A program made the position numbers and the translations under genes. Source: Mustelus asterias (lineage: Eukaryota). Taken from it: 64,000 nucleotides of DNA. The notes beneath the pieces are model-generated. The model saw only the letters and a program-made list of their open reading frames with translations. It did no database searches and was not told the origin of the DNA. The DNA is taken from NCBI RefSeq assembly GCF_964213995.1, contig NW_027590119.1, positions 186,001 through 250,000 of the forward strand. The letters run 5' to 3'. Numbering within the stretch: the stretch's first letter is position 1; each line of letters begins with the position of its first letter. Below, piece by piece: positions 1 through 64,000 of the stretch.

Positions 1-58
1 AAGCGAACCCAGGTCCCTGGAGCTGTGAAGCAGCAGTGCTAACCACTGTGCTACCGTG
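1..58 (-). mobile_element. tRNA-derived SINE head (HE1-like), cut by the window edge
   Basis: Reverse complement of gcacggtagcacagtggttagcactgctgcttcacagctccagggacctgggttcg; same head as other copies in the window. Confidence 0.8.
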
Positions 59-86
59 CAGTACGCACATGGCATAGACCATTCCT

Positions 87-365
87 TTACAGGAATTCCT
101 GAAACACCTCACTTGTTAACAGAGTGTCGTTATCTGAAACAAGCCAATCTGGTAACCCAGGGCTTGTGAAAATTTGACAGAGCTTCTCTATTGTCTCAGG
201 AGCTGGAATATTACTCATGATCTGTGCTTCCAACCATTTTGAATGCACATTTACAACGACCAAACACATGTGCTTCATGAAAGGCTCCCCAAAGGCCACA
301 TTTAGTCTGGACCACGGCCTATCAGGCCACTCCCAAGGATGAAGTGGTAATGTACCCAGTGTGTT
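87..365 (-). mobile_element. Gypsy-type integrase fragment, inverted paralog of 55360-55635
   Basis: PLHPWEWP...LVVVNVHSKWLEA...LVSDND integrase-core motifs. Confidence 0.75.
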
Positions 366-1969
366 GTGCCTGATTCAATCGACAAACAGCTTATTGAGTT
401 AGGCCAGCGGGGAGAAGCCACAGGGGCTGACCATGTGCAACTCCACCCAACAAAGAATATCATCAATTCTTATCCAGTTACTCAGCCCATCCCGGCTGGA
501 CACAATCCAATCAGAATGGTGATAGATTACATACATTATAGGTTCAATAAAATTAGTATCTGGGCATTATGGGGCTTTGTGATCATCTCATGGACAGGTG
601 CCCTCATCATGATGCTTTCCAGACCCCCCTTGGGGGGGTCTTTCTTGGGCTTTCTTTGTACATAGACTCTCTTAGTTAGAAATGGGGCGGATTAAAAGTT
701 CTCAAATGGACGTCAGCACTCTTCCTTTGTTTTAATCTAATGACCACATGGTCTGGGAACATTTCTATTTAATACTCGCTCTTTTTAAACTCTTTTCTTC
801 AGTATCCAATTCCAGAATTTTCCTTTTCTTTGTGTTACTTGCATTAGGAATAAATCTTTGGACCTGACAGGAAGTTTAACCCAAGATCAATCCAACACAG
901 GATTGGTCAGAATCATTTCACACGTGTCAAATTTTAAATAACCATTACAAATTAAAACTCTCATTCTCACATGGGTGAATTGTATCCGGATTAAAATTCC
1001 CACATCTTTAGTAAAATATCCTGGAATCCTGTCTCTGGCCAGTAAATATGGCTCCAAGTTCATAACTTCTGAGCAAAAAAAGTTTTATTGATCACACTTC
1101 CTTTTTTAAAAATCTGTTCGATTTAAATCACAGACAGAAAACCTCAAAGTTTGAAGCGTTCAACCCACAAATATCATCCACACACAAACAGAGAAACATA
1201 GCATGTGCTTTACAACAACAATAACCAAAATTAATTACTTAAGCGTTCTTGTGATCCTGTTTTTAAACTTCCAAAAATGCCTTTAATTAAAGACTCAAGG
1301 TAAGGTTAATTCTCCAGAAAGATAAAACTTAACAAATGTAGCCCAAAACAATGATAAAACACATCTACAAACATCCACATAAAACAAACAAAACACACAG
1401 ATTCTCACAGCTCGTAAATTTCAGTCAATGAATCCTCAGCATTCTCTCTCGCAGCTATAGCTTCTTAAAGCGACAGAGCACTACAAGCTCACAACTCCTT
1501 GATTAAAATAAGATCCAAGATCCTTCATTATAACTTCACCTTTTTTAAGCCAACCTACAAGGACTGATTTTAGAGGCAACATCTTGTCTTTGGTGATTTA
1601 AAATCCCAAACACGTTACACCCAAACACCAGCAAAATCTTTGTTTTTTATCTGGGGATAAAACTCTCAGTTATTCCAAATTCCTCCAGGCTATGCTTAAT
1701 ATTTCCGCATTTAACTTATTCCCAGAAATCCTCCATTATAAACTAAAATAGACACATGAATTTCCGGGCAGTCACAGGAATATGGTCAAGATAGTCCAGT
1801 CCCACAATGCCTCACATTCAATCTGCAGTCCTTCAATTATAACAGAATATGTGGCTGTATATAGCTGCCATGGCCATGGTCAACCCAACCCCAAGGGTGC
1901 CTTCTTGAACTGCTGCAATGCCTAAGGTGTACGTACACCCACAGTGCTGTTAGGGAGGGACTTCCAGTT

Positions 1970-2597
1970 ACTGAGAGAGACAAGAGATGAAATTGCTGGG
2001 CCTCTAACAGAAATCTTTGTTTCTTCATTGGACACAGGTGAGGTCCCAGAGGATTGGAGAATAGCAAATGTGGTCCCGTTATTTAAGAAGGGTAGCAAGG
2101 ATAACCCTGGTAATTATAGGCCAGTGAGCTTGACGTCCGTGGTAGGGAAATTGTTGGAGAAGATTCTTAGAGATAGGATCTGTACACATTTAGAACTGAA
2201 TAATCTCATTAGCGATAGACAACATCGTTTTGTGCGAGGGAGGTCATGCCTCACAAATTTGGTTGAGTTTTTTGAGGAGGTGACAAAAATGACTGACGAG
2301 GGAAGGGCCGTGGATGTCGTCCACGTGGATTTTAGTAAAGCATTTGACAAGGTCCCTCATGGCAGGCTGGTGCAAAAGGTTAAATCTCACGGGAACTAGC
2401 GAGATGGGTACAGAACTGGCTTGGCCATAGAAGACAGAGGGTAGCAGTGGAGGGGTCTTTTTCTGATTGGAGCTCTGTGACTAGTGGTGTTCCGCAGGGC
2501 TCTGTACTGGGATCTCTGCTGTTTGTGATATATATAAATGATTTGGAAGAATATGTAGCTGGTCTGATTAGTAAGTTTGCGGATGACACAAAGATTG
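1970..2597 (+). mobile_element. CR1 LINE reverse transcriptase fragment
   Basis: [52 protein letters not shown]. Confidence 0.92.
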
Positions 2598-2789
2598 CTT
2601 GTTTTGGGTCAGAGATGCAAGGGGGGGAGTGGGAGGTGGGATGGAGTGGGAGTGGGGGGGAGATGTGAGGAAGAATATTCTGATGCAGCGAATGGTAATG
2701 ACCTGAAACTCGCTGTCTATGAGGGTGGAGGAAGTGGAGACAATAAACAATTAAAAAGGAAATTGGATGGGCATTTGGGATGTTCCAAA

Positions 2790-3920
2790 CAAAATGAAGA
2801 ACAAAGAAAATTACAGCACAGAAACAAGCTCTTTGGCCCTCCAAGCCTGTGGCAACCATTCTGCCCGTCTGAACTAAAACCCCCTCCCTTTCCGGGGACC
2901 ATATCCCTCTATTCCTATACTATTCATATATTTGTCAAGACACATCTTAAAAGTCACTATTGTATCTGCTTCCACTTCCTTCCCCGGCAACGAGTTCCAG
3001 GCACTCACCACTCTCCGTGTAAAAAACGTGCCTTGTACATCTCCTTTAAACCTCGCCCCTCGCACCTTAAACCTATGACCCTCGTAATTGACTCTTCCAC
3101 CCTGGGAAAAAGCCTCTGATTATCCACTCTGTCCATGCCCCTCATAATCTTGTAGACTTCTATCAGGTCGCCCCCCTCAATCTCCGTCGTTCCACTGAGA
3201 ACAAACCAAGTTTCTCCAACCTCTCCTCATAGCTAATGCCCTCCACACCAGGCAACATCCTGATTAATATTTTCCGTACCCTCTCCAAAGCCTCCACATC
3301 CTTCTGGTAGTGTGGTGACCAGAATTGAACACTAGATTCCAAGTGCGGTCTAACTAAGATTCTATAAAGCTGCAACATGACTTGCCAATTTTTAAACTCA
3401 ATGCCCCACCCAATGAAGGCGAGCGTGCCGTATGCCTTCTTGATTATCTTCTCCACCTGCATTGCCACTTTCAATGACCTGTGTACCTGTACACCCAGAT
3501 CCTTCTGCCTATGAATACTCCGAAGGGTTCTGCGATTTACTGTATATTTCCCATCTGTATTAGTTGGTCTAGTTGGGCACATGAGTGGCGCAGGCTTGGA
3601 GGGCCGAAGGGCTTGTTCCTGGGCTGTATTGTTCTTTGTATTAGACCTTCCAAAATGCATTACCTCACATTTTTCCGGATTAAACTTCATCTGCCATCTC
3701 TCTGCCCAAGTCTCCAACTGATCTATATCCTGCTGTATCCTCTGCCGGTCCCCATCGCTATCCGCAATTCCACCAACCTTTGTGTCGTCCACAAACTTAC
3801 CAATCAAACCAGTTACATTTTCCTCCAAATCATTTATATATATCACAAACAGCAAAAGTCCCAGCACTGATCCCTGAGGAATGTCACTTGTCACAGCCCT
3901 CCATTCAGAAATGTACCTTT
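2790..3920 (-). mobile_element. CR1 LINE 3' part, with a small opposite-strand CR1 tail inserted at ~3564-3636 (duplicated tgtattag)
   Basis: ORF 3163-3930 has PQGSVLG, FVDDTK, RPHLES..QFWSP; paralog at 48930-48945 lacks the small insert. Confidence 0.9.
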
Positions 3921-4181
3921 GCACTGCCAACCTCTGTTTTCTTCTGACTAAATATCTCTGAACGTCCTAACACCCTGTCACTCTGTGATCCTTGTGACAT
4001 TTGAAACCAGGTATTCGCAAAAAGACTCAAAGAGCATCAGCCCACTGGAGGCTGAGACCGGCCAGTCCAGCACAAAGAAACCCTCTGACCCTTCCCATTG
4101 ACCAACTGTGAGAATGAACAAAATGCAGTCCTGGATGTAATTGAGAGCAGAAACAATAACAGCAGAATCCAATCCCTGGAA

Positions 4182-4856
4182 TCACTCGTGAACTTGTTGG
4201 TGTCTCAGCAGCTGGGATGAAACTCTGAAACCCTTCCCACACTGAGAGCAGGTGAATGGCCTCTCCCCAGTGTGAACTCGCTGGTGTGTCTGCAGGCTGG
4301 ATAACTGAATGAATCCCTTCCCACACTGAGAGCAGGTGAACGGCCTCTCCCCAGTGTGAACTCGCTGGTGTCTCTGCAGGTCGGATAACTGAGTGAATCC
4401 CTTCCCACACTGAGAGCAGGTGAATGGTTTCTCCCCAGTGTGAACTTGCTGGTGTCTCCGCAGGTTAGATGAACAAGTGAATCCCTTCCCACACTGAGAG
4501 CAGGTGAATGGCCTCTCCCCAGTGTGAACTCGCTGGCGTGTCTGCAGGCTGGATAACTGAGTGAATCCCTTCCCATACTGAGAGCAGGTGAATGGTCTCT
4601 CCCCAGTGTGAACTCGCTGGTGTGTCTGCAGGTGGGATGACTGCGTGAATCCCTTCCCACATTGAGAGCAGGTGAATGGCCTCTCCCCACTGTGAACTCG
4701 CTCGTGTGTCTGCAAGCTGGATAAAGAAGTGAATCCCTTCTCACACTGAGAGCAGGTGAATAGTCTCTCCCCAGTGTGGCTGCGCCGATGAGCTGCCAGC
4801 AGAGATGGGGCTCTGTATCCCTTCCCACAGTCCGCACATTTCCATGGTTTCTCCAT
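4182..4856 (-). CDS. C2H2 zinc-finger protein A, 8 fingers (finger 4 defective)
   Basis: MEKPWKC start in accATGG context, 28-aa CxxC...HxxxH repeats with TGERPF linkers; finger 4 has C>Y and H>R. Confidence 0.85.
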
Positions 4857-5342
4857 GGTGCAGGTGTCCTTACCTCTCTCTTGGGTGGACAATTAGTTGA
4901 AGCTTCGTCCACACACAGAACAAGATTACAGTCTCTCCCCGCTGTGAATGGTGTGATATTTACTCAGACTGTGTAACTGGTTAAAGCTCTTTAGTCAGTG
5001 CATTGGAACACACTCACTCGAGTGTGGCAGAGTGTTGATGCTTTTTCACTCACACTGACATTTCAAATCTTTTCAAATCGACAGACTGGACAATCATTTC
5101 TCCTTCTGGATTCAAAGTCCGATGATATTGAGGTCCCAAGGAATATGATTCTGTCACGTCTAGACGTGACGTTTGAGATTTCAGCCTGTGATTCCTCTTT
5201 CAATATCCTGGAAAATAAGTTTCCAAAAGTCATCAGTGTCAGTACAGGATAGAAATTCAAAACAGACAATTTCTGTGAAACATTCTTTCCTCTCTCATTC
5301 CCCAAAAGCTGTAAATCTCCATCCCACACACTCTCTCCCCAT

Positions 5343-5530
5343 TCTCAGCAGGTTTGGCAGCATCTGTATGGAGAGAAAAGAACTGATGTTTCAGAGCTTT
5401 GACAAAGGGTCTCTAGACAAGAAACATCAGCTCTTTTCTCTCCTTACAGATGCTGCCAGACCTGCTGAGATTTTCCAGCATTTTCTCTCTTGGTTTCAGA
5501 TTCCAGCATCCGCAGTAATTTGCTTTTATA
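5343..5530. mobile_element. Inverted pair of Penelope-like element ends (family 2) with a decayed hammerhead motif
   Basis: Arms cagcaggtttggcagcatctgta..gagagaaaagaactgatgtttc / gaaacatcagctcttttctctc..tacagatgctgccagacctgctg; related pieces at ~17605-17680, 28395-28510, 58275-58360. Confidence 0.6.
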
Positions 5531-6180
5531 AGGCTGCAGATACCACCTCCCAAGTAACATGCGTGTGCCCAAGACATCACCACTTGTTTCCCTTATTTCC
5601 TTAGCACCCATGGTGCTCTCCGCAGTAAACACAGAGAAGTATTCATTACAAATCTTATCCATCTCCTGTGGCTCCACACACAGATGGCCACACTGATTTT
5701 TAAGGGGATCTATTCTCTCTCTGGCCACCCTTTTACTCTTAATATAGTGATAGAACCTCTTGGAATTTTCTTTAATCTTACCTGCCAGATCCATATCATA
5801 CCCTCTTTTTGTCCTTCTCATTTCCCTCTTCAGTATTTTCTTACACTTTTTCTAGTCAGAGTGATTCACTTGTCCCCGATTGCCTAAACCCAATGTATGC
5901 TTCCTTCTTTTACCTGACCAGAGCCTCAATGTCCCTTGTCTGCCAGAGATCCCTAAATTTACCATTCTTTCCCTGCATCTTAACAGGAATATACTGCCCC
6001 TGGACTCTTGATATCACACTTTTAAAACCTCCCATTTGCCAGTCATTCCTTTCCCTTCAAACAAACTCACGTAATCGACATCTGCTAGATCCTGCCTAAT
6101 GCCCACAAAAGTGGCCCTGCTCCAGTTTAGGCCCTTGACCTGTGGACCTGTCCTATTTTTTTCCAGAACTATTTTGAAAC
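5530..6180 (-). mobile_element. Degraded CR1 ORF2 fragment
   Basis: KIKENSKRFYHYIKSKRVARERIDPLK...NEYFS. Confidence 0.75.
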
Positions 6181-6249
6181 TATTGGTGCTCCCAATAGTG
6201 CTCCCTGACTGACACTTCAGTCACTTGCTCCACCTCATTTCTTAACTGT

Positions 6250-6725
6250 CTAATAGAAAGTGAGTCCAGGAATTGATGATGAAAAATAAGGAGCTGGGAG
6301 ATGAATTGAACAAGTATTTTGCCTCGGTGTTCACAATAGAGGATACAGTTAAAACTCAGAAACAGCTGGAAATCAGAAAACAGAAGTGTGGGATGAACTC
6401 TGAAAAAGGACAATTCCCAGGGAAGTGGTCCTCAGCAAACTGTTGGAGCTGTGGGCTGATGAGTCCTCGGGTCCTGCTGGGCTTCATTCTCGGGTCTTGA
6501 CAGAATGAGATAGCTGATGTGTTGTTCAATTTTCTATAATTCCTCATCGGGAATTGGATAAAGGGAAACCGGTGGATGCGTTGTACTTAGATTTCCAGAA
6601 GACATTTGATGAGGTGCCACATCAAAGGTTATTGCAGCAAATAAAATTCATGCTGCGGGGGGAACATATTGGCGTGGATAGAAGATTGGCTCACAGCAAA
6701 CAGTGGGCAGAAATGGATCATTTTC
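6250..6725 (+). mobile_element. Degraded CR1 ORF2 fragment
   Basis: ELNKYFASVFT and VDALYLDFQKTFDEVPH. Confidence 0.75.
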
Positions 6726-6734
6726 TGGTTGAAG

Positions 6735-7480
6735 AGAGAGAGAAACCTGGGCCAACCTTTCCAGAGTCTGCAGCCTCCCTGGATTCACTTCCTTTGCCTT
6801 CAGTTGCTGCAAGTCCCCAATTTCCCCCAGAATGAGAAAAGAAATGGAAAGGGGGAGAAAAGAAAGTGTTTTACTCACAGATGTTGGAGAGGGGAGGAAG
6901 TTTGAGTCTGTCTGAAAATCAATCATCATTCACACAAAGCCCGCGCTCTGATTGGCTGGAAGACCAGAGTCCTCCCAGTCCTTCAACTCTTCCCATTGGT
7001 CAACACCTCAGCATGAAGATCAGAGGGTGGGTTCTCCCCCGCACATGTGCAGCTTCCCCTCTCCCCCGCACATTTGCAGTCCCAGGCCGGAGGCGATGGG
7101 GGGGGGGGGGGGCGGGGTGCGATCACCGAGCGGCTTCTCGCTCTGGCCGGAGCCGGCAGCCAGTTGTCTGGAAACCGTGGCTGGAAGAGGTGTAGGGGGA
7201 GGGGAACAATGGGTGGGGGGCGGGGCTCCTGGGTCCGCGCGCCGGGCCTGCGCAATGGAACCCGGAGACGTCACCCGGAGCAGAGAGATTTCTATTGGCT
7301 GATTCAGGCAGGGCTCTATCGTGACGTCACAATGCAGAAGTTGTCCAATGAGCTTCAGAGTGAAACTTCCTCCTCTGGGCAACATCTGGGGGGAAATCAA
7401 TGTTTCCCCCTTTCCATTTCTTTCCTCATTCTGGGGGAAATTGGGGACTTGCAGCAACTGAAGGGAATGAAGTGAATTCG
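6735..7480. promoter_or_regulatory. Bidirectional CpG promoter and first-exon modules of pair A/B
   Basis: CpG-rich; CCAAT boxes (~6950, ~6995, ~7295), CRE gtgacgtcac 7321-7330, GC box; inverted ccaacatct|gtgagt modules on both sides (plus-side donor mutated). Confidence 0.65.
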
Positions 7481-8144
7481 GTCTGTATATTCCACACATT
7501 TTTACTCCAGTAATGTAGACATTTATCTGTCTGGCAGCCTGCATGGAAATTTCCAGCTCTCTCTGTGTCCAGGACAGGAAGCAGTGAGCATGGATCTGTC
7601 AATCAGCCTCAATCAGCACCTTCAGGAGAACTGGGATGGTGAATATTAGATACAGCAGAGTGAGAATGGAGGGAGAGTGTGTGGGATGGAGATTTACAGC
7701 TTTGAGGAATGAGAGAGAAAAGAATGTTCCATAGAAATTAGAATTGTCTGTTCTGAATTTCTATCCTGTACTGACACTGATGACTTTTGTAAATTCCTTT
7801 TGCAGGATATCAGAAAATTTAAAGACGAATATGAAACCAAACTTCACATCAAAATCTAACATAGTCACTCAGTTCATTGGGACCTGAATATCATCGACCT
7901 TTGAATCTAGAATGGAAATGTTTCTCTGCTCTGTCTGCTTCAGGAGATTTTAAACATCAGTGTGACTGGAAAAGCACCGAGACACACGCACACACACTGA
8001 AACGTGCACACACCTGAGTGACTGTGGAAAGAACTTTAACCAGTTAAACAGCCTGAAAATACATTGCAGCAGAGAGACCGCACCCATGTTATGTTGTAAC
8101 TGAACTGATTGTCAAGCCTGGAGAGTCGCAAGGACACCTGCACC

Positions 8145-8818
<674 letters not shown>

Positions 8819-8834
8819 TTGCAGGGGTTGGATT

Positions 8835-8956
8835 CTTTCTCTCTCAATCTTTCTCTCTTTCTCTTCCCCCCCCCTGCTCTTTCCCACCCCCCCGCCCCCA
8901 CTCTTCCCCCCCCTGCTCTTCCCCCCCCCCCCGCCCCCCTGCTCTTTCCCCCCACC
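8835..8956. repeat. CT-rich plus C-run low-complexity repeat
   Basis: tctctctcaatctttctctc then (c)n-tgctctt units; resembles the reverse complement of 35400-35870. Confidence 0.85.
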
Positions 8957-9186
8957 TGCAGGGTGGATGAATCTCTGACTCCCTTCCCACACTGTGAGCA
9001 GGTGACTAGCCTCTCCTCAGTGTGAATTCGCTGGTGTCTCAGCAGATTCGATGAATGATTGGTTCCCTTCCCACAAGTGGAGCATATGAACGGTCTCTCC
9101 CCGGTGTGACTGCGTCGATGAGATTCCACCCCAGATGGGGCTCTGAACCCCTTCCCACAGTCTCCACATTTCCATGGTTTCTCCAT
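8957..9186 (-). pseudogene. 3'-truncated C2H2 ZNF C, ~2.5 fingers
   Basis: [10 protein letters not shown]...; third finger breaks off into the low-complexity repeat. Confidence 0.8.
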
Positions 9187-9434
9187 GGTGTCGGAGTCCT
9201 TGTGTCTCTCCACAATCAGTGCACTGGAACACTCTGATACGGGTGTGAGAATCTCAGTGCTTTTCCAGTCAAAACCTCTCCTTCCAATATCCACTGAAAG
9301 CAGTTTACAAAAATCATCATTGTCAGCACATGATAGAAATTCAAAACAGACAATTGTAGTTTCGATGGAACATTCTTTAAATCTCCACCCACGCCCCTCA
9401 CACATACACTCTCTCTCTCATTCCATTTAGCATT

Positions 9435-9700
9435 CTGCAGCATGGTGACACAGTGGTTAGCACTGCTGCCTCACAGTGCCAGGGACCCGGGTTCGATTTC
9501 CGGCTTGGGTCACTGTCTGTGTGGAGTTTGCACGTTCTCCCCGTGTCTGCATGAGTTTCCTCCCTCATTCTGAAAGACGTGCTGGTTCGGTGCATCGACC
9601 CGAACAGGTGCCGGAGTGTGACAACTAGGGGAATTTCACACTAACTTCATTGCAGTGTTAATATAAGCCTTACTTGTGACTATTAAATAAACCTTAAACT
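9435..9700 (+). mobile_element. tRNA-derived SINE
   Basis: A/B-box-like head cagtggttagcact...gggttcgatttcc. Confidence 0.8.
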
Positions 9701-9954
9701 TTAATATACACTACCCAATTCTCCTGAAGGTGCTAATTAATGCTGATCGACACTCACCATTTCATGTTCCTGACAGATCGTAAGAAATAGTTAGAAATTC
9801 AGCCCACCAAGCTGTTCAATTGAATTCTTTTTATTCATTTATGGGACATGGGTTGCTGGCTGGCCAGCATTTATTACCCATCCCTCGTTGCCATTGGAGG
9901 GCAGTTGAGAGTCAACCACATTGTTGTGGCTTTGGAGTCACATGTTGGCCAGGC

Positions 9955-10745
9955 CAAGTGTGAGGTATTGCACTTTGGAAGGACAAACCAAGGTAGAACA
10001 TACAAGGTAAATGGTCGGCACTGAAGAGTGCAGTAGAACAGAGGGATCTGGGAATACAGATACATAATTTCCTAAAAGTGGCGTCACAGGTAGATAGGGT
10101 CATAAAGAGTGCTTTTGGTACATTGGCCTTTATAAATCAAAGTATCGAGTATGAGAGTTGGAGTGTTATGGTGAGGTTGTATAAGACATTGGTGAGGCCG
10201 AATTTAGAGTATTGTGTGCAGTTTTGGTCACCTAATTACAGGAAGGATATTAATAAAGTTGAAAGAGTGCAGAGAAGGTTTACAAGGATGTTGCCGGGAC
10301 TTGAGAAACTGAGTTACAGAGAAAAGTTGAATAGGTTAGGACTTTATTCCCTGGAGCGTAGAAGAATGAGAGGAGATTTGATAGAGGTGTATAAGATTTT
10401 GATGGGTATAGATAGAGTGAATGCAAGCAGGCTTTTTCCAGTGAGGCCAGGGGAGAAAAAAACCAGAGGGCATGGGTTAAGGGCGAAAGGAGAAAAGTTT
10501 AAAGGGAATATTAGGGGGGGGCTTCTTCACGCAGAGAGTGATGGGAGTCTGGAATGAGCTGCCGGATAAAGTGGTGAATGCTTTTAACATTTAAGAAAAA
10601 CTTGGACGGGTTCATGGATGAGAGGGGTGTGGAGGGATATGGTCCAAGTGCAGGTCAGTGGGACGAGGCAAAAAAATGGTTCAGCACAGCCAAGAAGGGC
10701 CAAAAGGCCTGTTTCGGTGCTTTAATGTTCTATGGTTCTATGGTC
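9955..10745 (+). mobile_element. CR1 LINE 3' end with ttctatg-type tail
   Basis: VRPNLEYCVQFWSP...RRRMRGDLIEVYK; tail gttctatggttctatgg. Confidence 0.92.
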
Positions 10746-10914
10746 TGAAAACATGTACCAAACGACTCAAGAACAACTTCTTCCGACTGTCATGTTTGAA
10801 TGGTCCTATCATATATTAAGCTGATCCTTCTCTTCACCCTACCTGTACCCGCACCCTATCCTTTCCTTCTCCCCATGTACTCCATGAAAGGTATGCTTTG
10901 TCCTAACTGTATGC

Positions 10915-11218
10915 TAACTGTCCTGGCTGGAGACAATACACATCTCTTTAACCTGTGCTTAACCCTTTCTCCACTCACATTATCTGTACCTTTAAAGACT
11001 TGATTACCTGTAAAGACTCGCATTCCAACCATTATTTTGTAAATTGAGTTTGTGTCTTTATATGCCCTGTTTGTGAACAGAACTCCCACTTACGTGATGA
11101 AGGAGCAGTGCTCCAAAACCTAGTGGCTTGTGCTACCAAATAAACCTGTTGGACTTTAACCTGGTGTTGTGAGACTTCTTACTGTGTTTACCCCAGTCCA
11201 ACACCGGCATCTCCACAT
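10915..11218 (+). mobile_element. Penelope-like element fragment (family 1) with a mutated hammerhead motif at ~11085-11127
   Basis: Homologous to 52500-52805; gtgatgaaggagcagtgctccaaaacctagtgg. Confidence 0.75.
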
Positions 11219-11339
11219 TTTGGAAATATATCGCCGTTCCTTCGCAGTCGCTGGGTCAAAATGCTGGAATTTCCTCCCTACCAGCAGGGTGGATGTACCT
11301 GCACAACATGGACTGCAGGGGGTTCAGGTCCCATACATC

Positions 11340-11930
11340 ACAAAGGTAGACACTCCTGCGCCCCCTACAAACATGGCGATCGCACCTGCACCCTGCTGCA
11401 CATTGCCCCTCACAAAGATGCCGGCCGCACATGCGCACTGATAGACATTGCCACCGACAGATTGACGGCCGTCAGCCCAGGCCCAACACGACAAGTTGCG
11501 CCTCCAATTTGGTACCAACAGGGCGCCCGGAAAGTTTGAGTTTGGGTTTGAGTTTGAACAACATGTTTACGAAGCCTCTCCACCCACCCGCCACATTCAC
11601 CTCTCTCTACGCGCCGCCCTTTACCTTGAACTGATCTCGGATTCGAGTTAAAACCGTCCGTCAGCCGCCATTAACCGCCCTGCGCATGCTTCAGACCCCT
11701 CCCCCTATTCACGCTGGTTGGAGGACCAACCGCTCCCGCTCGGTCCTCCAGCGCCGCCCCCTTTTTCTATTGGTCCGGAGCTGCCGTCAATCAGTCCTCG
11801 GGCATTGTGACGTTGAGCATGCGCAGTGCGGCTCATGTCCAGGGACAGGTCCTTGTTTGTCTGATCTTTAGGCGGGAAGGAGGCGGATAAGCGGAGGCAG
11901 CGTTAGGAGCAGTGGGTGGGAGGGGAGGCT
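11340..11930. promoter_or_regulatory. CpG-island promoter between ZNF C (-) and ZNF D (+)
   Basis: CpG-rich, tgcgcatg NRF1-like motifs, attgg box; 11460-11830 is an inverted homolog of 44860-45300. Confidence 0.6.
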
Positions 11931-12074
11931 CCACACACCCAGTGGAGGCTTCAACACCCCCAATAAGGAACTAGCGGCACCGCCTCAACACCCAACACAA
12001 CGGCAGCTGCAGCGCTTTCTCCCGGGGCCAGGCCCCAGTGGACAAATGTGGCTTCAGGAAGGAAATGCAGCAAT

Positions 12075-13220
12075 GGGTTTGATTTATTATTGTCACATGT
12101 ATTGGGATACAGTGAAAAGTATTGTTTCTTGCGCGGTATACAAAGCATACTGTTCATAGAGTACATAGGGGAGTAGGAAAGGAGAGAGTGCAGAATATAG
12201 TGTTACAGTTACAGAAAGGGTGAAGAGAAAGATCAGCTTAATATGAGGTAGGTTCATTCAAAAGGAGGAAGCTTTGGAGAGGGTACAGAAAAGATTTACC
12301 AGGATGTTGCCTGGTATGGAGGGCATTAGCTATGAAGAGAGGTTGGAGAAACTTGGTTTGTTCTCACTGGAACAACGGAGGTTGAGGGGCGACCTGATAG
12401 AAGTCTACAAGATTATGAGGGGCATGGACAGAGTGGATCGTCAGAAGCTTTTTCCCAGGGTTGAAGAGTCAATTACTCGGGGCACAAGTTTAAGGTGTGA
12501 GGGGCAAGGTTTAAAGGAGATGTACGAGGCAAGTTTTTTATACAGAGAGTAGTGGGTGCCTGGAACTCGCTGCCAGGGAAGGTAGTGGAAGCAGATATGA
12601 CAGTGACTTTTAAGAGGCATCTTGACAAATACACGAATAGGATGGGAATGGAGGGATATGGTTCCCGGAAGGGTAGGGGGTTTTAGTTCAGTCAGGCAGC
12701 ATGGTCGGTGCAGGCTTGAAAGGTCGAAGGGCCTGTTCCTGTGCTGTAATTTTCTTTGTTCTTTGTTTGTAAAAGTCTGACAGCAGCAGGGAAGAAGCTG
12801 TTCTTGAGTCGGTTGGTTTGTGACCTCAGACTTTGTATCTTTTTCCCGACAGAAGAAGATAGAAAAGAGAATGTCCAGGATAAGTGGGGTCCTTGATTAT
12901 GCTGGCTGCTTTTCTGAGGCAATAGGAAATGTAGACAGTGTCAATGGATAAGAGGCTGATTTGCGTGATGGACTGGGCTACATTCACACCCCTTGTCGTG
13001 TCCCTGTAAAAATTGGTGAGAGTCATAGTTGACATGTCGAATTTCCTTAGCCTCCTGAGAAAGTAGCGGCGTTGGTGGGCTTTCTTAACTAAAGCAGCAG
13101 TATAGAGGGACCAGGACAGGTTGTTGTGATCTGAGCACCTAGAAACTTGAGCTCTCAACCATTTCCACTTTGTCACCGTTGATGTAGACAGGGCATGTCT
13201 TCCACTACATTGCCTGAAAT
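12075..13220 (-). mobile_element. Rex/Babar-like LINE 3' end interrupted by a CR1 insert
   Basis: KKAHQRRYFLRRLRKFDMSTMTLTNFYR...IIKDPTYPGHSLF...RLKNSFFPAAVRLL. Confidence 0.7.
12262..12770 (+). mobile_element. CR1 3' end nested in the Rex-like element
   Basis: LERVQKRFTRMLPG...RRLRGDLIEVYK; tail ttctttgttctttg. Confidence 0.88.
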
Positions 13221-14071
13221 TTTGTATATATTCCAGTGATAGTTGGAAGAAGTCCATGCTGACTCTCTGTACATCAATCCACTCAGTCCCATTTCCCCTC
13301 CATAACTCTGTTCCTTTTTTAATTCCTTCACACCTATCTGATTTATTTTTCAAACCATTGATCATTTCTGATTCCATCATGCACAGAAGCAGTGAGGTCA
13401 GGTCGTGACCACTCGTGAATAAAATTGTTCCTCACATCTCCTTTCTAGTAATGTGGACATTGGCTAGCAGCCTGTATGAAGATTTTCAGGTCTCTTTGTA
13501 CTGGACAGGAGCATGGGTCTGTCAATCAGCCTGAATCAGCACCTTCAGGAGAATTGGGAGGGTGTGTATTAGGTACAGCAGTATGACAATGGGGGGGGAG
13601 AGTGTGTGGGATGGAGATTCACAACTTTCGGGAATGAGAGAGCAAAGAATATTCCATGGAAACTAGAATTGTCTGTTTTGAATTTCAGTCCTATACTTAC
13701 ACTGATAACTTCTATAAACAGGATATTAGAAGGAGAGAATTTACAGACTGAAATCTCGCACCAAACGTCACAACAAGATGTTACAAAGTCACATTGTGGA
13801 TTCATCAGGACCTGAATATAATTGCTGTTTGAATGTATGAGAAGAAATGTTTGTTCTGTCTGTGGGAAAAGATTTCAAACATCAGTGTGACTGGACAAGA
13901 ATGGAGACCCCACACACCTGAGTGAGAGTGTTCCAGTGAACTGACTGTGGAAAGAGCTTCAACCAGTAACACAGCCTGAAAAACATCACCCCATTCACAG
14001 CGAGGAGAAACTGTACATGTGTTCTGTACTTGGATGTGGAATCAACTCATTATCAAAAGGACACTGGCACC

Positions 14072-14914
14072 ATGGAGAGACCATGGAAGTGTGGGGACTG
14101 TGGGAAGGGATTCCAGTGCCCATCTGCACTGGACACACATCGACGAGTTCATACTGGGGAGAGGCCGTTCACCTGCTCCGTGTGTGGGAAGGGATTCAGT
14201 ATATCAACCACCCTGCTGAGACACCAGCGAGTTCACTCTGGGGAGAGGCCGTTCACCTGCTCTGTGTGTGAGAAAGGATTCACTCAGTTATCCAGCCTGC
14301 TGACACACCAGCGAGTTCACACCGGGGAGAGGCCTTTCGCCTGCTCAGACTGTGGTAAAGGATTCAGTGATCGTTCCACCCTGTGGAGGCACCGGCGAGT
14401 TCACTCTGGAGAGAGGCCGTTCACCTGCTGTGTGTGTGGGAAGGGATTCAGCCATTCATCCACCCTGCAGACACACCGCGTCACCCACACGAATGAGAGA
14501 CTGTTTAAATGCTCAGACTGTGGGCGCAGCTTCAAAAGCTCTCAGACCCTGATGGGCCACCAGCGCATTCACACTGAGGACAGACCGTTCAGCTGCTCTT
14601 ACTGCGTGAAGAGATTTAGAACATCATCCCAACTGCTAATACACCAGCGAGTTCACACTGGGGAGACACCCTTCACCTGCTCTGTGTGCGGGAAGGGTTT
14701 CAGTCATTCATCCACCCTGTTGGCACACCAGCGAGTTCACACTGGGGAGAGGCCATTCACTTGCTCTGACTGTGGGAAGGGATTCACTCAGATCTCCAAT
14801 CTGCTCACACACCAGCGAGTTCACACTGGGGAGAGGCCGTTCAGCTGCTCTGAGTGTGGGAATAGATTTAAACGGTCGTCTCACCTGCTAAGACACCAGC
14901 GAATTCACAAGTGA
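14072..14914 (+). CDS. C2H2 zinc-finger protein D, 10 fingers
   Basis: Intact ORF MERPWKC...HQRIHK*, followed by the family 3'UTR. Confidence 0.9.
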
Positions 14915-16749
14915 TGACAGGGGTTGGATTCTGCTGTTCTTGCTGCTGTTAATCACATCCAGGACTGAACCATGTTCATTCTGACAGTTGGTGAAGTGGG
15001 AGGGTTGGAGGGTTTCTTTCTGCTGGACTGACCAACCTCACGGCTTTGCTGCAAGTGGGTCGATGCTGTTTGAATTTGAGAGTGCACATTTTACTGAGAT
15101 GATCCACAAACACGAGGTTGATCTAAAATAAACACATTTGTCTCTGTTCCATTGAGTCTACAGCACAGGGCCAGGCCAGTCGGCTCAATTGGTCTGTGTC
15201 AGTATTTATGCTCCACATGAGCCTCCACCCACCCCTCTTCATCTCCCCCCATCAGCATATCCTTCTATTCCTCTCTCCCTCATGTACGTATCTAGCTTCC
15301 CCTTCAATGTATTCATGCTGTTCACCTCAACCACTCACTGGTCACGAGTTCCACATTCGCGTCATCTTCCTCATCTCTGGAACCATTCTGGTAAATCTCC
15401 TCTCGACTCTCTCAAGGACCCTCACATCCTTCCTAAAGTGTGGTGACCAGAACTGGGCTCAGTATTCTGTTGTGGCCTCACCAGAGCTTTAGAAACTATC
15501 AGAATAACTTCCCTGCTTTTGTTCTCAATTCCCCGATTTCTGAAACCCAAGATCCAAAATGCTCCAAACAAGAATATCAGACCTTTTTGCTTAACATAAA
15601 AAGCATTTTAACAACATTCTTAAAATGGCGAAATAAGATTTTGTCCAATGAAGGAACGAGTTGTTGGCACAGAAAGAAGCCATTTTGAACTTGCTCTCTC
15701 CAAAAGAGAATCCAGAATGTTTGATTCTGGGAAGTGGAGTTAAAAATGAAGCTGCAGCTACAACAGAGCAAGAAGAAGACATTTCAATGTGGAATTAACT
15801 GGAATTTTCTCTCTGGATTTAAACAATGGAGAAACTACAAATATGGAAGAAAATAAATTTCAAAAGGTGAACTCTGAACAGACTGTTTTCAGAATTGGAA
15901 ATCCACAACTGAACAGCAATGAGGACTGTCCTCTTGCAGAAGAAACTATAATTAGTAAAAATTACTATAATTATTGTAAGAAGAAAACCGTCAGAAAAGA
16001 CTGCAAGCAGTAATTTCCATCTTCAGTGGACTGAGATTCCTGGACATGGAACCCAGCAGTGTGCTGTTACCAAGCTGGACTTGTGACTGTGAAGTGGACA
16101 ATGGGGGGATTATTATGTCTGTTGCAGGTTATAAGATAGATCAACATAGGAAAACAGTGGATTTAGGAACAGGAGGAGGCCATTTGGCCCTTCGAGCCTG
16201 CTCCACCATTCAATAAGATCATGGCTGTTGTTAAGATATACAGTATGTTTTACATTGTAATATTCTAATTGGGATATTATAGTGATACATTTTCATGTCT
16301 CCCAGGGAATATGTTGTGAAGATCTAGTTTAATAATTCATGTGTTTTAGAAATATTAATTTCAGATTTTTTTTTAAAATGAAACAACTGGAAAACCTGGA
16401 TTGAGAATCTGATAAAAACACCCTGAGGGAATTTGCAGTCACAAGGTGTGGCCCATGTTGGTTTGAGAAGTCAAAGCTAGAAGGGTAAGAACAAGTGTAA
16501 CACGGCAGCTGGGCTCTTTTAGCTGGAGACATTGGGTCTGACAATTTTTTTCCTGTCTTTGTTAGAGAGGGGAATTCTTCACGCAGACCTCAAGAAAAAA
16601 GGTTTGGTTCTGAAACTCAAAGTTAATTAATTTAAACATCTTTTGGACATCCCTACTGGTCTGTTACCATGGGGATAAGTGATTCAGGGTGGTCTTGGTT
16701 GGAATTCTGGGTGTTTTTCACAGAAAGCAGGCAGTCTGCAGTTAGCTTG

Positions 16750-17262
16750 GGAGCTGTGGGACCAGGAGCTGTGAACCAGCTGTGGGAGCGGGAGCTGTTA
16801 ACCAGCTGTGGGACCAGGAGCTGTGAACCAGCTGTGGGAGCGGGAGCTGTGAGCCAGCTGTGGGAGCGGGAGATGTGAACCAGCTGTGGGACCGGGAGCT
16901 GTGAACCAGCTGTGGGAGCGGGAGCTGTGAACCAGCTGTGGGAGCGGGAGCTGTGAACCAGCTGTGGGAGCGGGAGCTGTGAACCAGCTGTGGGAGCGGG
17001 AGCTGTGAACCAGCTGTGGGAGCGGGAGCTGTGAACCAGCTGTGGGAGCGGGAGCTGTGAACCAGCTGTGGGAGCGGGAGCTGTGAACCAGCTGTGGGAG
17101 CGGGAGCTGTGAACCAGCTGTGGGACCGGGAGCTGTGAACCAGCTGTGGGACCGGGAGCTGCGAACCAGCTGTGGGACCGGGAGCTGCGAACCAGCTGTG
17201 GGACCGGGAGCTGCGAACCAGCTGTGGGACCAGGAGCTGTGAACCAGCTGTGGGACCGGGAG
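16750..17262. repeat. 26-bp minisatellite, ~20 copies
   Basis: Unit gagctgtgaaccagctgtgggagcgg; period 26 read from 16925 to 16951. Confidence 0.95.
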
Positions 17263-18059
17263 CCGAGGAGGTCATTAGGAATCATGGGTGTTCCCAATGT
17301 TTAAATCCCCCAGCAACAAGGCAGTGAAGCCCATGCTTGGATCGAGGAGTCCATGTTTTGAGTCAATTTTGAAATCACAAAGAAAAGTTGGAGAGTTGTT
17401 TAGCCGAAAGCTAATAGAAGGATCCTCATGAAATCTTGGAGCCTGGAGAATCGCTGGAATACTGAGGAGAATTAAAGTAAATTCTGGGAGCTTTGACATA
17501 CCTTTGGGATTTGTCCCAGGAACAGAAGTGAATGCACATTCAAGATATTAAGTATAAGGGCACTCTTGTCAAGGAGTAAGGGTTTAAAAAGTACAAAAAA
17601 GGAAAAATGCTGCAAAACCTCAGCAGGTCTGGCAGCATCTGTAGAGAGTGAAAACGGAGTTCATGTTTTGAGTCAGAACTGAGTTTACAGAATAAATCTT
17701 TACAAAATATAATTCATCGAGCTGGTTTTTAATATTCTGTTTATATTCAGTGAAGTTTGATTTTGTTTAAAAACCTGGAATCTTGTGATGGGTGTTTGGA
17801 TTTCTCACTGAACGTTAATGTTCTCGACCCGAATTATAACAACACACAATATTTCAAAACTATTTGAAAAATATAACCATGATGGTCTTTATTTTGTACA
17901 TTATAAGACACCCCTCATCAAAGATCTACAATTTCTTAGCTCGAGCACTAGTGAAACAATAAATAAATAAAAATTGTACTAATTGTCATCCTTTCTGAAT
18001 CAGGAGGACTATCCCCAGCACAGAGGGTCATTTGGAATTTTTCGCACAGACCAATTAAC

Positions 18060-18600
18060 AGGGATTATACTCTCCAACCATCTCTGAAGTTAATTCTTTA
18101 CATGAATCGTCCAGGCCAGTGCAGTTATCAACTTGCAGTTTGGCTGATCAGCTGAGATTTTCTGCAGCATTTCATCGATCACCGAGTGATTCCTTTCACA
18201 GAGTCCATCACTGAAAGGACTTTCAGCTGCCGTGTTCCTGACCAGAATGTTGATGTGTTCACACACGTCTCCAAACTCATCATTCAGAAACTGAGCTGGT
18301 GCCACAGCTCCAGCCCCAAGGGCCAAGGGAAGGTTCACTGTTGGGATGTGATGGCATCCTCCAATAATTTTTATACATTGTACACTTTGCACTGGTCTCT
18401 TGTATGAGTCTCAGATACTCTTCATCAACTGCTCCTGCATCTTGAAGCAGGACTTTTAATCTTTGGCAAGTAGTGTGAACAAATTGTCTGTGTAGTTTTA
18501 ATATAATTTGCATCTTTCCCTCCTGATTTTTATCAAAGCTATCATTATTCCTTCTCAAACATTCAGATTGGAAACGTCAGGTATTTTTAAGCATTCTCTG
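18060..18600 (-). mobile_element. Copia-type (GalEa-like) integrase remnant
   Basis: KLHRQFVH..C.RLKVLLQDAG and TAAESPFSDGLCERNH motifs; clade assignment from memory. Confidence 0.6.
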
Positions 18601-18611
18601 TTACCACGTTC

Positions 18612-18940
18612 ATAGAAATCATAGAAACCCTACAGTGCAGAAGGAGGCCATTCGGCCCATCGAGTCTGCACCGACTACAATCCCACCCAGGCCCTACCCC
18701 CACATATTTACCCACTAATCTACGCATCCCAGGATTCTAAGGGGCAATTTTTAACCTGGCCAATCAACCTAACCTGCACATCTTTGGATGTGGGAGGAAA
18801 CCGGAGCACCCGGAGGAAACCCACGCAGTCACGAGGAGAATGTGCAAACTCCACACAGACAGTGACCCGAGCTGGGAATCGAACCCGGGACCTTGGAGCT
18901 GTGAAGCAGCAGTGCTAACCACTGTGCTACCGTGCCGCCC
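18612..18940 (-). mobile_element. HE1-like SINE, full length
   Basis: tRNA-like head plus CR1-type 3' tail (ttctatg repeats). Confidence 0.88.
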
Positions 18941-19190
18941 TGACCGCCTTATGGTGGAGGAGGAAACTGGTTACAATCTTTACTTGGTATAGATTTATTC
19001 ACAGAGTGAAACATTACAGGTATATAACTCCTAATACCATTCCATGCTCTGTCAGTAAGTGTCTATATGTGCTCATGTAAACATCTCATCAATGTCCACT
19101 GCTTGTATATATTTAACCCCAAATTATACAATTAACACCCACAGTCAGAGTATTTAAAAGGTCTCTAATCGGTGTGACTGCCATAATGTC

Positions 19191-20264
19191 TCAGCAGGTT
19201 GGATGACTCAGTGAATCCTTTCCCACACTCAGAGCAGGTGAACAGCCTCTCTCCTCCGTGTGAACTTGCTTGTGTTTCCGCAGGCTGGAAGGATCAGCAA
19301 ATCCCTTCCCACATTCAGAGCAGGTGAAAGGCTTCTCCCCAGTGTGAACTCGACGGTGTGCGCGCAGACTGGACGACTCAGTGAATCCCTTCCCACACAC
19401 ACAGCAGATGAATGGCCTCTCCCCGGTGTGAACTCGCCGGTGTTTCCAGAGGCTGGAGGAATCAGTGAATCCCTTCCCACACTCAGTGCAACTGAACGGT
19501 CTTTCTCCAGAGTGAATTCGCTGGTATGTCAGCAGACTAGTGGACCGAGTAAATCCCTTCCCACACACGGAGCAGGTGAATGACCTCTCCCCAGTGTGAA
19601 CTGCCTGGTGGTTCTGCAGGGTAGATGATGCACTGAATCCCTTCCCACAAACAGTGCAGGTGAACGGCCTCTCCCCGGTGTGGACTCGTTGATGCATCAG
19701 CAGGTGGGATGACCGAGTGAATCCTTTCCCACAGATTGAGCAGGTGAATGGTCTCTCCCCAGTGTGAACTCGCTCGTGCTTCCGCAGGCTGGATGAATCA
19801 CTGAATCTCTTCCCACACACAGAGCAGGAGAAAGGCCTCTCCCCGGTGTGAATTTGCTTGTGCTTCCGCAGGCTGGATAAATCGCTGAATCTCTTCTCAC
19901 ACACAGAGCAGGAGAATGGCCTCTCCCCAGTGTGAACCCGCTTGTGTGTCAGAAAGTTGGATGAATGAGTGAATCCCTTCCCACACTCGGAGCAGGTGAA
20001 TGGCCTCTCTCCAGTGTGAATCCGCCAATGAATCTCTAGCACTGATAAGGATTTGAATCCCTTCCCACAGTCAGAACAGGAGAATGGCCTTTCCTCAGTG
20101 TGAACCCGTTTGTGTTTCAATAAGTTGGATGAATTACTGAATCCCCTCCCACATTTGAAACAGATGAATGGTTTCTCCCCTGTGTGACTGCGTTGATGAA
20201 TCTCCAGCTCTGATGGGTATCTGAATTTCTTCCCACAGTCCCCACATTTCCACAGTTTCTCCAT
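19191..20264 (-). CDS. C2H2 zinc-finger protein E, 12 fingers then a frameshifted 13th
   Basis: 357-aa ORF starting MEKLWKC. Confidence 0.88.
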
Positions 20265-20799
20265 GACGCAGGTGTCCTTGTGTCTCTCCAGGTTCGATGA
20301 TCAGTTGAAGCCTCGTTCACACACACGCAACACGTGTACTGTTTCTCCTCACTATGAATGGTGTGATATTCTTTCAGGCTGTGTAACTGGTTAAAGCTCT
20401 TTCCAGAGTCAGTTCACTGAAGCACTCACTCGGCTGTGTGTGTGTGTGTCTCGGTGCTTTTCCAGTTACGCCATTGCTTAATATCTTTTGGGATTTATGT
20501 CTGCAAATCGCCTCCTAATATTCTGTAAAAGAAGTTCATGAAAGTTGTCACTTGGTGCAGAATAGAAATTCAAAACCAAAAATTCTAGTTTCTATGGAAT
20601 CTTCTTTCCTCTATAATTCCTCAAAAATCCACCCAGACACATTGGCTGAAATTTTACTGGCACGTCTGCCTCGGAATTGGGGCAGGTGAGATTTGCAGAA
20701 TGGCATTCTCCGACGGGATCCTACGAGCCTCGGGTTGGCGTGCTGGTAAAATTCCAGCAATTCTCGCCATTTTCATTCTGTCCCAAATATCAGCCAAAC

Positions 20800-21570
20800 A
20801 ATGTGGATGTGGAAGTGTTGGAAAGGGTGCAGAGGAGATTTACCAGGATGTTGCCTGGTATGGTGGGAAAATCGTATGAGGAAAGGCTGAGGGGCTTGAG
20901 GTTGATTTCGTTAGAGAGAAGAAGGTTAAGAGGTGACTTAATAGAGGCATACAAGATGATCAGAGGATTAGATAGGGTGGATAGTGAGAGCCTTTTTCCT
21001 CGGATGGTGTTGGCTAGCACGAGGGGACATAGCTTTAAATTGAGGGGTGAGAGATATAGAACCATAGAAAATTACAGCTCAGAAACAGGCCTTTTGGCCC
21101 TTCTTGTCTGTGCCGAACCATTTTATGCCGAGTCCCACTGACCTGCACTTGGACCATATCCCTCCACACCCCTCTCATCCATGAACCCGTCCAAGTTTTT
21201 CTTAAATGTTAAAAGTGACCCCGCATTTACCACTTTATCCGGCAGCTCATTCCACACTCCCACCACTCTCTGCTTGAAGAAGCCCCCCCTAATATTCCCT
21301 TTAAACTTTTCTCCTTTCACCCTTAACCCATGCCCTCTGATAGGACAGATGTTAGAGGTAGGTTCTTTACTCAGAGAGTAGTAAGGGCGTGGAATGCCCT
21401 GCCTGCAGCAGTGGTGGACTCATCAACATTGAGAGCGTTCAAGTGGTTTTTGGATAAACATATGGATGATATTGGAATAGTGTAGATTAGAGGGGCTTTA
21501 GATTGGTACCGCTGGTCGGCGCAACATCGAGGGCCGAAGGGCCTGTACTGCGCTGTAATGTTCTATGTTC
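20800..21570 (+). mobile_element. CR1 3' end with an opposite-strand CR1 tail nested at ~21060-21340
   Basis: LERVQRRFTRMLPG; nested KGNIRGGFFKQRVVGVWN on the minus strand. Confidence 0.85.
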
Positions 21571-21837
21571 TAATTATAAGAACTTAAGAACTAGGAGCAG
21601 GAGTAGGCCACTGAACCTCTCGAGCTGCTCTGCCATTCAATAAGATCATGGCTGATCTTTTCATGGACTTAGCTCCACTTACCCACCCGCTCACCATAAC
21701 CCTTAATTCATTTACTGTTTTTAAAAAATGATAGTGAAGGAATGATTCATTCTAATCGACAGCTTCAAATATACGTGAAAATCTTAACACGCAGTCTGCT
21801 GAAATATATATTATATCTCATGTGAATAAATATAACT

Positions 21838-22030
21838 GGGTTAAAGTCCAACAGCTTTGTTTGGTATCATGAACTTTCGGAGCACTGCTTCTTCATCAGG
21901 TGAGACACATGATGAAGGAGCAGCGCTCCGAAAACTGGTGATTCCAAATGAACCTGTTGGATTTTAATCTGGTGTGGTGAGACTTCTTACTGTGCACACC
22001 CCAGTCCAACACCAGCATCTCCACATCATG
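21838..22030. mobile_element. Short inverted pair of Penelope-like ends, each with a hammerhead motif
   Basis: ctttcggagcactgcttcttcatcaggtg (minus) next to tgatgaaggagcagcgctccgaaa (plus). Confidence 0.75.
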
Positions 22031-22559
22031 TATATAACTGGATGAAAAATGTGTGCTCTACCATACTCTATTTTTTAATTAGCAATACAGCAGCAGGGGA
22101 CATTATTTAGAAAGTGAGTGGTCATAATCTGCCTCTCTGCCTAAGACGATCGTGGAAGCAGTGGTAACTTATTTCAAAATGAAACAGGTGGGTATTTGAA
22201 GCAAATAAACTTCCACAAGTACAGTTATTTAGGGAGGAATGGAGCTGACTAGATTGCTCGATGAAGCATTGAGAAGGACTGGAATTGCTGAATCTTTTCG
22301 CAAGGGCCCTAAAGATATCAGTACTATATTAAAATGTAGAAATAACAGTAAACATTTTTACAGAACCAGAAATAATATGTCTAATATGTACCACAACAAC
22401 ACCAGATATATCTGTGTGCTATATTAATTTACTGTCCCCTTAAATGTCAGCCATCCACTGGGGAAACCACCCCTTTAATTGTGAACATTAGGAAAGAGAA
22501 CATCCCAGGAGCCAGACAAATAAATGTGTCAAGCTGAAAGAGCAAAGGATGTCAATGTC

Positions 22560-23700
22560 TTTAAGACGGAGAGAGACCTGGGCCAACCTTTCCAGAGTCT
22601 GCAGCCTCCCTGGATTCACTTCCTTTCCCTTCAGTTGCTGCAAGTCCCCAATTTCCCCCAGAATGAGAAAAGAAATGGAAAGTGTTTTACTCACAGATGT
22701 TGGCCAGGGGAGAAATTTGTAATGTGTGAAGCTCAATCTTCAGAAAGAGGGAAGCAGCCGCTTGACCAGCTCCACGTTCAGACAATCAGGATGACCCGCG
22801 CAGCCATTGGCACAAAACCCGCCACTGATTGGCTGGATGATCAGATTTCTTCCGGTCCTCCAGCTCTTCCCATTGGTCAATGAAGACAATAGGCAGCGAA
22901 ACCCGAGCCCACGTGGGGCCGGAGACACTTTGACCTCCGAACGCGTGGAGCTGTTGTCCAATCCGCAATGTTGTCTTTTTCCTCCAATGGGAGACTGAGC
23001 GTTGGGAAAGTCTACGCTAGAATCAGCCAATAGGAATCAGTCTGCTCTGCCATGACGTCGTGGGGTTCCAGTGCGCAGGCCCAGGCGCGCGGACACGCCC
23101 CCTCCCATTGTTCCACCTCCCATTGTTTCCCCTCCCCCTGTGCCTCCTCGAGCCAAGGTTTCCAGGCAACCGGCTCCGGCCAGAGGGAGAAGCCGCTCGG
23201 TGATCTCCCCCTCCCCCCTCTCTCTCTCCGGCGGCTGCTGCTTCAAAAAGAGATCGAGAGCGACCGCTGGCGGCAGCCGCACTGCGCCTGCTCCGGACAG
23301 CTCGGCTCAGCAGCGCTCTCTGCGCCTGCTCCGGACAGCTCGGCTCAGCAGCGCTCTCTGCGCCTGCGCGCTGGGCTGCCAGCTGAGGGAGTGGGGGAGG
23401 GGACTTTGCAAAATCTCTTCCCATCATTTTCTTCCAAGTCCCGCAGTTTGATTTGAAACAGAACAGCTTCTGTTTGTAGCTTCACCACAGACTCAAACTT
23501 CACACACAGACTCAAACTTCACCACAGACTCAAACTTCACCACAGACTCCAACTTCACCACAGACTCAAACTTCACACACAGACTCAAACTTCACACACA
23601 GACTCAAACTTCACCACAGACTCCAACTTCACCACAGACTCAAACTTCATCCTCTGGACAACATCTGTGAGGAAAACACTTTCTTTCCCCCCCTGGGAAA
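22560..23700. promoter_or_regulatory. Bidirectional CpG promoter and first exons of pair E/F
   Basis: Donor modules at ~22690 (minus) and ~23667 (plus); CCAAT pair 22825-22880; 23030-23210 homologous to 45590-45780. Confidence 0.65.
23483..23650. repeat. 19-20-bp tandem repeat, ~9 copies
   Basis: cacagactcaaacttcac units. Confidence 0.9.
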
Positions 23701-24399
23701 TACAGAGACAGAGAAATTCTCTGGAACTGGAATTAGAGACAAATATACTGAGGGGGAAATGTTTGTGATTTTGTGAAACCTGTTTTATTGTCTGAGATAT
23801 TTAAAGACAAATTTACCCTGTCTATTCAAATACTGTTTGTCTGTTAATGCATGATTCATTGATGTTGATTTTAATTTGATTATTGCAAGATTTATTAGAA
23901 GGTGAAATCTTTCTCTTTGCTTTATTCCATTGGGTTTGTCTGGGAATGTTAATTTTAAGGTTATTGTACTCATAAGGATCGTAACAACATTGATACATCT
24001 GGAGTTATTATAAGAACATAAGAACTAGGAGCAGGAGTGGGCCATCTGGCCCCTCGAGCCTGCTCCGCCATTCAATAAGATCGTGGCTGATTTTTTTTGT
24101 GGACTTAGCTCCACTTACCCGCCCGCTCCCCATAACCCTTAATTCCTTGACCATTCAAAAATTTATCTATCCTTGCCTTAAAAGCATTCAATGAGGTAGC
24201 CTCAACTGCTTCACTGGGCAGGGAATTACACAGATTCACAACCCTTTGTGTGAAGAAGTTCCTCCTCAACTCAGTTGAGTGATAGAAGATCAGCCCTTAT
24301 TCTTCGAAACTTTGAGAGAATAGAGGCCCAGTCTCCTCCTAGGAAACTCCCATCCTTCCAGGGATTTGTCGAATGAACCCTTGCTCCACTCCCTCTATT

Positions 24400-24830
24400 G
24401 CAAGTGTACTCGTTGGAATTTAGAAGGCTGAGGGGGGATCTTATAGAGACCTATAAGATAATGAAGGGGCTGGATAGGGTAGAGGTGGAGAGATTCTTTC
24501 CACTTAGAAAGGAAGCTAGAACTAGAGGGCACAGCCTCAAAATAAAGGGGGGGTCAGTTCAGGACAGAGTTGAGGAGGAACTTCTTCTCTCAAAGGGTGG
24601 TGAATCTCTGGAATTCTCTGCCCGCTGAAGTGGTGGAGGCTACCTCGTTGACTATGTTTAAATCACGGATAGATGGATTCCTGATCGGTAAGGGAATTAG
24701 GGGTTATGGGGATCAGGTGGGTAAGTGGAACTGATCCACTTCAGATCAGCCATGATCTTATTGAATGGTGGGGCAGGCTCGAGGGGCTAGATGGCCTACT
24801 CCTGCTCCTATTTCTTATGTTCTTATGTAT
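24400..24830 (+). mobile_element. CR1 3' end; a second CR1 tail lies on the minus strand at ~24010-24275
   Basis: LEFRRLRGDLIETYKIMKG; tail ttcttatgttcttatg. Confidence 0.85.
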
Positions 24831-25343
24831 CCTTCCTTTAGTAAGGAGACAAAAGCTCCACACAATACTCCAGGTAATGCAGCAAGAGTGTGGGACAGTT
24901 ATTTACAGCTTTCGGGGAACAAGATAGAAAATAATGCTTCATGGAAATTAACGACTGCCAATTGTAGATTCTATCCTTAACTGACGGTGATGAAATTTGT
25001 AAACCTCTTTTACAGGATCTTCAAAGGGGGAGGATTTGCAGACACAAAATTCAAATCAAGCATCAAGTGAAGAATTGACAGAGTCACTCAATTATCAGGC
25101 TCTGAATATCATTAGCCTTTGAATCTAGAAGGAGAAATGTCTTCTGTTCTGTTTGCTTCAGAAAGTTTTAAACATCAGTGTCAACTGGAAAAGCAGCAAG
25201 ACACAAACATCTGGTAAGACTGTTCCAGTGACAGTTACATAGCTTGAAAGACCATCACCATTTACACCAGGAAGAGATTGTACAGACGCTTTGTGTGGCC
25301 ACCTCGGCTGAACAACAAACCTGGAGACAGGGACACCCGCACC

Positions 25344-26102
25344 ATGGAGAAACCGTGGAAATGTGGGGATTGTGGGAAGGGATTCAAATCCCCGTCTCAG
25401 CTGGAAATTCATCGACGCAGTCACACTGGGGAGAGACCGTTCACCTGCTGTTATTGTGGTAAGGGATTCACTCATTCATCCCACCTGCTGAGACACCAGT
25501 GGGTTCACACCAAGGAGAGGCCGTTCACCTGCTCCGAGTGTGGGAAGACCTTCACTACTTCATCTGATCTGCTGACACACCAGCGAATTCACACTGGGGA
25601 AAGGCCATTCACCTGCTCTGAGTGTGAGATGGGATTCAGTCGGTTATCTCACTTGCAGGCACACCAGCGAGTTCACACCGGGGAGAGGCCGTTCACCTGC
25701 TCTGATTGTGGAAAGGGATTCTCTCACTCCTCCAACCTGCGGATACACCAACGCGTTCACACTGGGGAGAGACCGTTCACCTGTACTGAGTGTGGGAAGG
25801 CATTCATTGACTCATCAAGCCTGCGGATACACCAACGAGTTCACACCAAAGAGAGGCCATTTACCTGCTCCGAGTGTGGAAAGGGATTCAGTCGGTCATC
25901 CTTCCTGAAGGCACACCAGCGGATTCACACTGGGGAGTGGCCACCCACCTGCTCTGAGTGTGGGAAAGCATTCATTGATTCATCCAGCCTGCAGATACAC
26001 CAACGTCTTCACACTGCGGAGAGGACATTCACCTGCTCTGAGTGTGGGAAGAGATTCAGTCGGTCAATCTACCTGCGCAACCACCAGCGAGTTCACAAGT
26101 GA
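25344..26102 (+). CDS. C2H2 zinc-finger protein F, 9 fingers
   Basis: Intact MEKPWKC...HQRVHK*, followed by the family 3'UTR. Confidence 0.9.
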
Positions 26103-27039
26103 TGGCAGGGATTGGATTCTGCTGTTATTGCTGCTGTTAATCACATCCAGGACTGAACCATGTTCATTCTGACAGTTGGTGAAGTGGGAGGGTTCGAAGG
26201 TTTCTCTCTGCTGGATTGGTCTTTCTCACAACTTTGCTTCCAGTGGGCTGGGAGAGCACATTTCCACAAATGATCCACACAAGCTGATGAAGGACATTTA
26301 TTTTATCCTGGAGAGTAAATCCTATTTCTCCTATCACTTCAAGTAGATCTAAATTAAATACATTTGTCTCTGTTCCATTGAGTCTACAGCACAGGGCCAG
26401 GCCAGTCGGCCCAATTGGTCTGTGTCAGTATTTATGCTCCACATGAGCCTCCACCCACCCCTCTTCATCTCCCCCCATCAGCATATCCTTCTATTCCTCT
26501 CTCCCTCATGTATGTATCTAGCTTCCCCTTCAATGTATTCATGCTGTTCACCTCAACCACTCGCTGTGGTGGTGAGTTCCACATTCTCACCACTCGCTGT
26601 GATAGTGAGTTCCACATTCTCACCACTCGCTGGGTAAAGGTGTTATTTATTAAATCCGTACTGGATTATTGAACCCCTTCATAATCTTGAAGACTTCCAT
26701 CAGTCTTCAGTTTTCCAGAGAAAAGTAACACCGGTGTTTTCAGAGGGTTAAATACTCTCAGTTCTGGAATTATTCTCCTGGGGTAAACCGGTCAGTCCCA
26801 TTGCCCCGTTCTATCCCTTTATCCTTTCAGTTCTATTTCCTGCAAGTGTCGGTCCATTTTCCTTGTTAAATCGTTCATTGTCTCTGCTTCCACCACCTTC
26901 ACAGGCAGTGAGTTCCAGCTCATTCCCACTCATTGAATAAAACATCCCTTTCTCACATCCCCCTGCATCCCTCGCTAAGAATATATAAATCTGTGCAGCC
27001 TTATCCTTGCACCATCAGCTAATGGGAACAGCTTTATCA

Positions 27040-27375
27040 TAGAATCCCTCCAGTGCAGAAAGAGGCCATTCGGCCCATCGAGTCTGCAACGACCACAATC
27101 CCACCTCGGCCCTACCCCCTTATCCCTACATATTTACCTGCTAATCTTCTAACCTACACAACTCAGGACACTAAGGGGCAATTTTAGCATGGCCAATCAA
27201 CCTAACCCGCACATCTTTGGACTGTGGGAGGAAACCGGAGCACCCGGAGGAAACCCACGCAGACACGAGGAGAATGTGTCAACTCCACACAGACAGTGAC
27301 CCGAGCCGGGAATCAAACCCAGGTCCCTGGAGCTGTGAAGCAGCGGTGCTAACCACGATGCTACCGTGCCGCCCC
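27040..27375 (-). mobile_element. HE1-like SINE
   Basis: Same head and body as 18612-18940. Confidence 0.87.
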
Positions 27376-30149
27376 ACCTTCTCACATTACATTACTCACA
27401 TCACTTTACCTTCTCACATTATTTAATCCTATTTGAATTTTGTACACCTTGAGCAAATCTCCCCTCCATCTCCTTTTCTCCAAGGAGAACAACCCCAGCT
27501 TCTCCAGCCTAGCCTTGTGGATAAAATTCCTCATTCCTGGAACCATCCCAGTAAATCTCCTCTGCACCCTCTCAAGGACCCTCACGTCCTTCCAATAGTG
27601 TGGTGACCAGAACTGGGCTCAGTGTTCTGTTGTGGCCTCACCAGAGCTTTAGAAACTATCAGCATAACCTCCCTGCTTTTGTTCTCAATTCCTCCGTTTC
27701 TGAAGCCCGAGATCACATAATCTCCAAATGGGAATGGTCAACATTTTTGCTTGAACATAAAATGCATTTTAACAACAGTTTGGCTGAAGAAGATTTTGTC
27801 CAATGAAGGAAAGAGTTGTTGACACAAAAAGAAGCCATTTTGAACTTGCTCTCTCCAAAAGAGAATCCAGAATGTGAGATTCTGGGAAATGAAATTAAAA
27901 ATGAAGCTGCAGCTACAACAGAGCAAGAAGAAGACATTTCAATGTGGAATTAACTGGAATATTCTCTCTGGATTTAAACAATGGAGAAACTGCAAACATG
28001 GAAGAAAATAAATTTCAAAATGTGAACTCTGAACAGACTGTTTTCAAAACTGAAGTTGAAAATTCACAGATGAACAGCAATGAAGACTCTCTTTTGCAGG
28101 AGGAACTTTGCACGATAATTATTATAAGAAGAAAACTTTCAGAAAACACTGCAAGCAGTAATTTCCATCTTCAGTGGACTGAGATTCCTGGACATGGAAC
28201 CCAGCAGTGTGCTGTTACCAAGCTGGACTTGTGAATGTAAAGTGGACAATGGGGGGATTATTATGTCTGTTGCAGGTTATAAGGTAATTAAACATTAGAC
28301 TTTGGAACAGGAGTTGGCCATTTGGCTCTTTGAGCCTGCTTCACCATTTGATAAGATCACAACTATTTAAATATACAGCATGTTGTACATTGTTAAAAGC
28401 AAAATACTGTGGGTGCTGGAATCTGAAACAAAAACACGAAATGCTGGAAAATCTCAGCAGGTCTGACAGCTTCTGTGGGGAGAGAAGAGAGCCAAAGTTT
28501 TGAGTCTACGTTGTAATGTTTCAAATGGGATAATACGAGGATGATACATTTTCATTTCTTCATGGGGAAGGTGTTGCAAAGATCTAATTTCATAATTCCT
28601 ATGTTTTAGAAGTATGAGTTCGTTCTACAATTGCTTTTTTAAAAATTTAAGGTAAATAGAAAACCTGCACTGAGAATCTGACAGAAACACCCGAAGGGGA
28701 TTCACATTCACAAGGCGTGGCCCATGCTGGTTTAAGATGTCAAAACTTGAAGGTAAGAAGTGTAAAAGGGCAGCTGGGCTCTTTTAGCTGGAGACCTGGA
28801 GACTTTGGGTCTGACAATTATTGCTCTGTCTTTGTTACAGATCGGAATTCTTCATGCAGACCTCAGGAAAAAAAGGTTTAGGTTTGAAGCTAAATATCTA
28901 ACAGACATTCCAACAGATGTGTTAGCACGGGGATAAGTGAGCCCTGGTTGGAATTCTGGGTGTTTCTCACAGAAAGCAAGCAGTCTGCAATTAGCTTGGA
29001 GGCCGTCAGCTATGGGACCAGGAGCTGTGAACCAGCTGTAGGACCAGAAGCCACTGGGTCATTAGGAACCAGGGGTGCTGCCAATGTTTAAATCCCTCAG
29101 TAAAGAAGGCAGTGAAGCCCACGGTTGGACGGAGGAGTCCACAGTTTTGAGGCCTCAAAGGAAAGTTGGAGAATTGTTTAACCAAAAGCTAATGGAAAGA
29201 CCCTCCTTAAAATCTTGGAGCCTGGAGAATAGCTGGAAAAGTGAGGAAAATTAAAGTGAATTCTGCAGAGCTCTGACATACCTTTGAGAGTCCCAGGAAC
29301 AGAATTGAACTTTCAAGATATCATTAAGTATAAAGAAACTTTTGGGATGAGTTTAAAAAACAGGTTTGTACCATAAGTCTTTATTGACTACAGTATTCAG
29401 TTTGTAGTGCTGTATTCTTAAATTTTATTTTGTTTTATATATACAGTAAAGTTTGTTTTTGTTTTAAAATGTTAAATCTTTTCATGTAATTCTTTTAGTT
29501 AATCACTGTGTGTTCACAATTTTCTTTGAACGTTAATTGTCCTGACTGGGATCACAAAACATTCACACAAACAAAGAAGAAAAAATGTGACTTTCCTCCT
29601 TTTGTACAAAGCATTACATATAAAGCCACCCCTCTCCTCAGAACCACAATAAGTTGTTAATATTCTCTTCATGAAATAATCTGATAATTGAAAGACTTAT
29701 GCTATGTTCATAGAGCTGGCTTTTAATATTTTGTTTTATAAATTTTGTTCTTGTTTAAAAATGTGGAATCTTGTGGTGCAATTCTTTGTGAATCACTGGG
29801 TATTTGAGTTTCTCTTTAAACATTAACAATCCTGATTAGGATCAGAACAATACACAGCAACATATTTCAAAATGAATCAAAGAAAAAAAATGTCCAAAGT
29901 ATTACATTATAAGACACTGCTGTTCTCGGATCCACAATAATTTCTTTACTTTAGTGAAACAATCTGATAATATGAATAAAATTTATACTAATTGCCGTCC
30001 CTTCTGAAGCAGGAGGGCGATCGCCTGGCACAGAGGGTAATTTGGGATTTCTCTCTTAGACCAATTGGCAGGGATTACACCCTCCAACCATCTGAAGTGA
30101 ATTCTTTACATGTTTGCGTAGCTTTAAGACTGGTTGCTGTGTTTACCTC

Positions 30150-30335
30150 TGGGACGGAAGGGTAGCACACTGGTTAGCACTGTTGCCTCACAGCGCCAGG
30201 GACCCGGGTTCGATTACTGGCTTGGGTCACTGTCTCTGTGGAGTTTGCATGTTCTCCCCATGTCTGCGTGGGTTTCCTCCGGGTGCTCCGGTTTGTGCGC
30301 CGGACTGTGGCCACCAGGGGAATTTCACGGTAACT
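30150..30335 (+). mobile_element. tRNA-derived SINE, internally deleted
   Basis: ggtagcacactggttagcact...gggttcgatt. Confidence 0.8.
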
Positions 30336-30399
30336 GTTTCCCCGTCATTCCTGAGATTCATTCACCGATTAGTGCTTTTCCAGTCCTGTCTTTTTTGTG

Positions 30400-30730
30400 A
30401 TATCCAGATCTGCTAAATATACTTACACCCTGATTCAAAACTTGACAAAGTCTGACTATGCTTCATAGGCACCCATCAGATCATCTTTCTTGTAAATCTC
30501 ATCAATGAAACCGAGTAAAAGATCCAAGCCTTGATCAGTGGATTTCCAGCTCAGAAAATGTTTTGCTGCCAATTTTCCTTTCGTTAGGAAGTGACAGTGC
30601 CAAGGCCAGACCTTGTTTTCTCATTGTTAGGGATGTAACCCGTGTCCACATCTCCACTTCATTCTTCCACTGGTCGTATGGTTCAGGCTCCGAGAACATC
30701 GGCGGGTAATCAGACCCTGACAATTCCCAC
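30400..30730 (-). mobile_element. Copia-type (GalEa-like) Gag remnant
   Basis: YPPMFSEPEPYDQWKNEVEMWTRVTSL..RKQGLALALSLP; clade assignment from memory. Confidence 0.6.
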
Positions 30731-31014
30731 TGGCTTTCATCTCTCACAAAAGCTGCTGGGACTGTAAACTTCTGTCTGAAATATACTTTCCTCCAGTTTC
30801 CAAACTTCACCATTGGACAAACACTCTCTGTGACCATGTTATAATCCTGACAGCCTTGTGGTGAAGGAAGAAACTGGAACCAATCTTTACTTGGAATAGA
30901 TTTAACTCCCAACTCTTTATACATACTTTCTTCAAACACACTCATATAATTATTTGATCAAAGCCCTCCATCTGTACATTCTTAAACTCAATTGATTCAA
31001 TTAACACCCATACT

Positions 31015-31295
31015 CAGGGCAGGAATCCGGGTTCAATTCCAGCCTCGGGTGACTGTGTGGAGTTTGCATGTTCTCCCCATGTCTGCGTGGGTTTTCTCCG
31101 GGTGCTCCGGTTTCCTCCCACCTTCTAAAGATGTGCGGGTTAGGTTGATTGTCCATGCTAAATTGCCCCGTAGCGTCAGGGGGATTAGCAGGGTAAATGT
31201 GTAGGTTTACTGGAGTGGGGCCTGGTTGGGATTGTGGTCGGTGCAGACTCAATGGGCTGAGTGACCTCCTTCTGCACTGTAGGAATTCTGTGATT
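31015..31295 (+). mobile_element. HE1-like SINE, 5'-truncated
   Basis: SINE body gtgtggagtttgcatgttctcc through tail. Confidence 0.82.
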
Positions 31296-31518
31296 AAAAA
31301 GAAAAGGTCTCTAATCGGTGTGAACTTGTTGGTGTGTCAGCAAGTTGGATGACTGATGACCTTCCCTAAACTCAGAGCAGGGGAATGGCCTCTCCTCAAT
31401 GTGGACTTGCTGGTGTCTCAGCAGGTTGGATGAATCAGTGAATCTCTTCTCATGCACAAAACACATCAAAGGTCTTTCCCCAGTGCGACCACATTGGTGT
31501 TTTAGCAGACTGGATGAC

Positions 31519-32148
31519 TCAATGAATCCTTCTCTTGGAGCAGGTGAATGGGTTCTTCCTGCTGTGAACTCGCTGGTGTGTCAGCAGGTTGGATGACTGA
31601 GTGAATCTCTTCCCACATATGGAGCAAGTGAATGGCCTCTCCCCAGTGTGAACTCGCTGGTGTGTCAGCAGATGAGGTGACCGTGTGAATCCCTTCCCAC
31701 ACTCAGCGCAGGTGAACAGCCTCTTCCTGGTGTGGCTGCGTTGATGTGTCAGCAGACAGGATGACTCAGTGAATGCTTTCCCACACTCAGAGCAGATGAA
31801 TGGTCTCTCTCCAGTGTGGATTCGCTGGTGTGTCAGCAAGTTGGATAACTGAGTGAATCCTTTCCCACACTCAGCACAGGTGAACGGTCTCTCCCTGGTG
31901 TGAACTCGCTGGTGTGTCCGCAGGGTAGATGAATCCTTGAATCCCTTCCCACACTCAGTGCAGGTGAATGGCCTCTCCCCACTATGAACTCGCTTGTGTG
32001 TCTGCAGGTGTGATGACTGAGTGAATCTCTTCCCACACTCAAAGCAGGTAAAAGGTCTTTTCCCAGTGTGGGTGTGTCGGTGAATTTCCAGTTGAGATGG
32101 AGCTTTGAATCCCTTCTCACAATCTCCACATTTCCATGGTTTCTCCAT
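31519..32148 (-). CDS. C2H2 zinc-finger protein G, 7 fingers; decayed fingers continue to ~31300
   Basis: MEKPWKC ORF of 209 aa; deletion/frameshift in finger 8. Confidence 0.78.
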
Positions 32149-33509
32149 GGTGCGGGTGTCCTTGTGTCTCTCCAGGTTTGATGATCAATTGAAGCCTTGT
32201 CCACACACACAAAGCAAGTATGGTTTCTCCTCGCTGTGAATGGTGTGATATTTATTTCAGGGTGTGTAATTGGTTAATGGTCTTTCCACAGTCAGTTCGC
32301 TGGTACACTCTCATTCATATGTGTGTCTCGATGCTTTTCCAGTCACATATTTAAACCTTTTGACGCAGACAGAACACCATTTCTTTATACACGCTTTTTT
32401 CATACACACTCATATAATGATCCAATCAACGCCCTCCATCTGTACATACTTCAACTCAATTCGAGACTGAAAGAGCGATGATATTCAGGTCCTTTTGAAT
32501 CGAGTGAATGTGTCAGGTCTCAGTGTGACGTTTGGTTTCAGATTTCTATCGCAAATCTTCTCCTTCTCAAAACCTGTAAAAGGAATTTAGAAAAGTCAGC
32601 ACTGTCAGTACAGCAGAGAAATTCAGAACACACGATTCTAGTTTCAGTTGAACATTCATTCCTATTTTGTTCACCAAAAGTTGTAAACCTCAATCTCACA
32701 TATTCCCTCTGCTCTCACTCTGCTGTATCTAATATACACCCTCACAATTCTCCTGAAGGTGCTGATTGATGCTGAGTGGCCGACCCCTACTCACTGCTTC
32801 CTGACCTGGAGACCTGAAAACCTTGATGCAGACGGCTAGACTCAATACAAACCCAACCCATAGGTACAGATTCTGGAGGAAAACATGTGTTGAATAAACA
32901 CTGCTGTATTACTTGCTCAGAGCTTCATGACCATGTCAGTAAGAACTTCATTAAGGTACTGAGTGTTCACAAACACAAACTCGCTGCTTATGAGAATGCT
33001 GGAATTAGAGATGATCCAAGACTTCAAACTCAACTGGATGGACAACTGAAGGAAATAATCTTGCAGAGATACAAGGGTACAGCGGGAGAATGGGACTGGC
33101 TGGATTGCTCTCCAGAGAGTCAGCACGGACTCAAATGAACATTTTCTGTGCTGTAATGGATCAATGACTGGAAAGGTATGTCACCACAGTGCTATATTAC
33201 AAATTTGAAATAACAATAAATGAAATTTATCACAGAACCATAAATAATATATCTAATATGTACCTAACAACAAAACTAGACATAACACTGACCTATATAA
33301 AATTACTGTCCCACAAAGAATCATAAATTTACACCAGATTACACCAAACATATCCAAACATGCCAAACCTTACTATATTCCACTTAAATGTCAACTATCT
33401 CCTGAAGAAACCAGCCCTTTAATTGTGAACATTAGGAACGAGACCATCCTTTTAGCCAGACAAATAAATGTGTCAAGTTGAAGGAGCAAAGGATGTCAAT
33501 GTCTTTCAG

Positions 33510-33910
33510 AGAGAGAGACCTGGGCCAACCTTCCCAGAGTCTGCACCTTCCCTGGATTCACTTCCTTTCCCTTCAGTTGCTGCAAGTCCCCAATTTCCCC
33601 CAGAATGAGAAAAGAAATGGAAAGGGGGAGAAAAGAAAGTGTTTTACTCACAGATGTTGGCCTCTTTGGAGGAAGTTTGAGTCCGTCTGAAGCTCAACCT
33701 GCATTGTCACAAAGACCGCGCTCTGATTGGCTGGAGGACCAGAGTCCTTCCGGTCTTCCAAGAATTTCCATTGGTCAACACCTCAGCAGGGTTCAGAAAC
33801 ATTTCCGCACATGCGCAGATTCCCCTTTCCCTTGGACATGCGCAGATTCGAGCCCGGACTATTGAGCGATTTCTCCAACGCGAGGCATTGTGGGGGATGC
33901 GGCCGCCATT
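33510..33910 (-). promoter_or_regulatory. First-exon module and half-promoter of ZNF G
   Basis: Donor module ~33645, CCAAT pair 33720-33780, two catgcgca motifs. Confidence 0.6.
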
Positions 33911-35399
33911 ACTCCTCTGGAGCCCAGTCTCCAAACTCCTGGGACTGGGATGAAAGGTGGAGGTGGGAGTGACTGCACCCAGAAACAAAGCACATGTGGG
34001 TAGTCACTAGATTATATATTGATGCCCCATTAGCAAAACAGTTCACCTTCAGGCATAAAGATTGAAATTTTGGGGTGAGACACTAGGGAGGGCAAGAGGT
34101 AGTCTGAAATTGGGGTGAGATACTAAGGAGGGCAAGAGGTAGTCTGAAATTGAAACCGAGAGTTAGCACATAAAGTGGAGAAGAATTGATTTGATTTATT
34201 ATTGTCACATGTGTGTGTGTGTTGGGGGGGGGGGGGTGGGGAGGGGGGGGTGAGGCTATTGTCATATCACAAGCCTACCATCCATACAACTTTCAGTTAT
34301 AATATCACGTGTGTTTGTGGCGCTCGGGCTTCAATTTGGGGCCGTCAATTGGCAAATGTTTTTTTTATTGCACGCTGGGATTTTCCTGTTGAGTTGATTC
34401 AGGGTTTACATATACCAAGATACAAATGCTGCTCAGATATCTGAATTGGAGTTCTTTAGATACTGACTTCGTTACTGTTGATATGCATTTGGGAAAAGGA
34501 TGCGGAATCTGCGGAAATCATTGCTCGAGTTCTCTGTTCAAATCCTGGGGACGACGAAGTCGAGAGAACGCCAAGTCTTTGGAGTAAATTATTAATCAGA
34601 ATAGCGCCAGGGATTAACAGGCTAATTTAGTTTATTTATTCTATAAGCAAGAAGATACAAAAGCGATTTAATTGATTTGTCCAGAATGTTCCCCTCTTCA
34701 GGGAGTAAAACGTCGTGTTATAGATACATTGTAAGTCACCGCTTCTCCTTCTGTCTGAACTGCTGAGGACATCGGCTGAGTGACAGAATCTCCATGACCC
34801 AGATATGGAAAAAGGTTCTCTTTGTCTGGCGAAGGTGGACTCATAGCAAAAAAGATTCTCCACCCCAGGTGCAAACTAAACTTTGAGTAAAGGGCACAAA
34901 GCCAATCGTGGTAGAATTCACGATCGGAAATTGTTGAACACAAACTTGAGTCCCGAAGGCTCACAGGTAGTCGAAAGTTGCACTTTGTAGTTCCATGTCA
35001 CCCCCATCAGAGGGCAGTGAGATACCGTGTTGGGATCGGTACCGGGGCGAATTCCAGACTCACAACCACGGCCAAGAACAATATTGAGAGAATGCAACTA
35101 AAAGAGCAAAATTCCAAACAGAAATATTATATTAGCATCGATAGCAAACTTATATTGCTTCAGGAGATATATTATTATGGTTGCCAGAGTTGTGAATCTT
35201 TAGAAACTCTCTGGGAACCGTAATCAGAGGAGATTGAATGATGAACTGTCTGACTGAGCAGAGCCAGTCAAGGCATCTTTCCCTTCTTTATGACGCTATA
35301 ACATTGACTCTGATGTCAGCAGTGAAAGTAACTGATTGGAGGTATTGGAAGTATTCTCGTTACAGCACAAGAGGAATTCAAACCTAATATCAGCTTCGG

Positions 35400-35870
35400 A
35401 CAGCTCGGGGGGGGCGGGGGGGGGGGGGGGGGAGCAGCTGGGGGGGGGCGGGGGGGGAGCAGCCGGGGGGGGGTGGGTGGCGGGGGGGGGGGAGCAGCCG
35501 GGGGGGGGGGCAGCTGGGGGGGGGGGGAACAGCTGGCGGGGGGGACAGCGGGGGGGAGGGGGGGGACAGCGGGGGGGGGGGACAGCGGGGGGGGGGACAG
35601 CGGGGGGGGACAGCGGGGGGGGGGACAGCGGGGGGGGAACAACGGGGGGGGAACAACGGGGGGGGACAACGGGGGGGGACAACGGGGGGGGACAACGGGG
35701 GGGACAACGGGGGGGGACAACGGGGGGGGGAACAACGGGGGGGGGGAACAACGGGGGGGGAGATTGAGAGAGAGAGAAAAAGATTGAGACAGAGAGAGAA
35801 AGACGGAGAGAAAAATTGAGAGAGAGAGAAAGACGGAGAGAGAGAAAGACAGAGAGAGAGAGAAAGTCTC
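35400..35870. repeat. G-run minisatellite (Gn-acagc/acaac) followed by a GA-rich tract
   Basis: About 30 G-runs separated by 1-5 nt spacers. Confidence 0.95.
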
Positions 35871-36390
35871 CTCCATCCTCACCTCCAACAACAAAGTGTG
35901 AGGAGCTGATGGAGTTTCTTTGTCACAAAGATTGAGACAATCTGTTCAGTTGCCTCTGCTGCTTCCTTCCCTTCCACTCGCCCACTGGGCCAGACTGTCT
36001 GTAAGGCTCCTCTGTGTCCAAGCTCTGAACTCACATCTTTCTCCAGTCTCTCTCCTATGTCCCATCAAACTTTCTGATTGTTCATCTTGTCCATGAGACC
36101 TGCTTCCAACTGCCTTTACCCTTTTCCCACTAAAGCACCAATAACCCAACTTCTCCATGTTATCTGATATTGTTAATGGATCTGTCTCTTCTGGGACTGT
36201 CCCCCTCACCTCTAATTCACCCTCATCATCCATCCTAAGAAAAAAACCCTTGACCCCACTATCGTCACAAACTACCGTCCCAACTCCAACTTCCCTTCAA
36301 TCTCCAAAGTCCTTGGAACTTTTGTGTCCCCGAAGGATCTTTCCTTGGCCCCTCCTATTTCCCATCGACATTTTGCCACTGGGTGACATC
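35870..36390 (+). mobile_element. Degraded L2-like LINE ORF2 fragment
   Basis: CEELMEF..TKIETI and DIVNGSVSSGTVP...KKPL remnants. Confidence 0.55.
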
Positions 36391-36739
36391 ACCCATTGGT
36401 TTGGAAGAAGATTGTAAAGTTTATCTTTTTGAGAGCGGAGTTTGGAAACACTCGTGTCACAATTTCAGGGGAAATTTGAGGCAAAATCCACTTAGGATCG
36501 ATTGAGTTGCATCTGCCACTTAGTTTCAGAGTGGGGGTTGTCTGATCACAGTCAACCTGTGGGTTTAAGGGGACTGTGTGTTTACTGAGAACATTATAGC
36601 ATAAGAAATTTTGTAATCTGTGTTATCCTTGAAAGCTGTGTACATTTATGAAGGTAAGTGTTAGTGAAGGAGTATTTTATTATAATCAAATGCTTCCTGT
36701 TTAATAAATATTTTGTTGTTAAAAGCTAATTGGCAGTCA

Positions 36740-38750
36740 AAGAACAAACAAAGAACAAAGAACAATACAGCACAGGAACAGGCCCTTCGGCCCTCCAAGC
36801 CCGCGCCGCTCCCCGGTCCAAACTAGACCATTCTTTTGTATCCCTCCATTCCCACTCCGTTCATATGGCTGTCTAGATAAGTCTTAAACGTTCCCAGTGT
36901 GTCCGCCTCCACCACCTTGCCTGGCAGTGCATTCCAGGCCCCCACCACCCTCTGTGTAAAATATGTCCTTCTGATATCTGTGTTAAACCTCCCCCCCTTC
37001 ACCTTGAACCTATGACCCCTCGTGAACGTCACCACCGACCTGGGGAAAAGCTTCCCACCGTTCACCCTATCTATGCCTTTCATAATTTTATACACCTCTA
37101 TTAAGTCTCCCCTCATCCTCCGTCTTTCCAGGGAGAACAACCCCAGTTTACCCAATCTCTCCTCATAACTAAGCCCCCCTCCATACCAGGCAACATCCTG
37201 GTAAACCTCCTCTGAACTCTCTCCAAAGCCTCCACGTCCTTCTGGTCGTGTGGCGACCAGAACTGGACGCAGTATTCCAAATGCGGCCGAACCAACGTTC
37301 TATACATCTGCAACATCAGACCCCAACTTTTATACTCTATGCCCCGTCCTATAAAGGCAAGCATGCCATATGCCTTCTTCACCACCTTCTCCACCTGTGA
37401 CGTCACCTTCAAGGATCTGTGGACTTGCACACCCAGGTCCCTCTGCATATCTACACCCTTTATGGTTCTGCCATTTATCGTATCGCTCCTCCCTACATTA
37501 TTTCTACCAAAATGCATCACTTCGCATTCATCAGGATTGAACTCCATCTGCCATTTCTTTGCCCAAATTTCCAGCCTATCTATATCCTTCTGTAGCTTCT
37601 GACAATGCTCCTCACTATCTGCAAGTCCTGCCAATTTTGTGTCATCCGCAAACTTACTGATCACCCCAGTTACACCTTCTTCCAGATCATTTATATAAAT
37701 CACAAACAGCAGAGGTCCCAACACAGAGCCCTGCGGAACACCACTAGTCACAGGCATCCAGCCGGAAAAAGACCCTTCCACTACCACCCTCTGTCTTCTG
37801 TGACCAAGCCAGTTCTCCACCCATCTAGCCACCTCCCCCTTTATCCCATGAGATCCAACCTTTTTCACCAGCCTACCATGAGGGACTTTTTCAAACGCTT
37901 TACTAAAGTCCATATAGACGACATCCACGGCCCTTCCCTCGTCAACCATTCTGGTCACTTCTTCAAAAAACTCCACCAGGTTAGTGAGGCATGACCTCCC
38001 TCTCACAAAACCATGCTGACTATCGTTAATGAGTTTATTCCTTTCTAAATGCGCATACATCCTATCTCTAAGAATCTTCTCCAACAACTTCCCTACCACG
38101 GACTTCAAGCTCACCGGCCTATAATTACCCGGGTTATCCTTCCTACCCTTCTTAAATAACGGGACCACATTAGCTATCCTCCAATCCTCTGGGACCTCAC
38201 CTGCGTCCAGTGACGAGACAAAGATTTGCGTCAGAGGCCCAGCGATTTCATCTCTCGTCTCCCTGAGCATCCTTGGATAGATTCCATCAGGCCCTGGGGA
38301 TTTGTCAGTCTTTATATTCTCTAACAAACCTAACACTTCCTCCTTTGTAATGGAAATTTTCTCCAACGGTTCAACACTCCCCTCCGAGACACTCCCAGTC
38401 AACACATCCCTCTCCTTTGTGAATACCGACGCATTCACTTAAGATCTCCCCTACTTCTTCGGGCTCCAAGCATAATTCCCCACTTTTGTCCCTGAGAGGT
38501 CCGATTTTTTCCGTGACAACCCTTTTGTTCCTAACGTATGAATAAAATGCCTTGGGGTTCTCCTTAATCCTGTCTGCCAAGAACTTTTCGTGACCCTTTT
38601 GCTCTTCTAATTCCCCGTTTGAGTTCTTTCCTACTTTCTTTGTACTCCTCCAGAGCTCCCTCCGTTTTTAGCTGCCTGGACAGAACATACGCCTCTCTTT
38701 TCTTTTTGACCAGTCCCTCAATTTCCCTGGTTATCCACGGTTCTCGAATC
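36740..38750 (-). mobile_element. Young 5'-truncated CR1 LINE with a 441-aa RT reading frame (37113-38438)
   Basis: Full RT motif set ([35 protein letters not shown]); frameshifts at both ends; ttctttg tail. Confidence 0.95.
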
Positions 38751-39599
38751 CTATTCGAGTCCTGAGTCTTGTGACTCAGTTCCTCTTTTATGTTAATGTA
38801 AAAGTTACAGTCTTTTGAACCAGGGTTCCATCCTGGGATCTTCCCGTCCAGTTATATCAACTGGGATTGTAACACTCACCATATTGACTTGGAAATATAT
38901 CGCTGTTCCTTCGCTGTCACTGGGTCAAAATCCTGAAACTCCCTCCCTAACAGCACTGTGGGCGTCCCTACACCACAGGGGATGTTGTGATTCTAGAAGG
39001 CAGCTCAACACCACCTTCTCAAGGCCATTTAGGGATGGGCAATAAATGCCGGCCGAGCCAGTGACGCCCACGTTTTATTATTCAGGACAGACTGTGGGCT
39101 TTGACCTCTGTAAACGAATAAAAAATAAGGTAATACCTGTTTTTAGTCCATTGAATTGGTTTTCAATGACAGCATTGCCTTCTGACTTGTCCTTATGTCC
39201 TGGGCCTATTACACGGTTATACTTGAAGGAATAGAACCAGCCTGACTCCGTTGTGTTATCTCTGACACTGTTTCAATCCCCAAGCTGCTGCAGACATCTT
39301 TATTACTTCAAACAAACACATCTTTCTAATTTTGCAGACATTGCTAATTCCAGCAGGACTGTGACTTGACTACATTGACCAGCATGCTTTGCACATTGAA
39401 CCCACAATGCAGTTCAGTGCAGTTCTTCAGACATCCTCGGTCTGGGTTCTTCTACCACTCTCGATGTTCCATGTTACCACCATGAGAGACTCCCCACGCA
39501 GGGTTACACCACAACCCATCTACACTGATTAATATAAGATAAATAAACAGTTCCAAACTAATTGCACATTAAAAAAGGTAGATAATATGTTGGTTTCCA

Positions 39600-39890
39600 A
39601 TAGAGCCATTGTTTTAAAAGCAGGTTAAGTTATGCTGAGGCTTTATCAAGCACTATTTAAATCACAATAGGAATACTGTGTTCATATCCAGTCAACACAC
39701 TTTAAGAAGGATGGGATGGTCCTTAAGAAGGTGCGGAGGAGATTTAACAGAATGGTTCCAGCAAAGAGAGATTTTAGCTCCAAGGTCAGGTTCGGGAACC
39801 TGCAGTTGTTCTCCTTGGAACGAAACAGGCTGAGGGGAGATCTGATAGAGGGGATCATTATGACAGGTTTAGATCAAGTGGATAAGGAAA
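39600..39890 (+). mobile_element. Old CR1 fragment
   Basis: KKVRRRFNRMVP...LERNRLRGDLIE. Confidence 0.7.
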
Positions 39891-40039
39891 TTGGTCAGGT
39901 TCTACAGCGACCTCTGGAGGCAAGGCTGTTGGTAAACGTAACCTTTTATTGTACATTCTTCTAACAATGTACAGTTCAAGGCTCAGCATGAGGCTCCACA
40001 TAGAACCATCTCTCAGCATACACTTATCATCTAATCTTA

Positions 40040-40610
40040 CATCACTGTGTACAATATTCACAAATTTAATATTAACCTTTTACACAAGTCTTAGTCAACT
40101 TTCCGAACATTTCTTTCTTTGACTCCGTGTCAGTTGTCTGATTTGTCAGTTAATGTTTCTGAGATTCACCTTGGGACACTCTCCTACATTAACGGTCTGA
40201 TGGAAATGAAAGTTATTTTTAAATCACGTTGTAACAGACTGGGGAAGTCAGGATTAAAACAATATCTGGGTAATTGGAGTTAGGTCACAGATCAGTCCTG
40301 AGTTCAGTGAGAACAGGCTCAGAGTCGTCTGATCAATCATCACTGTGTAGAATATTTACAAATTTAACATGAACCCTTTACACTGCACCAAGTCTTTAGT
40401 CAGCCCTCCTGACATTCCCTTCTTTGACTCAGTGTCAGTTGTCTGATTTGTCAGTTGATGTTTCTGAGATTCACTTTGGGACACTCCTACATTAACGGTC
40501 TGATGGAAATGAAAGTTATTTTTAAATCACATTGTAACAGACTGGGGAAGTCAGGATTAAAACAATATCTGGGTAAATGGAGTTAGTTCTCAGATCAGCC
40601 CTGACCTCAG
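40040..40610. repeat. ~300-bp tandem duplication
   Basis: 40040-40300 repeated at 40340-40610. Confidence 0.85.
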
Positions 40611-40959
40611 TGAATGACACAACAGGCTCGAGGGGGATAAATGACCTCCTCCTGTTCCTGGTAAACTTGGACTCAGACACCAGCTGATGAATGGAAAGTG
40701 ATGGGAGACCTGGGGAGAAGAGACTTCATCAGAAACCAGCACTGGAGCAGAGTTAGAGAGTGGGAGAAGCCTGGGGAGAAACTACACAGGAACTGGAGCA
40801 GGTTGTTCAGCCCTTCGAGTCCGCTCTGTCATTCAGTTAGACTCTGGCTGATCAGATTATCAAGATTTATTTGATTCTATTCTGTAGATTAAGCTGCAGC
40901 TCAGTTTTATGGGAAATTAACATCAGCAGAAACAAACTCCAACTATCACAATGTGAACA

Positions 40960-42270
40960 TGTGAATTAGGAGCAGGAGAAGGCCACTCGGCCCCTCGAGC
41001 CTGCTCCACTATTCAATAGGATCCCGGCTGATCCGATTGTAGCTTCAACTCCACTTTCCTTCTTACCCCTCATACCCTTTGACTCTCTTGTCAATCAAGA
41101 ATCTATTAAATTCAGACTTCAGAATATTCAGTGAGCCAGCTCCACCACCCTCTGTGGAAGAGAATTCCACACTGTAACAACCCTCTGAGAGAAAAGGTTT
41201 CTCCTCATCCCAGTCTTAAATGGGAGACCCCTTATTTTTAAACTGTGCCTCTAGTTCTCCTCTCTCTACAATCAACATCCACTCTGTCAAGTCCCCTCTG
41301 AATTTTATATGTTTCAATCAGATCCTCTCTCATTCTTCTAAACCCCAATAGATACAGGCCGAACATGTCCAACTTTTCATCATATGATAACTCCCTCACC
41401 CCAGGAATCAGTCAAGTAAACCTTCTCCAAGCTACTTCTCACACAAGTCCTCTCTTACGTAAAGAGACCAAAACTATACACCATGCTCTTGATGTGGTCT
41501 CACCAATACCCTGAACAAATGTAGCAAAACATCCCCACAATAAACAACAATTCATTTACCTTTCGAATCATTTGCTGTGTCCACACACTAACTTTTCCTG
41601 ATTACAGTACCAGGACACCCAGATCCCTCTGTACCTCAAAGTTCTGCAATCTCTCTCTGTTTAAATAATCAGCTGCTTTTCCATCCTTCCTGCCAAAGTG
41701 GACAAGTTCACATTATTCAAAAATCTTGTTCCAGCTGCCAACTTTTTACCCACTCACTGACCCTATCTATATTGCTTTGCAGGCTTGTTATGGTCATTCA
41801 CATCTCACTTTTCTTCCTAACTTTGTGTCATCAATAAATTTTGACCCTGTCAGTCATCCACATCATGAAAATAGTTTGTCAATAGTTGAGGGCCCAGCAC
41901 TGATCCCTGTGGCACTCCACAGGCTACACTTTGCCATCCCAAAAATGACTAATTTCTCCCTCCTCTCTGTTTCCGATTAGCTGATCAATCCTCTATCCAT
42001 GCTCATATAAAGAATCAACGTGGATGGGATGCTAATATGCCTTATACTACGAATTCTTATTTAGTGTGGTAAACATTGATGTGGCACCTTGTCAAATGCC
42101 TTCTGGAAATCTAAATACACCACATCCACAGGTTCCACTTTATCCACATTGCTTGTCACTTCCTCAAAGAATGCCAATACATCAATTAACATGATTTCCC
42201 TTGCACAAAACCATGTTGTTTTGCACGGAGATTATCTGTGTCCCACCCCAGCTCCTTAATAACAGAATGA
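40960..42270 (-). mobile_element. Old degraded CR1
   Basis: Reverse complement of DFQKAFDKVPH and [10 protein letters not shown] motifs, plus CR1 3'UTR. Confidence 0.7.
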
Positions 42271-42350
42271 ACATGATTCAATCCTGCATGGGATTATTTA
42301 TTTATTACTTAAATAATAGATAGATAGATAAATAAATAAATGAACATGAT

Positions 42351-43661
42351 TCAGTCCTGCATGGGGTGAGCAGCAACAGCAGAATCCAACCCCTGCAGTG
42401 ACTTGTGAACTTGCTGGTGTCTCAGCAGATTGGCTGACCGAGCAAATCTCTTCCCACATACGGAGCAGGTGAACGATCTCTCTCCTGTGTGAACCTGCTG
42501 GTGTCTCAGCAGGTGGGATGACTGAGTGAACCTTTTCCCACACATGGAGCAGGTGAATGATCTCTCTCCAGTGTGAATTTGCTGGTGTCTCAGCAGGTCC
42601 TTAGAGCTTTTAAAGCTTTTCTCACACTCAGAACATTTAAAAGGTCTCTGATCGGTGTGGACCAGTTGATGTGCAATGAGCTGGGGTGGCTGAGTGAATC
42701 GTTTCCCACATGTGGAGCAAGTGAAGGGTTTCTCCCCAGTGTGAATTCGCTCGTGTATCAGGAGGTGGGGTGAATCAGTGAATCCCTTCCCACACACACA
42801 GCAAATGAATGGCTTCTCCCCGGTGTGAACTCGCTGGTGTCTCAGACGGCGGGATGAATGGGTGAATCCCATCCCACACACCGAGCAGGTGAACGGTTTC
42901 TCCCCAGTGTGAACTCGCTGGTGTGTCACCAAATCCTGTTTACTTTTAAAGCTCTTCTCACAGGCAGAACACTGAAATGGTCTCTTATCAGAGTGAACTC
43001 GCTGGTGTGTTTGCAGCTGGGATAAACGTCCGAATCTCCTCTCACACACGGAGCAGGTGAATGGCTTCTCCCCAGTGTGAGTGCGCTGATGGACTTGTAA
43101 ATCATTTTTACTTTTAAATCTCTTCTCACAGTCAGAACATTGAAATGGTCTCCGATCAGTGTGAACAAGTTGGTGTGTCAGAAGGTGGGATGACTGAGTG
43201 AATCCCTTCCCACACACTGAGCAGGTGAACGGTCTCACCGCCATGTGAGTGCGCTGGTGTCTCAGGAGGTCCTTTGTGCTTTTAAAGCTTTTCTCACAAT
43301 CAGAACACTGAAACAGTCTCTGATCGGAGTGAACCTGCCGGTGAATCAGGAGGCTTGATAAAGCATGACATCCCCTCCCACATTCGAGGCAGGCGAATGG
43401 CCTCTCACCAGTGTGAACACGCCGGTGTGTATAGAGGCTGGATGAGTAAGCAAATCCTTTCCCACACTCAGAGCAGGTGAACGGCCTCTCTCCAGTGTGA
43501 ATGCGACGATGAATATCCAATTCGGACGGGTAATTGAATCTCCTCCCACAGTCCCCACATTTCAATGGTTTCTCTGTGGAGCGGGTATCCTCGTGTGACT
43601 CCAGGTTGGATGATGAGTTGAAGCCTCGTGCACACAGAATATGTGTCGGGTCACTACTCAC
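42351..43661 (-). CDS. C2H2 zinc-finger protein H, 14 fingers; true start unknown
   Basis: 436-aa open frame; family start Met replaced by Thr and family stop TGA replaced by TCA. Confidence 0.8.
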   Translation of the reverse strand: MSSDPTHILCARGFNSSSNLESHEDTRSTEKPLKCGDCGRRFNYPSELDIHRRIHTGERPFTCSECGKGFAYSSSLYTHRRVHTGERPFACLECGRGCHALSSLLIHRQVHSDQRLFQCSDCEKSFKSTKDLLRHQRTHMAVRPFTCSVCGKGFTQSSHLLTHQLVHTDRRPFQCSDCEKRFKSKNDLQVHQRTHTGEKPFTCSVCERRFGRLSQLQTHQRVHSDKRPFQCSACEKSFKSKQDLVTHQRVHTGEKPFTCSVCGMGFTHSSRRLRHQRVHTGEKPFICCVCGKGFTDSPHLLIHERIHTGEKPFTCSTCGKRFTQPPQLIAHQLVHTDQRPFKCSECEKSFKSSKDLLRHQQIHTGERSFTCSMCGKRFTQSSHLLRHQQVHTGERSFTCSVCGKRFARSANLLRHQQVHKSLQGLDSAVAAHPMQD

Positions 43662-44164
43662 TGAGAATGATGTGATTGTTTTTCAGACTTGTTAAACCAC
43701 TTTCCACATTCAGCACATTGGAAACTCTCAGGTGTGTGTGTGTGTGTCGGTGCTTTTTCAGTCACACTGATGTTTGAAATCTTTGCCCGCAGACAGAATG
43801 AACATTTCTCCTTCTGGAGACAAAGGCTGACGATATTCAGTTTCTGATGAATCAAATCACTGAAACAGATCTTGATGTGAAGTTTGGTTTGAGTTTCACA
43901 TCTGTAAATTCTCCTTCATAATACCCTGCAAAAACAGTTTACAAATACCATCACTGTCAGTGCAGGATAGAAATTCTGAACAGACAATTCATAGTTTCTC
44001 TGGAACATATTTTCCTCTCTTGTTCCCCCAAATCTATAAATCCCCGTCCCACACACTCTCCCTCCTCCCCTGGGCTGAAATCCAAACCCATCTCAACATC
44101 TCCACCATTTCTTCCCTCCACTCCCAGTTTTCTTCCTCCCTCTCCTCTGTCTGGGTTCAGTTCT

Positions 44165-44449
44165 TGATGTGGAAATCTCACTAACTGTCCTGGCTGGAGA
44201 CAGTACACATCTCTTTAACCTGTGCTTAACCCTCTCTCCACTCACATTGTCTGTACCTTTAAGACTTGATTGCCTGTAAAGACTCACATTCCAACCATTA
44301 TCTTGTAAATTGAGTTTGTGTCAATATATATGCCCCGTTTATGAACACAAGTCCGACTCACCTGATGAAGGAGCAGTGATCCGAAAGCGAGTGGCTTTTG
44401 CTACCAAATAAACCTGTTGGTCTTTAACCTGGCGTTGTGAGACTTCTTA
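44165..44449 (+). mobile_element. Penelope-like insert (family 1) with hammerhead motif and 14-bp flanking duplication
   Basis: ctgggttcagttct at 44151-44164 and 44450-44463; cctgatgaaggagcagtgatccgaaagc at ~44361. Confidence 0.8.
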
Positions 44450-44819
44450 CTGGGTTCAGTTCTCCAGCTGCTGTCTGCAGACTGACAATAAAACCAATGG
44501 CTCTTATTGGGGGTGTTGGGGCCTCCAGCGGGTGTTTGTGAATCCTCCCCGCCCACCTCCCAGGGTTTCCTTCCTTCCCAGAGATCAGAGTCCTCATTGA
44601 TTTGAGGCCAAAGTGTAACCTCTTATTTATTGTCCCCCTCCCCCATCCTCTGATGTGAACCATCCTCCAGTGGCTGAGCCAGGATGGGGCCGTTAACCTG
44701 GGCCTGTTCCCGGGAGGGAGGGAGGGAGAAGCCCCGCAGCTGCAAACCAGGGAGCTGACAATGATTCTGAAGGGTTTGCGGATCCACAAAGTGTTTCCAA
44801 ATCCTCCCAGCCACCGCCT

Positions 44820-45857
44820 AACGCTGACTCCGCTTCTCCGGGACAAACAAGCGCCAAGGACAGCAATGACACTGCGCATGCTCCACATCACAATGCCCGG
44901 GGACTGATTGACGGCAGCTCCGGACCAATAGGAAGAGGGGGCGGGACTGGCCGACCGAGCGGGAGCGGCTGGTCCTCCAACCAATCAGAGTGAATGAGGG
45001 GCGGGGCTGGAGGACCGAGCGGGAGCGGCTGGTCCTCCAACCAATCAGAGTGAATGAAGGCGGGACCTGAAGCATGCGCAGTGCGGGTAATGGCGTCGGA
45101 AGGACGGTTTTGACTCGGAAGCGAGATCAATACGAGGTAGAGGGGGCGTGCGGGGAATGATAAATGTGGCGGGTGGGTGGAGAGGCTTTGTAAACATGTT
45201 GTTCAAACCCAGACCCCGGAAATGAACTTCCGGGTCCCCCCCCTTTGTACCAAATGGAGCGGCAGCTTGTAGTGTTAGACCCGGGCTGACTGCCGCCATT
45301 GAGGCTGCATGTGGGAGGCCGGCAGGGATTGTGATCGGAGAGGGAAGCCCTGACGTCACAATGGAATGGGTGAGGGTGTGACATCACAATGGAATGGGTG
45401 AGGGTGTGACGTCACAATGGAATGGGTGAGGGTGTGACGTCACAATGGAATGGGTGAGGGTGTGACGTCACAATGGAATGGGTGAGGGTGTGACGTCACA
45501 ATGGAATGTGATCGGAGAGCGAAGTTTCACTCTGAAGCTCATTGGACAACTTCCGCATTGTGATGCCACGATAGAGCCCTGCCTGAATCAGCCAATAGGA
45601 ATCACTGTGCTCCGTGGTGATGTCTCCGGGTTCCAATGCGCAGGCCCGGGCGCGCGGACCCGGGAGCCCCGCCCCCACCCATTGTTCCCCCTCCCCCTAC
45701 ACCACATCGAGCCAAGGTTTCCAGGCAAGCGGCTGGCGGCTCCAGCCAGAGCGAGAAGCCGCTCGGTGATCTCCCCCTACCCCCCCCCGGCCGGGGACTG
45801 CAAAATGTGGGAGGGAGAGGGGAAGCTGTGCATATGCGGGGGAGAGCCCACCCTCTG
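44820..45857. promoter_or_regulatory. Bidirectional CpG promoter of pair H/I
   Basis: 60-bp duplicated CCAAT/GC-box unit (44941-45060), NRF1-like motifs, CRE array. Confidence 0.7.
45351..45508. repeat. 28-bp tandem repeat carrying CRE palindromes
   Basis: tgacgtcacaatggaatgggtgagggtg; units start at 45351, 45379, 45407, 45435, 45463, 45491. Confidence 0.95.
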
Positions 45858-46288
45858 AATGAGAGAGGAAAGAATGTTCCATAGAAATTGTCTGTTCTGA
45901 ATTTCTATCCTGCACTGACACTGATGACTTTTGGAAACTCATTTTACAGGATATTGAAAGAGGAATCACAGGCCGAAATCTCAAATGTCACGTCTCGATC
46001 TGACAGAGTCATATTCCTTGGGACCTCAATATCATCGGACTTTGAATCCAGAAGGAGAAATGATTGTCCAGTCTGTCGATTTGAAAAGATTTGAAATGTC
46101 AGTGTGAGTGAAAAAGCATCAACACACTGCCACACTTGAGTGAGTGTGTTCCAAAGAGCTTTAACCAGTTCCACAGTCTGAATAAATATCACACCATTCA
46201 CAGCGGGTGGAGACTGTAATCTTGTTCTGTGTGTGGACGAAGTTTCAACTAATTGTCCACTCAAGAGTGAGGTAAGGACACCTCCACC

Positions 46289-48394
46289 ATGGCGAAACCA
46301 TAGAAATGTGCGGACTGTGGGAAGGGATACGGAACCCCATCAGAGCTGGAAGCTCATCGGCGCAGCCACACTGGGGAGAGGCCGTTCATCTGCTCTCAAT
46401 GTGGGAAGGGATTCAGTCAGTTATCCAACCTGCAGAGACACCAGCGAGTTCACACTGGGGAGAGGCCGTTCACCTGCTCTCAGTGTGGGGAGGGATTCAC
46501 TCAGTCATCCCACCTGCAGAGACACCAGCGAGTTCACACTGGGGAAAGGCCCTTCACCTGCTCTCAGTGTGGGAAGGGATTCACTCGGATATCCAGCCTG
46601 CAGAGACACCAGCGAGTTCACACTGGAGAGAGGCCGTTCACTTGCTCTCAGTGTGAGAAGGAATTCACTTATTTATCCACCCTGCAGTCACACCAGCGAG
46701 TTCACACTGGGGAGAGGCCGTTCACCTGCTCTCAGTGTGGGGAGGGATTCACTCGGTCATCCCACCTGCAGTCACACCAGCGAGTTCACACTGGAGAGAG
46801 GCCGTTCACCTGTTCTCAATGTGGGGAGGGATTCACTCAGTCATCCCACCTGCAGAGACACCAGCGAGTTCACACTGGAGAGAGGCCGTTCACTTGCTCT
46901 CAGTGTGAGAAGGAATTCAATAATTTATCCAGCCTGCAGATACACCAGCGAGTTCACACTGGGGAGAGGCCGTTCACCTGTTCTCAGTGTGGGGATGGAT
47001 TCACTCAGTCATCCCACCTGCAGAGACACCAGCGAGTTCACACTGGAGAGAGGCCATTTACCTGCTCTCAGTGTGGTAAGAGGTTCACTCAGTTATCCAG
47101 CCTGCAGAGACACCAGCGAGCTCACACTGGGGAGAGGCCATTCACCTGCTCTCAGTGTGGGAAGGGATTCATTCAGTTATCCGAGCTGCGGACACACCAG
47201 CGAGTTCATACAGGGGAGAGGCCATTCACTTGCTCTCAGTGTGGGGAGGGATTCACTCGGTCATCCAGCCTGCTGACACACCAGCGAATTCACACTGGGG
47301 AGAGGCCGTTCACCTGCTCACAGTGTGGGAAGGGATTCAATCAGTTATCCAACCTGCAGGCACACCAGCGAGTTCACACTGGGGAGAGGCCGTTCACCTG
47401 CTCTCAGTGTGGGAAGGGATTCACTCGGTCATCCGACCTGCGGGCACACCAGCGAGTTCACACTGGGGAGAAGCCCCCATTCACCTGCTCTCAGTGTGGG
47501 AAGGGATTCACTCGGTCATCCCACCTGCAGAGACATCAGCGAGTTCACACTGGGGAGAGACCGTTCACCTGCTCTCAATGTGAGAAGGGATTCACTCTGT
47601 CATCCCACTTGCAGACACATCAGCGAGTTCACACTGGAGAGAGACCATTCACCTGCTCTCAGTGTGCGAAGGGATTCATTCAGTTATCCAGCCTGCAGAG
47701 ACACCAGCGAGTTCACACTGGAGAGAGGCCATTCACCTGCTCTCAGTGTGGGAAGGGATTCACTCAGTTATCCAGCCTGCAGACACACCAGCGAGTTCAC
47801 ACTGGGGAAAGGCCGTTCACCTGCTCTCAGTGTGGGAAGGGATTCACTCGGTCATCCGACCTGCGGACACACCAGCGAGTTCACACTGGAGAGAGGCCGT
47901 TCACCTGCCCTCAGTGTGGGAAGGGATTCACTCGGTTATCCAGCCTGCAGACACACCAGCGAGTTCACACTGGGGAGAGACCATTCACCTGCTCTCAGTG
48001 TGGGAAGGGATTCACTCGGTCATCCGACCTGCGGACACACCAGCGGGTTCATACAGGGGAGAAACCATTCACCTGCTCTCAGTGTGGGCAGGGATTCACT
48101 CAGTCATCCAGCCTGCGGGCGCACCAGCGAGTCCACACAGGGGAGAGGCCGTTCACCTGCTCTCAGTGTGGGAAGGGATTCACTCAGCTATCCAACCTGC
48201 AAACACACCAGCGAGTGCACACGGGGGAGAGGCCGTTCACCTGCTCTCAGTGCGGGCAAGAATTCACTCAGTTATCCAACCTGCAGACGCACGAGCGAGT
48301 TCACACTGGGGAGAGGCCGTTCACCTGCTCTGTGTGTGGGAAGGGTTTCAGCGTTTCATCCCGGCTGCTGAGGCACCAGCAAGTTCACGAGTGA
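46289..48394 (+). pseudogene. 25-finger C2H2 ZNF I with a nonsense codon at position 5
   Basis: ATG GCG AAA CCA TAG (46301-46303), then an uninterrupted finger frame from 46304 to 48394. Confidence 0.82.
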
Positions 48395-48649
48395 TTCCAG
48401 AGGTTGGATTCTGCTGTTATTGTTCCTGCTCTCAATTACATCCAGGATTGCATTTTGTTCATTCTCACAGTTGGTCAATGGGGAGGGTCAGAGGGTTTCT
48501 TTGTGCTGGACTGGCTGGTCTCAGCCTCCAGTGGGCTGATGCTCTTTGAGTCTTTTTGCAAATACCTGGTTTCAAATGTCACAAGGATCACAGAGTGACA
48601 GGGTGTTAGGAAGTTTAGAGATGTTTAGTCAGAAGAAAATAGAGGTTGG

Positions 48650-49700
48650 CAGTGCAAAGGTACATTTCTGAATGGAGGGCTGTGACAAGTGACATTCCTC
48701 AGGGATCAGTGCTGGGACTTTTGCTGTTTGTAATATATATATAAATGATTTGGAGGAAAATGTAACTGGTTTGATTGGTAAGTTTGTGGACAACACAAAG
48801 GTTGGTGGAATTGCGGATAGCGATGGGGACTGGCAGAGGATACAGCAGGATATAGATCAGTTGGAGACTTGGGCGGAGAGTTGGCAGATGAAGTTTAATC
48901 CGGACAAATGTGAGGTAATGCATTTTGGAAGGTCTAATACAGATGGGAAATATACAGTAAATGGCAGAACCCTTAAGAGTATTCATAGGCCGAGGGATCT
49001 GGGTGTACAGGTACACAGGTCATTGAAAGTGGCAATGCAGGTGGAGAAGATAATCAAGAAGGCATACGGCATGCTTGCCTTCATTGGCTGGGGCATTGAG
49101 TTTAAAAATTGGCAAGTCATGTTGCAGCTTTATAGAACCTTAGTTCGACCGCACTTGGAATCTAGTGTTCAATTCTGGTCACCACACTACCAGAAGAATG
49201 TGGAGGCTTTGGAGAGGGTACGGAAAATATTTATCAGGATGTTGCCTGGTGTGGAGGGCATTAGCTATGAGGAGAGTTTGGAGAAACTTGGTCTGTTCTC
49301 ACTGGAACGACGGAGGTTGAGGGGAGACCTGATAGAAGTCTCCAAGATTATGAGGGGCATGGACAGAGTGGATAGTCAGAAGCTTTTTCCCAGGGTGGAA
49401 GAGTCAATTACTAGGGGCATAGGTTTCAGGTGCGAGGGGCAAGGTTTAAAGGAGATGTACAAGGCAGGTTTTTTACACAGAGGGTGGTGGGTGCCTGGAA
49501 CTTGTTGCCGGGGGAGGTAGTGGAAGCAGATACGATAGTGACTTTTAAGATGTGTCTTGACAAATATATGAATAGCATAGGAATAGAGGGATATGGTCCC
49601 CGGAAGGGTAGGGGTTTTAGTTCAGACAGGCAGCATGGTTGCTACAGGCTTGGAGGGCCAAAGGGCTTGTTTCTGTGCTGTAATTTTCTTTGTTCTTCGT
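48650..49700 (+). mobile_element. CR1 3' part, inverted paralog of 2790-3920
   Basis: ORF 48750-49520 nearly identical to ORF 3163-3930. Confidence 0.92.
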
Positions 49701-51600
49701 TCTGTTTGGAACACCCCAAATACCCATCCAATTTCCTTTTTAATTGTTTATTGTCTCCACTTCCTCCACCCTCATAGACAGCGAGTTTCAGGTCATTACC
49801 ATTCGCTGCATCAGAATATTCTTCCTCACATCTCCCCCCTCAATTCCCCCCCCACCCCACTGCCCCCCCCAGCCCCCCACTCCCCCTCCCTTGCATCTCT
49901 AACCCAAAACAAGAAATCTGTGTCCCCCCTCGTCCTTGTCCCATCAGCTAATGGGAACAGCTTTTCTTTGTCCACCTTATCTAAACCTGTCAGAATCTTG
50001 TCCACCTCTATCAAATCTCCCCTCAACCTCCTTTGCTCCAAGGAAAACAACCCCAGCCTGACATTGACAATAAAGAACAAACTAACAGAATATGTTAATA
50101 CCTGAAATCAAATGGGAATGTTTAATTTCTGTTTTAAAGATATTGTGAATGTATTGTCCTGGACAATAAAGGAATTGGAATAACTCACCTTGGGTGTGGT
50201 TGAATGGAATATATCAATCTGATATCCACCAACAGTCCAGTGAAAGTCTGGAATGTGTAGCTGGAAGTCCCTTCCTAACAGCACTGTGGATGTACGTGCA
50301 CCTCAGGCATTGCAGCAGTTCATGAAGGCACCCTTGGGGTTGGGGTTGACCATGGCCAAGGCAGCTACATACAGCCACATATTCTGTTATAATTGAAGGA
50401 CTGCAGATTGAATGTGAGGCATTGTGGGACTGGACTATCTTGACCACATTCCTGTGACTGCCCGGAAACTCATGTGTCTATTTTAAAGCACAAAGAACAA
50501 TACAGCACAGGAACAGGCCCTTCGGCCCTCCAAGCCTGCACCGATCATGTGTTCCTAACGAGACCATCCGTTTGTATCCCTCTATTCCCAGTCTGTTCAT
50601 GTGGTTATCTAGATAAGTCTTAAATGATCCTAGCGTGTCAGCCTCAACCACCTTGCTTGGTAGTGCATTCCAGGCCCCCACCACCCTCTGTGTAAAATAC
50701 GTCCCCCGCATATCTGTATTGAACCTTGTCCCCCTTATCTTGAACTTGTGACCCCTTGTGTTTGTTCTTTCTGACCTGGGAAAAAGCTTCCAACTGTTCA
50801 CCCTATCTATGCCCTTCATAATTTTATAAACTTCTATTAGGTCGCCCCTCAACCTCTGTTTTTCCAGGGAGAACAACCCTAGTTTACTCAATCTCTCCTC
50901 ATAGCGAATACCCTCCATACCAGGCAACATCCTGGTAAACCTTTTCTGCACTCTCTCCAAAGCCTCCACGTCCTTCTGGTAGTGTGGTGACCAGAACTGG
51001 ACGCAGTATTCCAAATGTGGCCGAACCAACGTTCTATATAACTGCAACATCATATGCCAACTTTTATACTCTATGCCCCTTCCAATAAAAGCAAGCATGC
51101 CATATGCCTTCTTCACCACCCTTTCCACCTGTGTTGCCACCTTTAAGGTTCTGTGGACTTGCACATCCAGATCCTTCTGCGTGTCTATACTCCTGATGGT
51201 TCTGCCATTTATTGTATAGCTCCCCCCCCTGCATTAGATCTACCAAAATGCATCACTTCGCATTTATCTGGATTAAATTCCATCTGCCATTTCTCCGCCC
51301 AATTTTCCAGCCTATCTATATCCTGCTGTATTCTCTGACAATGTTCATCACTATCCGCAACTCCAGCAATCTTTGTGTCATCCGCAAACTTACTAGTCAG
51401 ACCAGCTACATCTTCTTCCAAATCATTTATATATATCACAAACAGCAGAGGTCCCAGTACAGAGCCCTGCGGAACACCACTAGTCACAGACCTCCAATCA
51501 GAAAAAGACCCCTCCGCTGCTACCCTCTGTCTTCTATGGCCAAGTTAGAAGTTTAACAACACCAGGTTAAAGTCCAACAGGTTTATTTGGGAGCAAAAAG

Positions 51601-51645
51601 CCACACAAGCTTTCGGAGCTCTTAGCCCCTTCTTCAGGTGAGTGG
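51601..51645 (-). ncRNA. Minimal type I hammerhead ribozyme motif
   Basis: Exact reverse complement of 52667-52711. Confidence 0.75.
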
Positions 51646-52666
51646 GAATTCTGTTCACAAACAGAGCTTATAAAGACACAGACTCAATTTACTTGAATAA
51701 TGGTTGGAATGCGAATACTTACAACTAATCAAGTCTTTAAGAAACGAAACAATGTGAGTGGAGAGAGCATCAAGACAGGCTAAAAAGATGTGTATTGTCT
51801 CCAGACAAGACAGCCAGTGAAACTCTGCAGGTCCACGCAACTGTGGGAGTTACAAATAGTGTGACATGAACCCAATATCCCGGTTGAGGCCGTCCTCGTG
51901 TGTGCGGAACTTGGCTATCAGTTTCTGCTCAGCGACTCTGCGCTGTTGTGTGTCGCGAAGGCCGCCTTGGAGAACGCTTACCCGAATATCAGAGGCCGAA
52001 TGCCCGTGACCGCTGAAGTGCTCCCCAACAGGAAGAGAACAGTCTTGCCTGGTGATTGTCGAGCGGTGTTCATTCATCCGTTGTCGCAGCATCTGCATAG
52101 TTTCCCCAATGTACCATGCCTCGGGACATCCTTTCTTGCAGCGTATCAGGTAGACAACGTCTACAACCTGATGCAAGAAAGGATGTCCCGAGGCATGGTA
52201 CATTGGGGAAACTATGCAGACGCTGCGACAACGGATGAATGAACACCGCTCGACAGTCACCAGGCAAGACTGTTCTCTTCCTGTTGGGGAGCACTTCAGC
52301 GGTCACGGGCATTCGGCCTCTGATATTCGGGTAAGCGTTCTCCAAGGCGGCCTTCGCGACACACGACAGCGCAGAGTCGCTGAGCAGAAACTGATAGCCA
52401 AGTTCCGCACACACGCGGACGGCCTCAACCGGGATATTGGGTTCATGTCACACTATTTGTAACTCCCACAGTTGCGTGGACCTGCAGAGTTTCACTGGCT
52501 GTCTTGTCTGGAGACAATACACATCTTTTTAGCCTGTCTTGATGCTCTCTCCACTCACATTGTTTCGTTTCTTAAAGACTTGATTAGTTGTAAGTATTCG
52601 CATTCCAACCATTATTCATGTAAATTGAGTCTGTGTCTTTATATGCTCTGTTTGTGAACAGAATTC

Positions 52667-52711
52667 CCACTCACCTGAAGAAGGGGCTAAGAGCTCCGAA
52701 AGCTTGTGTGG
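52667..52711 (+). ncRNA. Minimal type I hammerhead ribozyme motif
   Basis: CCACUCAC-CUGAAGA-A-GGGGC(UAAGA)GCUCC-GAAA-GC-UU-GUGUGG: intact core, stems I and II pair, palindromic AAGCUU stem III. Confidence 0.75.
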
Positions 52712-55359
52712 CTTTTGCTCCCAAATAAACCTGTTGGACTTTAACCTGGTGTTGTTAAACTTCTTACTGTGTTTACCCCAGTCCAACGCCGGCATCTCCA
52801 CATCATGACTTCTATGGCCAAACCAGTTCTGTACCCATCTAGCTAGCTCACCTTTGATCCTGTGAGATTTAACCTTTTGCACCAGCCTGCCATGAGGGAC
52901 CTTGTCAAATGCTTTACTAAAATCAATGTAGACGACATCCACGGCCCTTCCCTCGTCAGTCATTTTTGTCACCTCCTCAAAAAACTCAACCAAATTTGTG
53001 AGGCATGACCTCCCTCGCACAAAACCATGTTGTCTATCGCTAATGAGATTATTCAGTTCTAAATGTGTACAGATCCTATCTCTAAGAATCTTCGCCAACA
53101 ATTTCCCTACCACGGACGTCAAGCTCACTGGCCTATAATTACCCGGGTTATCCTTGCTACCCTTCTTAAATAACGGGACCACATTTGCTATTCTCCAATC
53201 CTCTGGGACCTCACCTGTGTCCAATGAAGAAACAAAGATTTTTGTGAGAGGCCCAGCAATTTCACCTCTTGTCTCTCTCAGTAACTGGAAGTCCCTTCCT
53301 AACAGCACTGTGGGTGTACGTACACCTCAAACATTGCAGCAGTTCAAGAAGGCACCCTTGGGGTTCACCATGGCCAAGGCAGCTATATACAGCAACATAT
53401 TCTGTTATAATTGAATGACTGCAGATTGAATGTGAGGCATTGTGGGACTGGACTATCTTGACCACATTCCTGTGACTGCCCGGAAACTCATGTGTCTATT
53501 TTAGTTTATAATTGAGGATTTCTGGGAATAAGTTAAATGCGGAAATATTAAGCATAGCCAGGAGGAATTTGGAATAACTGAGAATTTTATCCCCAGATAA
53601 AGAACAAAGATTTTGCCGGTGTTTGGGTGTAACGTGTTTGGGATTTTAAATCAACAAAGATGTTATAGAACATAGAACAGTACAGCACAGAACAGACCCA
53701 ATAATGGAATATATCAATCTGATATCCACCTACAGTCTAGTGAAAGTCTGGAATATGTAGCTGGAAGTCCCTTCCTCACAGCATTGTGGGTGTACGTATA
53801 CCTCAGGTATTGCAGCAGTTCAAGAAGGCACCCTTGGGGTTGGGGTTGACCATGGCCAAGGCAGCTACATACAGCCACATATTCTGTTATAATTGAAGGA
53901 CTGCAGATTGAATGTGAGGCATTGTGGGACTGGACTATCTTGACCATATTCCTGTGACTGCCCAAAAACTCATGTGTCTATTTTAGATTAAAATTGAGGA
54001 TTTCTGGGAATAAATTAAATGCGGAAATATTAACCATAGCCTGGAGGAATTTGGAATAACTGAGAATTTTATCCCCAGATAAAGAACAAAGATTTTGTCG
54101 GTGTTTGGGTGTAACGTGTTTGGGATTTTAAATCAACAAAGATGTTGCCTCTAAAATCAGTCCTTGTAAGTTGGCTTAAAAAAGGTTAAGTTATAATAAA
54201 GGATTTTGCATCTTATTTTAATCAAGGAGTTGTGAGCTTGTAGTGCTCTGTCGCTTTAAGGAGCTATAGCTGTGAGAGAGAATGCTGAGGATTCATTGTT
54301 TGAAATTTACGATCTGTGAGAATGTGTGTGTTTTGTTTGTTTTATGTGGATGTTTGTAGATGTGTTTTATCATTGTTTTGGACTACATTTGTTAAGGTTT
54401 ATCTTTCTGGTGGATTAACCTGATCTTCAATCTTTAATTAAAGGCATTTTTGGAAGTTTAAAAACAGGATCACAAGAGCGCTTAAGTAATTAATTTTGGT
54501 TATTGTTGTTGTAAAGCACATGTTAAGTTTCTCTGTTTGTGTGTGGATGATATTTGTGGGTTGAACGCTTCAAGCTTTGAGGTTTTCTGTCTGTGATTTA
54601 AATCAAACAGATTTTTAAAAAAGGAAGTGTGATCAATGAAACTTTTTTTGTTCAGAAGTTATGAACCTGGAGCCATATTTACTGGCCAGAGACAGGATTC
54701 CAGGATATTTTACAAAACATGTGGGAATTTTAATCCGGATACAATTCACCCATGTGAGAATGAGAGTTTTAATTTGTAATGGTTATTTAAAATTTGACAC
54801 ATGTGAAATGATTCTGACCAATCCTGTGTTGGATTGATCTTGGGTTAAACTTCCTGTCAGGTCCAAAAATTTATTCCTGACGCAAGTAACACAAAGAAAA
54901 GGAAAATTCTGGAATTGGATACTAAAGAAAAGAGTTTAAAAAGAGAGAGTATTAAATAGAAATGTTCCCAGACCATGTGGTGATTAGATTAAAACAAAGG
55001 AAGAGTGCTGACGTCCATTTGAGAACTTTTAATCCACCCCATTTCTATCTAAGGGAGTCTATGTACAAAGAAAGCCCAAGAAAGACCCCCCCAAGGGGGG
55101 GTCTGGAAAGCATCATGATGGGGGCATCTGTCCATGAGATGATCACAAAGCCCCATAATGCCCAGATACTAATTTTATTGAACCTATAATGTATGTAATC
55201 TATCACCATTCTGATTGGATTGTGTCCAGCCGGGATGGGCTGAGTAACTGGATAAGAATTGATGATATTCTGTGTTGGGTGGAGTTGCACATGGTCAGCC
55301 CCTGTGGCTTCTCCCCGCTGGCATAACTCAATAAACTGTTTGTCGATTGAATCAGGCAC

Positions 55360-56589
55360 AACACACTGGGTACATTACCACTTCATCCTTGGGAGTGGCC
55401 TGATAGGCTGTGGTCCAGACTAAATGTGGCCTCTGGGGGGCCTTTCATGAATCACATGTGTTTGGTCGTTGTAAATGTGCATTCAAAATGGTTGGAAGCA
55501 CAGATCAAGAGTAATATTCCAGCTCCTGTGACAATAGAGAAGCTCTGTCAAATTTTCACAAGCCCTGGGTTACCAGATTGGCTTGTTTCAGATAACGACA
55601 CTCTGTTTACAAGTGAGGTGTTTCAGGAATTCCTGTGTACTGTGAGGTGTTTCAGGAATTCCTGCGTACTGCACCGTTTCATCTGGCTACAAATGGTCTC
55701 ACAGAAAGAGCTGTTCAAACTCTGAAGGAGGGATTGAAAAGAATGGCAGGCGATACTTTAAGAACAAAGCTCTCAAGATTTTTGTTCCAGTTTCGCATCA
55801 CACCACAATCCACAACCGGACTCTCTCCTGTGGAATTTTTAGGTAGAAGGTTGAAGTCTCATCTGGACCTGCTTCACCCAGATCTCAGAGCAAAAGTGAG
55901 CAGGAGACAAGAGAAGCAGAAGGAGGGACACGACTACCGCGCCAAAGAGAGGCAGTTCAAACCGGGTGATCAGGTTTACATCAGAAACTTTGGGAGTAAT
56001 CAAATTTTAAACCAAAGTGGTCCAGTATCTTGGGTGGTGAGACTGTAAAACGGAAGAGTTGTTCGCAGACACCAAGACCATATTCGCTTGCGGTGTGACC
56101 CCGAGTCAGGAACAGTTTCAGAGTCAGCAACCATTACTGAGACCGTGGCAGAGGGTCATGCTGCTGTGGAAGTTCACCAGGAAATGGTTCCAGCTTTGCC
56201 AGTTGACTCTGCTGTGGGAGTGGAAGAGGAATGTTCATGTACAGATTCTCAAACTACCTCTTCACCTCCCATTCCAGAAACACCATTACAAGATTTACCA
56301 GTGGTATTGTACAGGTCGCAATGCAACCGCAAAGCTCCTGACAGACTTCCGTATTGTTAAAGACATTACTTTGTTGTATTTCTGTCCTGATGGGGGATTG
56401 AAATTTAAGGGGAGGAGAAGTGTTACAGAGTGTTCTTCACAACCTCTCTCCCTTCTGAGCACGTGCGGGCTTTGGGTGGGGTTTCAGTCTGCAAGTCCAG
56501 GCTGGTTCCAATGCTCCTGTTTCCTTTTGTTTGCCAATGATTTTTAAACTTTGTTATTTATTTATATAAAGAACATTCTGCTTTTAACA
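55360..56589 (+). mobile_element. Gypsy LTR retrotransposon 3' end (integrase, PPT, LTR)
   Basis: TAPFHLATNGLTERAVQTLK...FRITPQSTTGLSP; purine tract 56407-56420; TGTTA...TAACA at 56421-56589. Confidence 0.82.
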
Positions 56590-56849
56590 ATGCATTCGAC
56601 TACCTTATTTGTGGACTGAAGTTCCCACAATTGTAAAGCAGGAGATTAGTTAAATGGACAGCCTGAATTGAGAGACAATTAAAGAATAAATGATTCATTA
56701 ATACAGTTGTTAGGACGGAAATGTAAATTTGAACACAAAAGTTTTTAACTTTTAGAATTATAAACATAAGAATGGTTAAAATGCTGCGGGAATTATAAGA
56801 TATTGCCTTCTGATACCAACAGAATAGAAAAAACATGACAAGACTTGTT

Positions 56850-57310
56850 AGGGTGGCCCGGTGGCACACTGGATAGCACTGCTGCCTCACAGCGCCAGAG
56901 ACCTGGGTTTGATTCCCGGCTTGGGTGACTCTGTGGACTTTGCACGTTGTTCCTGTGTCTGCCTGGTTTTCTTCCGGGTGCTCTGGTTTCCTCCCACAGT
57001 CCGAAAGATGTGCTGGTTAGGTGCATTGACCATGCTAAATTCTCCCTCAGTGTACCCGAACAGATGCCAGAGTGCGGTGACTGGGGGATTTTCCCAGGAA
57101 CTTCATTTATTAGTGTCACAAGTCGGCTTACATTAACACTGCATTGAAGTTACTCTGAAAACCAGCATGTCTTTCGGACTGTGGGAGGAAACCGGAGCAC
57201 CCGAAGGAAACCCACGCAGACACGGGGAGAATGTGCATACTGTGACCCAAGCCGGGAGTCGAACCCAGGTCCCTGGCGCTGTGAGGCAGCAGTGCAAACC
57301 ACTGTGCCCT
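56850..57310. mobile_element. Two SINEs tail-to-tail (plus 56850-57130, minus 57140-57310)
   Basis: tRNA-like heads at both outer ends. Confidence 0.8.
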
Positions 57311-57889
57311 ACAGAGAGGTGTTGGGAGCTGTTGATTTTACAAGTTATCCATGTTTTCGGAGCCATCACTTCATGTCCTGGTCTGAAAAGGATAGAGAGA
57401 AATCTGTTCATAAGATCTTGGAGCAGAATTAGGCCATTCGGCCCATCGAATCATTCGATCATGGCTGATATGCTCCTCATCCCTAGTTCCTGCTTCTCCC
57501 CATAACATTTCATAAGTTCATACATTCAATTGTTAAAGCTGAGCTTTCTCCTTTTACTGTTAATCGATACTTTCCTTTTTTATCTTTCTGACTTGTTACA
57601 TTTTTAATGGTTAATAAACTTCCTGAATTCACCATTTAAAGTATTCTTTCGAGCCACATGGTTAAGTCACTGGAACCTGGTGTGATTTACAGTCATGGAG
57701 TTATTGTAAACAAGAGAACCTCATAAGTCTTAGTTCAAATAAATCACCATTCTCACAAATGGAATGCTATCCTTTATTATGAGAGAAATTGAACATTGAA
57801 GTAAAGATGTTCTGCTTCAGTTATACAGGGCGTTGCTGAGACTGCATCTTGAACACCGGGTGCAGCTTTGTCTCCAATTAAACAAAGGA

Positions 57890-58212
57890 TCGTAGGATCC
57901 CTGCAGTACAGACAGAGGCCATTCTGCCCATCGAGTCTGTACCAAACAGCATCCCACCCAGGCCCTATTCCCATAACCCCACACATTTACCCTGCTAATC
58001 CCCCCCGACACAAGGGTCAATTTAGCATAGCCAATCAACCTAACCCACACATCTTTGGACTGTGGGAGGAAACCGGAGCACCCGGATGAAACCCACACAG
58101 ACATGGGGAGAACGTGCAAACTCCACACAGACAGTGACCCAGGCTGGAATTGAACCTGGGTCCCTGGTGTTATGATGCAGCAGTGCTAACCACTGTGCTG
58201 CCGTGCTGCCCC
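57890..58212 (-). mobile_element. HE1-like SINE
   Basis: Head, body and tail as in other copies. Confidence 0.85.
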
Positions 58213-58620
58213 ATTTTATAAATACCATGGAAGCAGTTCAGAGGAGATTTACTAGATTGATTCCCAATCCAGTAGTGTGAAATGTTAACTCTGTTTCTCT
58301 CTCCACAGATGCTGCCAGACCTGCTGCGTTTTTCCAGTCCTTTCTGTATTTATTTCAGATCTACCTGTCGTGGGGGGAAAAACACTATTTACTATCCAGG
58401 ATAAAATAAATGTCCTTCATCAGCTTTTGTGGATCATTTCAGTGGCAATGTGCTCTCCCAGGCTCAAAGAGCATTAGCCCACTGGAAGCAAAGTCGTGCG
58501 ATCGGCCAGTCCAGCAGAAAGAATCTCTCCTACCCTTCCACTTCACCAACTATAAGAATAAACATGGTTCAGTCCTGGATGTGATTAATGGCAGGAATAA
58601 CAGCAGAATCCAACCTGTCA

Positions 58621-59295
58621 TCACTTGTGAACTTGCTGGTGTGCCCGCAGGCTGGATGACTGAGTGAATCCCTTCCCACACACACAGCAAGTGAATGGTC
58701 TCTCCCCGGTGTGAACTCGCTGGTGTATCCGCAGGTGGGATGATGTTCTAAATCTCTTTGAGCAGTGAGAGCAGCTGAACGGTCTCTCCCCAGTGTGAGT
58801 GCGCTGGTGAATCATCAGTTCCCGAGAGCTTTTGAAATCACGCCCACAGTCAGAGCATTTAAACGGTCTCTCATTGGTGTGAGTGAGATTGTGGTTCTGC
58901 AGGCTGGATGACTGAGTGAATCCCTTCCCACACACAGAGCAGGTGAACGGTCTCTCCCCAGTGTGAACTCGCTGGTGTATCCGCAGGTGGGATGATGCTC
59001 TAAATTTCTTTGCGCAGTGAGAGCAGCTGAACGGTCTCTCCCCAGTGTGAATGCGCTGGTGGATAATCAGTTCCCGAGAGCTTTTGAAACCACTCCCACA
59101 GTCAGAGCATTTAAAGGGTCTCTCCTGGCTGTGAGTGACTTTGTGTTTTGACAGGTTAGATAACTGCGTAAATCCTTTCCCACACACAGAGCAGATGAAT
59201 GGCCTCTCCCCGGTGTGACTGCGTCGATGAATTTCCAGTTTACAGGGGGCTCTGTATCTCTTCCCACAGTCCCCACATTTCCACGGTTTCTCCAT
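58621..59295 (-). CDS. C2H2 zinc-finger protein J, 8 fingers
   Basis: Intact MEKPWKC...HQQVHK*, with full family 3'UTR (58375-58620). Confidence 0.9.
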
Positions 59296-60098
59296 GGTGC
59301 GGGTGTCCTTGTGACTCTCCAGGTTAAACAATCAGTTAAATCTCACACAGAACACGGGTACAGTCTCTCCCCGCTGTGAATGCTGCGATGTACTTTCAGG
59401 CTGTGTAACTGGTTAAAGCTCTTTCCACACTCAGTGCAGTGGAACACTCTCACTCGGGTGTATCTGTGCCTTGGTGCTTTTCCAGTCACATTGATATTAA
59501 AGGCCTGTTGACGCAGACAGAACAGGGAAACATTTCTCCTTCCAGATTCAAAGGCCGATAATATTCAGGTCCGATGAATTGAGTGAGGGTGTCAGATGCT
59601 GATGTGACGTTTGTTTCAATCCTCTGTCTGTCAATCCTCACCTTCTCATATCCTGTAAACGAGTTTGGAAAATTCATCAATGTCAGCACAGGATAGAAAT
59701 TCAGAACAGACTATTCTAGTTTCTATGGAACATTCTTTCCTCTCTCATTCCCGAAAAGCTGTAAATCTCCATTCCACACACTCTCCCTCCATTCTCACTC
59801 TGCTGTATCTAATATTCACCCTCCCAATTCTCCTGAAGGTGCTGATTGAGGCTGATTGACAGATCCATGCTCACTGCTTCCTCTCCTGGACACAGGGAGC
59901 TGAAAATCTCCCTGCAGGCTGCCAGACAGATATTTGTCTAAATTACTGGGCTAACAATGTGTGGAACATACCGACTGGATTCACTTCCTTTCCCTTCAGT
60001 TGCTGCAAGTTCCCAATTTCCCCCAGAATGAGAAAAGAAATGGAAAGGGGAGGAAAAGAAAGTGTTTCACTCACAGATGTTGGCCTCTTTTAAGGCTT

Positions 60099-60170
60099 TG
60101 CATTGGCCAGGAATACGAACCCAGGCCTCCCGCGGGGCAGGTGAGAATTCTACCACTGAACCACCAATAC
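60099..60170 (-). pseudogene. tRNA-Gly(GCC) pseudogene
   Basis: GTATTGGTGGTTCAGTGGTAGAATTCTCACCTGCCCCGCGGGAGGCCTGGGTTCGTATTCCTGGCCAATGCA; matches vertebrate tRNA-Gly-GCC, with an anticodon-stem mismatch, A37>C and a T-loop insertion. Confidence 0.85.
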
Positions 60171-60458
60171 TCAAGGGAGAGAAAACTGCTCAGTTCTTTC
60201 AACCAGTGCTTTCACATGCAAAGAAATGTTGATGATTTGCAGCAGCAAATTCAGTGCTGCTACACACACACAACACTGTTGGAGACAGGAGGAAGATTGA
60301 ATCTGCCCACTCCCCCATGCCCCGGGGCTGCGCATGTCCAAGGGAGAGAGGAAGCTGCGCATGTGCGGTGGAGTGCCCACCCCTGAGATGTTGACCAATG
60401 GGAACTCTGGAGGACCGGAAGGACTCTGGTCCTCCAGCCAATCAGAGCTCCCCCGTAT

Positions 60459-60800
60459 GGGCGGCACGGTAGCACAGTGGTTAGCACTGCTGCTTCACAG
60501 CTCCAGGGTCCTGGGTTCGATTCCCGGCTCGGGTCACTGTCTGTGTGGAGTTTGCACATTCTCCTTGTGTCTGCGTGGGTTTCCTCCGGGTGCTCCGGTT
60601 TCCTCCCACAGTCCAAAGATGTGCGGGTTAGGTTGATTGGCCAGGTTAAAAATTGCCCCATAGAGTCCTGAGATGTGTAGGTTAGAGGGATTAGTGGGTA
60701 AAATGTGTGGGGGTAGGGCCTGGGTGGGATTGTGGTCGGTGCAGACTCGATGGGCCAAATGGCCTCCTTCTGCACTGTCGGGATTCTATGATTCTATGAT
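60459..60800 (+). mobile_element. Full-length HE1-like SINE inserted in the J/K promoter
   Basis: gggcggcacggtagcacagtggttagc...attctatgattctatg. Confidence 0.9.
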
Positions 60801-60946
60801 TGTCTGAATGCGGAAGTGGACAATGAGCTTGTTCAGCTGCCCATTCCTGCCCAGCAAAGCTGCTGCTGCTTCTCTCTCTCTGAATGAAGATTGAGCTTCA
60901 GACACAGACTCAACCTTCCTCCTGTCTCTAATATCTGTGAGAGTGT

Positions 60947-61019
60947 GGGTCAGTGGCGCAATGGATAACGCGTCTGACTACGGATCAGAAGATTCCAGGT
61001 TCAACTCCTGGCTGGCTCG
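60947..61019 (+). tRNA. tRNA-Arg-ACG: tRNA-Arg(ACG)
   Basis: 73 nt GGGTCAGTGGCGCAATGGATAACGCGTCTGACTACGGATCAGAAGATTCCAGGTTCAACTCCTGGCTGGCTCG; two tolerated changes from the vertebrate sequence as I recall it; TTTT at 61051-61054. Confidence 0.93.
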
Positions 61020-62084
61020 ATGTCAATTTGAAAAATAGTTTGTGAGCTCCTTTTGACCTAAAAGAGGCCAACATCTGTGAGTAAAACACTTTCTTTGCTC
61101 CGCTTTTGCGTTTCTTTTGCATTCTGGGGGAAATTGGGGACTTGTTGAATTTTTAACTTCCAGGTCACCACTCGCTGCCTAAATAAAAATCCTCCTCACA
61201 TTCTTCATGTATCTGTAACCAGGTAACACAGTGCATTACACACATCATCAGTCCGCTCATTGATGTCCAAATGTAACACTTTAACGTGGCTGTCAGCTTG
61301 AAGATTAATCATGGATCATTTGCACTTCCACAACCCTCTGAGGCAGCGGGTTCCAGGTAATGACCTTTCTGCACCAAAATAAAATTCTTCCCCACATCCT
61401 TCCCTTTCTCCCAATCCAGTTATCCGGTCCCGCATATGGCACAGATTTTAATTTCTAGCGTGTAGGCCGGTCGTTACACGTAGATTTTCAGATCTCTGTG
61501 TCCAATATAGAAAGTGGTCAGCATGGATCCGTTAATCAGCCTGAATCAGCACCTTCAATAGACTTGGGAGGTTGTATGCTCAGGAGAGCACAGTGAGAAT
61601 TGAGGGAGAGTGTGTGGGATGGAGATTGACAGATTTTGGAGAATGAGAGAGGAAAGAATGTTCCATAGAAACTAGAATTGTCTGTTCTGAATTTCTATCC
61701 TGTACTGACAATGATGTCTGTTGTAAATTCCTTTCATAGATATCAGGAGGTGAGGATTTACAGACAGAAATTTCAAACTAAACATCACATCAAGATTTGA
61801 CAGAGCCATTCGATTTATTGGGACCTGAATATCATCGACCTTTGAATCTAGAAAAGCAATGTTTGTCTGATCTGTTTGCTTAAGGAGATTTTAAACATCA
61901 GTGTGACTGGAACACACCCGAGTGAGAGTGTTCCAGTCCACTGATAGTGGAAAGAGCTTTAACCAGTTACACAGGCTGAAACAACATTGCACCGTTTACA
62001 GTGAAGAGAGACCGTACACGTGTTCTGTGTGGACAAGGATTCAACTGATCATCAAACCTGGAGAGCCACAAGGACACCCGCATC

Positions 62085-63611
62085 ATGGAGAAACTGTGGA
62101 AATGTGACAATTGTGGACAAGGATTCATGTTGCCCTGTGATTTGGAAATTCATCAACGCAGTCACACTCGGGAGAGACCCTTCACTTGCTCAGTGTGTGG
62201 GAAGGGATACATTAAGTTCTCCCACCTGCTGAGTCACAATCTCACTCACACCAATGAGAGACCCTTTAAATGCTCTGACTGTGGGAGCGGATTCAAAAGC
62301 TCTGGAGAACTGGTGTCCCACCAGCGCATTCACAGTGAGGAGAGACTGTTCAGCTGCTCTCACTGCACAATGAAATTTAAATGGTCATCCACACTGCGGA
62401 GACATCAGCGAGTTCACACCGGGGAGAGACCGTTCAGCTGCTCCATGTGTGGGAAGGGATTCTCTCGGTCCTCCGAACTGCGGGCACACCAACGAATTCA
62501 CACTGGGGAGAGACCATTCACCTGCAATGTGTGTGGGAAGGGATTCTTTCGGTCATCCGCCCTGCTGACGCACAAAGTCACTCACACCAATGAGAGACCC
62601 TTTAAATGCTCTGACTGTGAGAGTTGCTTCAAAAGTTCTCGGGATCTGATGTCCCACCAGCGCATTCACACTGAGGACAGACCGTTCAGCTGCTCTCACT
62701 GCACAAAGAGATTTAGATCATCATCAAACCTGCGGAACCACCAGCGAGTTCACTCCGGGGAGAGACCATTCACTTGCTCTGACTGTGGGAAGGGATTCAC
62801 GCAGTTATCCGCCCTGCTGACACACCAGCGAGTTCACACCGGAGAGAGGCCATTCACCTGCTCTGTGTGTGGGAAGGGATTCACTAATTTACCCAACCTG
62901 CTGAGTCACAAAGTCACTCACACCAGTGAGAGGCCCTTTAAATGCTCGGACTGTGGGAGTGAATTCAAAATTTCTGGGGAACTGGTGTCCCACCAGCGCA
63001 TTCACACTGAGGACAGACCGTTCAGCTGCTCTCTCTGCACAAAGAGGTTTAAGAGGTCATCCACACTGCAGAGACACCAGCGAGTTCACACCAGGGAGAG
63101 ACCGTTCATCTGCTCTGTGTGTGGGAAGGGATTCAGTCAGTCATTCACCCTGCTGACACACCAGCGTCTTCACACCGAGGAGAGACCATTTACCTGCACC
63201 GAGTGTGGGAAGGGATTCACTCAGTCATCCACCCTGCTGACTCACCAGCAAGTTCACAGCGGGGAGAGACCATTCACCTGCACCGAGTGTGGGGACAGAT
63301 TCACTCGGTTATCCACCCTGCAGAGACACAAAGTCACTCACTCCCAGGAAAGACCCTTTAAATGCTCTGACTGTGGGAGTGGCTTCAAAATTGCTCAGCA
63401 TCTGATGGACCACCAGCGCATTCACACTGGGGAGAGACCGTTCAGCTGCTCTCACTGCACAAAGAGGTTTGGAAGGGCATGCACACTGAGGAGACACCAG
63501 CGGGTTCACACTGGGAGAGACCATTCACCTGCTCTGTGTGTGCGGAAGGATTCACTCGATACCCCAGCTGCTGATGCACAATGTCCCTCACACCCAGGAG
63601 AGACCCTTTAA
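62085..63611 (+). CDS. C2H2 zinc-finger protein K, 17 fingers then a frameshift; decayed fingers to ~63745
   Basis: 508-aa ORF starting MEKLWKC; 1-nt loss in the linker near 63513; family 3'UTR from 63745. Confidence 0.88.
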   Translation: MEKLWKCDNCGQGFMLPCDLEIHQRSHTRERPFTCSVCGKGYIKFSHLLSHNLTHTNERPFKCSDCGSGFKSSGELVSHQRIHSEERLFSCSHCTMKFKWSSTLRRHQRVHTGERPFSCSMCGKGFSRSSELRAHQRIHTGERPFTCNVCGKGFFRSSALLTHKVTHTNERPFKCSDCESCFKSSRDLMSHQRIHTEDRPFSCSHCTKRFRSSSNLRNHQRVHSGERPFTCSDCGKGFTQLSALLTHQRVHTGERPFTCSVCGKGFTNLPNLLSHKVTHTSERPFKCSDCGSEFKISGELVSHQRIHTEDRPFSCSLCTKRFKRSSTLQRHQRVHTRERPFICSVCGKGFSQSFTLLTHQRLHTEERPFTCTECGKGFTQSSTLLTHQQVHSGERPFTCTECGDRFTRLSTLQRHKVTHSQERPFKCSDCGSGFKIAQHLMDHQRIHTGERPFSCSHCTKRFGRACTLRRHQRVHTGRDHSPALCVRKDSLDTPAADAQCPSHPGETL

Positions 63612-64000
63612 CTGCTCTGACTGTGGGAATGGTTTCAAAAGCTCTCAGGAACTGATGATCCACCAGTCCATTCACAGCTGCTGTGTGTGGGAAGAAATTC
63701 ACCAGTTCATCCCTCCTGCTGAGACACCAACGAGTTCACAAGTGATGACAGGAGTTGGATTCTGCTGTTATTGCTGCTGTTAATCACATCCAGGACTGAA
63801 CCATGTTCATTCTGACAGTTGGTGAAATGGAGGGTCGGAGGGTTTCTTTCTGCTGGACTGGCCGGTCTCACGACTTTGCTTCCAGTGGGTTGATGCTCTT
63901 TGAGCCTGGGAGAGCACATTTCCACTGAAATGACCCACACAAACTGACGAAGAACATTTATTTTATCCTGGAGAGTAAATAATGTTTTTCCTAACGCTGC

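What the first reader, a model, noticed from the sequence alone, without database searches (positions are those of the whole stretch)
4182..63745. ZNF cluster built from head-to-head gene pairs on a reusable bidirectional promoter cassette
Seen: 11 finger arrays form five divergent pairs (A/B, C/D, E/F, H/I, J/K) plus orphan G. Each pair flanks a CpG-rich block assembled from shared parts: a CCAAT pair (6945, 22825, 33720, 60393), a CCAAT-CRE-GC block (7020, 23030, 45520) and a second block type (11460, 44860). These parts recur in different combinations and orientations. I see no KRAB- or SCAN-like exon. Inference: the unit of expansion is a two-gene cassette whose half-promoters are shuffled. 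This could be a finger-only counterpart of tetrapod KRAB-ZNF clusters, possibly aimed at the surrounding retroelements; that function is conjecture.
Basis: partly seen in the sequence, partly recalled or inferred. Interest (0 to 1): 0.72.

Follow-up and report, generated by a model that had tools for sequence, protein, structure and literature searches.

The report
Shark zinc-finger genes sharing back-to-back promoters
In this stretch of shark-type DNA, eleven copies of a gene for DNA-binding zinc-finger proteins that lack the usual silencing domain mostly sit back to back around shared on-switches, and the cluster seems to grow by copying events that break at those switches and give old switch halves new partners.

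Summary
The layout is real: 11 C2H2 arrays in an elasmobranch genome, five divergent neighbours plus orphan G (P≈0.006 if orientation were random and independent), and all named promoter blocks at the stated positions. The blocks are TATA-less NRF1/NF-Y/CRE/GC-box promoters, with a shared non-coding first exon pointing outward on both sides in A/B, E/F and J/K. The proteins are finger-only: no KRAB or SCAN by Pfam or local profiles, and no upstream in-frame extension in 10 of 10 gene models.

The inferred unit of expansion needs correcting. No head-to-head pair was seen copied whole. The two traceable duplications are a tail-to-tail pair (D-E to F-G) and one gene plus promoter (A to I, leaving B behind); each has a mapped end at a promoter. 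J/K is a mirror pair. That explains the chimeric promoters and orphan G. Only E/F and J/K keep two long ORFs; B, C, H and I are broken. The J/K core is not CpG-rich.

The parts
4185..4856 (-). Gene A ORF, 224 aa, 7 canonical fingers plus 1 degenerate; last-exon acceptor at 5208; exon 2 not found
6729..6930 (-). Shared non-coding exon 1 and intron start of A; donor GT at 6878
6931..7018 (-). CCAAT pair (two NF-Y-type boxes 44 bp apart) upstream of A exon 1
7020..7100 (.). GC-rich block homologous to the NRF1-pair blocks of G and J/K (motifs degenerate here)
7107..7345 (+). CRE/GC/CCAAT block facing B
7356..7477 (+). Exon-1 homologue of B; donor reads GG instead of GT at 7388
7557..7638 (+). Small non-coding exon 2 of B (also in D 13490-13561, G 32813-32740, J 59899-59820, K 61492-61570; remnant in C 9752-9702)
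8145..8817 (+). Gene B: 7 fingers in two frames; ORF from the ATG is only 72 aa; probable pseudogene
9022..9186 (-). Gene C: two-finger remnant, truncated against the 3' end of B
11463..11923 (+). Second promoter type (NRF1-like, CCAAT/GC repeats, NRF1-like) between C and D
14072..14911 (+). Gene D ORF, 280 aa, 10 fingers
13601..22880 (+). Duplication unit D + tail-to-tail spacer + E + CCAAT pair; colinear copy at 24885-33778
19194..20264 (-). Gene E ORF, 357 aa, 11 canonical fingers, frameshifted tail
22560..22880 (-). E exon 1 (donor GT 22694) and CCAAT pair (22811-22880)
23020..23218 (-). CRE/GC/CCAAT block, inverted relative to its position in A/B
23480..23693 (+). F exon 1 with an 18-bp tandem expansion; donor GT 23667
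25344..26099 (+). Gene F ORF, 252 aa, 9 fingers
31522..32148 (-). Gene G ORF, 209 aa, 7 fingers followed by decayed fingers; no divergent partner
33508..33858 (-). G exon 1 (donor GT 33651), CCAAT pair and NRF1 pair
42354..43577 (-). Gene H: 14 fingers in an open frame, but ACA at the family start-codon position
44803..45298 (-). Second promoter type facing H
45351..45508 (.). 28-bp tandem repeat, 5.6 copies, holding five perfect CRE palindromes
45545..45858 (-). Copy of the A/B CRE and GC blocks, joined directly to I's last intron (CCAAT pair, exon 1 and exon 2 of I absent)
46289..48391 (+). Gene I: 25 fingers, stop at codon 5; recent inverted copy of A
45472..55677 (-). Inverted segmental copy of 53-7418 (A, its 3' flank, promoter up to B exon 1), 82-95% in blocks
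58624..59295 (-). Gene J ORF, 224 aa, 8 fingers
59975..60083 (-). J exon-1 donor block (GT 60074); a second, degenerate exon-1 copy at 60305-60277
60099..60170 (-). tRNA-Gly(GCC) gene, degraded (35 bits), between J's two exon-1 copies
60321..60448 (+). NRF1 pair and CCAAT pair facing K, followed by a ~340-bp interspersed repeat (60459-60801)
60883..61144 (+). K exon-1 copy (donor GT 60937) and second donor block (GT 61077)
60947..61019 (+). tRNA-Arg(ACG) gene (58 bits) between K's two donors
62085..63608 (+). Gene K ORF, 508 aa, 17 fingers, frameshifted tail to about 63748

Best explanation
This is a birth-and-death cluster of an elasmobranch family of finger-only C2H2 genes. Each gene is: TATA-less promoter, short non-coding exon 1, optional small exon 2, then one last exon holding a leader of dead fingers, a Kozak ATG (MEKPWK) and the array. 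Two such genes sit back to back across less than 1 kb of NRF1, NF-Y, CRE and GC-box sites, which most likely fire both ways and co-express the pair (inferred). The cluster grows by tandem and inverted segmental duplications with an end at or in these promoters, plausibly because the exon-1 and promoter blocks are the shared homology there and a copy needs a promoter half to survive (inferred). Alternating orientation is thereby inherited, new head-to-head junctions are chimeric, and orphans and dead partners accumulate. The proteins most likely bind DNA through diversifying helix residues and act by occupying sites or by recruiting partners through the fingers themselves, since no separate effector domain is encoded (inferred).
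For: Shown: gene anatomy and splice sites; last-exon acceptor AG kept in 10 of 10 aligned genes (C not aligned). 38 non-3n indels in the leaders of 9 genes versus 3 frameshifts in 10.1 kb of arrays. No in-frame upstream ATG extension in 10 of 10 models. First-finger dN/dS 0.45 overall, 0.35 at scaffold, 1.0 at contact positions; internal-finger entropy 2.7-3.1 bits at helix -1/3/6 versus 0.23 at the core F and L. NRF1-like 12-mer: 9 of 9 matches lie in promoter blocks, 0.74 expected. CCAAT box columns invariant 18 of 18 versus spacer 22 of 35, p=0.002. Outward-facing exon-1 copies 510-973 bp apart in A/B, E/F, J/K. Duplications: D-E to F-G ends at the CCAAT pair; A to I ends at B exon 1; J/K mirror. 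Named relatives are elasmobranch and lack KRAB/SCAN Pfam entries. NRF-1 and NF-Y sites are over-represented in human bidirectional promoters (PMC3082894).
Against: No transcript or chromatin data: start sites, splicing and divergent firing are all inferred from sequence. Only two duplications plus one mirror pair could be traced, in one 64-kb window; the other end of the A-to-I copy lies outside it. The gene tree is a star apart from A+I and rejects none of eight small groupings tested, including the cassette split (p=0.19); D+F, E+G and J+K are not recovered as clades. Non-coding intron and leader are about as conserved as the first finger (0.85-0.89 versus 0.87), so much similarity is plain descent. 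The J/K core is not CpG-rich and is split by a repeat. No exon-1 donor was identified for D or H. B's donor is mutated.
Confidence: 0.62

Rival explanations
1. The head-to-head two-gene cassette is the true unit of expansion genome-wide; this window shows only later rearrangement and decay.
For: Five divergent neighbours; CCAAT-side versus far-side split not rejected (p=0.19); two horn shark gene models hint at alternating orientation: an antisense copy of the family's intron/acceptor between same-strand arrays (P0184, E=3e-10) and a CCAAT pair facing away from the modelled gene (P0127).
Against: No two pairs here are congruent copies: A~I 93% but B~H 72%; B's 5' region matches the H side only at 76% over the family-wide stretch. 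The clearest two-gene copy is tail-to-tail. Left and right genes share the same exon 1, so there are no fixed left and right gene types.
Confidence: 0.2
2. The promoters are ordinary one-way promoters of single genes. Divergent layout is a by-product of inverted duplication and has no regulatory meaning; most copies drift.
For: The CCAAT pair keeps a fixed direction to one gene in 4 of 4 cases, and G keeps a full core without a partner. 4 of 11 genes are broken and only 2 of 5 pairs keep two long ORFs. H/I looks like a chance junction.
Against: Cores are compact, with exon-1 copies on both sides within 1 kb in three pairs; motif content is the bidirectional set; CCAAT boxes and reading frames are under constraint.
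Confidence: 0.15
3. The genes have an unrecognised N-terminal effector exon (a FiNZ-like short domain) that would be joined by splicing.
For: FiNZ is only 28 aa and has no similarity to known domains (PMC10547256), so Pfam could miss such a thing; exon 2 is conserved and holds an ATG in B, D, J and K.
Against: In-frame stops lie between the last acceptor and the ATG in all 10 modelled genes; leaders are full of frameshifts; exon 2 is absent from A, E, F, H and I; horn shark models start at MEKPWK or a 13-aa MEGKST leader.
Confidence: 0.05

Closest known systems
Tetrapod KRAB-ZNF clusters (PMC10547256 introduction; human 8q24.3 cluster, PMC2865497)
   Same: Clustered paralogues, TGE(K/R)P-linked arrays in one last exon, variable helix residues, TATA-less CpG-island-type promoters with shared site modules, copies among retroelements.
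   Different: No KRAB or SCAN exon; upstream exons are non-coding; leader is made of dead fingers; near-strict head-to-head layout with chimeric promoter halves. The 8q24.3 paper has no occurrence of 'head-to-head' or 'bidirectional'.
Cyprinid FiNZ-ZNF family (PMC10547256)
   Same: Lineage-specific, KRAB-free expansion in a fish, on chromosome regions also rich in RNA genes.
   Different: FiNZ is an acidic 28-aa domain on its own coding exon; here no coding exon precedes the array. TE repression was shown for FiNZ-ZNFs and is untested here.
Vertebrate bidirectional CpG-island promoters (definition and motif set as cited in PMC3082894)
   Same: Divergent starts within 1 kb; NRF-1 and NF-Y sites; one ETS-like site per core in some copies.
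   Different: Both partners are paralogues with the same exon 1, and promoter halves recur in a gene family. No ACTACAnnTCCC (ZNF143) match in the window.
Annotated elasmobranch 'zinc finger protein 850/271/721-like' models (Heterodontus francisci, Mustelus asterias)
   Same: Same start (79% to the G start segment), same signature first finger, same leader remnants and same sequence after the last finger.
   Different: The database models fuse several genes and intergenic DNA into 900-1600-aa chimeras; the gene unit and promoter layout are not described there.

Membership tests
KRAB-ZNF | KRAB domain on an upstream coding exon | tested here: not met
   0 KRAB hits in 297 of 297 upstream sense ORFs of 40 aa or more; local profile best 4.9 bits on 672 targets versus 62.7 minimum for 24 of 24 held-out KRAB domains
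KRAB-ZNF | Tandem C2H2 array with canonical linkers in a single last exon | tested here: met
   84-nt spacing, 119 fingers in 11 arrays
KRAB-ZNF | TRIM28 recruitment and binding to transposable elements | not testable with these tools
   needs interaction and ChIP data
SCAN-ZNF | SCAN domain upstream of the array | tested here: not met
   no Pfam hit; local profile best 2.2 bits versus 126.5 minimum for 7 of 7 held-out
BTB-ZNF / ZAD-ZNF | BTB or zf-AD domain upstream | tested here: not met
   no such Pfam hit at E<=0.05 in 297 ORFs
FiNZ-ZNF | 28-aa FiNZ domain on an upstream coding exon, in frame with the array | tested here: not met
   no FiNZ profile was available, but no upstream frame can join the array: in-frame stops before the ATG in 10 of 10 models
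Bidirectional promoter | Two genes head to head with starts under 1 kb apart | tested here: inconclusive
   exon-1 donor positions 510-973 bp apart in A/B, E/F, J/K; starts are inferred; not identified for C/D; I's half is deleted
Bidirectional promoter | CpG island | tested here: inconclusive
   obs/exp 0.60-0.90 and GC 55-65% in 6 of 7 cores measured; J/K 0.39
Bidirectional promoter | NRF1 / NF-Y motif content | tested here: met
   consensus motifs recalled
Bidirectional promoter | Measured divergent transcription | not testable with these tools
   no CAGE, RNA-seq or ATAC data
Intact head-to-head cassette as duplication unit | Both partners equally close to the partners of another pair | tested here: not met
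   A~I 93%, B~H 72%; copy ends at B exon 1; deeper history unresolved

The most novel reading that the evidence does not exclude
Sharks and rays run a transposon-tracking ZNF system of a thousand or more genes with no separate effector domain. The conserved first finger (Pro at helix +1, acidic residue at +5) is the cofactor-binding module that KRAB or FiNZ supply elsewhere, and back-to-back promoters serve as recombination points that give each new copy a working promoter half at birth, sometimes carrying tRNA genes along.
Probability: 0.17. Interest if true: 0.78.

Novelty: new variant of a known kind. Interest (0 to 1): 0.45.

Why it matters
[quoted passage not shown] How such a family arises, gets expressed and acts without an effector domain is open. 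This window supplies a concrete gene model, a family marker (the first finger) and a testable rule for growth (duplications ending at shared promoters). It also shows that current database models of these genes are chimeras. If the cluster is only drifting duplicates, the value shrinks to better annotation.

Tried and rejected
Stop-codon readthrough or selenocysteine at the shared TGA 13 codons before the ATG: rejected; the leader has 38 non-3n indels and a horn shark model has Arg there (P0143), which fits CpG decay. Coding role of the leader: a J leader ORF found no long relatives (4 candidates, 0 scored; weak evidence). Exact look-up found 0 of 7 ORFs, so the species was not identified. Atlas search of a stored homologue gave only generic C2H2 clusters. 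PDB search with the first-finger profile gave generic fingers; Zfp568 has Pro at +1 in fingers 1 and 3, so that proline is not unique. Matching horn shark model segments to window promoters: unbiased test gave 5 hits in 288 comparisons, most of them looking like noise, and none for the CRE block; in the targeted test 5 of 10 hand-picked segments had their best 400-bp tile on or overlapping a promoter block, at modest scores; counted as hints only. Tree tests of pair models were uninformative except that strand is not a clade (p=6e-39). The bare CCAAT-pair pattern is not enriched. ZNF143 motif: 0 matches. Target prediction against repeats was not attempted: no recognition-code tool or repeat library. 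No fold or complex job was run.


Full report
Verdict. The described layout is real and the proteins are finger-only. The proposed unit of expansion, an intact head-to-head cassette, is not what this window shows; duplications that end at the promoters fit better. Function against retroelements is untested. Interest 0.45; a new variant of a known kind.

Source. The DNA is elasmobranch. A profile of the gene starts (alignment A1) matched Heterodontus francisci models at up to 79% and Mustelus asterias at 70%; gene F's highest-identity listed hit was Hemitrygon akajei at 70%. None of 7 ORFs was in the protein collection letter for letter, so the species is not identified. The spacers hold reverse-transcriptase fragments (PF00078 in 5 of 11 non-finger ORFs scanned).

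Observation. Six-frame scanning gives 11 arrays with 119 canonical fingers, in the order - + - + - + - - + - +. Five divergent neighbours is the maximum for 11 genes and occurs in 12 of 2048 random orders, though the genes are not independent. Six of seven cores measured have CpG obs/exp 0.60-0.90 against a window mean of 0.39; the J/K core has 0.39.

Gene anatomy. All copies share one plan. Exon 1 ends in AACATCT|GTGAG; copies occur in A, E, F, G, J, K (twice) and B, where the donor reads GG. A small exon 2 is present in B, D, G, J and K, is a remnant in C, and was not found in A, E, F, H or I. The last exon has an AG acceptor in 10 of 10 aligned genes, then about 260-430 nt of leader, then a Kozak-type ATG starting MEKPWK. 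The leader is made of dead fingers: one still scores as zf-C2H2 in J. It carries 38 non-3n indels across 9 genes, against 3 frameshifts in 10.1 kb of arrays. Horn shark models include forms in which one more finger is still coding behind a 13-residue MEGKST start, so this subfamily probably shortened itself by a stop and a new ATG in a linker (inference).

No effector domain. Pfam found no KRAB, SCAN, BTB or zf-AD in 297 of 297 upstream sense-strand ORFs of 40 aa or more; the only hit above a curated cut-off was ALKBH8_N at 12829-13431, which I take for a retroelement fragment (recalled). Local KRAB and SCAN profiles, which recovered 24 of 24 and 7 of 7 held-out domains at 62.7 and 126.5 bits or more, scored at most 4.9 and 2.2 bits on 672 window targets. 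No upstream ATG extends the main ORF in frame in 10 of 10 modelled transcripts (C not modelled). The 16 elasmobranch proteins listed carry neither PF01352 nor PF02023.

State of the genes. Long ORFs: A 224 aa, D 280, E 357, F 252, G 209, J 224, K 508. Broken: B (72 aa, frameshift), C (two fingers), H (no start codon at the family position, though 14 fingers stay in frame) and I (stop at codon 5). So only E/F and J/K have two long ORFs. First fingers show dN/dS 0.45, with 0.35 at scaffold and 1.0 at contact positions; internal fingers vary most at helix -1, 3 and 6 (these are paralogue comparisons, not a test for positive selection).

Promoters. An NRF1-like 12-mer matches 9 times, all in promoter blocks, against 0.74 expected. 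The two CCAAT boxes are 43-44 bp apart, and their columns are invariant in 18 of 18 versus 22 of 35 in the spacer (p=0.002). NRF-1 and NF-Y are among five motifs over-represented in human bidirectional promoters (PMC3082894, passages). Exon-1 copies face outward 510 bp apart in A/B, 973 bp in E/F and 863 bp in J/K. The CCAAT pair always reads in the sense of the gene it abuts (A, E, G, K), and the second block type faces D and H alike, so most 'orientation changes' are just gene strand. Real recombination of parts is visible too: the CRE block is flipped in E/F relative to A/B, and H has a CRE block stacked upstream of a second-type block. Motif names are recalled; divergent firing is inferred.

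How the cluster grew. Three events are traceable. First, 13601-22880 matches 24885-33778 colinearly at an offset of 11-12 kb, through D, the tail-to-tail spacer (70-86%), E, E's first intron and the CCAAT pair, where it stops. The copied unit is tail-to-tail; the E/F promoter is the new junction and G is left as the orphan. Second, 53-7418 matches 55677-45472 inverted at 82-95%: gene A, at least 4 kb of 3' flank and the promoter up to B's exon 1, but not B. A and I are 93% alike upstream of finger 1; B and H are 72%, the family background. I then lost its own promoter half. Third, J and K mirror each other around the shared core (75-87%). Against over-reading: the tree of 10 genes is a star except A+I (100/100), and AU tests rejected only the strand grouping, 1 of 9 tested (two of them the same split); the cassette-side split had p=0.19 and B+H p=0.07. 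An ancient head-to-head cassette is therefore not excluded, but nothing here shows one being copied whole.

(i) A signature first finger: Pro at helix +1 in 11 of 11 first fingers versus 2 of 108 others, and an acidic residue at +5 in 10 of 11 versus 1 of 108. The same pair of residues occurs 23 times among 279 fingers of 15 named shark proteins, 18 of them at array starts, and in 0 of 633 fingers of 25 other vertebrate proteins; the shark set was found with this profile, so it is selected. An electric ray protein shows it too (P0214). It may be a protein-binding finger, but plain descent explains it as well: the first finger is no more conserved in DNA than the intron, and Zfp568 has Pro at +1. 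(ii) tRNA-Gly(GCC), degraded, and tRNA-Arg(ACG) lie at matching places in J and K, each between two exon-1 copies and in gene sense. Reciprocal loss from an ancestral Gly-Arg pair would explain this (inference). Shark genomes are rich in clustered tRNA loci (bioRxiv 10.1101/2025.06.08.657570, passages).

Other species. Horn shark models fuse several same-strand genes. One includes an antisense copy of the family's intron and acceptor (P0184, E=3e-10), and one includes a CCAAT pair facing away from the modelled gene (P0127). Both fit alternating orientation but are only hints.

What is known. Large ZNF counts in elasmobranchs are in the supplement of PMC10547256 (rows seen in files 1 and 2; files 3-5 not searched); its main text has no occurrence of shark, chondrich or cartilaginous (parts 1-2 of 9 read). 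PMC8455134 (passages) reports KRAB enriched among families lost in cartilaginous fishes. PMC11603059, PMC10208646, PMC2865497 and bioRxiv 10.1101/2025.03.13.642935 were seen as passages and do not describe this family there. Ten full-text searches listed no paper on the architecture of shark ZNF clusters or on head-to-head ZNF duplication; the library lacks most subscription papers, and bioRxiv supplements were closed, including the tandem-cluster tables of the Squalomix preprint. That head-to-head pairs also occur among human ZNF genes is recalled and unchecked.

Assessment. Each ingredient is known: birth-and-death ZNF clusters, KRAB-free fish expansions, NRF1/NF-Y bidirectional promoters. 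The combination, in a lineage with thousands of such genes and no described effector, was not found in print. The evidence is one window and sequence only, which caps the score.

Noticed in passing
window 60099-60170 (-) and 60947-61019 (+): tRNA-Gly(GCC), degraded, and tRNA-Arg(ACG) at matching positions in the 5' regions of J and K, each between two exon-1 donor copies.
   Followed up: partly
first finger of all 11 genes: Family-signature finger with Pro at helix +1 and an acidic residue at +5, shared with horn shark, smooth-hound, zebra shark and electric ray proteins.
   Followed up: partly
about 300 nt upstream of each ATG, e.g. 59300-59650: Leader made of dead zinc fingers with a shared stop 13 codons before the ATG and several short upstream ORFs; an intact relic finger remains at 59438-59376.
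   Followed up: yes
window 4185-4856 versus 46289-48391: A has 8 finger units and its recent copy I has 25, although flanks differ by only 5-8%: very fast change of array length.
   Followed up: no
window 51543-52768: 1.2-kb near-perfect palindrome (97%) with a GIY-YIG-like ORF (E=5e-4, below cut-off); its ~280-bp arms recur at 10914-11188 and 44181-44456. Penelope-like (label recalled).
   Followed up: partly
window 45351-45508: 28-bp tandem repeat giving five perfect CRE palindromes next to a CRE block whose own CRE sites have decayed.
   Followed up: no
3' ends of D, F, J, K (e.g. 63749-63990): 3' UTRs are 81-92% alike, higher than the first two fingers of the same genes (70-79%); conversion or a conserved RNA element are possible.
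   Followed up: no
window 18610-18940, 27036-27374, 57889-58211, 60459-60801: ~340-bp interspersed repeat, 80-92% alike (SINE-like, label recalled); one copy splits the J/K promoter.
   Followed up: no
window 55351-56547 and 30535-30957: ORF fragments that look like LTR-retrotransposon integrase and gag by eye; no Pfam support.
   Followed up: partly
window 35401-35866 and 8855-8959: G-rich low-complexity tracts; one sits at the B/C junction where both 3' ends are cut short.
   Followed up: no
proteins P0121-P0212 (Heterodontus francisci, Mustelus asterias): Public gene models of 900-1600 aa are chimeras of several family genes plus translated intergenic and repeat DNA.
   Followed up: partly
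window 16752-17263: 26-bp minisatellite, 19.7 copies at 96%, present as a short unexpanded copy at 29007-29051 in the duplicated spacer.
   Followed up: no

Follow-up and report, generated by a model that had tools for sequence, protein, structure and literature searches.

Endonuclease-positive Penelope-like elements (EN+ PLEs) are known to leave inverted truncated copies that combine a one-sided tail of 30–40 bp, a target-site duplication (TSD) and a palindrome at the junction (PMC8557442 and PMC3846280). In Pen2a_Av, inverted pLTRs occur together with a 9-bp TSD and a 31-bp tail (PMC8557442; PMC3846280). The origin of the inverted repeats and of the tails is called unresolved in this literature (PMC8557442, PMC3846280), in which cDNA self-priming (PMC3846280) and EN-mediated resolution (PMC8557442) both appear. 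The vertebrate PLE clades are Neptune and Poseidon, and the target preferences described for PLEs are AT-rich DNA, microsatellites or rDNA. PAc, a Poseidon element of Anolis, cuts and extends both target strands, with two start sites that mark the limits of the tail; it is a predicted dimer for which hammerhead cleavage is not required (PMC11167929). The minimal hammerheads of PLEs cleave weakly even as dimers, and opposite-strand pairs of them have been described earlier (PMC4209133). Here, we analyse a PLE insertion in a 64,000-nucleotide stretch of the Mustelus asterias genome (contig NW_027590119.1, positions 186,001 to 250,000), which is referred to as the window.

Insertion site and overall structure

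The focal element is inserted in a LINE, which we take to be CR1 from its protein sequence. The main features are as follows.

50485–53281, minus strand: host CR1/L3-type LINE, with its reverse-transcriptase (RT) frame split by the PLE insertion
51531–51543, plus strand: left copy of the TSD, 13 exact bp (51531–51544 if 14 bp with one mismatch)
52809–52821, plus strand: right copy of the TSD, a 13-mer match to 51531
51544–52161, minus strand: left arm, a 5′-truncated PLE 3′ end with its sense on the minus strand, collinear with the family to 52161 and ending at the tail-less boundary
52159–52808, plus strand: right arm, a 5′-truncated PLE 3′ end with its sense on the plus strand, tail included
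52492–52808, plus strand: pLTR-like 3′ segment, also present in the copies at 10918 and 44178, which are similar from 52492–52499 onwards
52769–52808, plus strand: tail as defined in PMC8557442, 40 nt (41 with the shared base; start 52768/9), on the right arm only
52150–52171, no strand: head-to-head junction, with a hairpin at 52150–52164 (6 bp, 3-nt loop), after which, compared with the left arm, 3 nt are inserted and 5 nt deleted
2421–2433, minus strand: empty site in an inverted segmental paralogue
37795–37808, plus strand: another empty site, within an older copy (86%) of the host LINE

The host LINE matches positions 5–106 of the RVT_1 profile on one side of the insertion and positions 111–193 on the other. 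The 13-mer is found in the window at 51531, at 52809 and once on the other strand at 2421, and a word of this length was common to 3 of 1500 random window pairs. The initial annotation had proposed a 13-bp duplication; 13 bp are indeed exact on both sides, but a length of 14 bp, with one base changed afterwards, is probable, since the left-hand base is carried by both empty CR1 copies. The empty site that it reported is confirmed, the single 13-mer at 2421 lying inside the inverted segmental paralogue (about 89–5300 versus 55636–45857, 89–97% identity).

The palindrome is real and consists of two 5′-truncated PLE copies arranged head to head, each arm being ~600 bp long. Two inverted blocks align, 51596–52140 with 52172–52716 (545 nt, 99%) and 51543–51598 with 52713–52768 (56 nt, 98%), and arm against arm there are 7 substitutions and 1 indel across 596 aligned nt. 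The near-identity claimed for the arms is confirmed, but they are unequal, with the tail on the right only. Likewise, the hairpin is present at the centre assigned to the palindrome (52150–52164), but the axis is not clean, given the 3-nt insertion and 5-nt deletion of the right arm no more than 12 nt from the hairpin. On the tail-less left arm, collinearity with the family takes in the first two stem pairs and the loop; what the family looks like at the junction is deduced here from proteins and not from full-length family DNA. Derived changes are present in both arms, 6 in the left and 2 in the right (asymmetry p = 0.29). T-to-A changes make up three of those in the left arm and could point to another RNA as a second template; antisense-frame matches were uninformative on whether they are family variants. 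The element had also been called young, which is valid only relative to the local duplication, as the arms differ by 1.2% and the paralogous flanks by 2.8–5.1%.

Coding fragments and class of the element

Both arms carry a piece of coding sequence.

51850–52158, minus strand: C-terminal fragment of a GIY-YIG endonuclease in the left arm, 102 aa plus stop, without RT and without a start
52172–52462, plus strand: C-terminal fragment of a GIY-YIG endonuclease in the right arm, 96 aa plus stop

The Pfam GIY-YIG profile matches the two arms with E-values of 5e-4 and 9e-3, both under the gathering score, and the nearest named proteins are shark PLE proteins with 91% identity, which agrees with the GIY-YIG region assigned to each arm at the outset. 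In each arm the domain runs to a stop. The RT is missing from the focal copy, and in the homologues P0006 (82%) and P0032 an RVT_1 domain lies N-terminal to the GIY-YIG domain. The CCHH motif is represented by C-KKG-C between VYLI and WYIG and by conserved His residues downstream. A pLTR with a hammerhead, a one-sided 40–41-nt tail, an inverted truncated copy and a TSD are all present, as in EN+ PLEs. The focal element is almost certainly a shark endonuclease-positive PLE.

Nine of ten aligned homologues have a CX4CxxC linker before the GIY-YIG domain, a region outside the focal truncated copy. Judged from these homologues, the clade appears to be of Neptune/Nematis type, at a level that does not separate Neptune from Nematis. 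The strict Penelope/Poseidon clade requires the absence of a CX2-5CxxC linker and was rejected, the nearest homologues having one. None of the three readable target sites is a microsatellite, the Neptune bias towards these being a tendency and not a defining trait. Two further classes were rejected: a non-LTR retrozyme would have direct tandem units with same-strand hammerheads, whereas the focal element has one hammerhead per strand; a DNA transposon or MITE would have symmetric terminal inverted repeats, whereas the focal element has unequal ends, and its arms are 3′ ends of a retroelement.

Other family copies and a possible target-site preference

The family had been said to recur near 10915, 21838 and 44165, and copies are found there, at 10918, 21839 and 44178.

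44151–44463, plus strand: copy 44165, with a 14-bp duplication, a 12-nt inverted tail stub at 44165–44176 and an arm of ~280 nt that ends tail-less
21830–22041, no strand: copy 21838, with a 10-bp duplication; a head-to-head mini-palindrome of 66 nt versus 125 nt, with the tail on the right only
10918–11218, plus strand: copy 10915, a solo pLTR-like segment with tail

Counting the focal element, three of the four copies in the window are inverted, asymmetric and flanked by a TSD; for copy 10915 neither a duplication nor an inverted piece was found. The left arm of the focal element ends at a tail-less boundary also used by copy 44165, and the left end of copy 21838 is about 20 nt inside it. 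No paralogous empty site was found for copy 44165, 21838 or 10915. Two exact-motif scans for stray copies in bacterial and archaeal genomes gave 0 and 0.

Two DNA target sites have 11 bases in common, flush with the cuts, and the tail is found at the identical codon in two other CR1 lineages. These data hint at a target preference of the shark PLE for CTG(T/G)-N12-14-(A/C)CAG. Among held-out junction ORFs, 10 of 19 were compatible with the motif against 2.6 expected, with a spacing window widened post hoc; neither the strict N14 motif (2/19, with 482 of 2000 shuffles as high) nor the N13-14 motif (4/19, with 150 of 2000 as high) was significant. The window holds 12 sites at N14 versus 7–12 at other spacings, and so no N14 excess. 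When the sense reading of the pLTR end was searched, the one match (P0057) had a flank that did not fit the motif on hand inspection. The tail itself opens with both target half-sites, 7 nt apart, in all three tailed copies, which may be a self-recognition signal. No report of a spaced palindromic PLE target site was found among literature titles.

Proposed origin of the inverted copy

How did one insertion give rise to two unequal arms? The locus is likely the result of a single, dead-on-arrival integration that left the usual head-to-head inverted product of its family, and for the mechanism we favour, with somewhat less confidence, two-ended priming with snap-back. The GIY-YIG nuclease of the element would first nick both strands of the CR1 LINE 13–14 nt apart; the duplication and the empty site are observed, and the enzyme is the presumed agent. 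Both 3′-OH ends would then be used, that of the top strand at the tail-less boundary, with 1–2 nt of microhomology, and that of the bottom strand at the tail end; the junctions are seen in the DNA, while the two RT start sites are read from the in vitro work on PAc. The top-strand cDNA would stop inside the nuclease codons, fold back on a 2-bp hairpin preexisting in the family sequence and be extended, and a slip during this extension may account for the scar of a 3-nt insertion and a 5-nt deletion. The remainder of the right arm would be due either to fold-back copying that went on until it met the cDNA primed at the tail, or to a second reverse transcription that stopped at almost the same point. 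Finally, repair would fix the insertion, after which the arms would mutate independently.

The chief competitor of two-ended priming is a single priming event, in which one tail-end cDNA folds back and copies itself and the nuclease resolves the hairpin at the tail boundary. It would explain why the 5′ ends of the arms nearly coincide, in the focal element with its junction hairpin and also in copy 21838, a coincidence that is predicted by fold-back but not by independent reverse transcription and therefore counts against two-ended priming. The half-sites at the start of the tail in every tailed copy also suit such a resolution. Against it, the tail-less arm is the one with which the loop is collinear, and the scar is on the tailed arm; since the loop and the first two stem pairs follow the left arm, the focal tail cannot be a copy made from the folded-back arm. 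Moreover, the stub of copy 44165 requires a second start, for it is tail sequence absent from the long arm and so is not a fold-back copy of that arm. We consider single priming unlikely, and retain two-ended priming with snap-back.

A broader reading joins this origin with the target motif: a sequence-selective and probably dimeric nuclease would nick 5′ of (A/C)CAG on each strand, 12–14 bp apart, therefore landing repeatedly at one CR1 RT codon, and the inverted products would arise by priming at both nicks, one for each end of the tail. We regard the chances of this joint reading as about even. Some observations sit uneasily with the explanation as a whole, namely the left end of copy 21838 off the boundary, copy 10915 with its lone segment, the three T-to-A changes of the left arm, and the PAc data, which come from another clade (Poseidon).

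Hammerheads, read-through RNA and ZNF neighbours

Each arm contains a hammerhead motif.

52667–52711, plus strand: right minimal type I hammerhead, with core boxes at 52675–81 and 52698–701, helix II 52683–88/52692–97, U16.1 at 52704 and U17 at 52705
51601–51645, minus strand: left minimal type I hammerhead, 45 nt, identical to the right motif

Two identical hammerheads had been annotated here with a predicted cut after 52705, and both the motifs and the predicted cut (U17 = 52705) are correctly placed. When both strands of the window were scanned for minimal hammerheads, these two were the only hits. The motif has the CUGANGA and GAAA boxes, an extra base 9/10.1, G10.1-C11.1, a long helix II, a palindromic 15.2-16.2 and a short helix I (features listed in PMC4209133), and its cleavage triplet, CUU, is of the NUH type; CUU triplets do not come up in PMC11875169. 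At the gathering score, Rfam gave no hammerhead match in the window, only 2 tRNAs, and the lone motif does not exceed shuffled sequences in stability (z −0.85). Cleavage is slower with U17 than with C17. Of 28 junction ORFs, 13 can be aligned at this codon, of which 7 imply C17, 4 U17, 2 a mutated codon and none G17, A17 being invisible in this count as it would be a stop.

It had been suggested that a transcript from either strand would contain one sense ribozyme and fold into long dsRNA. The second half is upheld: read-through of either strand is predicted to give a ~600-bp hairpin with an MFE of about −1240 kcal/mol and 95% of its bases paired. The ribozyme half fails on geometry. All 45 nt of the sense hammerhead are paired with the antisense copy in both predicted full-length strands, and the same 45/45 pairing is predicted in transcript prefixes ending as the ribozyme emerges; in the head-to-head layout the antisense copy is always transcribed before the sense one, and the duplex between them is predicted at −95.1 kcal/mol versus −12.6 for the lone motif. 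A dimer in cis, as in tandem PLE repeats, is impossible because the two motifs are on opposite strands. We read the hammerheads as passengers of the pLTR, and the hairpin is predicted to silence them in any read-through transcript.

The family had also been placed upstream of or in an intron of ZNF genes. Each of the three other copies does lie on the 5′ side of a ZNF array, at 0.75–3.0 kb, whereas the focal element is 3′ of two convergent arrays (46307–48388, plus; 58627–59438, minus), and the link is not significant: 82% of non-array positions of the window are within 3 kb of an array, and the probability of at least three of four copies being upstream is 0.14, so that the ZNF density of the window gives the association by chance. 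ZNF targeting was rejected on these numbers.

A function could still be imagined, with read-through as a relevant source of dsRNA or small RNA and an active ribozyme affecting the neighbouring ZNF genes. The near-perfect predicted hairpin and the intact hammerhead core would fit, the convergent arrays at 3.1 kb and 5.8 kb could read into the element, and rotifer PLEs yield small RNAs (PMC3846280). Against this stand the sequestered ribozyme and the excluded cis dimer, the weakness of minimal hammerheads even when dimeric (PMC4209133), the non-significant ZNF proximity and intervening poly(A)-like hexamers, 4 of them between the element and the plus-strand ZNF array and, on the minus strand, 12 between it and the minus-strand array. 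A functional role of this kind seems distinctly improbable, and the element very probably has no function at this locus.

Remaining alternatives

The arms might instead reflect a later inverted duplication of one PLE copy, by replication or repair, or two insertions at one site. The junction scar resembles those of end joining, and same-site insertion seems to recur in this PLE family, but both arms are framed by one duplication, the left arm stops at the tail-less boundary of copy 44165 and the layout recurs in three of the four copies, which leaves either scenario very little room. Palindromes are a known class of artefact. PLE structures do trouble assemblies (PMC8557442), but a fold-back read or assembly artefact is scarcely conceivable here: a duplication is present, the site is found empty in two places, the tail is on one side only, the arms differ in 8 places and each has derived changes, and joining the flanks restores a single RT frame. 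The insertion is genuine, as originally annotated.

Comparison with known systems

The junctions of three insertions in the window favour a model in which both ends of the target are used, the one with a tail and the other without. If the motif were true genome-wide, in vitro work on the nuclease of a vertebrate PLE would gain a defined substrate, and the family would be an instance of a retroelement that disrupts another again and again at one particular codon.

The focal element shares with EN+ PLEs (Craig 2021, PMC8557442; Arkhipova 2013, PMC3846280) a head-to-head inverted truncated copy, a one-sided tail, a TSD and a junction palindrome, as well as insertion into another retrotransposon with the empty site in a related segment. 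It differs in having neither a full-length ORF nor a direct pLTR tandem, and both of its arms reach nuclease codons; its TSD is 13–14 bp, versus 8–10 bp for rotifer examples in these papers. The CX4CxxC linker of its nearest homologues is as in the Neptune (or Nematis) clade, whereas the bias reported for Neptune is towards microsatellites and the targets of the focal family are not microsatellites. PAc (Frangieh 2024, PMC11167929) likewise has two 3′ boundaries around the tail, uses both target strands and carries a pLTR hammerhead upstream of the tail, but it prefers AT-rich DNA (ATT), in contrast to the CTG(T/G)...(A/C)CAG sites of the focal family, and belongs to a different clade.

The hammerhead motifs resemble the minimal type I motifs of metazoan PLEs (Cervera and De la Pena 2014, PMC4209133) in their core boxes, extra base 9/10.1, G10.1-C11.1, long helix II and palindromic 15.2-16.2. 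They differ in a U at position 17 and in a helix I limited to 3 bp, or 6 if a 2-nt bulge is spanned; opposite-strand pairs in Schistosoma are 100–700 bp apart (PMC4209133), versus 1.0 kb for the focal pair. Non-LTR retrozymes (bioRxiv 10.64898/2026.07.22.740005) are also PLE-related repeats with type I hammerheads, a chondrichthyan included, but theirs are direct tandem, noncoding and equipped with at least two same-strand ribozymes, whereas the focal element is inverted and coding. The focal element is an ordinary, well-preserved example of the published PLE layout.

Structure and age of the inverted element

The focal Penelope-like element (PLE) is a real PLE product of a known kind. As the initial annotation had it, the two ~600-bp arms are near-identical: in a self-comparison they align for 545 nt at 99% and for another 56 nt at 98%, differing by seven substitutions and one indel across 596 nt, and the right arm extends 40–41 nt past the left-arm end. 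The features of the family are:

51544–52161, minus: left arm of the focal element
52159–52808, plus: right arm
51601–51645, minus, and 52667–52711, plus: hammerhead motifs
52492–52808: pLTR-like 3′ segment, ending in the tail (52769–52808, right arm only)
44151–44463: copy 44165 (14-bp duplication; an inverted 12-nt stub of tail faces the tail-less arm)
21830–22041: copy 21838, a mini-palindrome with a 10-bp AT-rich duplication
10918–11218: copy 10915

The same 13-mer stands at both ends of the focal element and occurs a third time, on the opposite strand, at 2421–2433; a word of this length was common to 3 of 1500 random window pairs. The third occurrence is, as first proposed, a true empty site, for it lies in a block (89–5300) that matches 55636–45857 in inverted order at 89–97% identity. 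A second empty site lies near 37795 in an older LINE copy. Because both empty copies share the base after the left 13-mer, the target duplication, originally given as 13 bp, probably spans 14 bp, one of which changed later. The flanks rejoin a single RVT_1 domain (profile positions 5–106 and 111–193) of the interrupted LINE (50485–53281, minus), which we take from its protein sequence to be of CR1/L3 type. A fold-back read artefact, raised as a possible objection to the palindrome, predicts neither the duplication, the empty sites nor the rejoined RVT_1 flanks, and is very unlikely. The segmental duplication is an inverted LINE-plus-ZNF (C2H2 zinc-finger) block, whose right copy has ~1.4 kb extra at 49923–51365. 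There is also a ~390-bp local direct duplication at 93% (53281–53664 and 53757–54146), with a related piece at 50203–50485.

The left-arm frame matched 52 proteins among 89 candidates, the top matches being Mustelus, Scyliorhinus, Heptranchias and Chiloscyllium records at 77–91% identity, so that a shark is the most likely host. The reverse transcriptase (RT) of the homologues sits N-terminal to the GIY-YIG domain; both focal arms lack an RT and a start codon, and the copy is therefore unable to move by itself. The arms are 1.2% apart (95% interval 0.5–2.4%), below the paralogous flanks (adjacent 2.8%, 1.7–4.4%; distal 3.9%). Judged by these divergences the insertion is younger than the segmental duplication, and "young" holds to that extent, although the interval for the arms overlaps that for the adjacent flanks. 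Relative to homologues there are two derived coding changes per arm; four non-coding changes are derived, all on the left arm; the asymmetry (6 left, 2 right) is not significant. Of the derived changes on the left arm, three (in 51544–51690) replace T by A as read on the sense strand of the element.

The doubled nuclease codons (51751–52500) have the top CpG o/e among the window stretches listed (0.80–0.87), with 22 CpG in 291 nt. Nuclease pieces also appear in shark gene models (protein records P0001, P0011, P0013, P0015, P0018 and P0048) for XRCC5, PPP1R12A-like, FAM210B, septin 5a, USP8 and a PYRIN-domain protein, by exonisation or annotation error.

Insertion mechanism

Of the four family copies, three have an inverted, asymmetric layout between target duplications of 13–14, 14 and 10 bp (null: 3, 3 and 16 of 1500). 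In the focal copy and in 44165, one end bears the tail and the other lacks it. The tail stub of 44165 matches the focal tail end at 11 of 12 nt, and two starts are needed here because this inverted piece is tail sequence absent from the long arm. On one side of this copy is a CpG-rich stretch, on the other the ZNF array 42405–43559.

In the middle of the focal element the left arm keeps the family reading N-V-V-Y to 52161, including the loop and two stem pairs, and the right arm carries a 3-nt insertion and a 5-nt deletion. With the left arm collinear and the right arm scarred, the tail-less strand would be the one that snapped back, and the tail would have come from a second start. Most of the right arm may have been copied from DNA or from RNA; that the 5′ ends coincide in the focal copy and in 21838 favours DNA fold-back. 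In 21838 both 5′ ends fall at the hammerhead start. The tail terminates at an ATG (52805–52807) whose frame is open and which could serve, in a tandem array, as start codon for the following ORF.

Hammerhead motifs

A minimal-hammerhead descriptor found exactly two motifs in the window, both in the focal element and both with the sequence traits given in PMC4209133, which bears out the two hammerheads first noted. Their cleavage triplet is CUU. Their helix II has one pair more than that of older family copies, and a G-U where 3 of 4 older motifs have A-U; in every older motif a base of the core, a helix or the palindrome is lost. The codon at position 17 could be aligned in 13 of 28 junction ORFs, implying seven C17, four U17, two mutated and no G17, so that on the ORF evidence U17 is one of the family's variants, and the NUH rule appears to hold. 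Rfam did not detect the focal hammerhead at gathering score, and folded alone the motif was no more stable than shuffles.

The initial annotation held that a transcript from either strand would contain one sense ribozyme, of a kind taken to act as dimers. In predicted folds, whichever strand is transcribed in full, all 45 nucleotides of that hammerhead base-pair to its antisense copy. The motif is likewise sequestered in prefixes that stop where the ribozyme emerges, and it is freed only in RNAs that start inside the pLTR (52460, 52600). A cis dimer is impossible, since each strand has one sense copy. Minimal PLE hammerheads are described as inactive as monomers and weakly active as dimers in PMC4209133.

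Target-site lead

When the targets of the focal copy and of 44165 are rebuilt, 7 bases abutting one cut and 4 abutting the other agree between them, and 18 of 200,000 random pairs did at least as well; discounted because boundaries were chosen by eye and three pairs were possible, the chance is roughly 1e-3. In two unnamed ORFs of other CR1 lineages, P0056 and P0061, the tail is joined to the focal RT codon, and 25 of 29 and 16 of 29 flank residues, respectively, are identical to the focal flank; P0063, a third junction with a CR1 RT, lies at a different position.

The motif CTG(T/G)-N12-14-(A/C)CAG, noted as N14 before the 26 junction-ORF matches were collected, is offered as a lead to what this shark family may prefer. 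From the 26 we dropped two ORFs seen before, two with flanks under 8 residues, and P0058, P0074 and P0078, which have no usable junction; the remaining 19 form the held-out set. Back-translation shows compatibility rather than DNA letters, with one half-site visible and junctions placed to ±1–2 nt. CTG(T/G) was compatible in 2/19 at N14 and 4/19 at N13–14, neither significant, and in 10/19 at N12–14 (2.6 expected; 0/2000 shuffles), a window picked after viewing the flanks. When the shuffles were allowed their best 3-wide window at any spacing, 3/2000 reached the count and 65/2000 the weighted score. CCTG and CTGT top all 256 4-mers. Nine of the 19 ORFs are incompatible with the motif, and copies 21838 and 10915 and P0057 do not fit it either.

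The tail opens with CTGT-N7-CCAG in all three tailed copies (52767–52781, near 11185 and 21990), with the half-sites of the target motif and a variable 7-nt spacer. P0055 and P0076 have the same five residues at equal distance before the tail junction, possibly marking a second recurrent site.

Zinc-finger context

Ten C2H2 arrays, between 4188 and 63675, occupy 16% of the window. The three other copies had each been placed upstream of a ZNF or in one of its introns: they do lie 0.75–3.0 kb 5′ of an array, close to CpG-rich stretches, but the focal element sits 3′ of two convergent arrays. At least three of four upstream has P = 0.14, and three of three, the focal element left out, P = 0.05, with gene structure inferred solely from finger orientation and CpG content. 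Several arrays form divergent pairs around CpG-rich stretches; 46304–48394 is a single open frame (696 aa, 25 fingers), and at least three arrays have fingers split over two frames. A tRNA-Arg(ACG) gene lies at 60946–61020 (plus) and a weak tRNA-Gly-like gene (35 bits) at 60099–60170 (minus).

Comparison with known elements

The focal element is probably without function at its own locus, and it is of value mainly for what its junctions show and for the candidate target motif. A literature search on shark Penelope hammerheads gave a sole match, which uses the word for the ribozyme's shape. The architecture is already known. PMC4209133 describes hammerhead pairs on opposite strands. For PAc, a Poseidon-clade PLE of Anolis, PMC11167929 reports that both strands are cut and extended, that two start sites bound the tail, and that the ribozyme is protein-dependent and dispensable for insertion; our two-start reading would fit those starts. 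The inverted truncated copy with a one-sided tail (40–41 nt here) resembles what PMC8557442 gives as typical of PLEs, namely an inverted 5′-truncated copy with a one-sided 30–40-bp tail. The rotifer-type layout in PMC3846280 likewise has inverted pLTRs, an empty allele and junction palindromes, but its duplications are 8–10 bp against the 13–14 bp of the focal element.

Follow-up and report, generated by a model that had tools for sequence, protein, structure and literature searches.

Two tRNA copies at a zinc-finger gene pair of Mustelus asterias are likely precursor-tRNA inserts pasted by a Tx1-clade LINE

Results

Anatomy of the two tRNA inserts

The window analyzed here is a 64,000-nucleotide stretch of Mustelus asterias DNA (GCF_964213995.1 NW_027590119.1:186001-250000), which contains a pair of genes with C2H2 zinc-finger (ZNF) frames, J (58621..59331, minus strand) and K (62049..63611, plus strand), the latter reaching its highest identities, 56-59%, with shark proteins. 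Between J and K lies a shared promoter-like stretch (60329..60442) with two TGCGCATG, two CCAAT and one CCGGAAG motifs, which we take to be NRF1, NF-Y and ETS sites. A SINE copy (60459..60793, plus strand), presumably of the HE1 family, is located between these motifs and K exon 1. Both ARAGORN and Rfam called a tRNA-Gly at 60099-60170 (minus strand, 35 bits) and a tRNA-Arg at 60947-61019 (plus strand, 58.1 bits), in agreement with a previous sequence-only reading of the window in which two tRNAs point outwards. The distance to the predicted donor GT, which had been estimated at ~25 and ~57 nt, was measured as 24 nt from tRNA-Gly and 57 nt from tRNA-Arg. A TTTT before the donor in Arg and not in Gly had also been reported; it was found at 61051-61054, and T4 is absent before the GT on the Gly side.

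As had been noticed, the Arg copy stands between two versions of the exon-end motif, CTAATATCTGTGAG (60928-60941) and CCAACATCTGTGAG (61068-61081). The first is the upstream copy of a 14-bp target duplication on the plus strand, with 2 mismatches and a donor-like CT/GTGAGA; most paralogues, unlike the window copy, have the perfect 14-mer at this position. It is followed by a 5-nt leader (60942..60946), likely a precursor leader, whose junction is shared by nearly all of 47 Arg copies. In a dispersed copy devoid of the Tx1 tail (L061), the last four letters of the 5' flank are those of this leader. The tRNA-Arg(ACG) copy itself still has A and B boxes matching what we take to be the consensus, and it is followed by a 35-nt precursor-type trailer ending in TTTT (61020..61054), which is also found on dispersed copies outside ZNF genes (L061, L062, L063). 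A 13-nt LINE 3' terminus (61055..61067), identical to the end of long Tx1 copies and joined to the trailer through a 3-nt T microhomology, then leads to the downstream target copy (61068..61081), with the predicted exon-1 donor GT at 61077.

The Gly insert, read on the minus strand, starts with an upstream target copy truncated to 6 nt (60277..60282), the upstream donor being lost, and continues with about 105 nt of spacer from a true tRNA-Gly array unit (60171..60276; 88-94% identity to L186, L181-L183 and L191). The tRNA-Gly(GCC) copy (60099..60170) is decayed, a 1-nt T-loop insertion breaking the spacing of its B box. Comparison with paralogues indicates that a 12-nt deletion left only a remnant of the trailer (60095..60098) and took the T-run that paralogues keep. 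An 11-nt Tx1 3' terminus (60084..60094) and the downstream target copy (60070..60083; predicted donor GT at 60074-60073) complete the insert. In both inserts, the small RNA is in sense and located 5' of the truncated LINE end.

A shared motif made of a LINE end and a host target

The window contains three exact copies of the 21-mer AAAGAGGCCAACATCTGTGAG, at 33647-33667 (minus), 60070-60090 (minus) and 61061-61081 (plus), against a chance mean of 0.01, and the last two of them follow the tRNAs. There are 333 exact copies in the genome and none of a reversed control. This motif is composed of two parts, AAAGAGG, which corresponds to the last seven bases of a Tx1 LINE, and the 14-bp CCAACATCTGTGAG, a stretch of host DNA found in duplicate on either side of several inserts including Arg. 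The third window copy belongs to gene G (33647..33667, minus strand), where a 7-nt Tx1 stub adjoins the target and a few exon bases are lost. G had been regarded as an empty or deleted version of the slot. This does not hold, since G keeps the Tx1 tail whereas truly empty sites, such as window 6874-6887, 22690-22703 and 23658-23671, are devoid of AAAGAGG. A short tandem expansion of an exon-1 word was seen at 23450-23660 (plus), upstream of an empty site, and a ZNF subfamily at 7380-7480 (plus; also L307) has an exon-end site without GT.

Upstream of the motif lies mostly one long repeat, about 90% alike and with varied 5' cut points (30 copies listed), and longer flanks revealed an element of roughly 6.5-7 kb ending in the motif. 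Among the 100 of 333 sites listed, the 29 copies of 24-999 nt show 18 different lengths of 5' truncation. ORF2 of the element encodes an APE endonuclease (PF03372) and a reverse transcriptase (PF00078), both above cut-off; a 745-aa frame is 53% identical to Xenopus Tx1 ORF2 over 99%, most fish matches being at 35-40%, and the C-terminus of the element protein gave 38% identity over 396 aa. The donor of the tail is assigned to the Tx1 clade on this protein identity. The search for CCHC knuckles of an ORF1 gave one PF00098 match, in a broken copy and at 20.0 bits, below the cut-off of 20.8.

The element is also dispersed, with 888 exact 26-nt 3' ends in the genome, stubs shorter than 26 nt falling outside this count. 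Only [C/G]CA[A] is common after the end of the 30 dispersed copies listed; one of them has ZNF sequence and only 8 have clear duplications of 11-14 bp, which are also seen at ZNF sites. In contrast to ~0.3 expected from the 4-base preference in these 30 copies, 71 of the 888 ends (8%) abut CCAACATCT, a number inflated by duplicates. The ZNF site is a strong hotspot for Tx1, not its only target; at 8%, the preference is strong and strict specificity, set by Kojima at more than 20% of flanks at one target, is absent.

Two other observations concern this site. The Tx1 end at L226 (C1) continues into the ZNF target and intron sequence in a region lacking any ZNF exon, and may represent a 3' transduction. 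The same 14-bp site is also used, at L004, L012, L121, L192, L266, L274 and L068, by another element, which seems to be non-coding, has an A-rich end and shows tandem stacking about 1.9 kb apart.

Occupancy of the site across the genome

Among the 100 tail-bearing sites listed out of 333, 74 contained Tx1 alone (20 of at least 1 kb, 29 of 24-999 nt and 25 stubs), 23 a tRNA followed by the tail and 3 unassigned fillers. The tRNAs were 14 Arg, 6 Gly and, under names that we assign provisionally, 2 Phe-like and 1 Thr-like; in Rfam the Thr-like copy scored 33.3 bits and the truncated Phe-like copies were not called. Motif classes were used for these counts because ARAGORN with default settings missed the partial Gly copy in L008 (0/30). 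The proposal that different tRNAs of varied isotypes occupy one equivalent slot in the same orientation is thus upheld by these 23 sites. No tRNA was found within 350 nt of the 30 exact sites listed out of 626 (17 empty, 11 Tx1-tailed and 2 with a second element), chosen without selection for the tail, or in the slot of 25 anchor hits from three further stretches of the cluster totalling 600 kb.

Of 21 matches to a T-loop-plus-tail pattern, 15 are of the Gly family. Two Val copies and one Pro-like copy lie outside the cluster, each within a duplication of its own; two more are the Gly copies L008 and L084, and the last, L086, was rejected as not being a tRNA. Off-cluster chimeras of tRNA and tail with their own duplications comprise L082 and L085 (Val), L083, and L063, which on another chromosome holds the 3' half of the same Arg precursor. 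Capture of tRNAs therefore tracks the LINE, not the gene. A single duplication surrounds the whole chimera in the Arg insert (14 bp), L082, L085, L063 and L124, the Gly insert having only 6 nt upstream.

Other small fillers were noticed. L233 (C1) has a small-RNA-like 5' piece, which we take to be U2 snRNA-like, fused to a 402-nt Tx1 3' end. Tx1-tailed fillers of ~100 nt (L120, L135, L058, L060) and ~130 nt (L029, L030, L105, L155) also occur, with no Rfam match in L120/L135 or L029/L155. A 5S rRNA copy (63-71 bits), followed by a SINE, is found in exon 1 of the divergent partner gene at L116:2111-2219 and L158:2121-2229.

Source of the captured tRNAs

A search with the trailer led to the true tRNA-Gly array, with 35 units 1.8 kb apart on C2058 and more on C1. 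Each unit consists of two tRNA genes separated by a 143-nt spacer without T4, followed by T5. The J insert corresponds to 105 nt of this spacer plus the second tRNA of the unit, and 13 of 28 Gly paralogues keep the trailer up to the source T-run (TTTT); the J copy itself has lost 12 nt including the T-run and gained one base in the T loop. Because the match covers the array spacer and extends in paralogues through the trailer as far as the T-run, the template of the Gly insert was likely a read-through precursor tRNA. The source gene of Arg was not found by pattern and DNA searches of the genome, which returned only slot copies and four dispersed ones; its leader and trailer appear precursor-like. 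The RNA part stops at a natural end, the source T-run, in Gly paralogues, and at TTTT, a probable natural end, in Arg. Dispersed tRNA-Gly copies with a precursor trailer (L174-L185) were also seen, about half of them joined directly to the 5' end of a SINE, so that precursor capture extends beyond Tx1.

Copy history and conservation

The best 30 Arg matches have K-type flanks 95-100% identical to the window, and most of those inspected among the 58 genome matches to the Arg trailer sit in ZNF slots. A site tree was built from the 75 of 135 sites that share a common block, the 60 omitted sites including a second Arg lineage. In this tree, whose bootstrap was not fully settled, the 32 Arg rows group in a single clade (support 100/100), whose sister is empty, and the 21 Gly rows group in another, together with 4 differently filled rows (100/100). 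Among these 75 of 135 sites, Arg and Gly genes are each one young clade. Empty K-type alleles are 93-97% identical to Arg-bearing ones. At four loci (L103, L110, L137, L156) the K-type gene is empty and the Arg insert sits in the J position, in an unrelated ZNF that forms the divergent partner. Since the insert is present in two ZNF lineages and its flanks are more variable than its trailer and tail, duplication alone is insufficient and conversion or a second RNA hop is needed. Rather than many independent insertions from a master copy, as in a SINE family, we found single clades for Arg and Gly, and beyond them at most one second Arg lineage and two second-generation Gly copies.

Diversity values were uncorrected for shared ancestry. 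In 47 Arg copies, non-CpG diversity was 0.040 for the tRNA body versus 0.003 for the trailer; that of the Arg flanks, some of them misaligned, was 0.06-0.13, above trailer and tail (0.003-0.005). CpG-type sites were variable at 13 of 16, the anticodon was changed in 8/47 copies (ACG being kept in 39/47), and the B box fits the consensus in 46/47. In 28 Gly copies, diversity was 0.069 for the body versus 0.031 for the spacer, with a changed anticodon in 10/28 and the T-loop insertion in 14/28. The tRNA bodies thus appear no better conserved than the flanks inserted with them, a pattern that does not suggest purifying selection. The tRNA structure is intact in the Arg copy (58.1 bits, T4) and not in the Gly copy (35 bits, T-loop insertion, T4 absent). 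With a near-intact K copy and ACG kept in 39/47, some Arg copies could be working genes.

The predicted splice donor

The use of CT/GTGAGT as a donor is predicted from sequence. Of 31 anchor hits, 25 retain GTGAG, as do most of the rows anchored on exon 1, and no spliced junction was seen at this donor. Contigs from four runs of related organisms, presumed to derive from RNA, were compared with gene G: the predicted donor was not among the 15 joints listed (369 more), and one contig crosses gene G unspliced (33552-33788). Among the matches listed, there was no RNA dataset with the K intron or exon, and the exon-1 peptide was not seen at the N-termini of six shark and ray zinc-finger proteins. 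Paralogues do not conserve the AG and GT of a candidate micro-exon lying about 70 nt downstream of the intron start, which was therefore rejected.

Because the duplicated 14-mer includes the GT, two donor-like sites are present in K, whose tRNA may be intronic or exonic, whereas the J insert, whose upstream donor is lost, would fall in exon 1. The idea that the tRNA is spliced in or out by donor choice fits the two donor-like motifs around Arg, which would allow either outcome, with donor use remaining a sequence-level prediction. Promoter-type motifs are also present upstream of empty paralogues. As the J/K pair has its own Pol II-type promoter motifs, a tRNA promoter is not needed.

Probable second-generation copies and Val-headed LINE copies

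Two dispersed copies, L008 (C13) and L084 (C22), extend from the tRNA-Gly 5' end through the tail, the target with its donor and the start of the intron to the first T-run. In both cases a full SINE is joined to this unit, the surroundings contain no ZNF sequence and no flanking duplication was detected; L084 has derived bases in common with a subgroup of Gly cassettes. These two copies are likely re-copied Pol III read-through transcripts of slot copies devoid of a terminator, a reading that would give some meaning to the missing TTTT of Gly.

Nine LINE-type copies in ZNF sites (L064, L197, L340, L341, L343-L347), located on C12, C23 and C75, open with a tRNA-Val and a 3-nt leader. The anticodon is GAC in 8/9, and a T-to-C change in the T loop, absent from true Val genes, is found in 7/9. 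The six hosts compared are separate genes, which indicates that the head, with its shared derived changes, was inherited with the element. Runs of T5-6 are present within 45 nt behind the head in 8/9 and the B box is altered, so that the head is unlikely to be a Pol III promoter. Our best guess is that it rides as a passenger within a leader transcribed from the ZNF promoter. Five of these copies have a second donor-like site just behind the head. True-looking tRNA-Val genes (AAC, CAC) with their own conserved flanks (L348-L369, L302) are interspersed in the ZNF-cluster contigs, and one may speculate that their nearness to ZNF sites favours capture. No tRNA-Val-headed LINE was found in the open full-text literature, which excludes Repbase and most subscription papers; a functional head would represent an unusual LINE architecture.

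Discussion

Taken together, these data make it highly probable that both tRNAs are precursor-tRNA copies pasted by a Tx1 LINE at its favoured 14-bp site and amplified as the genes duplicated, their sequences showing no sign that they were selected as tRNAs. The 6.5-7 kb element ends in the shared motif, duplicates an 11-14 bp target and is over-represented at this site. Its reverse transcriptase would start on its own RNA at the nick, copy a dozen bases and switch to an oligo-U-ended nuclear pre-tRNA; alternatively, the two RNAs would be ligated beforehand. For Gly, the insert matches the spacer, second tRNA and trailer of a two-gene unit, and a read-through precursor would have been the template. 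The genes were then duplicated, the Arg and Gly genes forming one young clade each, whose sisters are empty or differently filled. Since the GT is inside the duplicated 14-mer, a donor would survive downstream and often upstream too, making the site tolerant. Terminator-less Gly inserts would at times be transcribed by Pol III across the donor, as suggested by two dispersed copies. Several points weigh against this explanation: the Arg source was not found, the upstream Gly duplication is only 6 nt, the K Arg copy is near-intact, the Arg flanks are more variable than trailer and tail, the Arg insert is present in a second ZNF lineage, clear duplications mark only 8 of the 30 dispersed Tx1 ends listed, and shared ancestry is not factored out of the diversity values.

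The tRNA-ZNF cassette proposed by the sequence-only reading is not supported as a functional unit, the slot being a Tx1 insertion site, mostly empty or LINE-filled. It is also very improbable that the tRNAs were later co-opted, with TFIIIC/Pol III insulating, boosting or dampening the ZNF promoter, or donor choice switching the leader, and so drove the J/K expansion. The K copy does retain its boxes and T4 between two donor-like motifs, most inspected matches among the 58 for the Arg trailer are in ZNF slots, and Pol III appears, judging from L008 and L084, to have been active at some of the slot copies. However, near-identical K-type genes are empty and the filler is replaced within one clade, anticodons, CpG sites and tRNA bodies decay, the pair has its own Pol II-type promoter motifs, and in the J copy the B box is broken and the upstream donor lost. 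This decay argues only weakly against an insulator role, for which the B box kept in 46/47 Arg copies would be enough.

That the Arg insert is a nascent SINE, with a tRNA head and a Tx1 tail, homing by itself into many zinc-finger genes seems to us very improbable, despite its SINE-like anatomy, its identical 5' junction, the very low diversity of trailer and tail, its presence in two unrelated ZNF lineages, upstream site variants that differ from the downstream copy, and the existence of second-generation Gly copies. All 32 Arg rows of the tree are in one gene clade (the second lineage, lacking the block, is outside the tree), and the T4 precedes the tail, so that a normal Pol III transcript would lack it. 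Furthermore, the derived upstream variant is common to both lineages, which fits one insertion plus conversion equally well. Finally, although true tRNA-Val genes with their own flanks are on the same contigs (22 of 30 listed; 59 matches) and the Gly insert brings 105 nt of upstream DNA, it is scarcely credible that the tRNAs simply belong to an interspersed tRNA/zinc-finger cluster, having moved as DNA and come to lie close to donors through chance or recombination, a reading already contradicted by the junctions: the inserts end at a Pol III T-run, join a LINE end and sit at the LINE target, and the extra 105 nt lie inside the terminator-free spacer between two tRNA genes.

Retrotransposition by Tx1, our preferred explanation, has known counterparts. 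In the excerpted text of Doucet et al. 2015 (PMC4476161) and Moldovan et al. 2019 (PMC6789731), U6 snRNA/LINE chimeras combine a full-length Pol III RNA that stops at a T-run, in sense orientation, with a 5'-truncated LINE, the whole lying between target duplications; they are seen with L1, L2 and RTE and made by template switching or RtcB ligation, the two routes known for such chimeras (see also PMC11838501). The J/K inserts, judged against these excerpts, work alike and belong to that kind. The sequences at J/K are compatible with both routes, and the short T microhomology fits either, although oligo-U 3'-OH ends would favour switching (PMC6789731, from the same excerpts). In contrast to the U6 chimeras as presented there, the partner is Tx1, the cargo is a pre-tRNA with leader, trailer and even a two-gene spacer, the LINE contributes no more than 11-13 nt, and insertions accumulate at a single site of a protein-coding family. 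Relative to those accounts, the Tx1 partner, the precursor-tRNA cargo and the hotspot in a protein-coding family are the new features; none was found in the open full-text literature, and supplementary target tables may list a ZNF-targeting Tx1.

Human tRNA/L1 chimeras are, in the part of PMC11838501 that describes them, few (21 loci), mostly half-length and antisense, and pre-tRNA retropseudogenes were reported by Schmitz 2004, as cited in PMC4476161 and PMC4494074. The inserts share with both, as described there, tRNA-derived sequence, probable insertion by LINE machinery and, clearly for Arg, duplications; unlike those human chimeras, the tRNAs here are whole, sense and apparently unprocessed. 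Target-preferring LINEs of the Tx1 clade covered by the excerpts of Kojima 2015 (PMC4494074) include Xenopus Tx1, Keno, Kibi, Koshi and Tx1-Mar with SINEU, the targets listed being transposons, microsatellites, satellites, snRNA and 5S genes. The shark element resembles these listed LINEs in its Tx1-type ORF2, its multicopy target and its recurrent small-RNA heads, and differs from them in that the target is the exon end of protein-coding genes and that 71/888 ends are under the 20% bar (PMC4494074).

A bolder picture, possible and yet more likely wrong than right, would make the exon-1 site a retroelement nursery, in which Tx1 keeps pasting pre-tRNAs, some of them are transcribed by Pol III through the donor and re-copied elsewhere (L008, L084), the captured Val head is an inherited, working 5' module of an autonomous LINE lineage and TFIIIC on the amplified Arg copies tunes ZNF expression.

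The present analysis removes a false lead, the tRNA-zinc-finger regulatory cassette. It also carries a warning, since tRNA calls in these clusters, even high-scoring ones, include dozens of duplicated retrocopies. For the biology of retroelements, a single definable site appears to have captured again and again the first step of SINE birth, a tRNA head on a LINE tail, and the same genome contains the source gene, the empty alleles and the second-generation copies.
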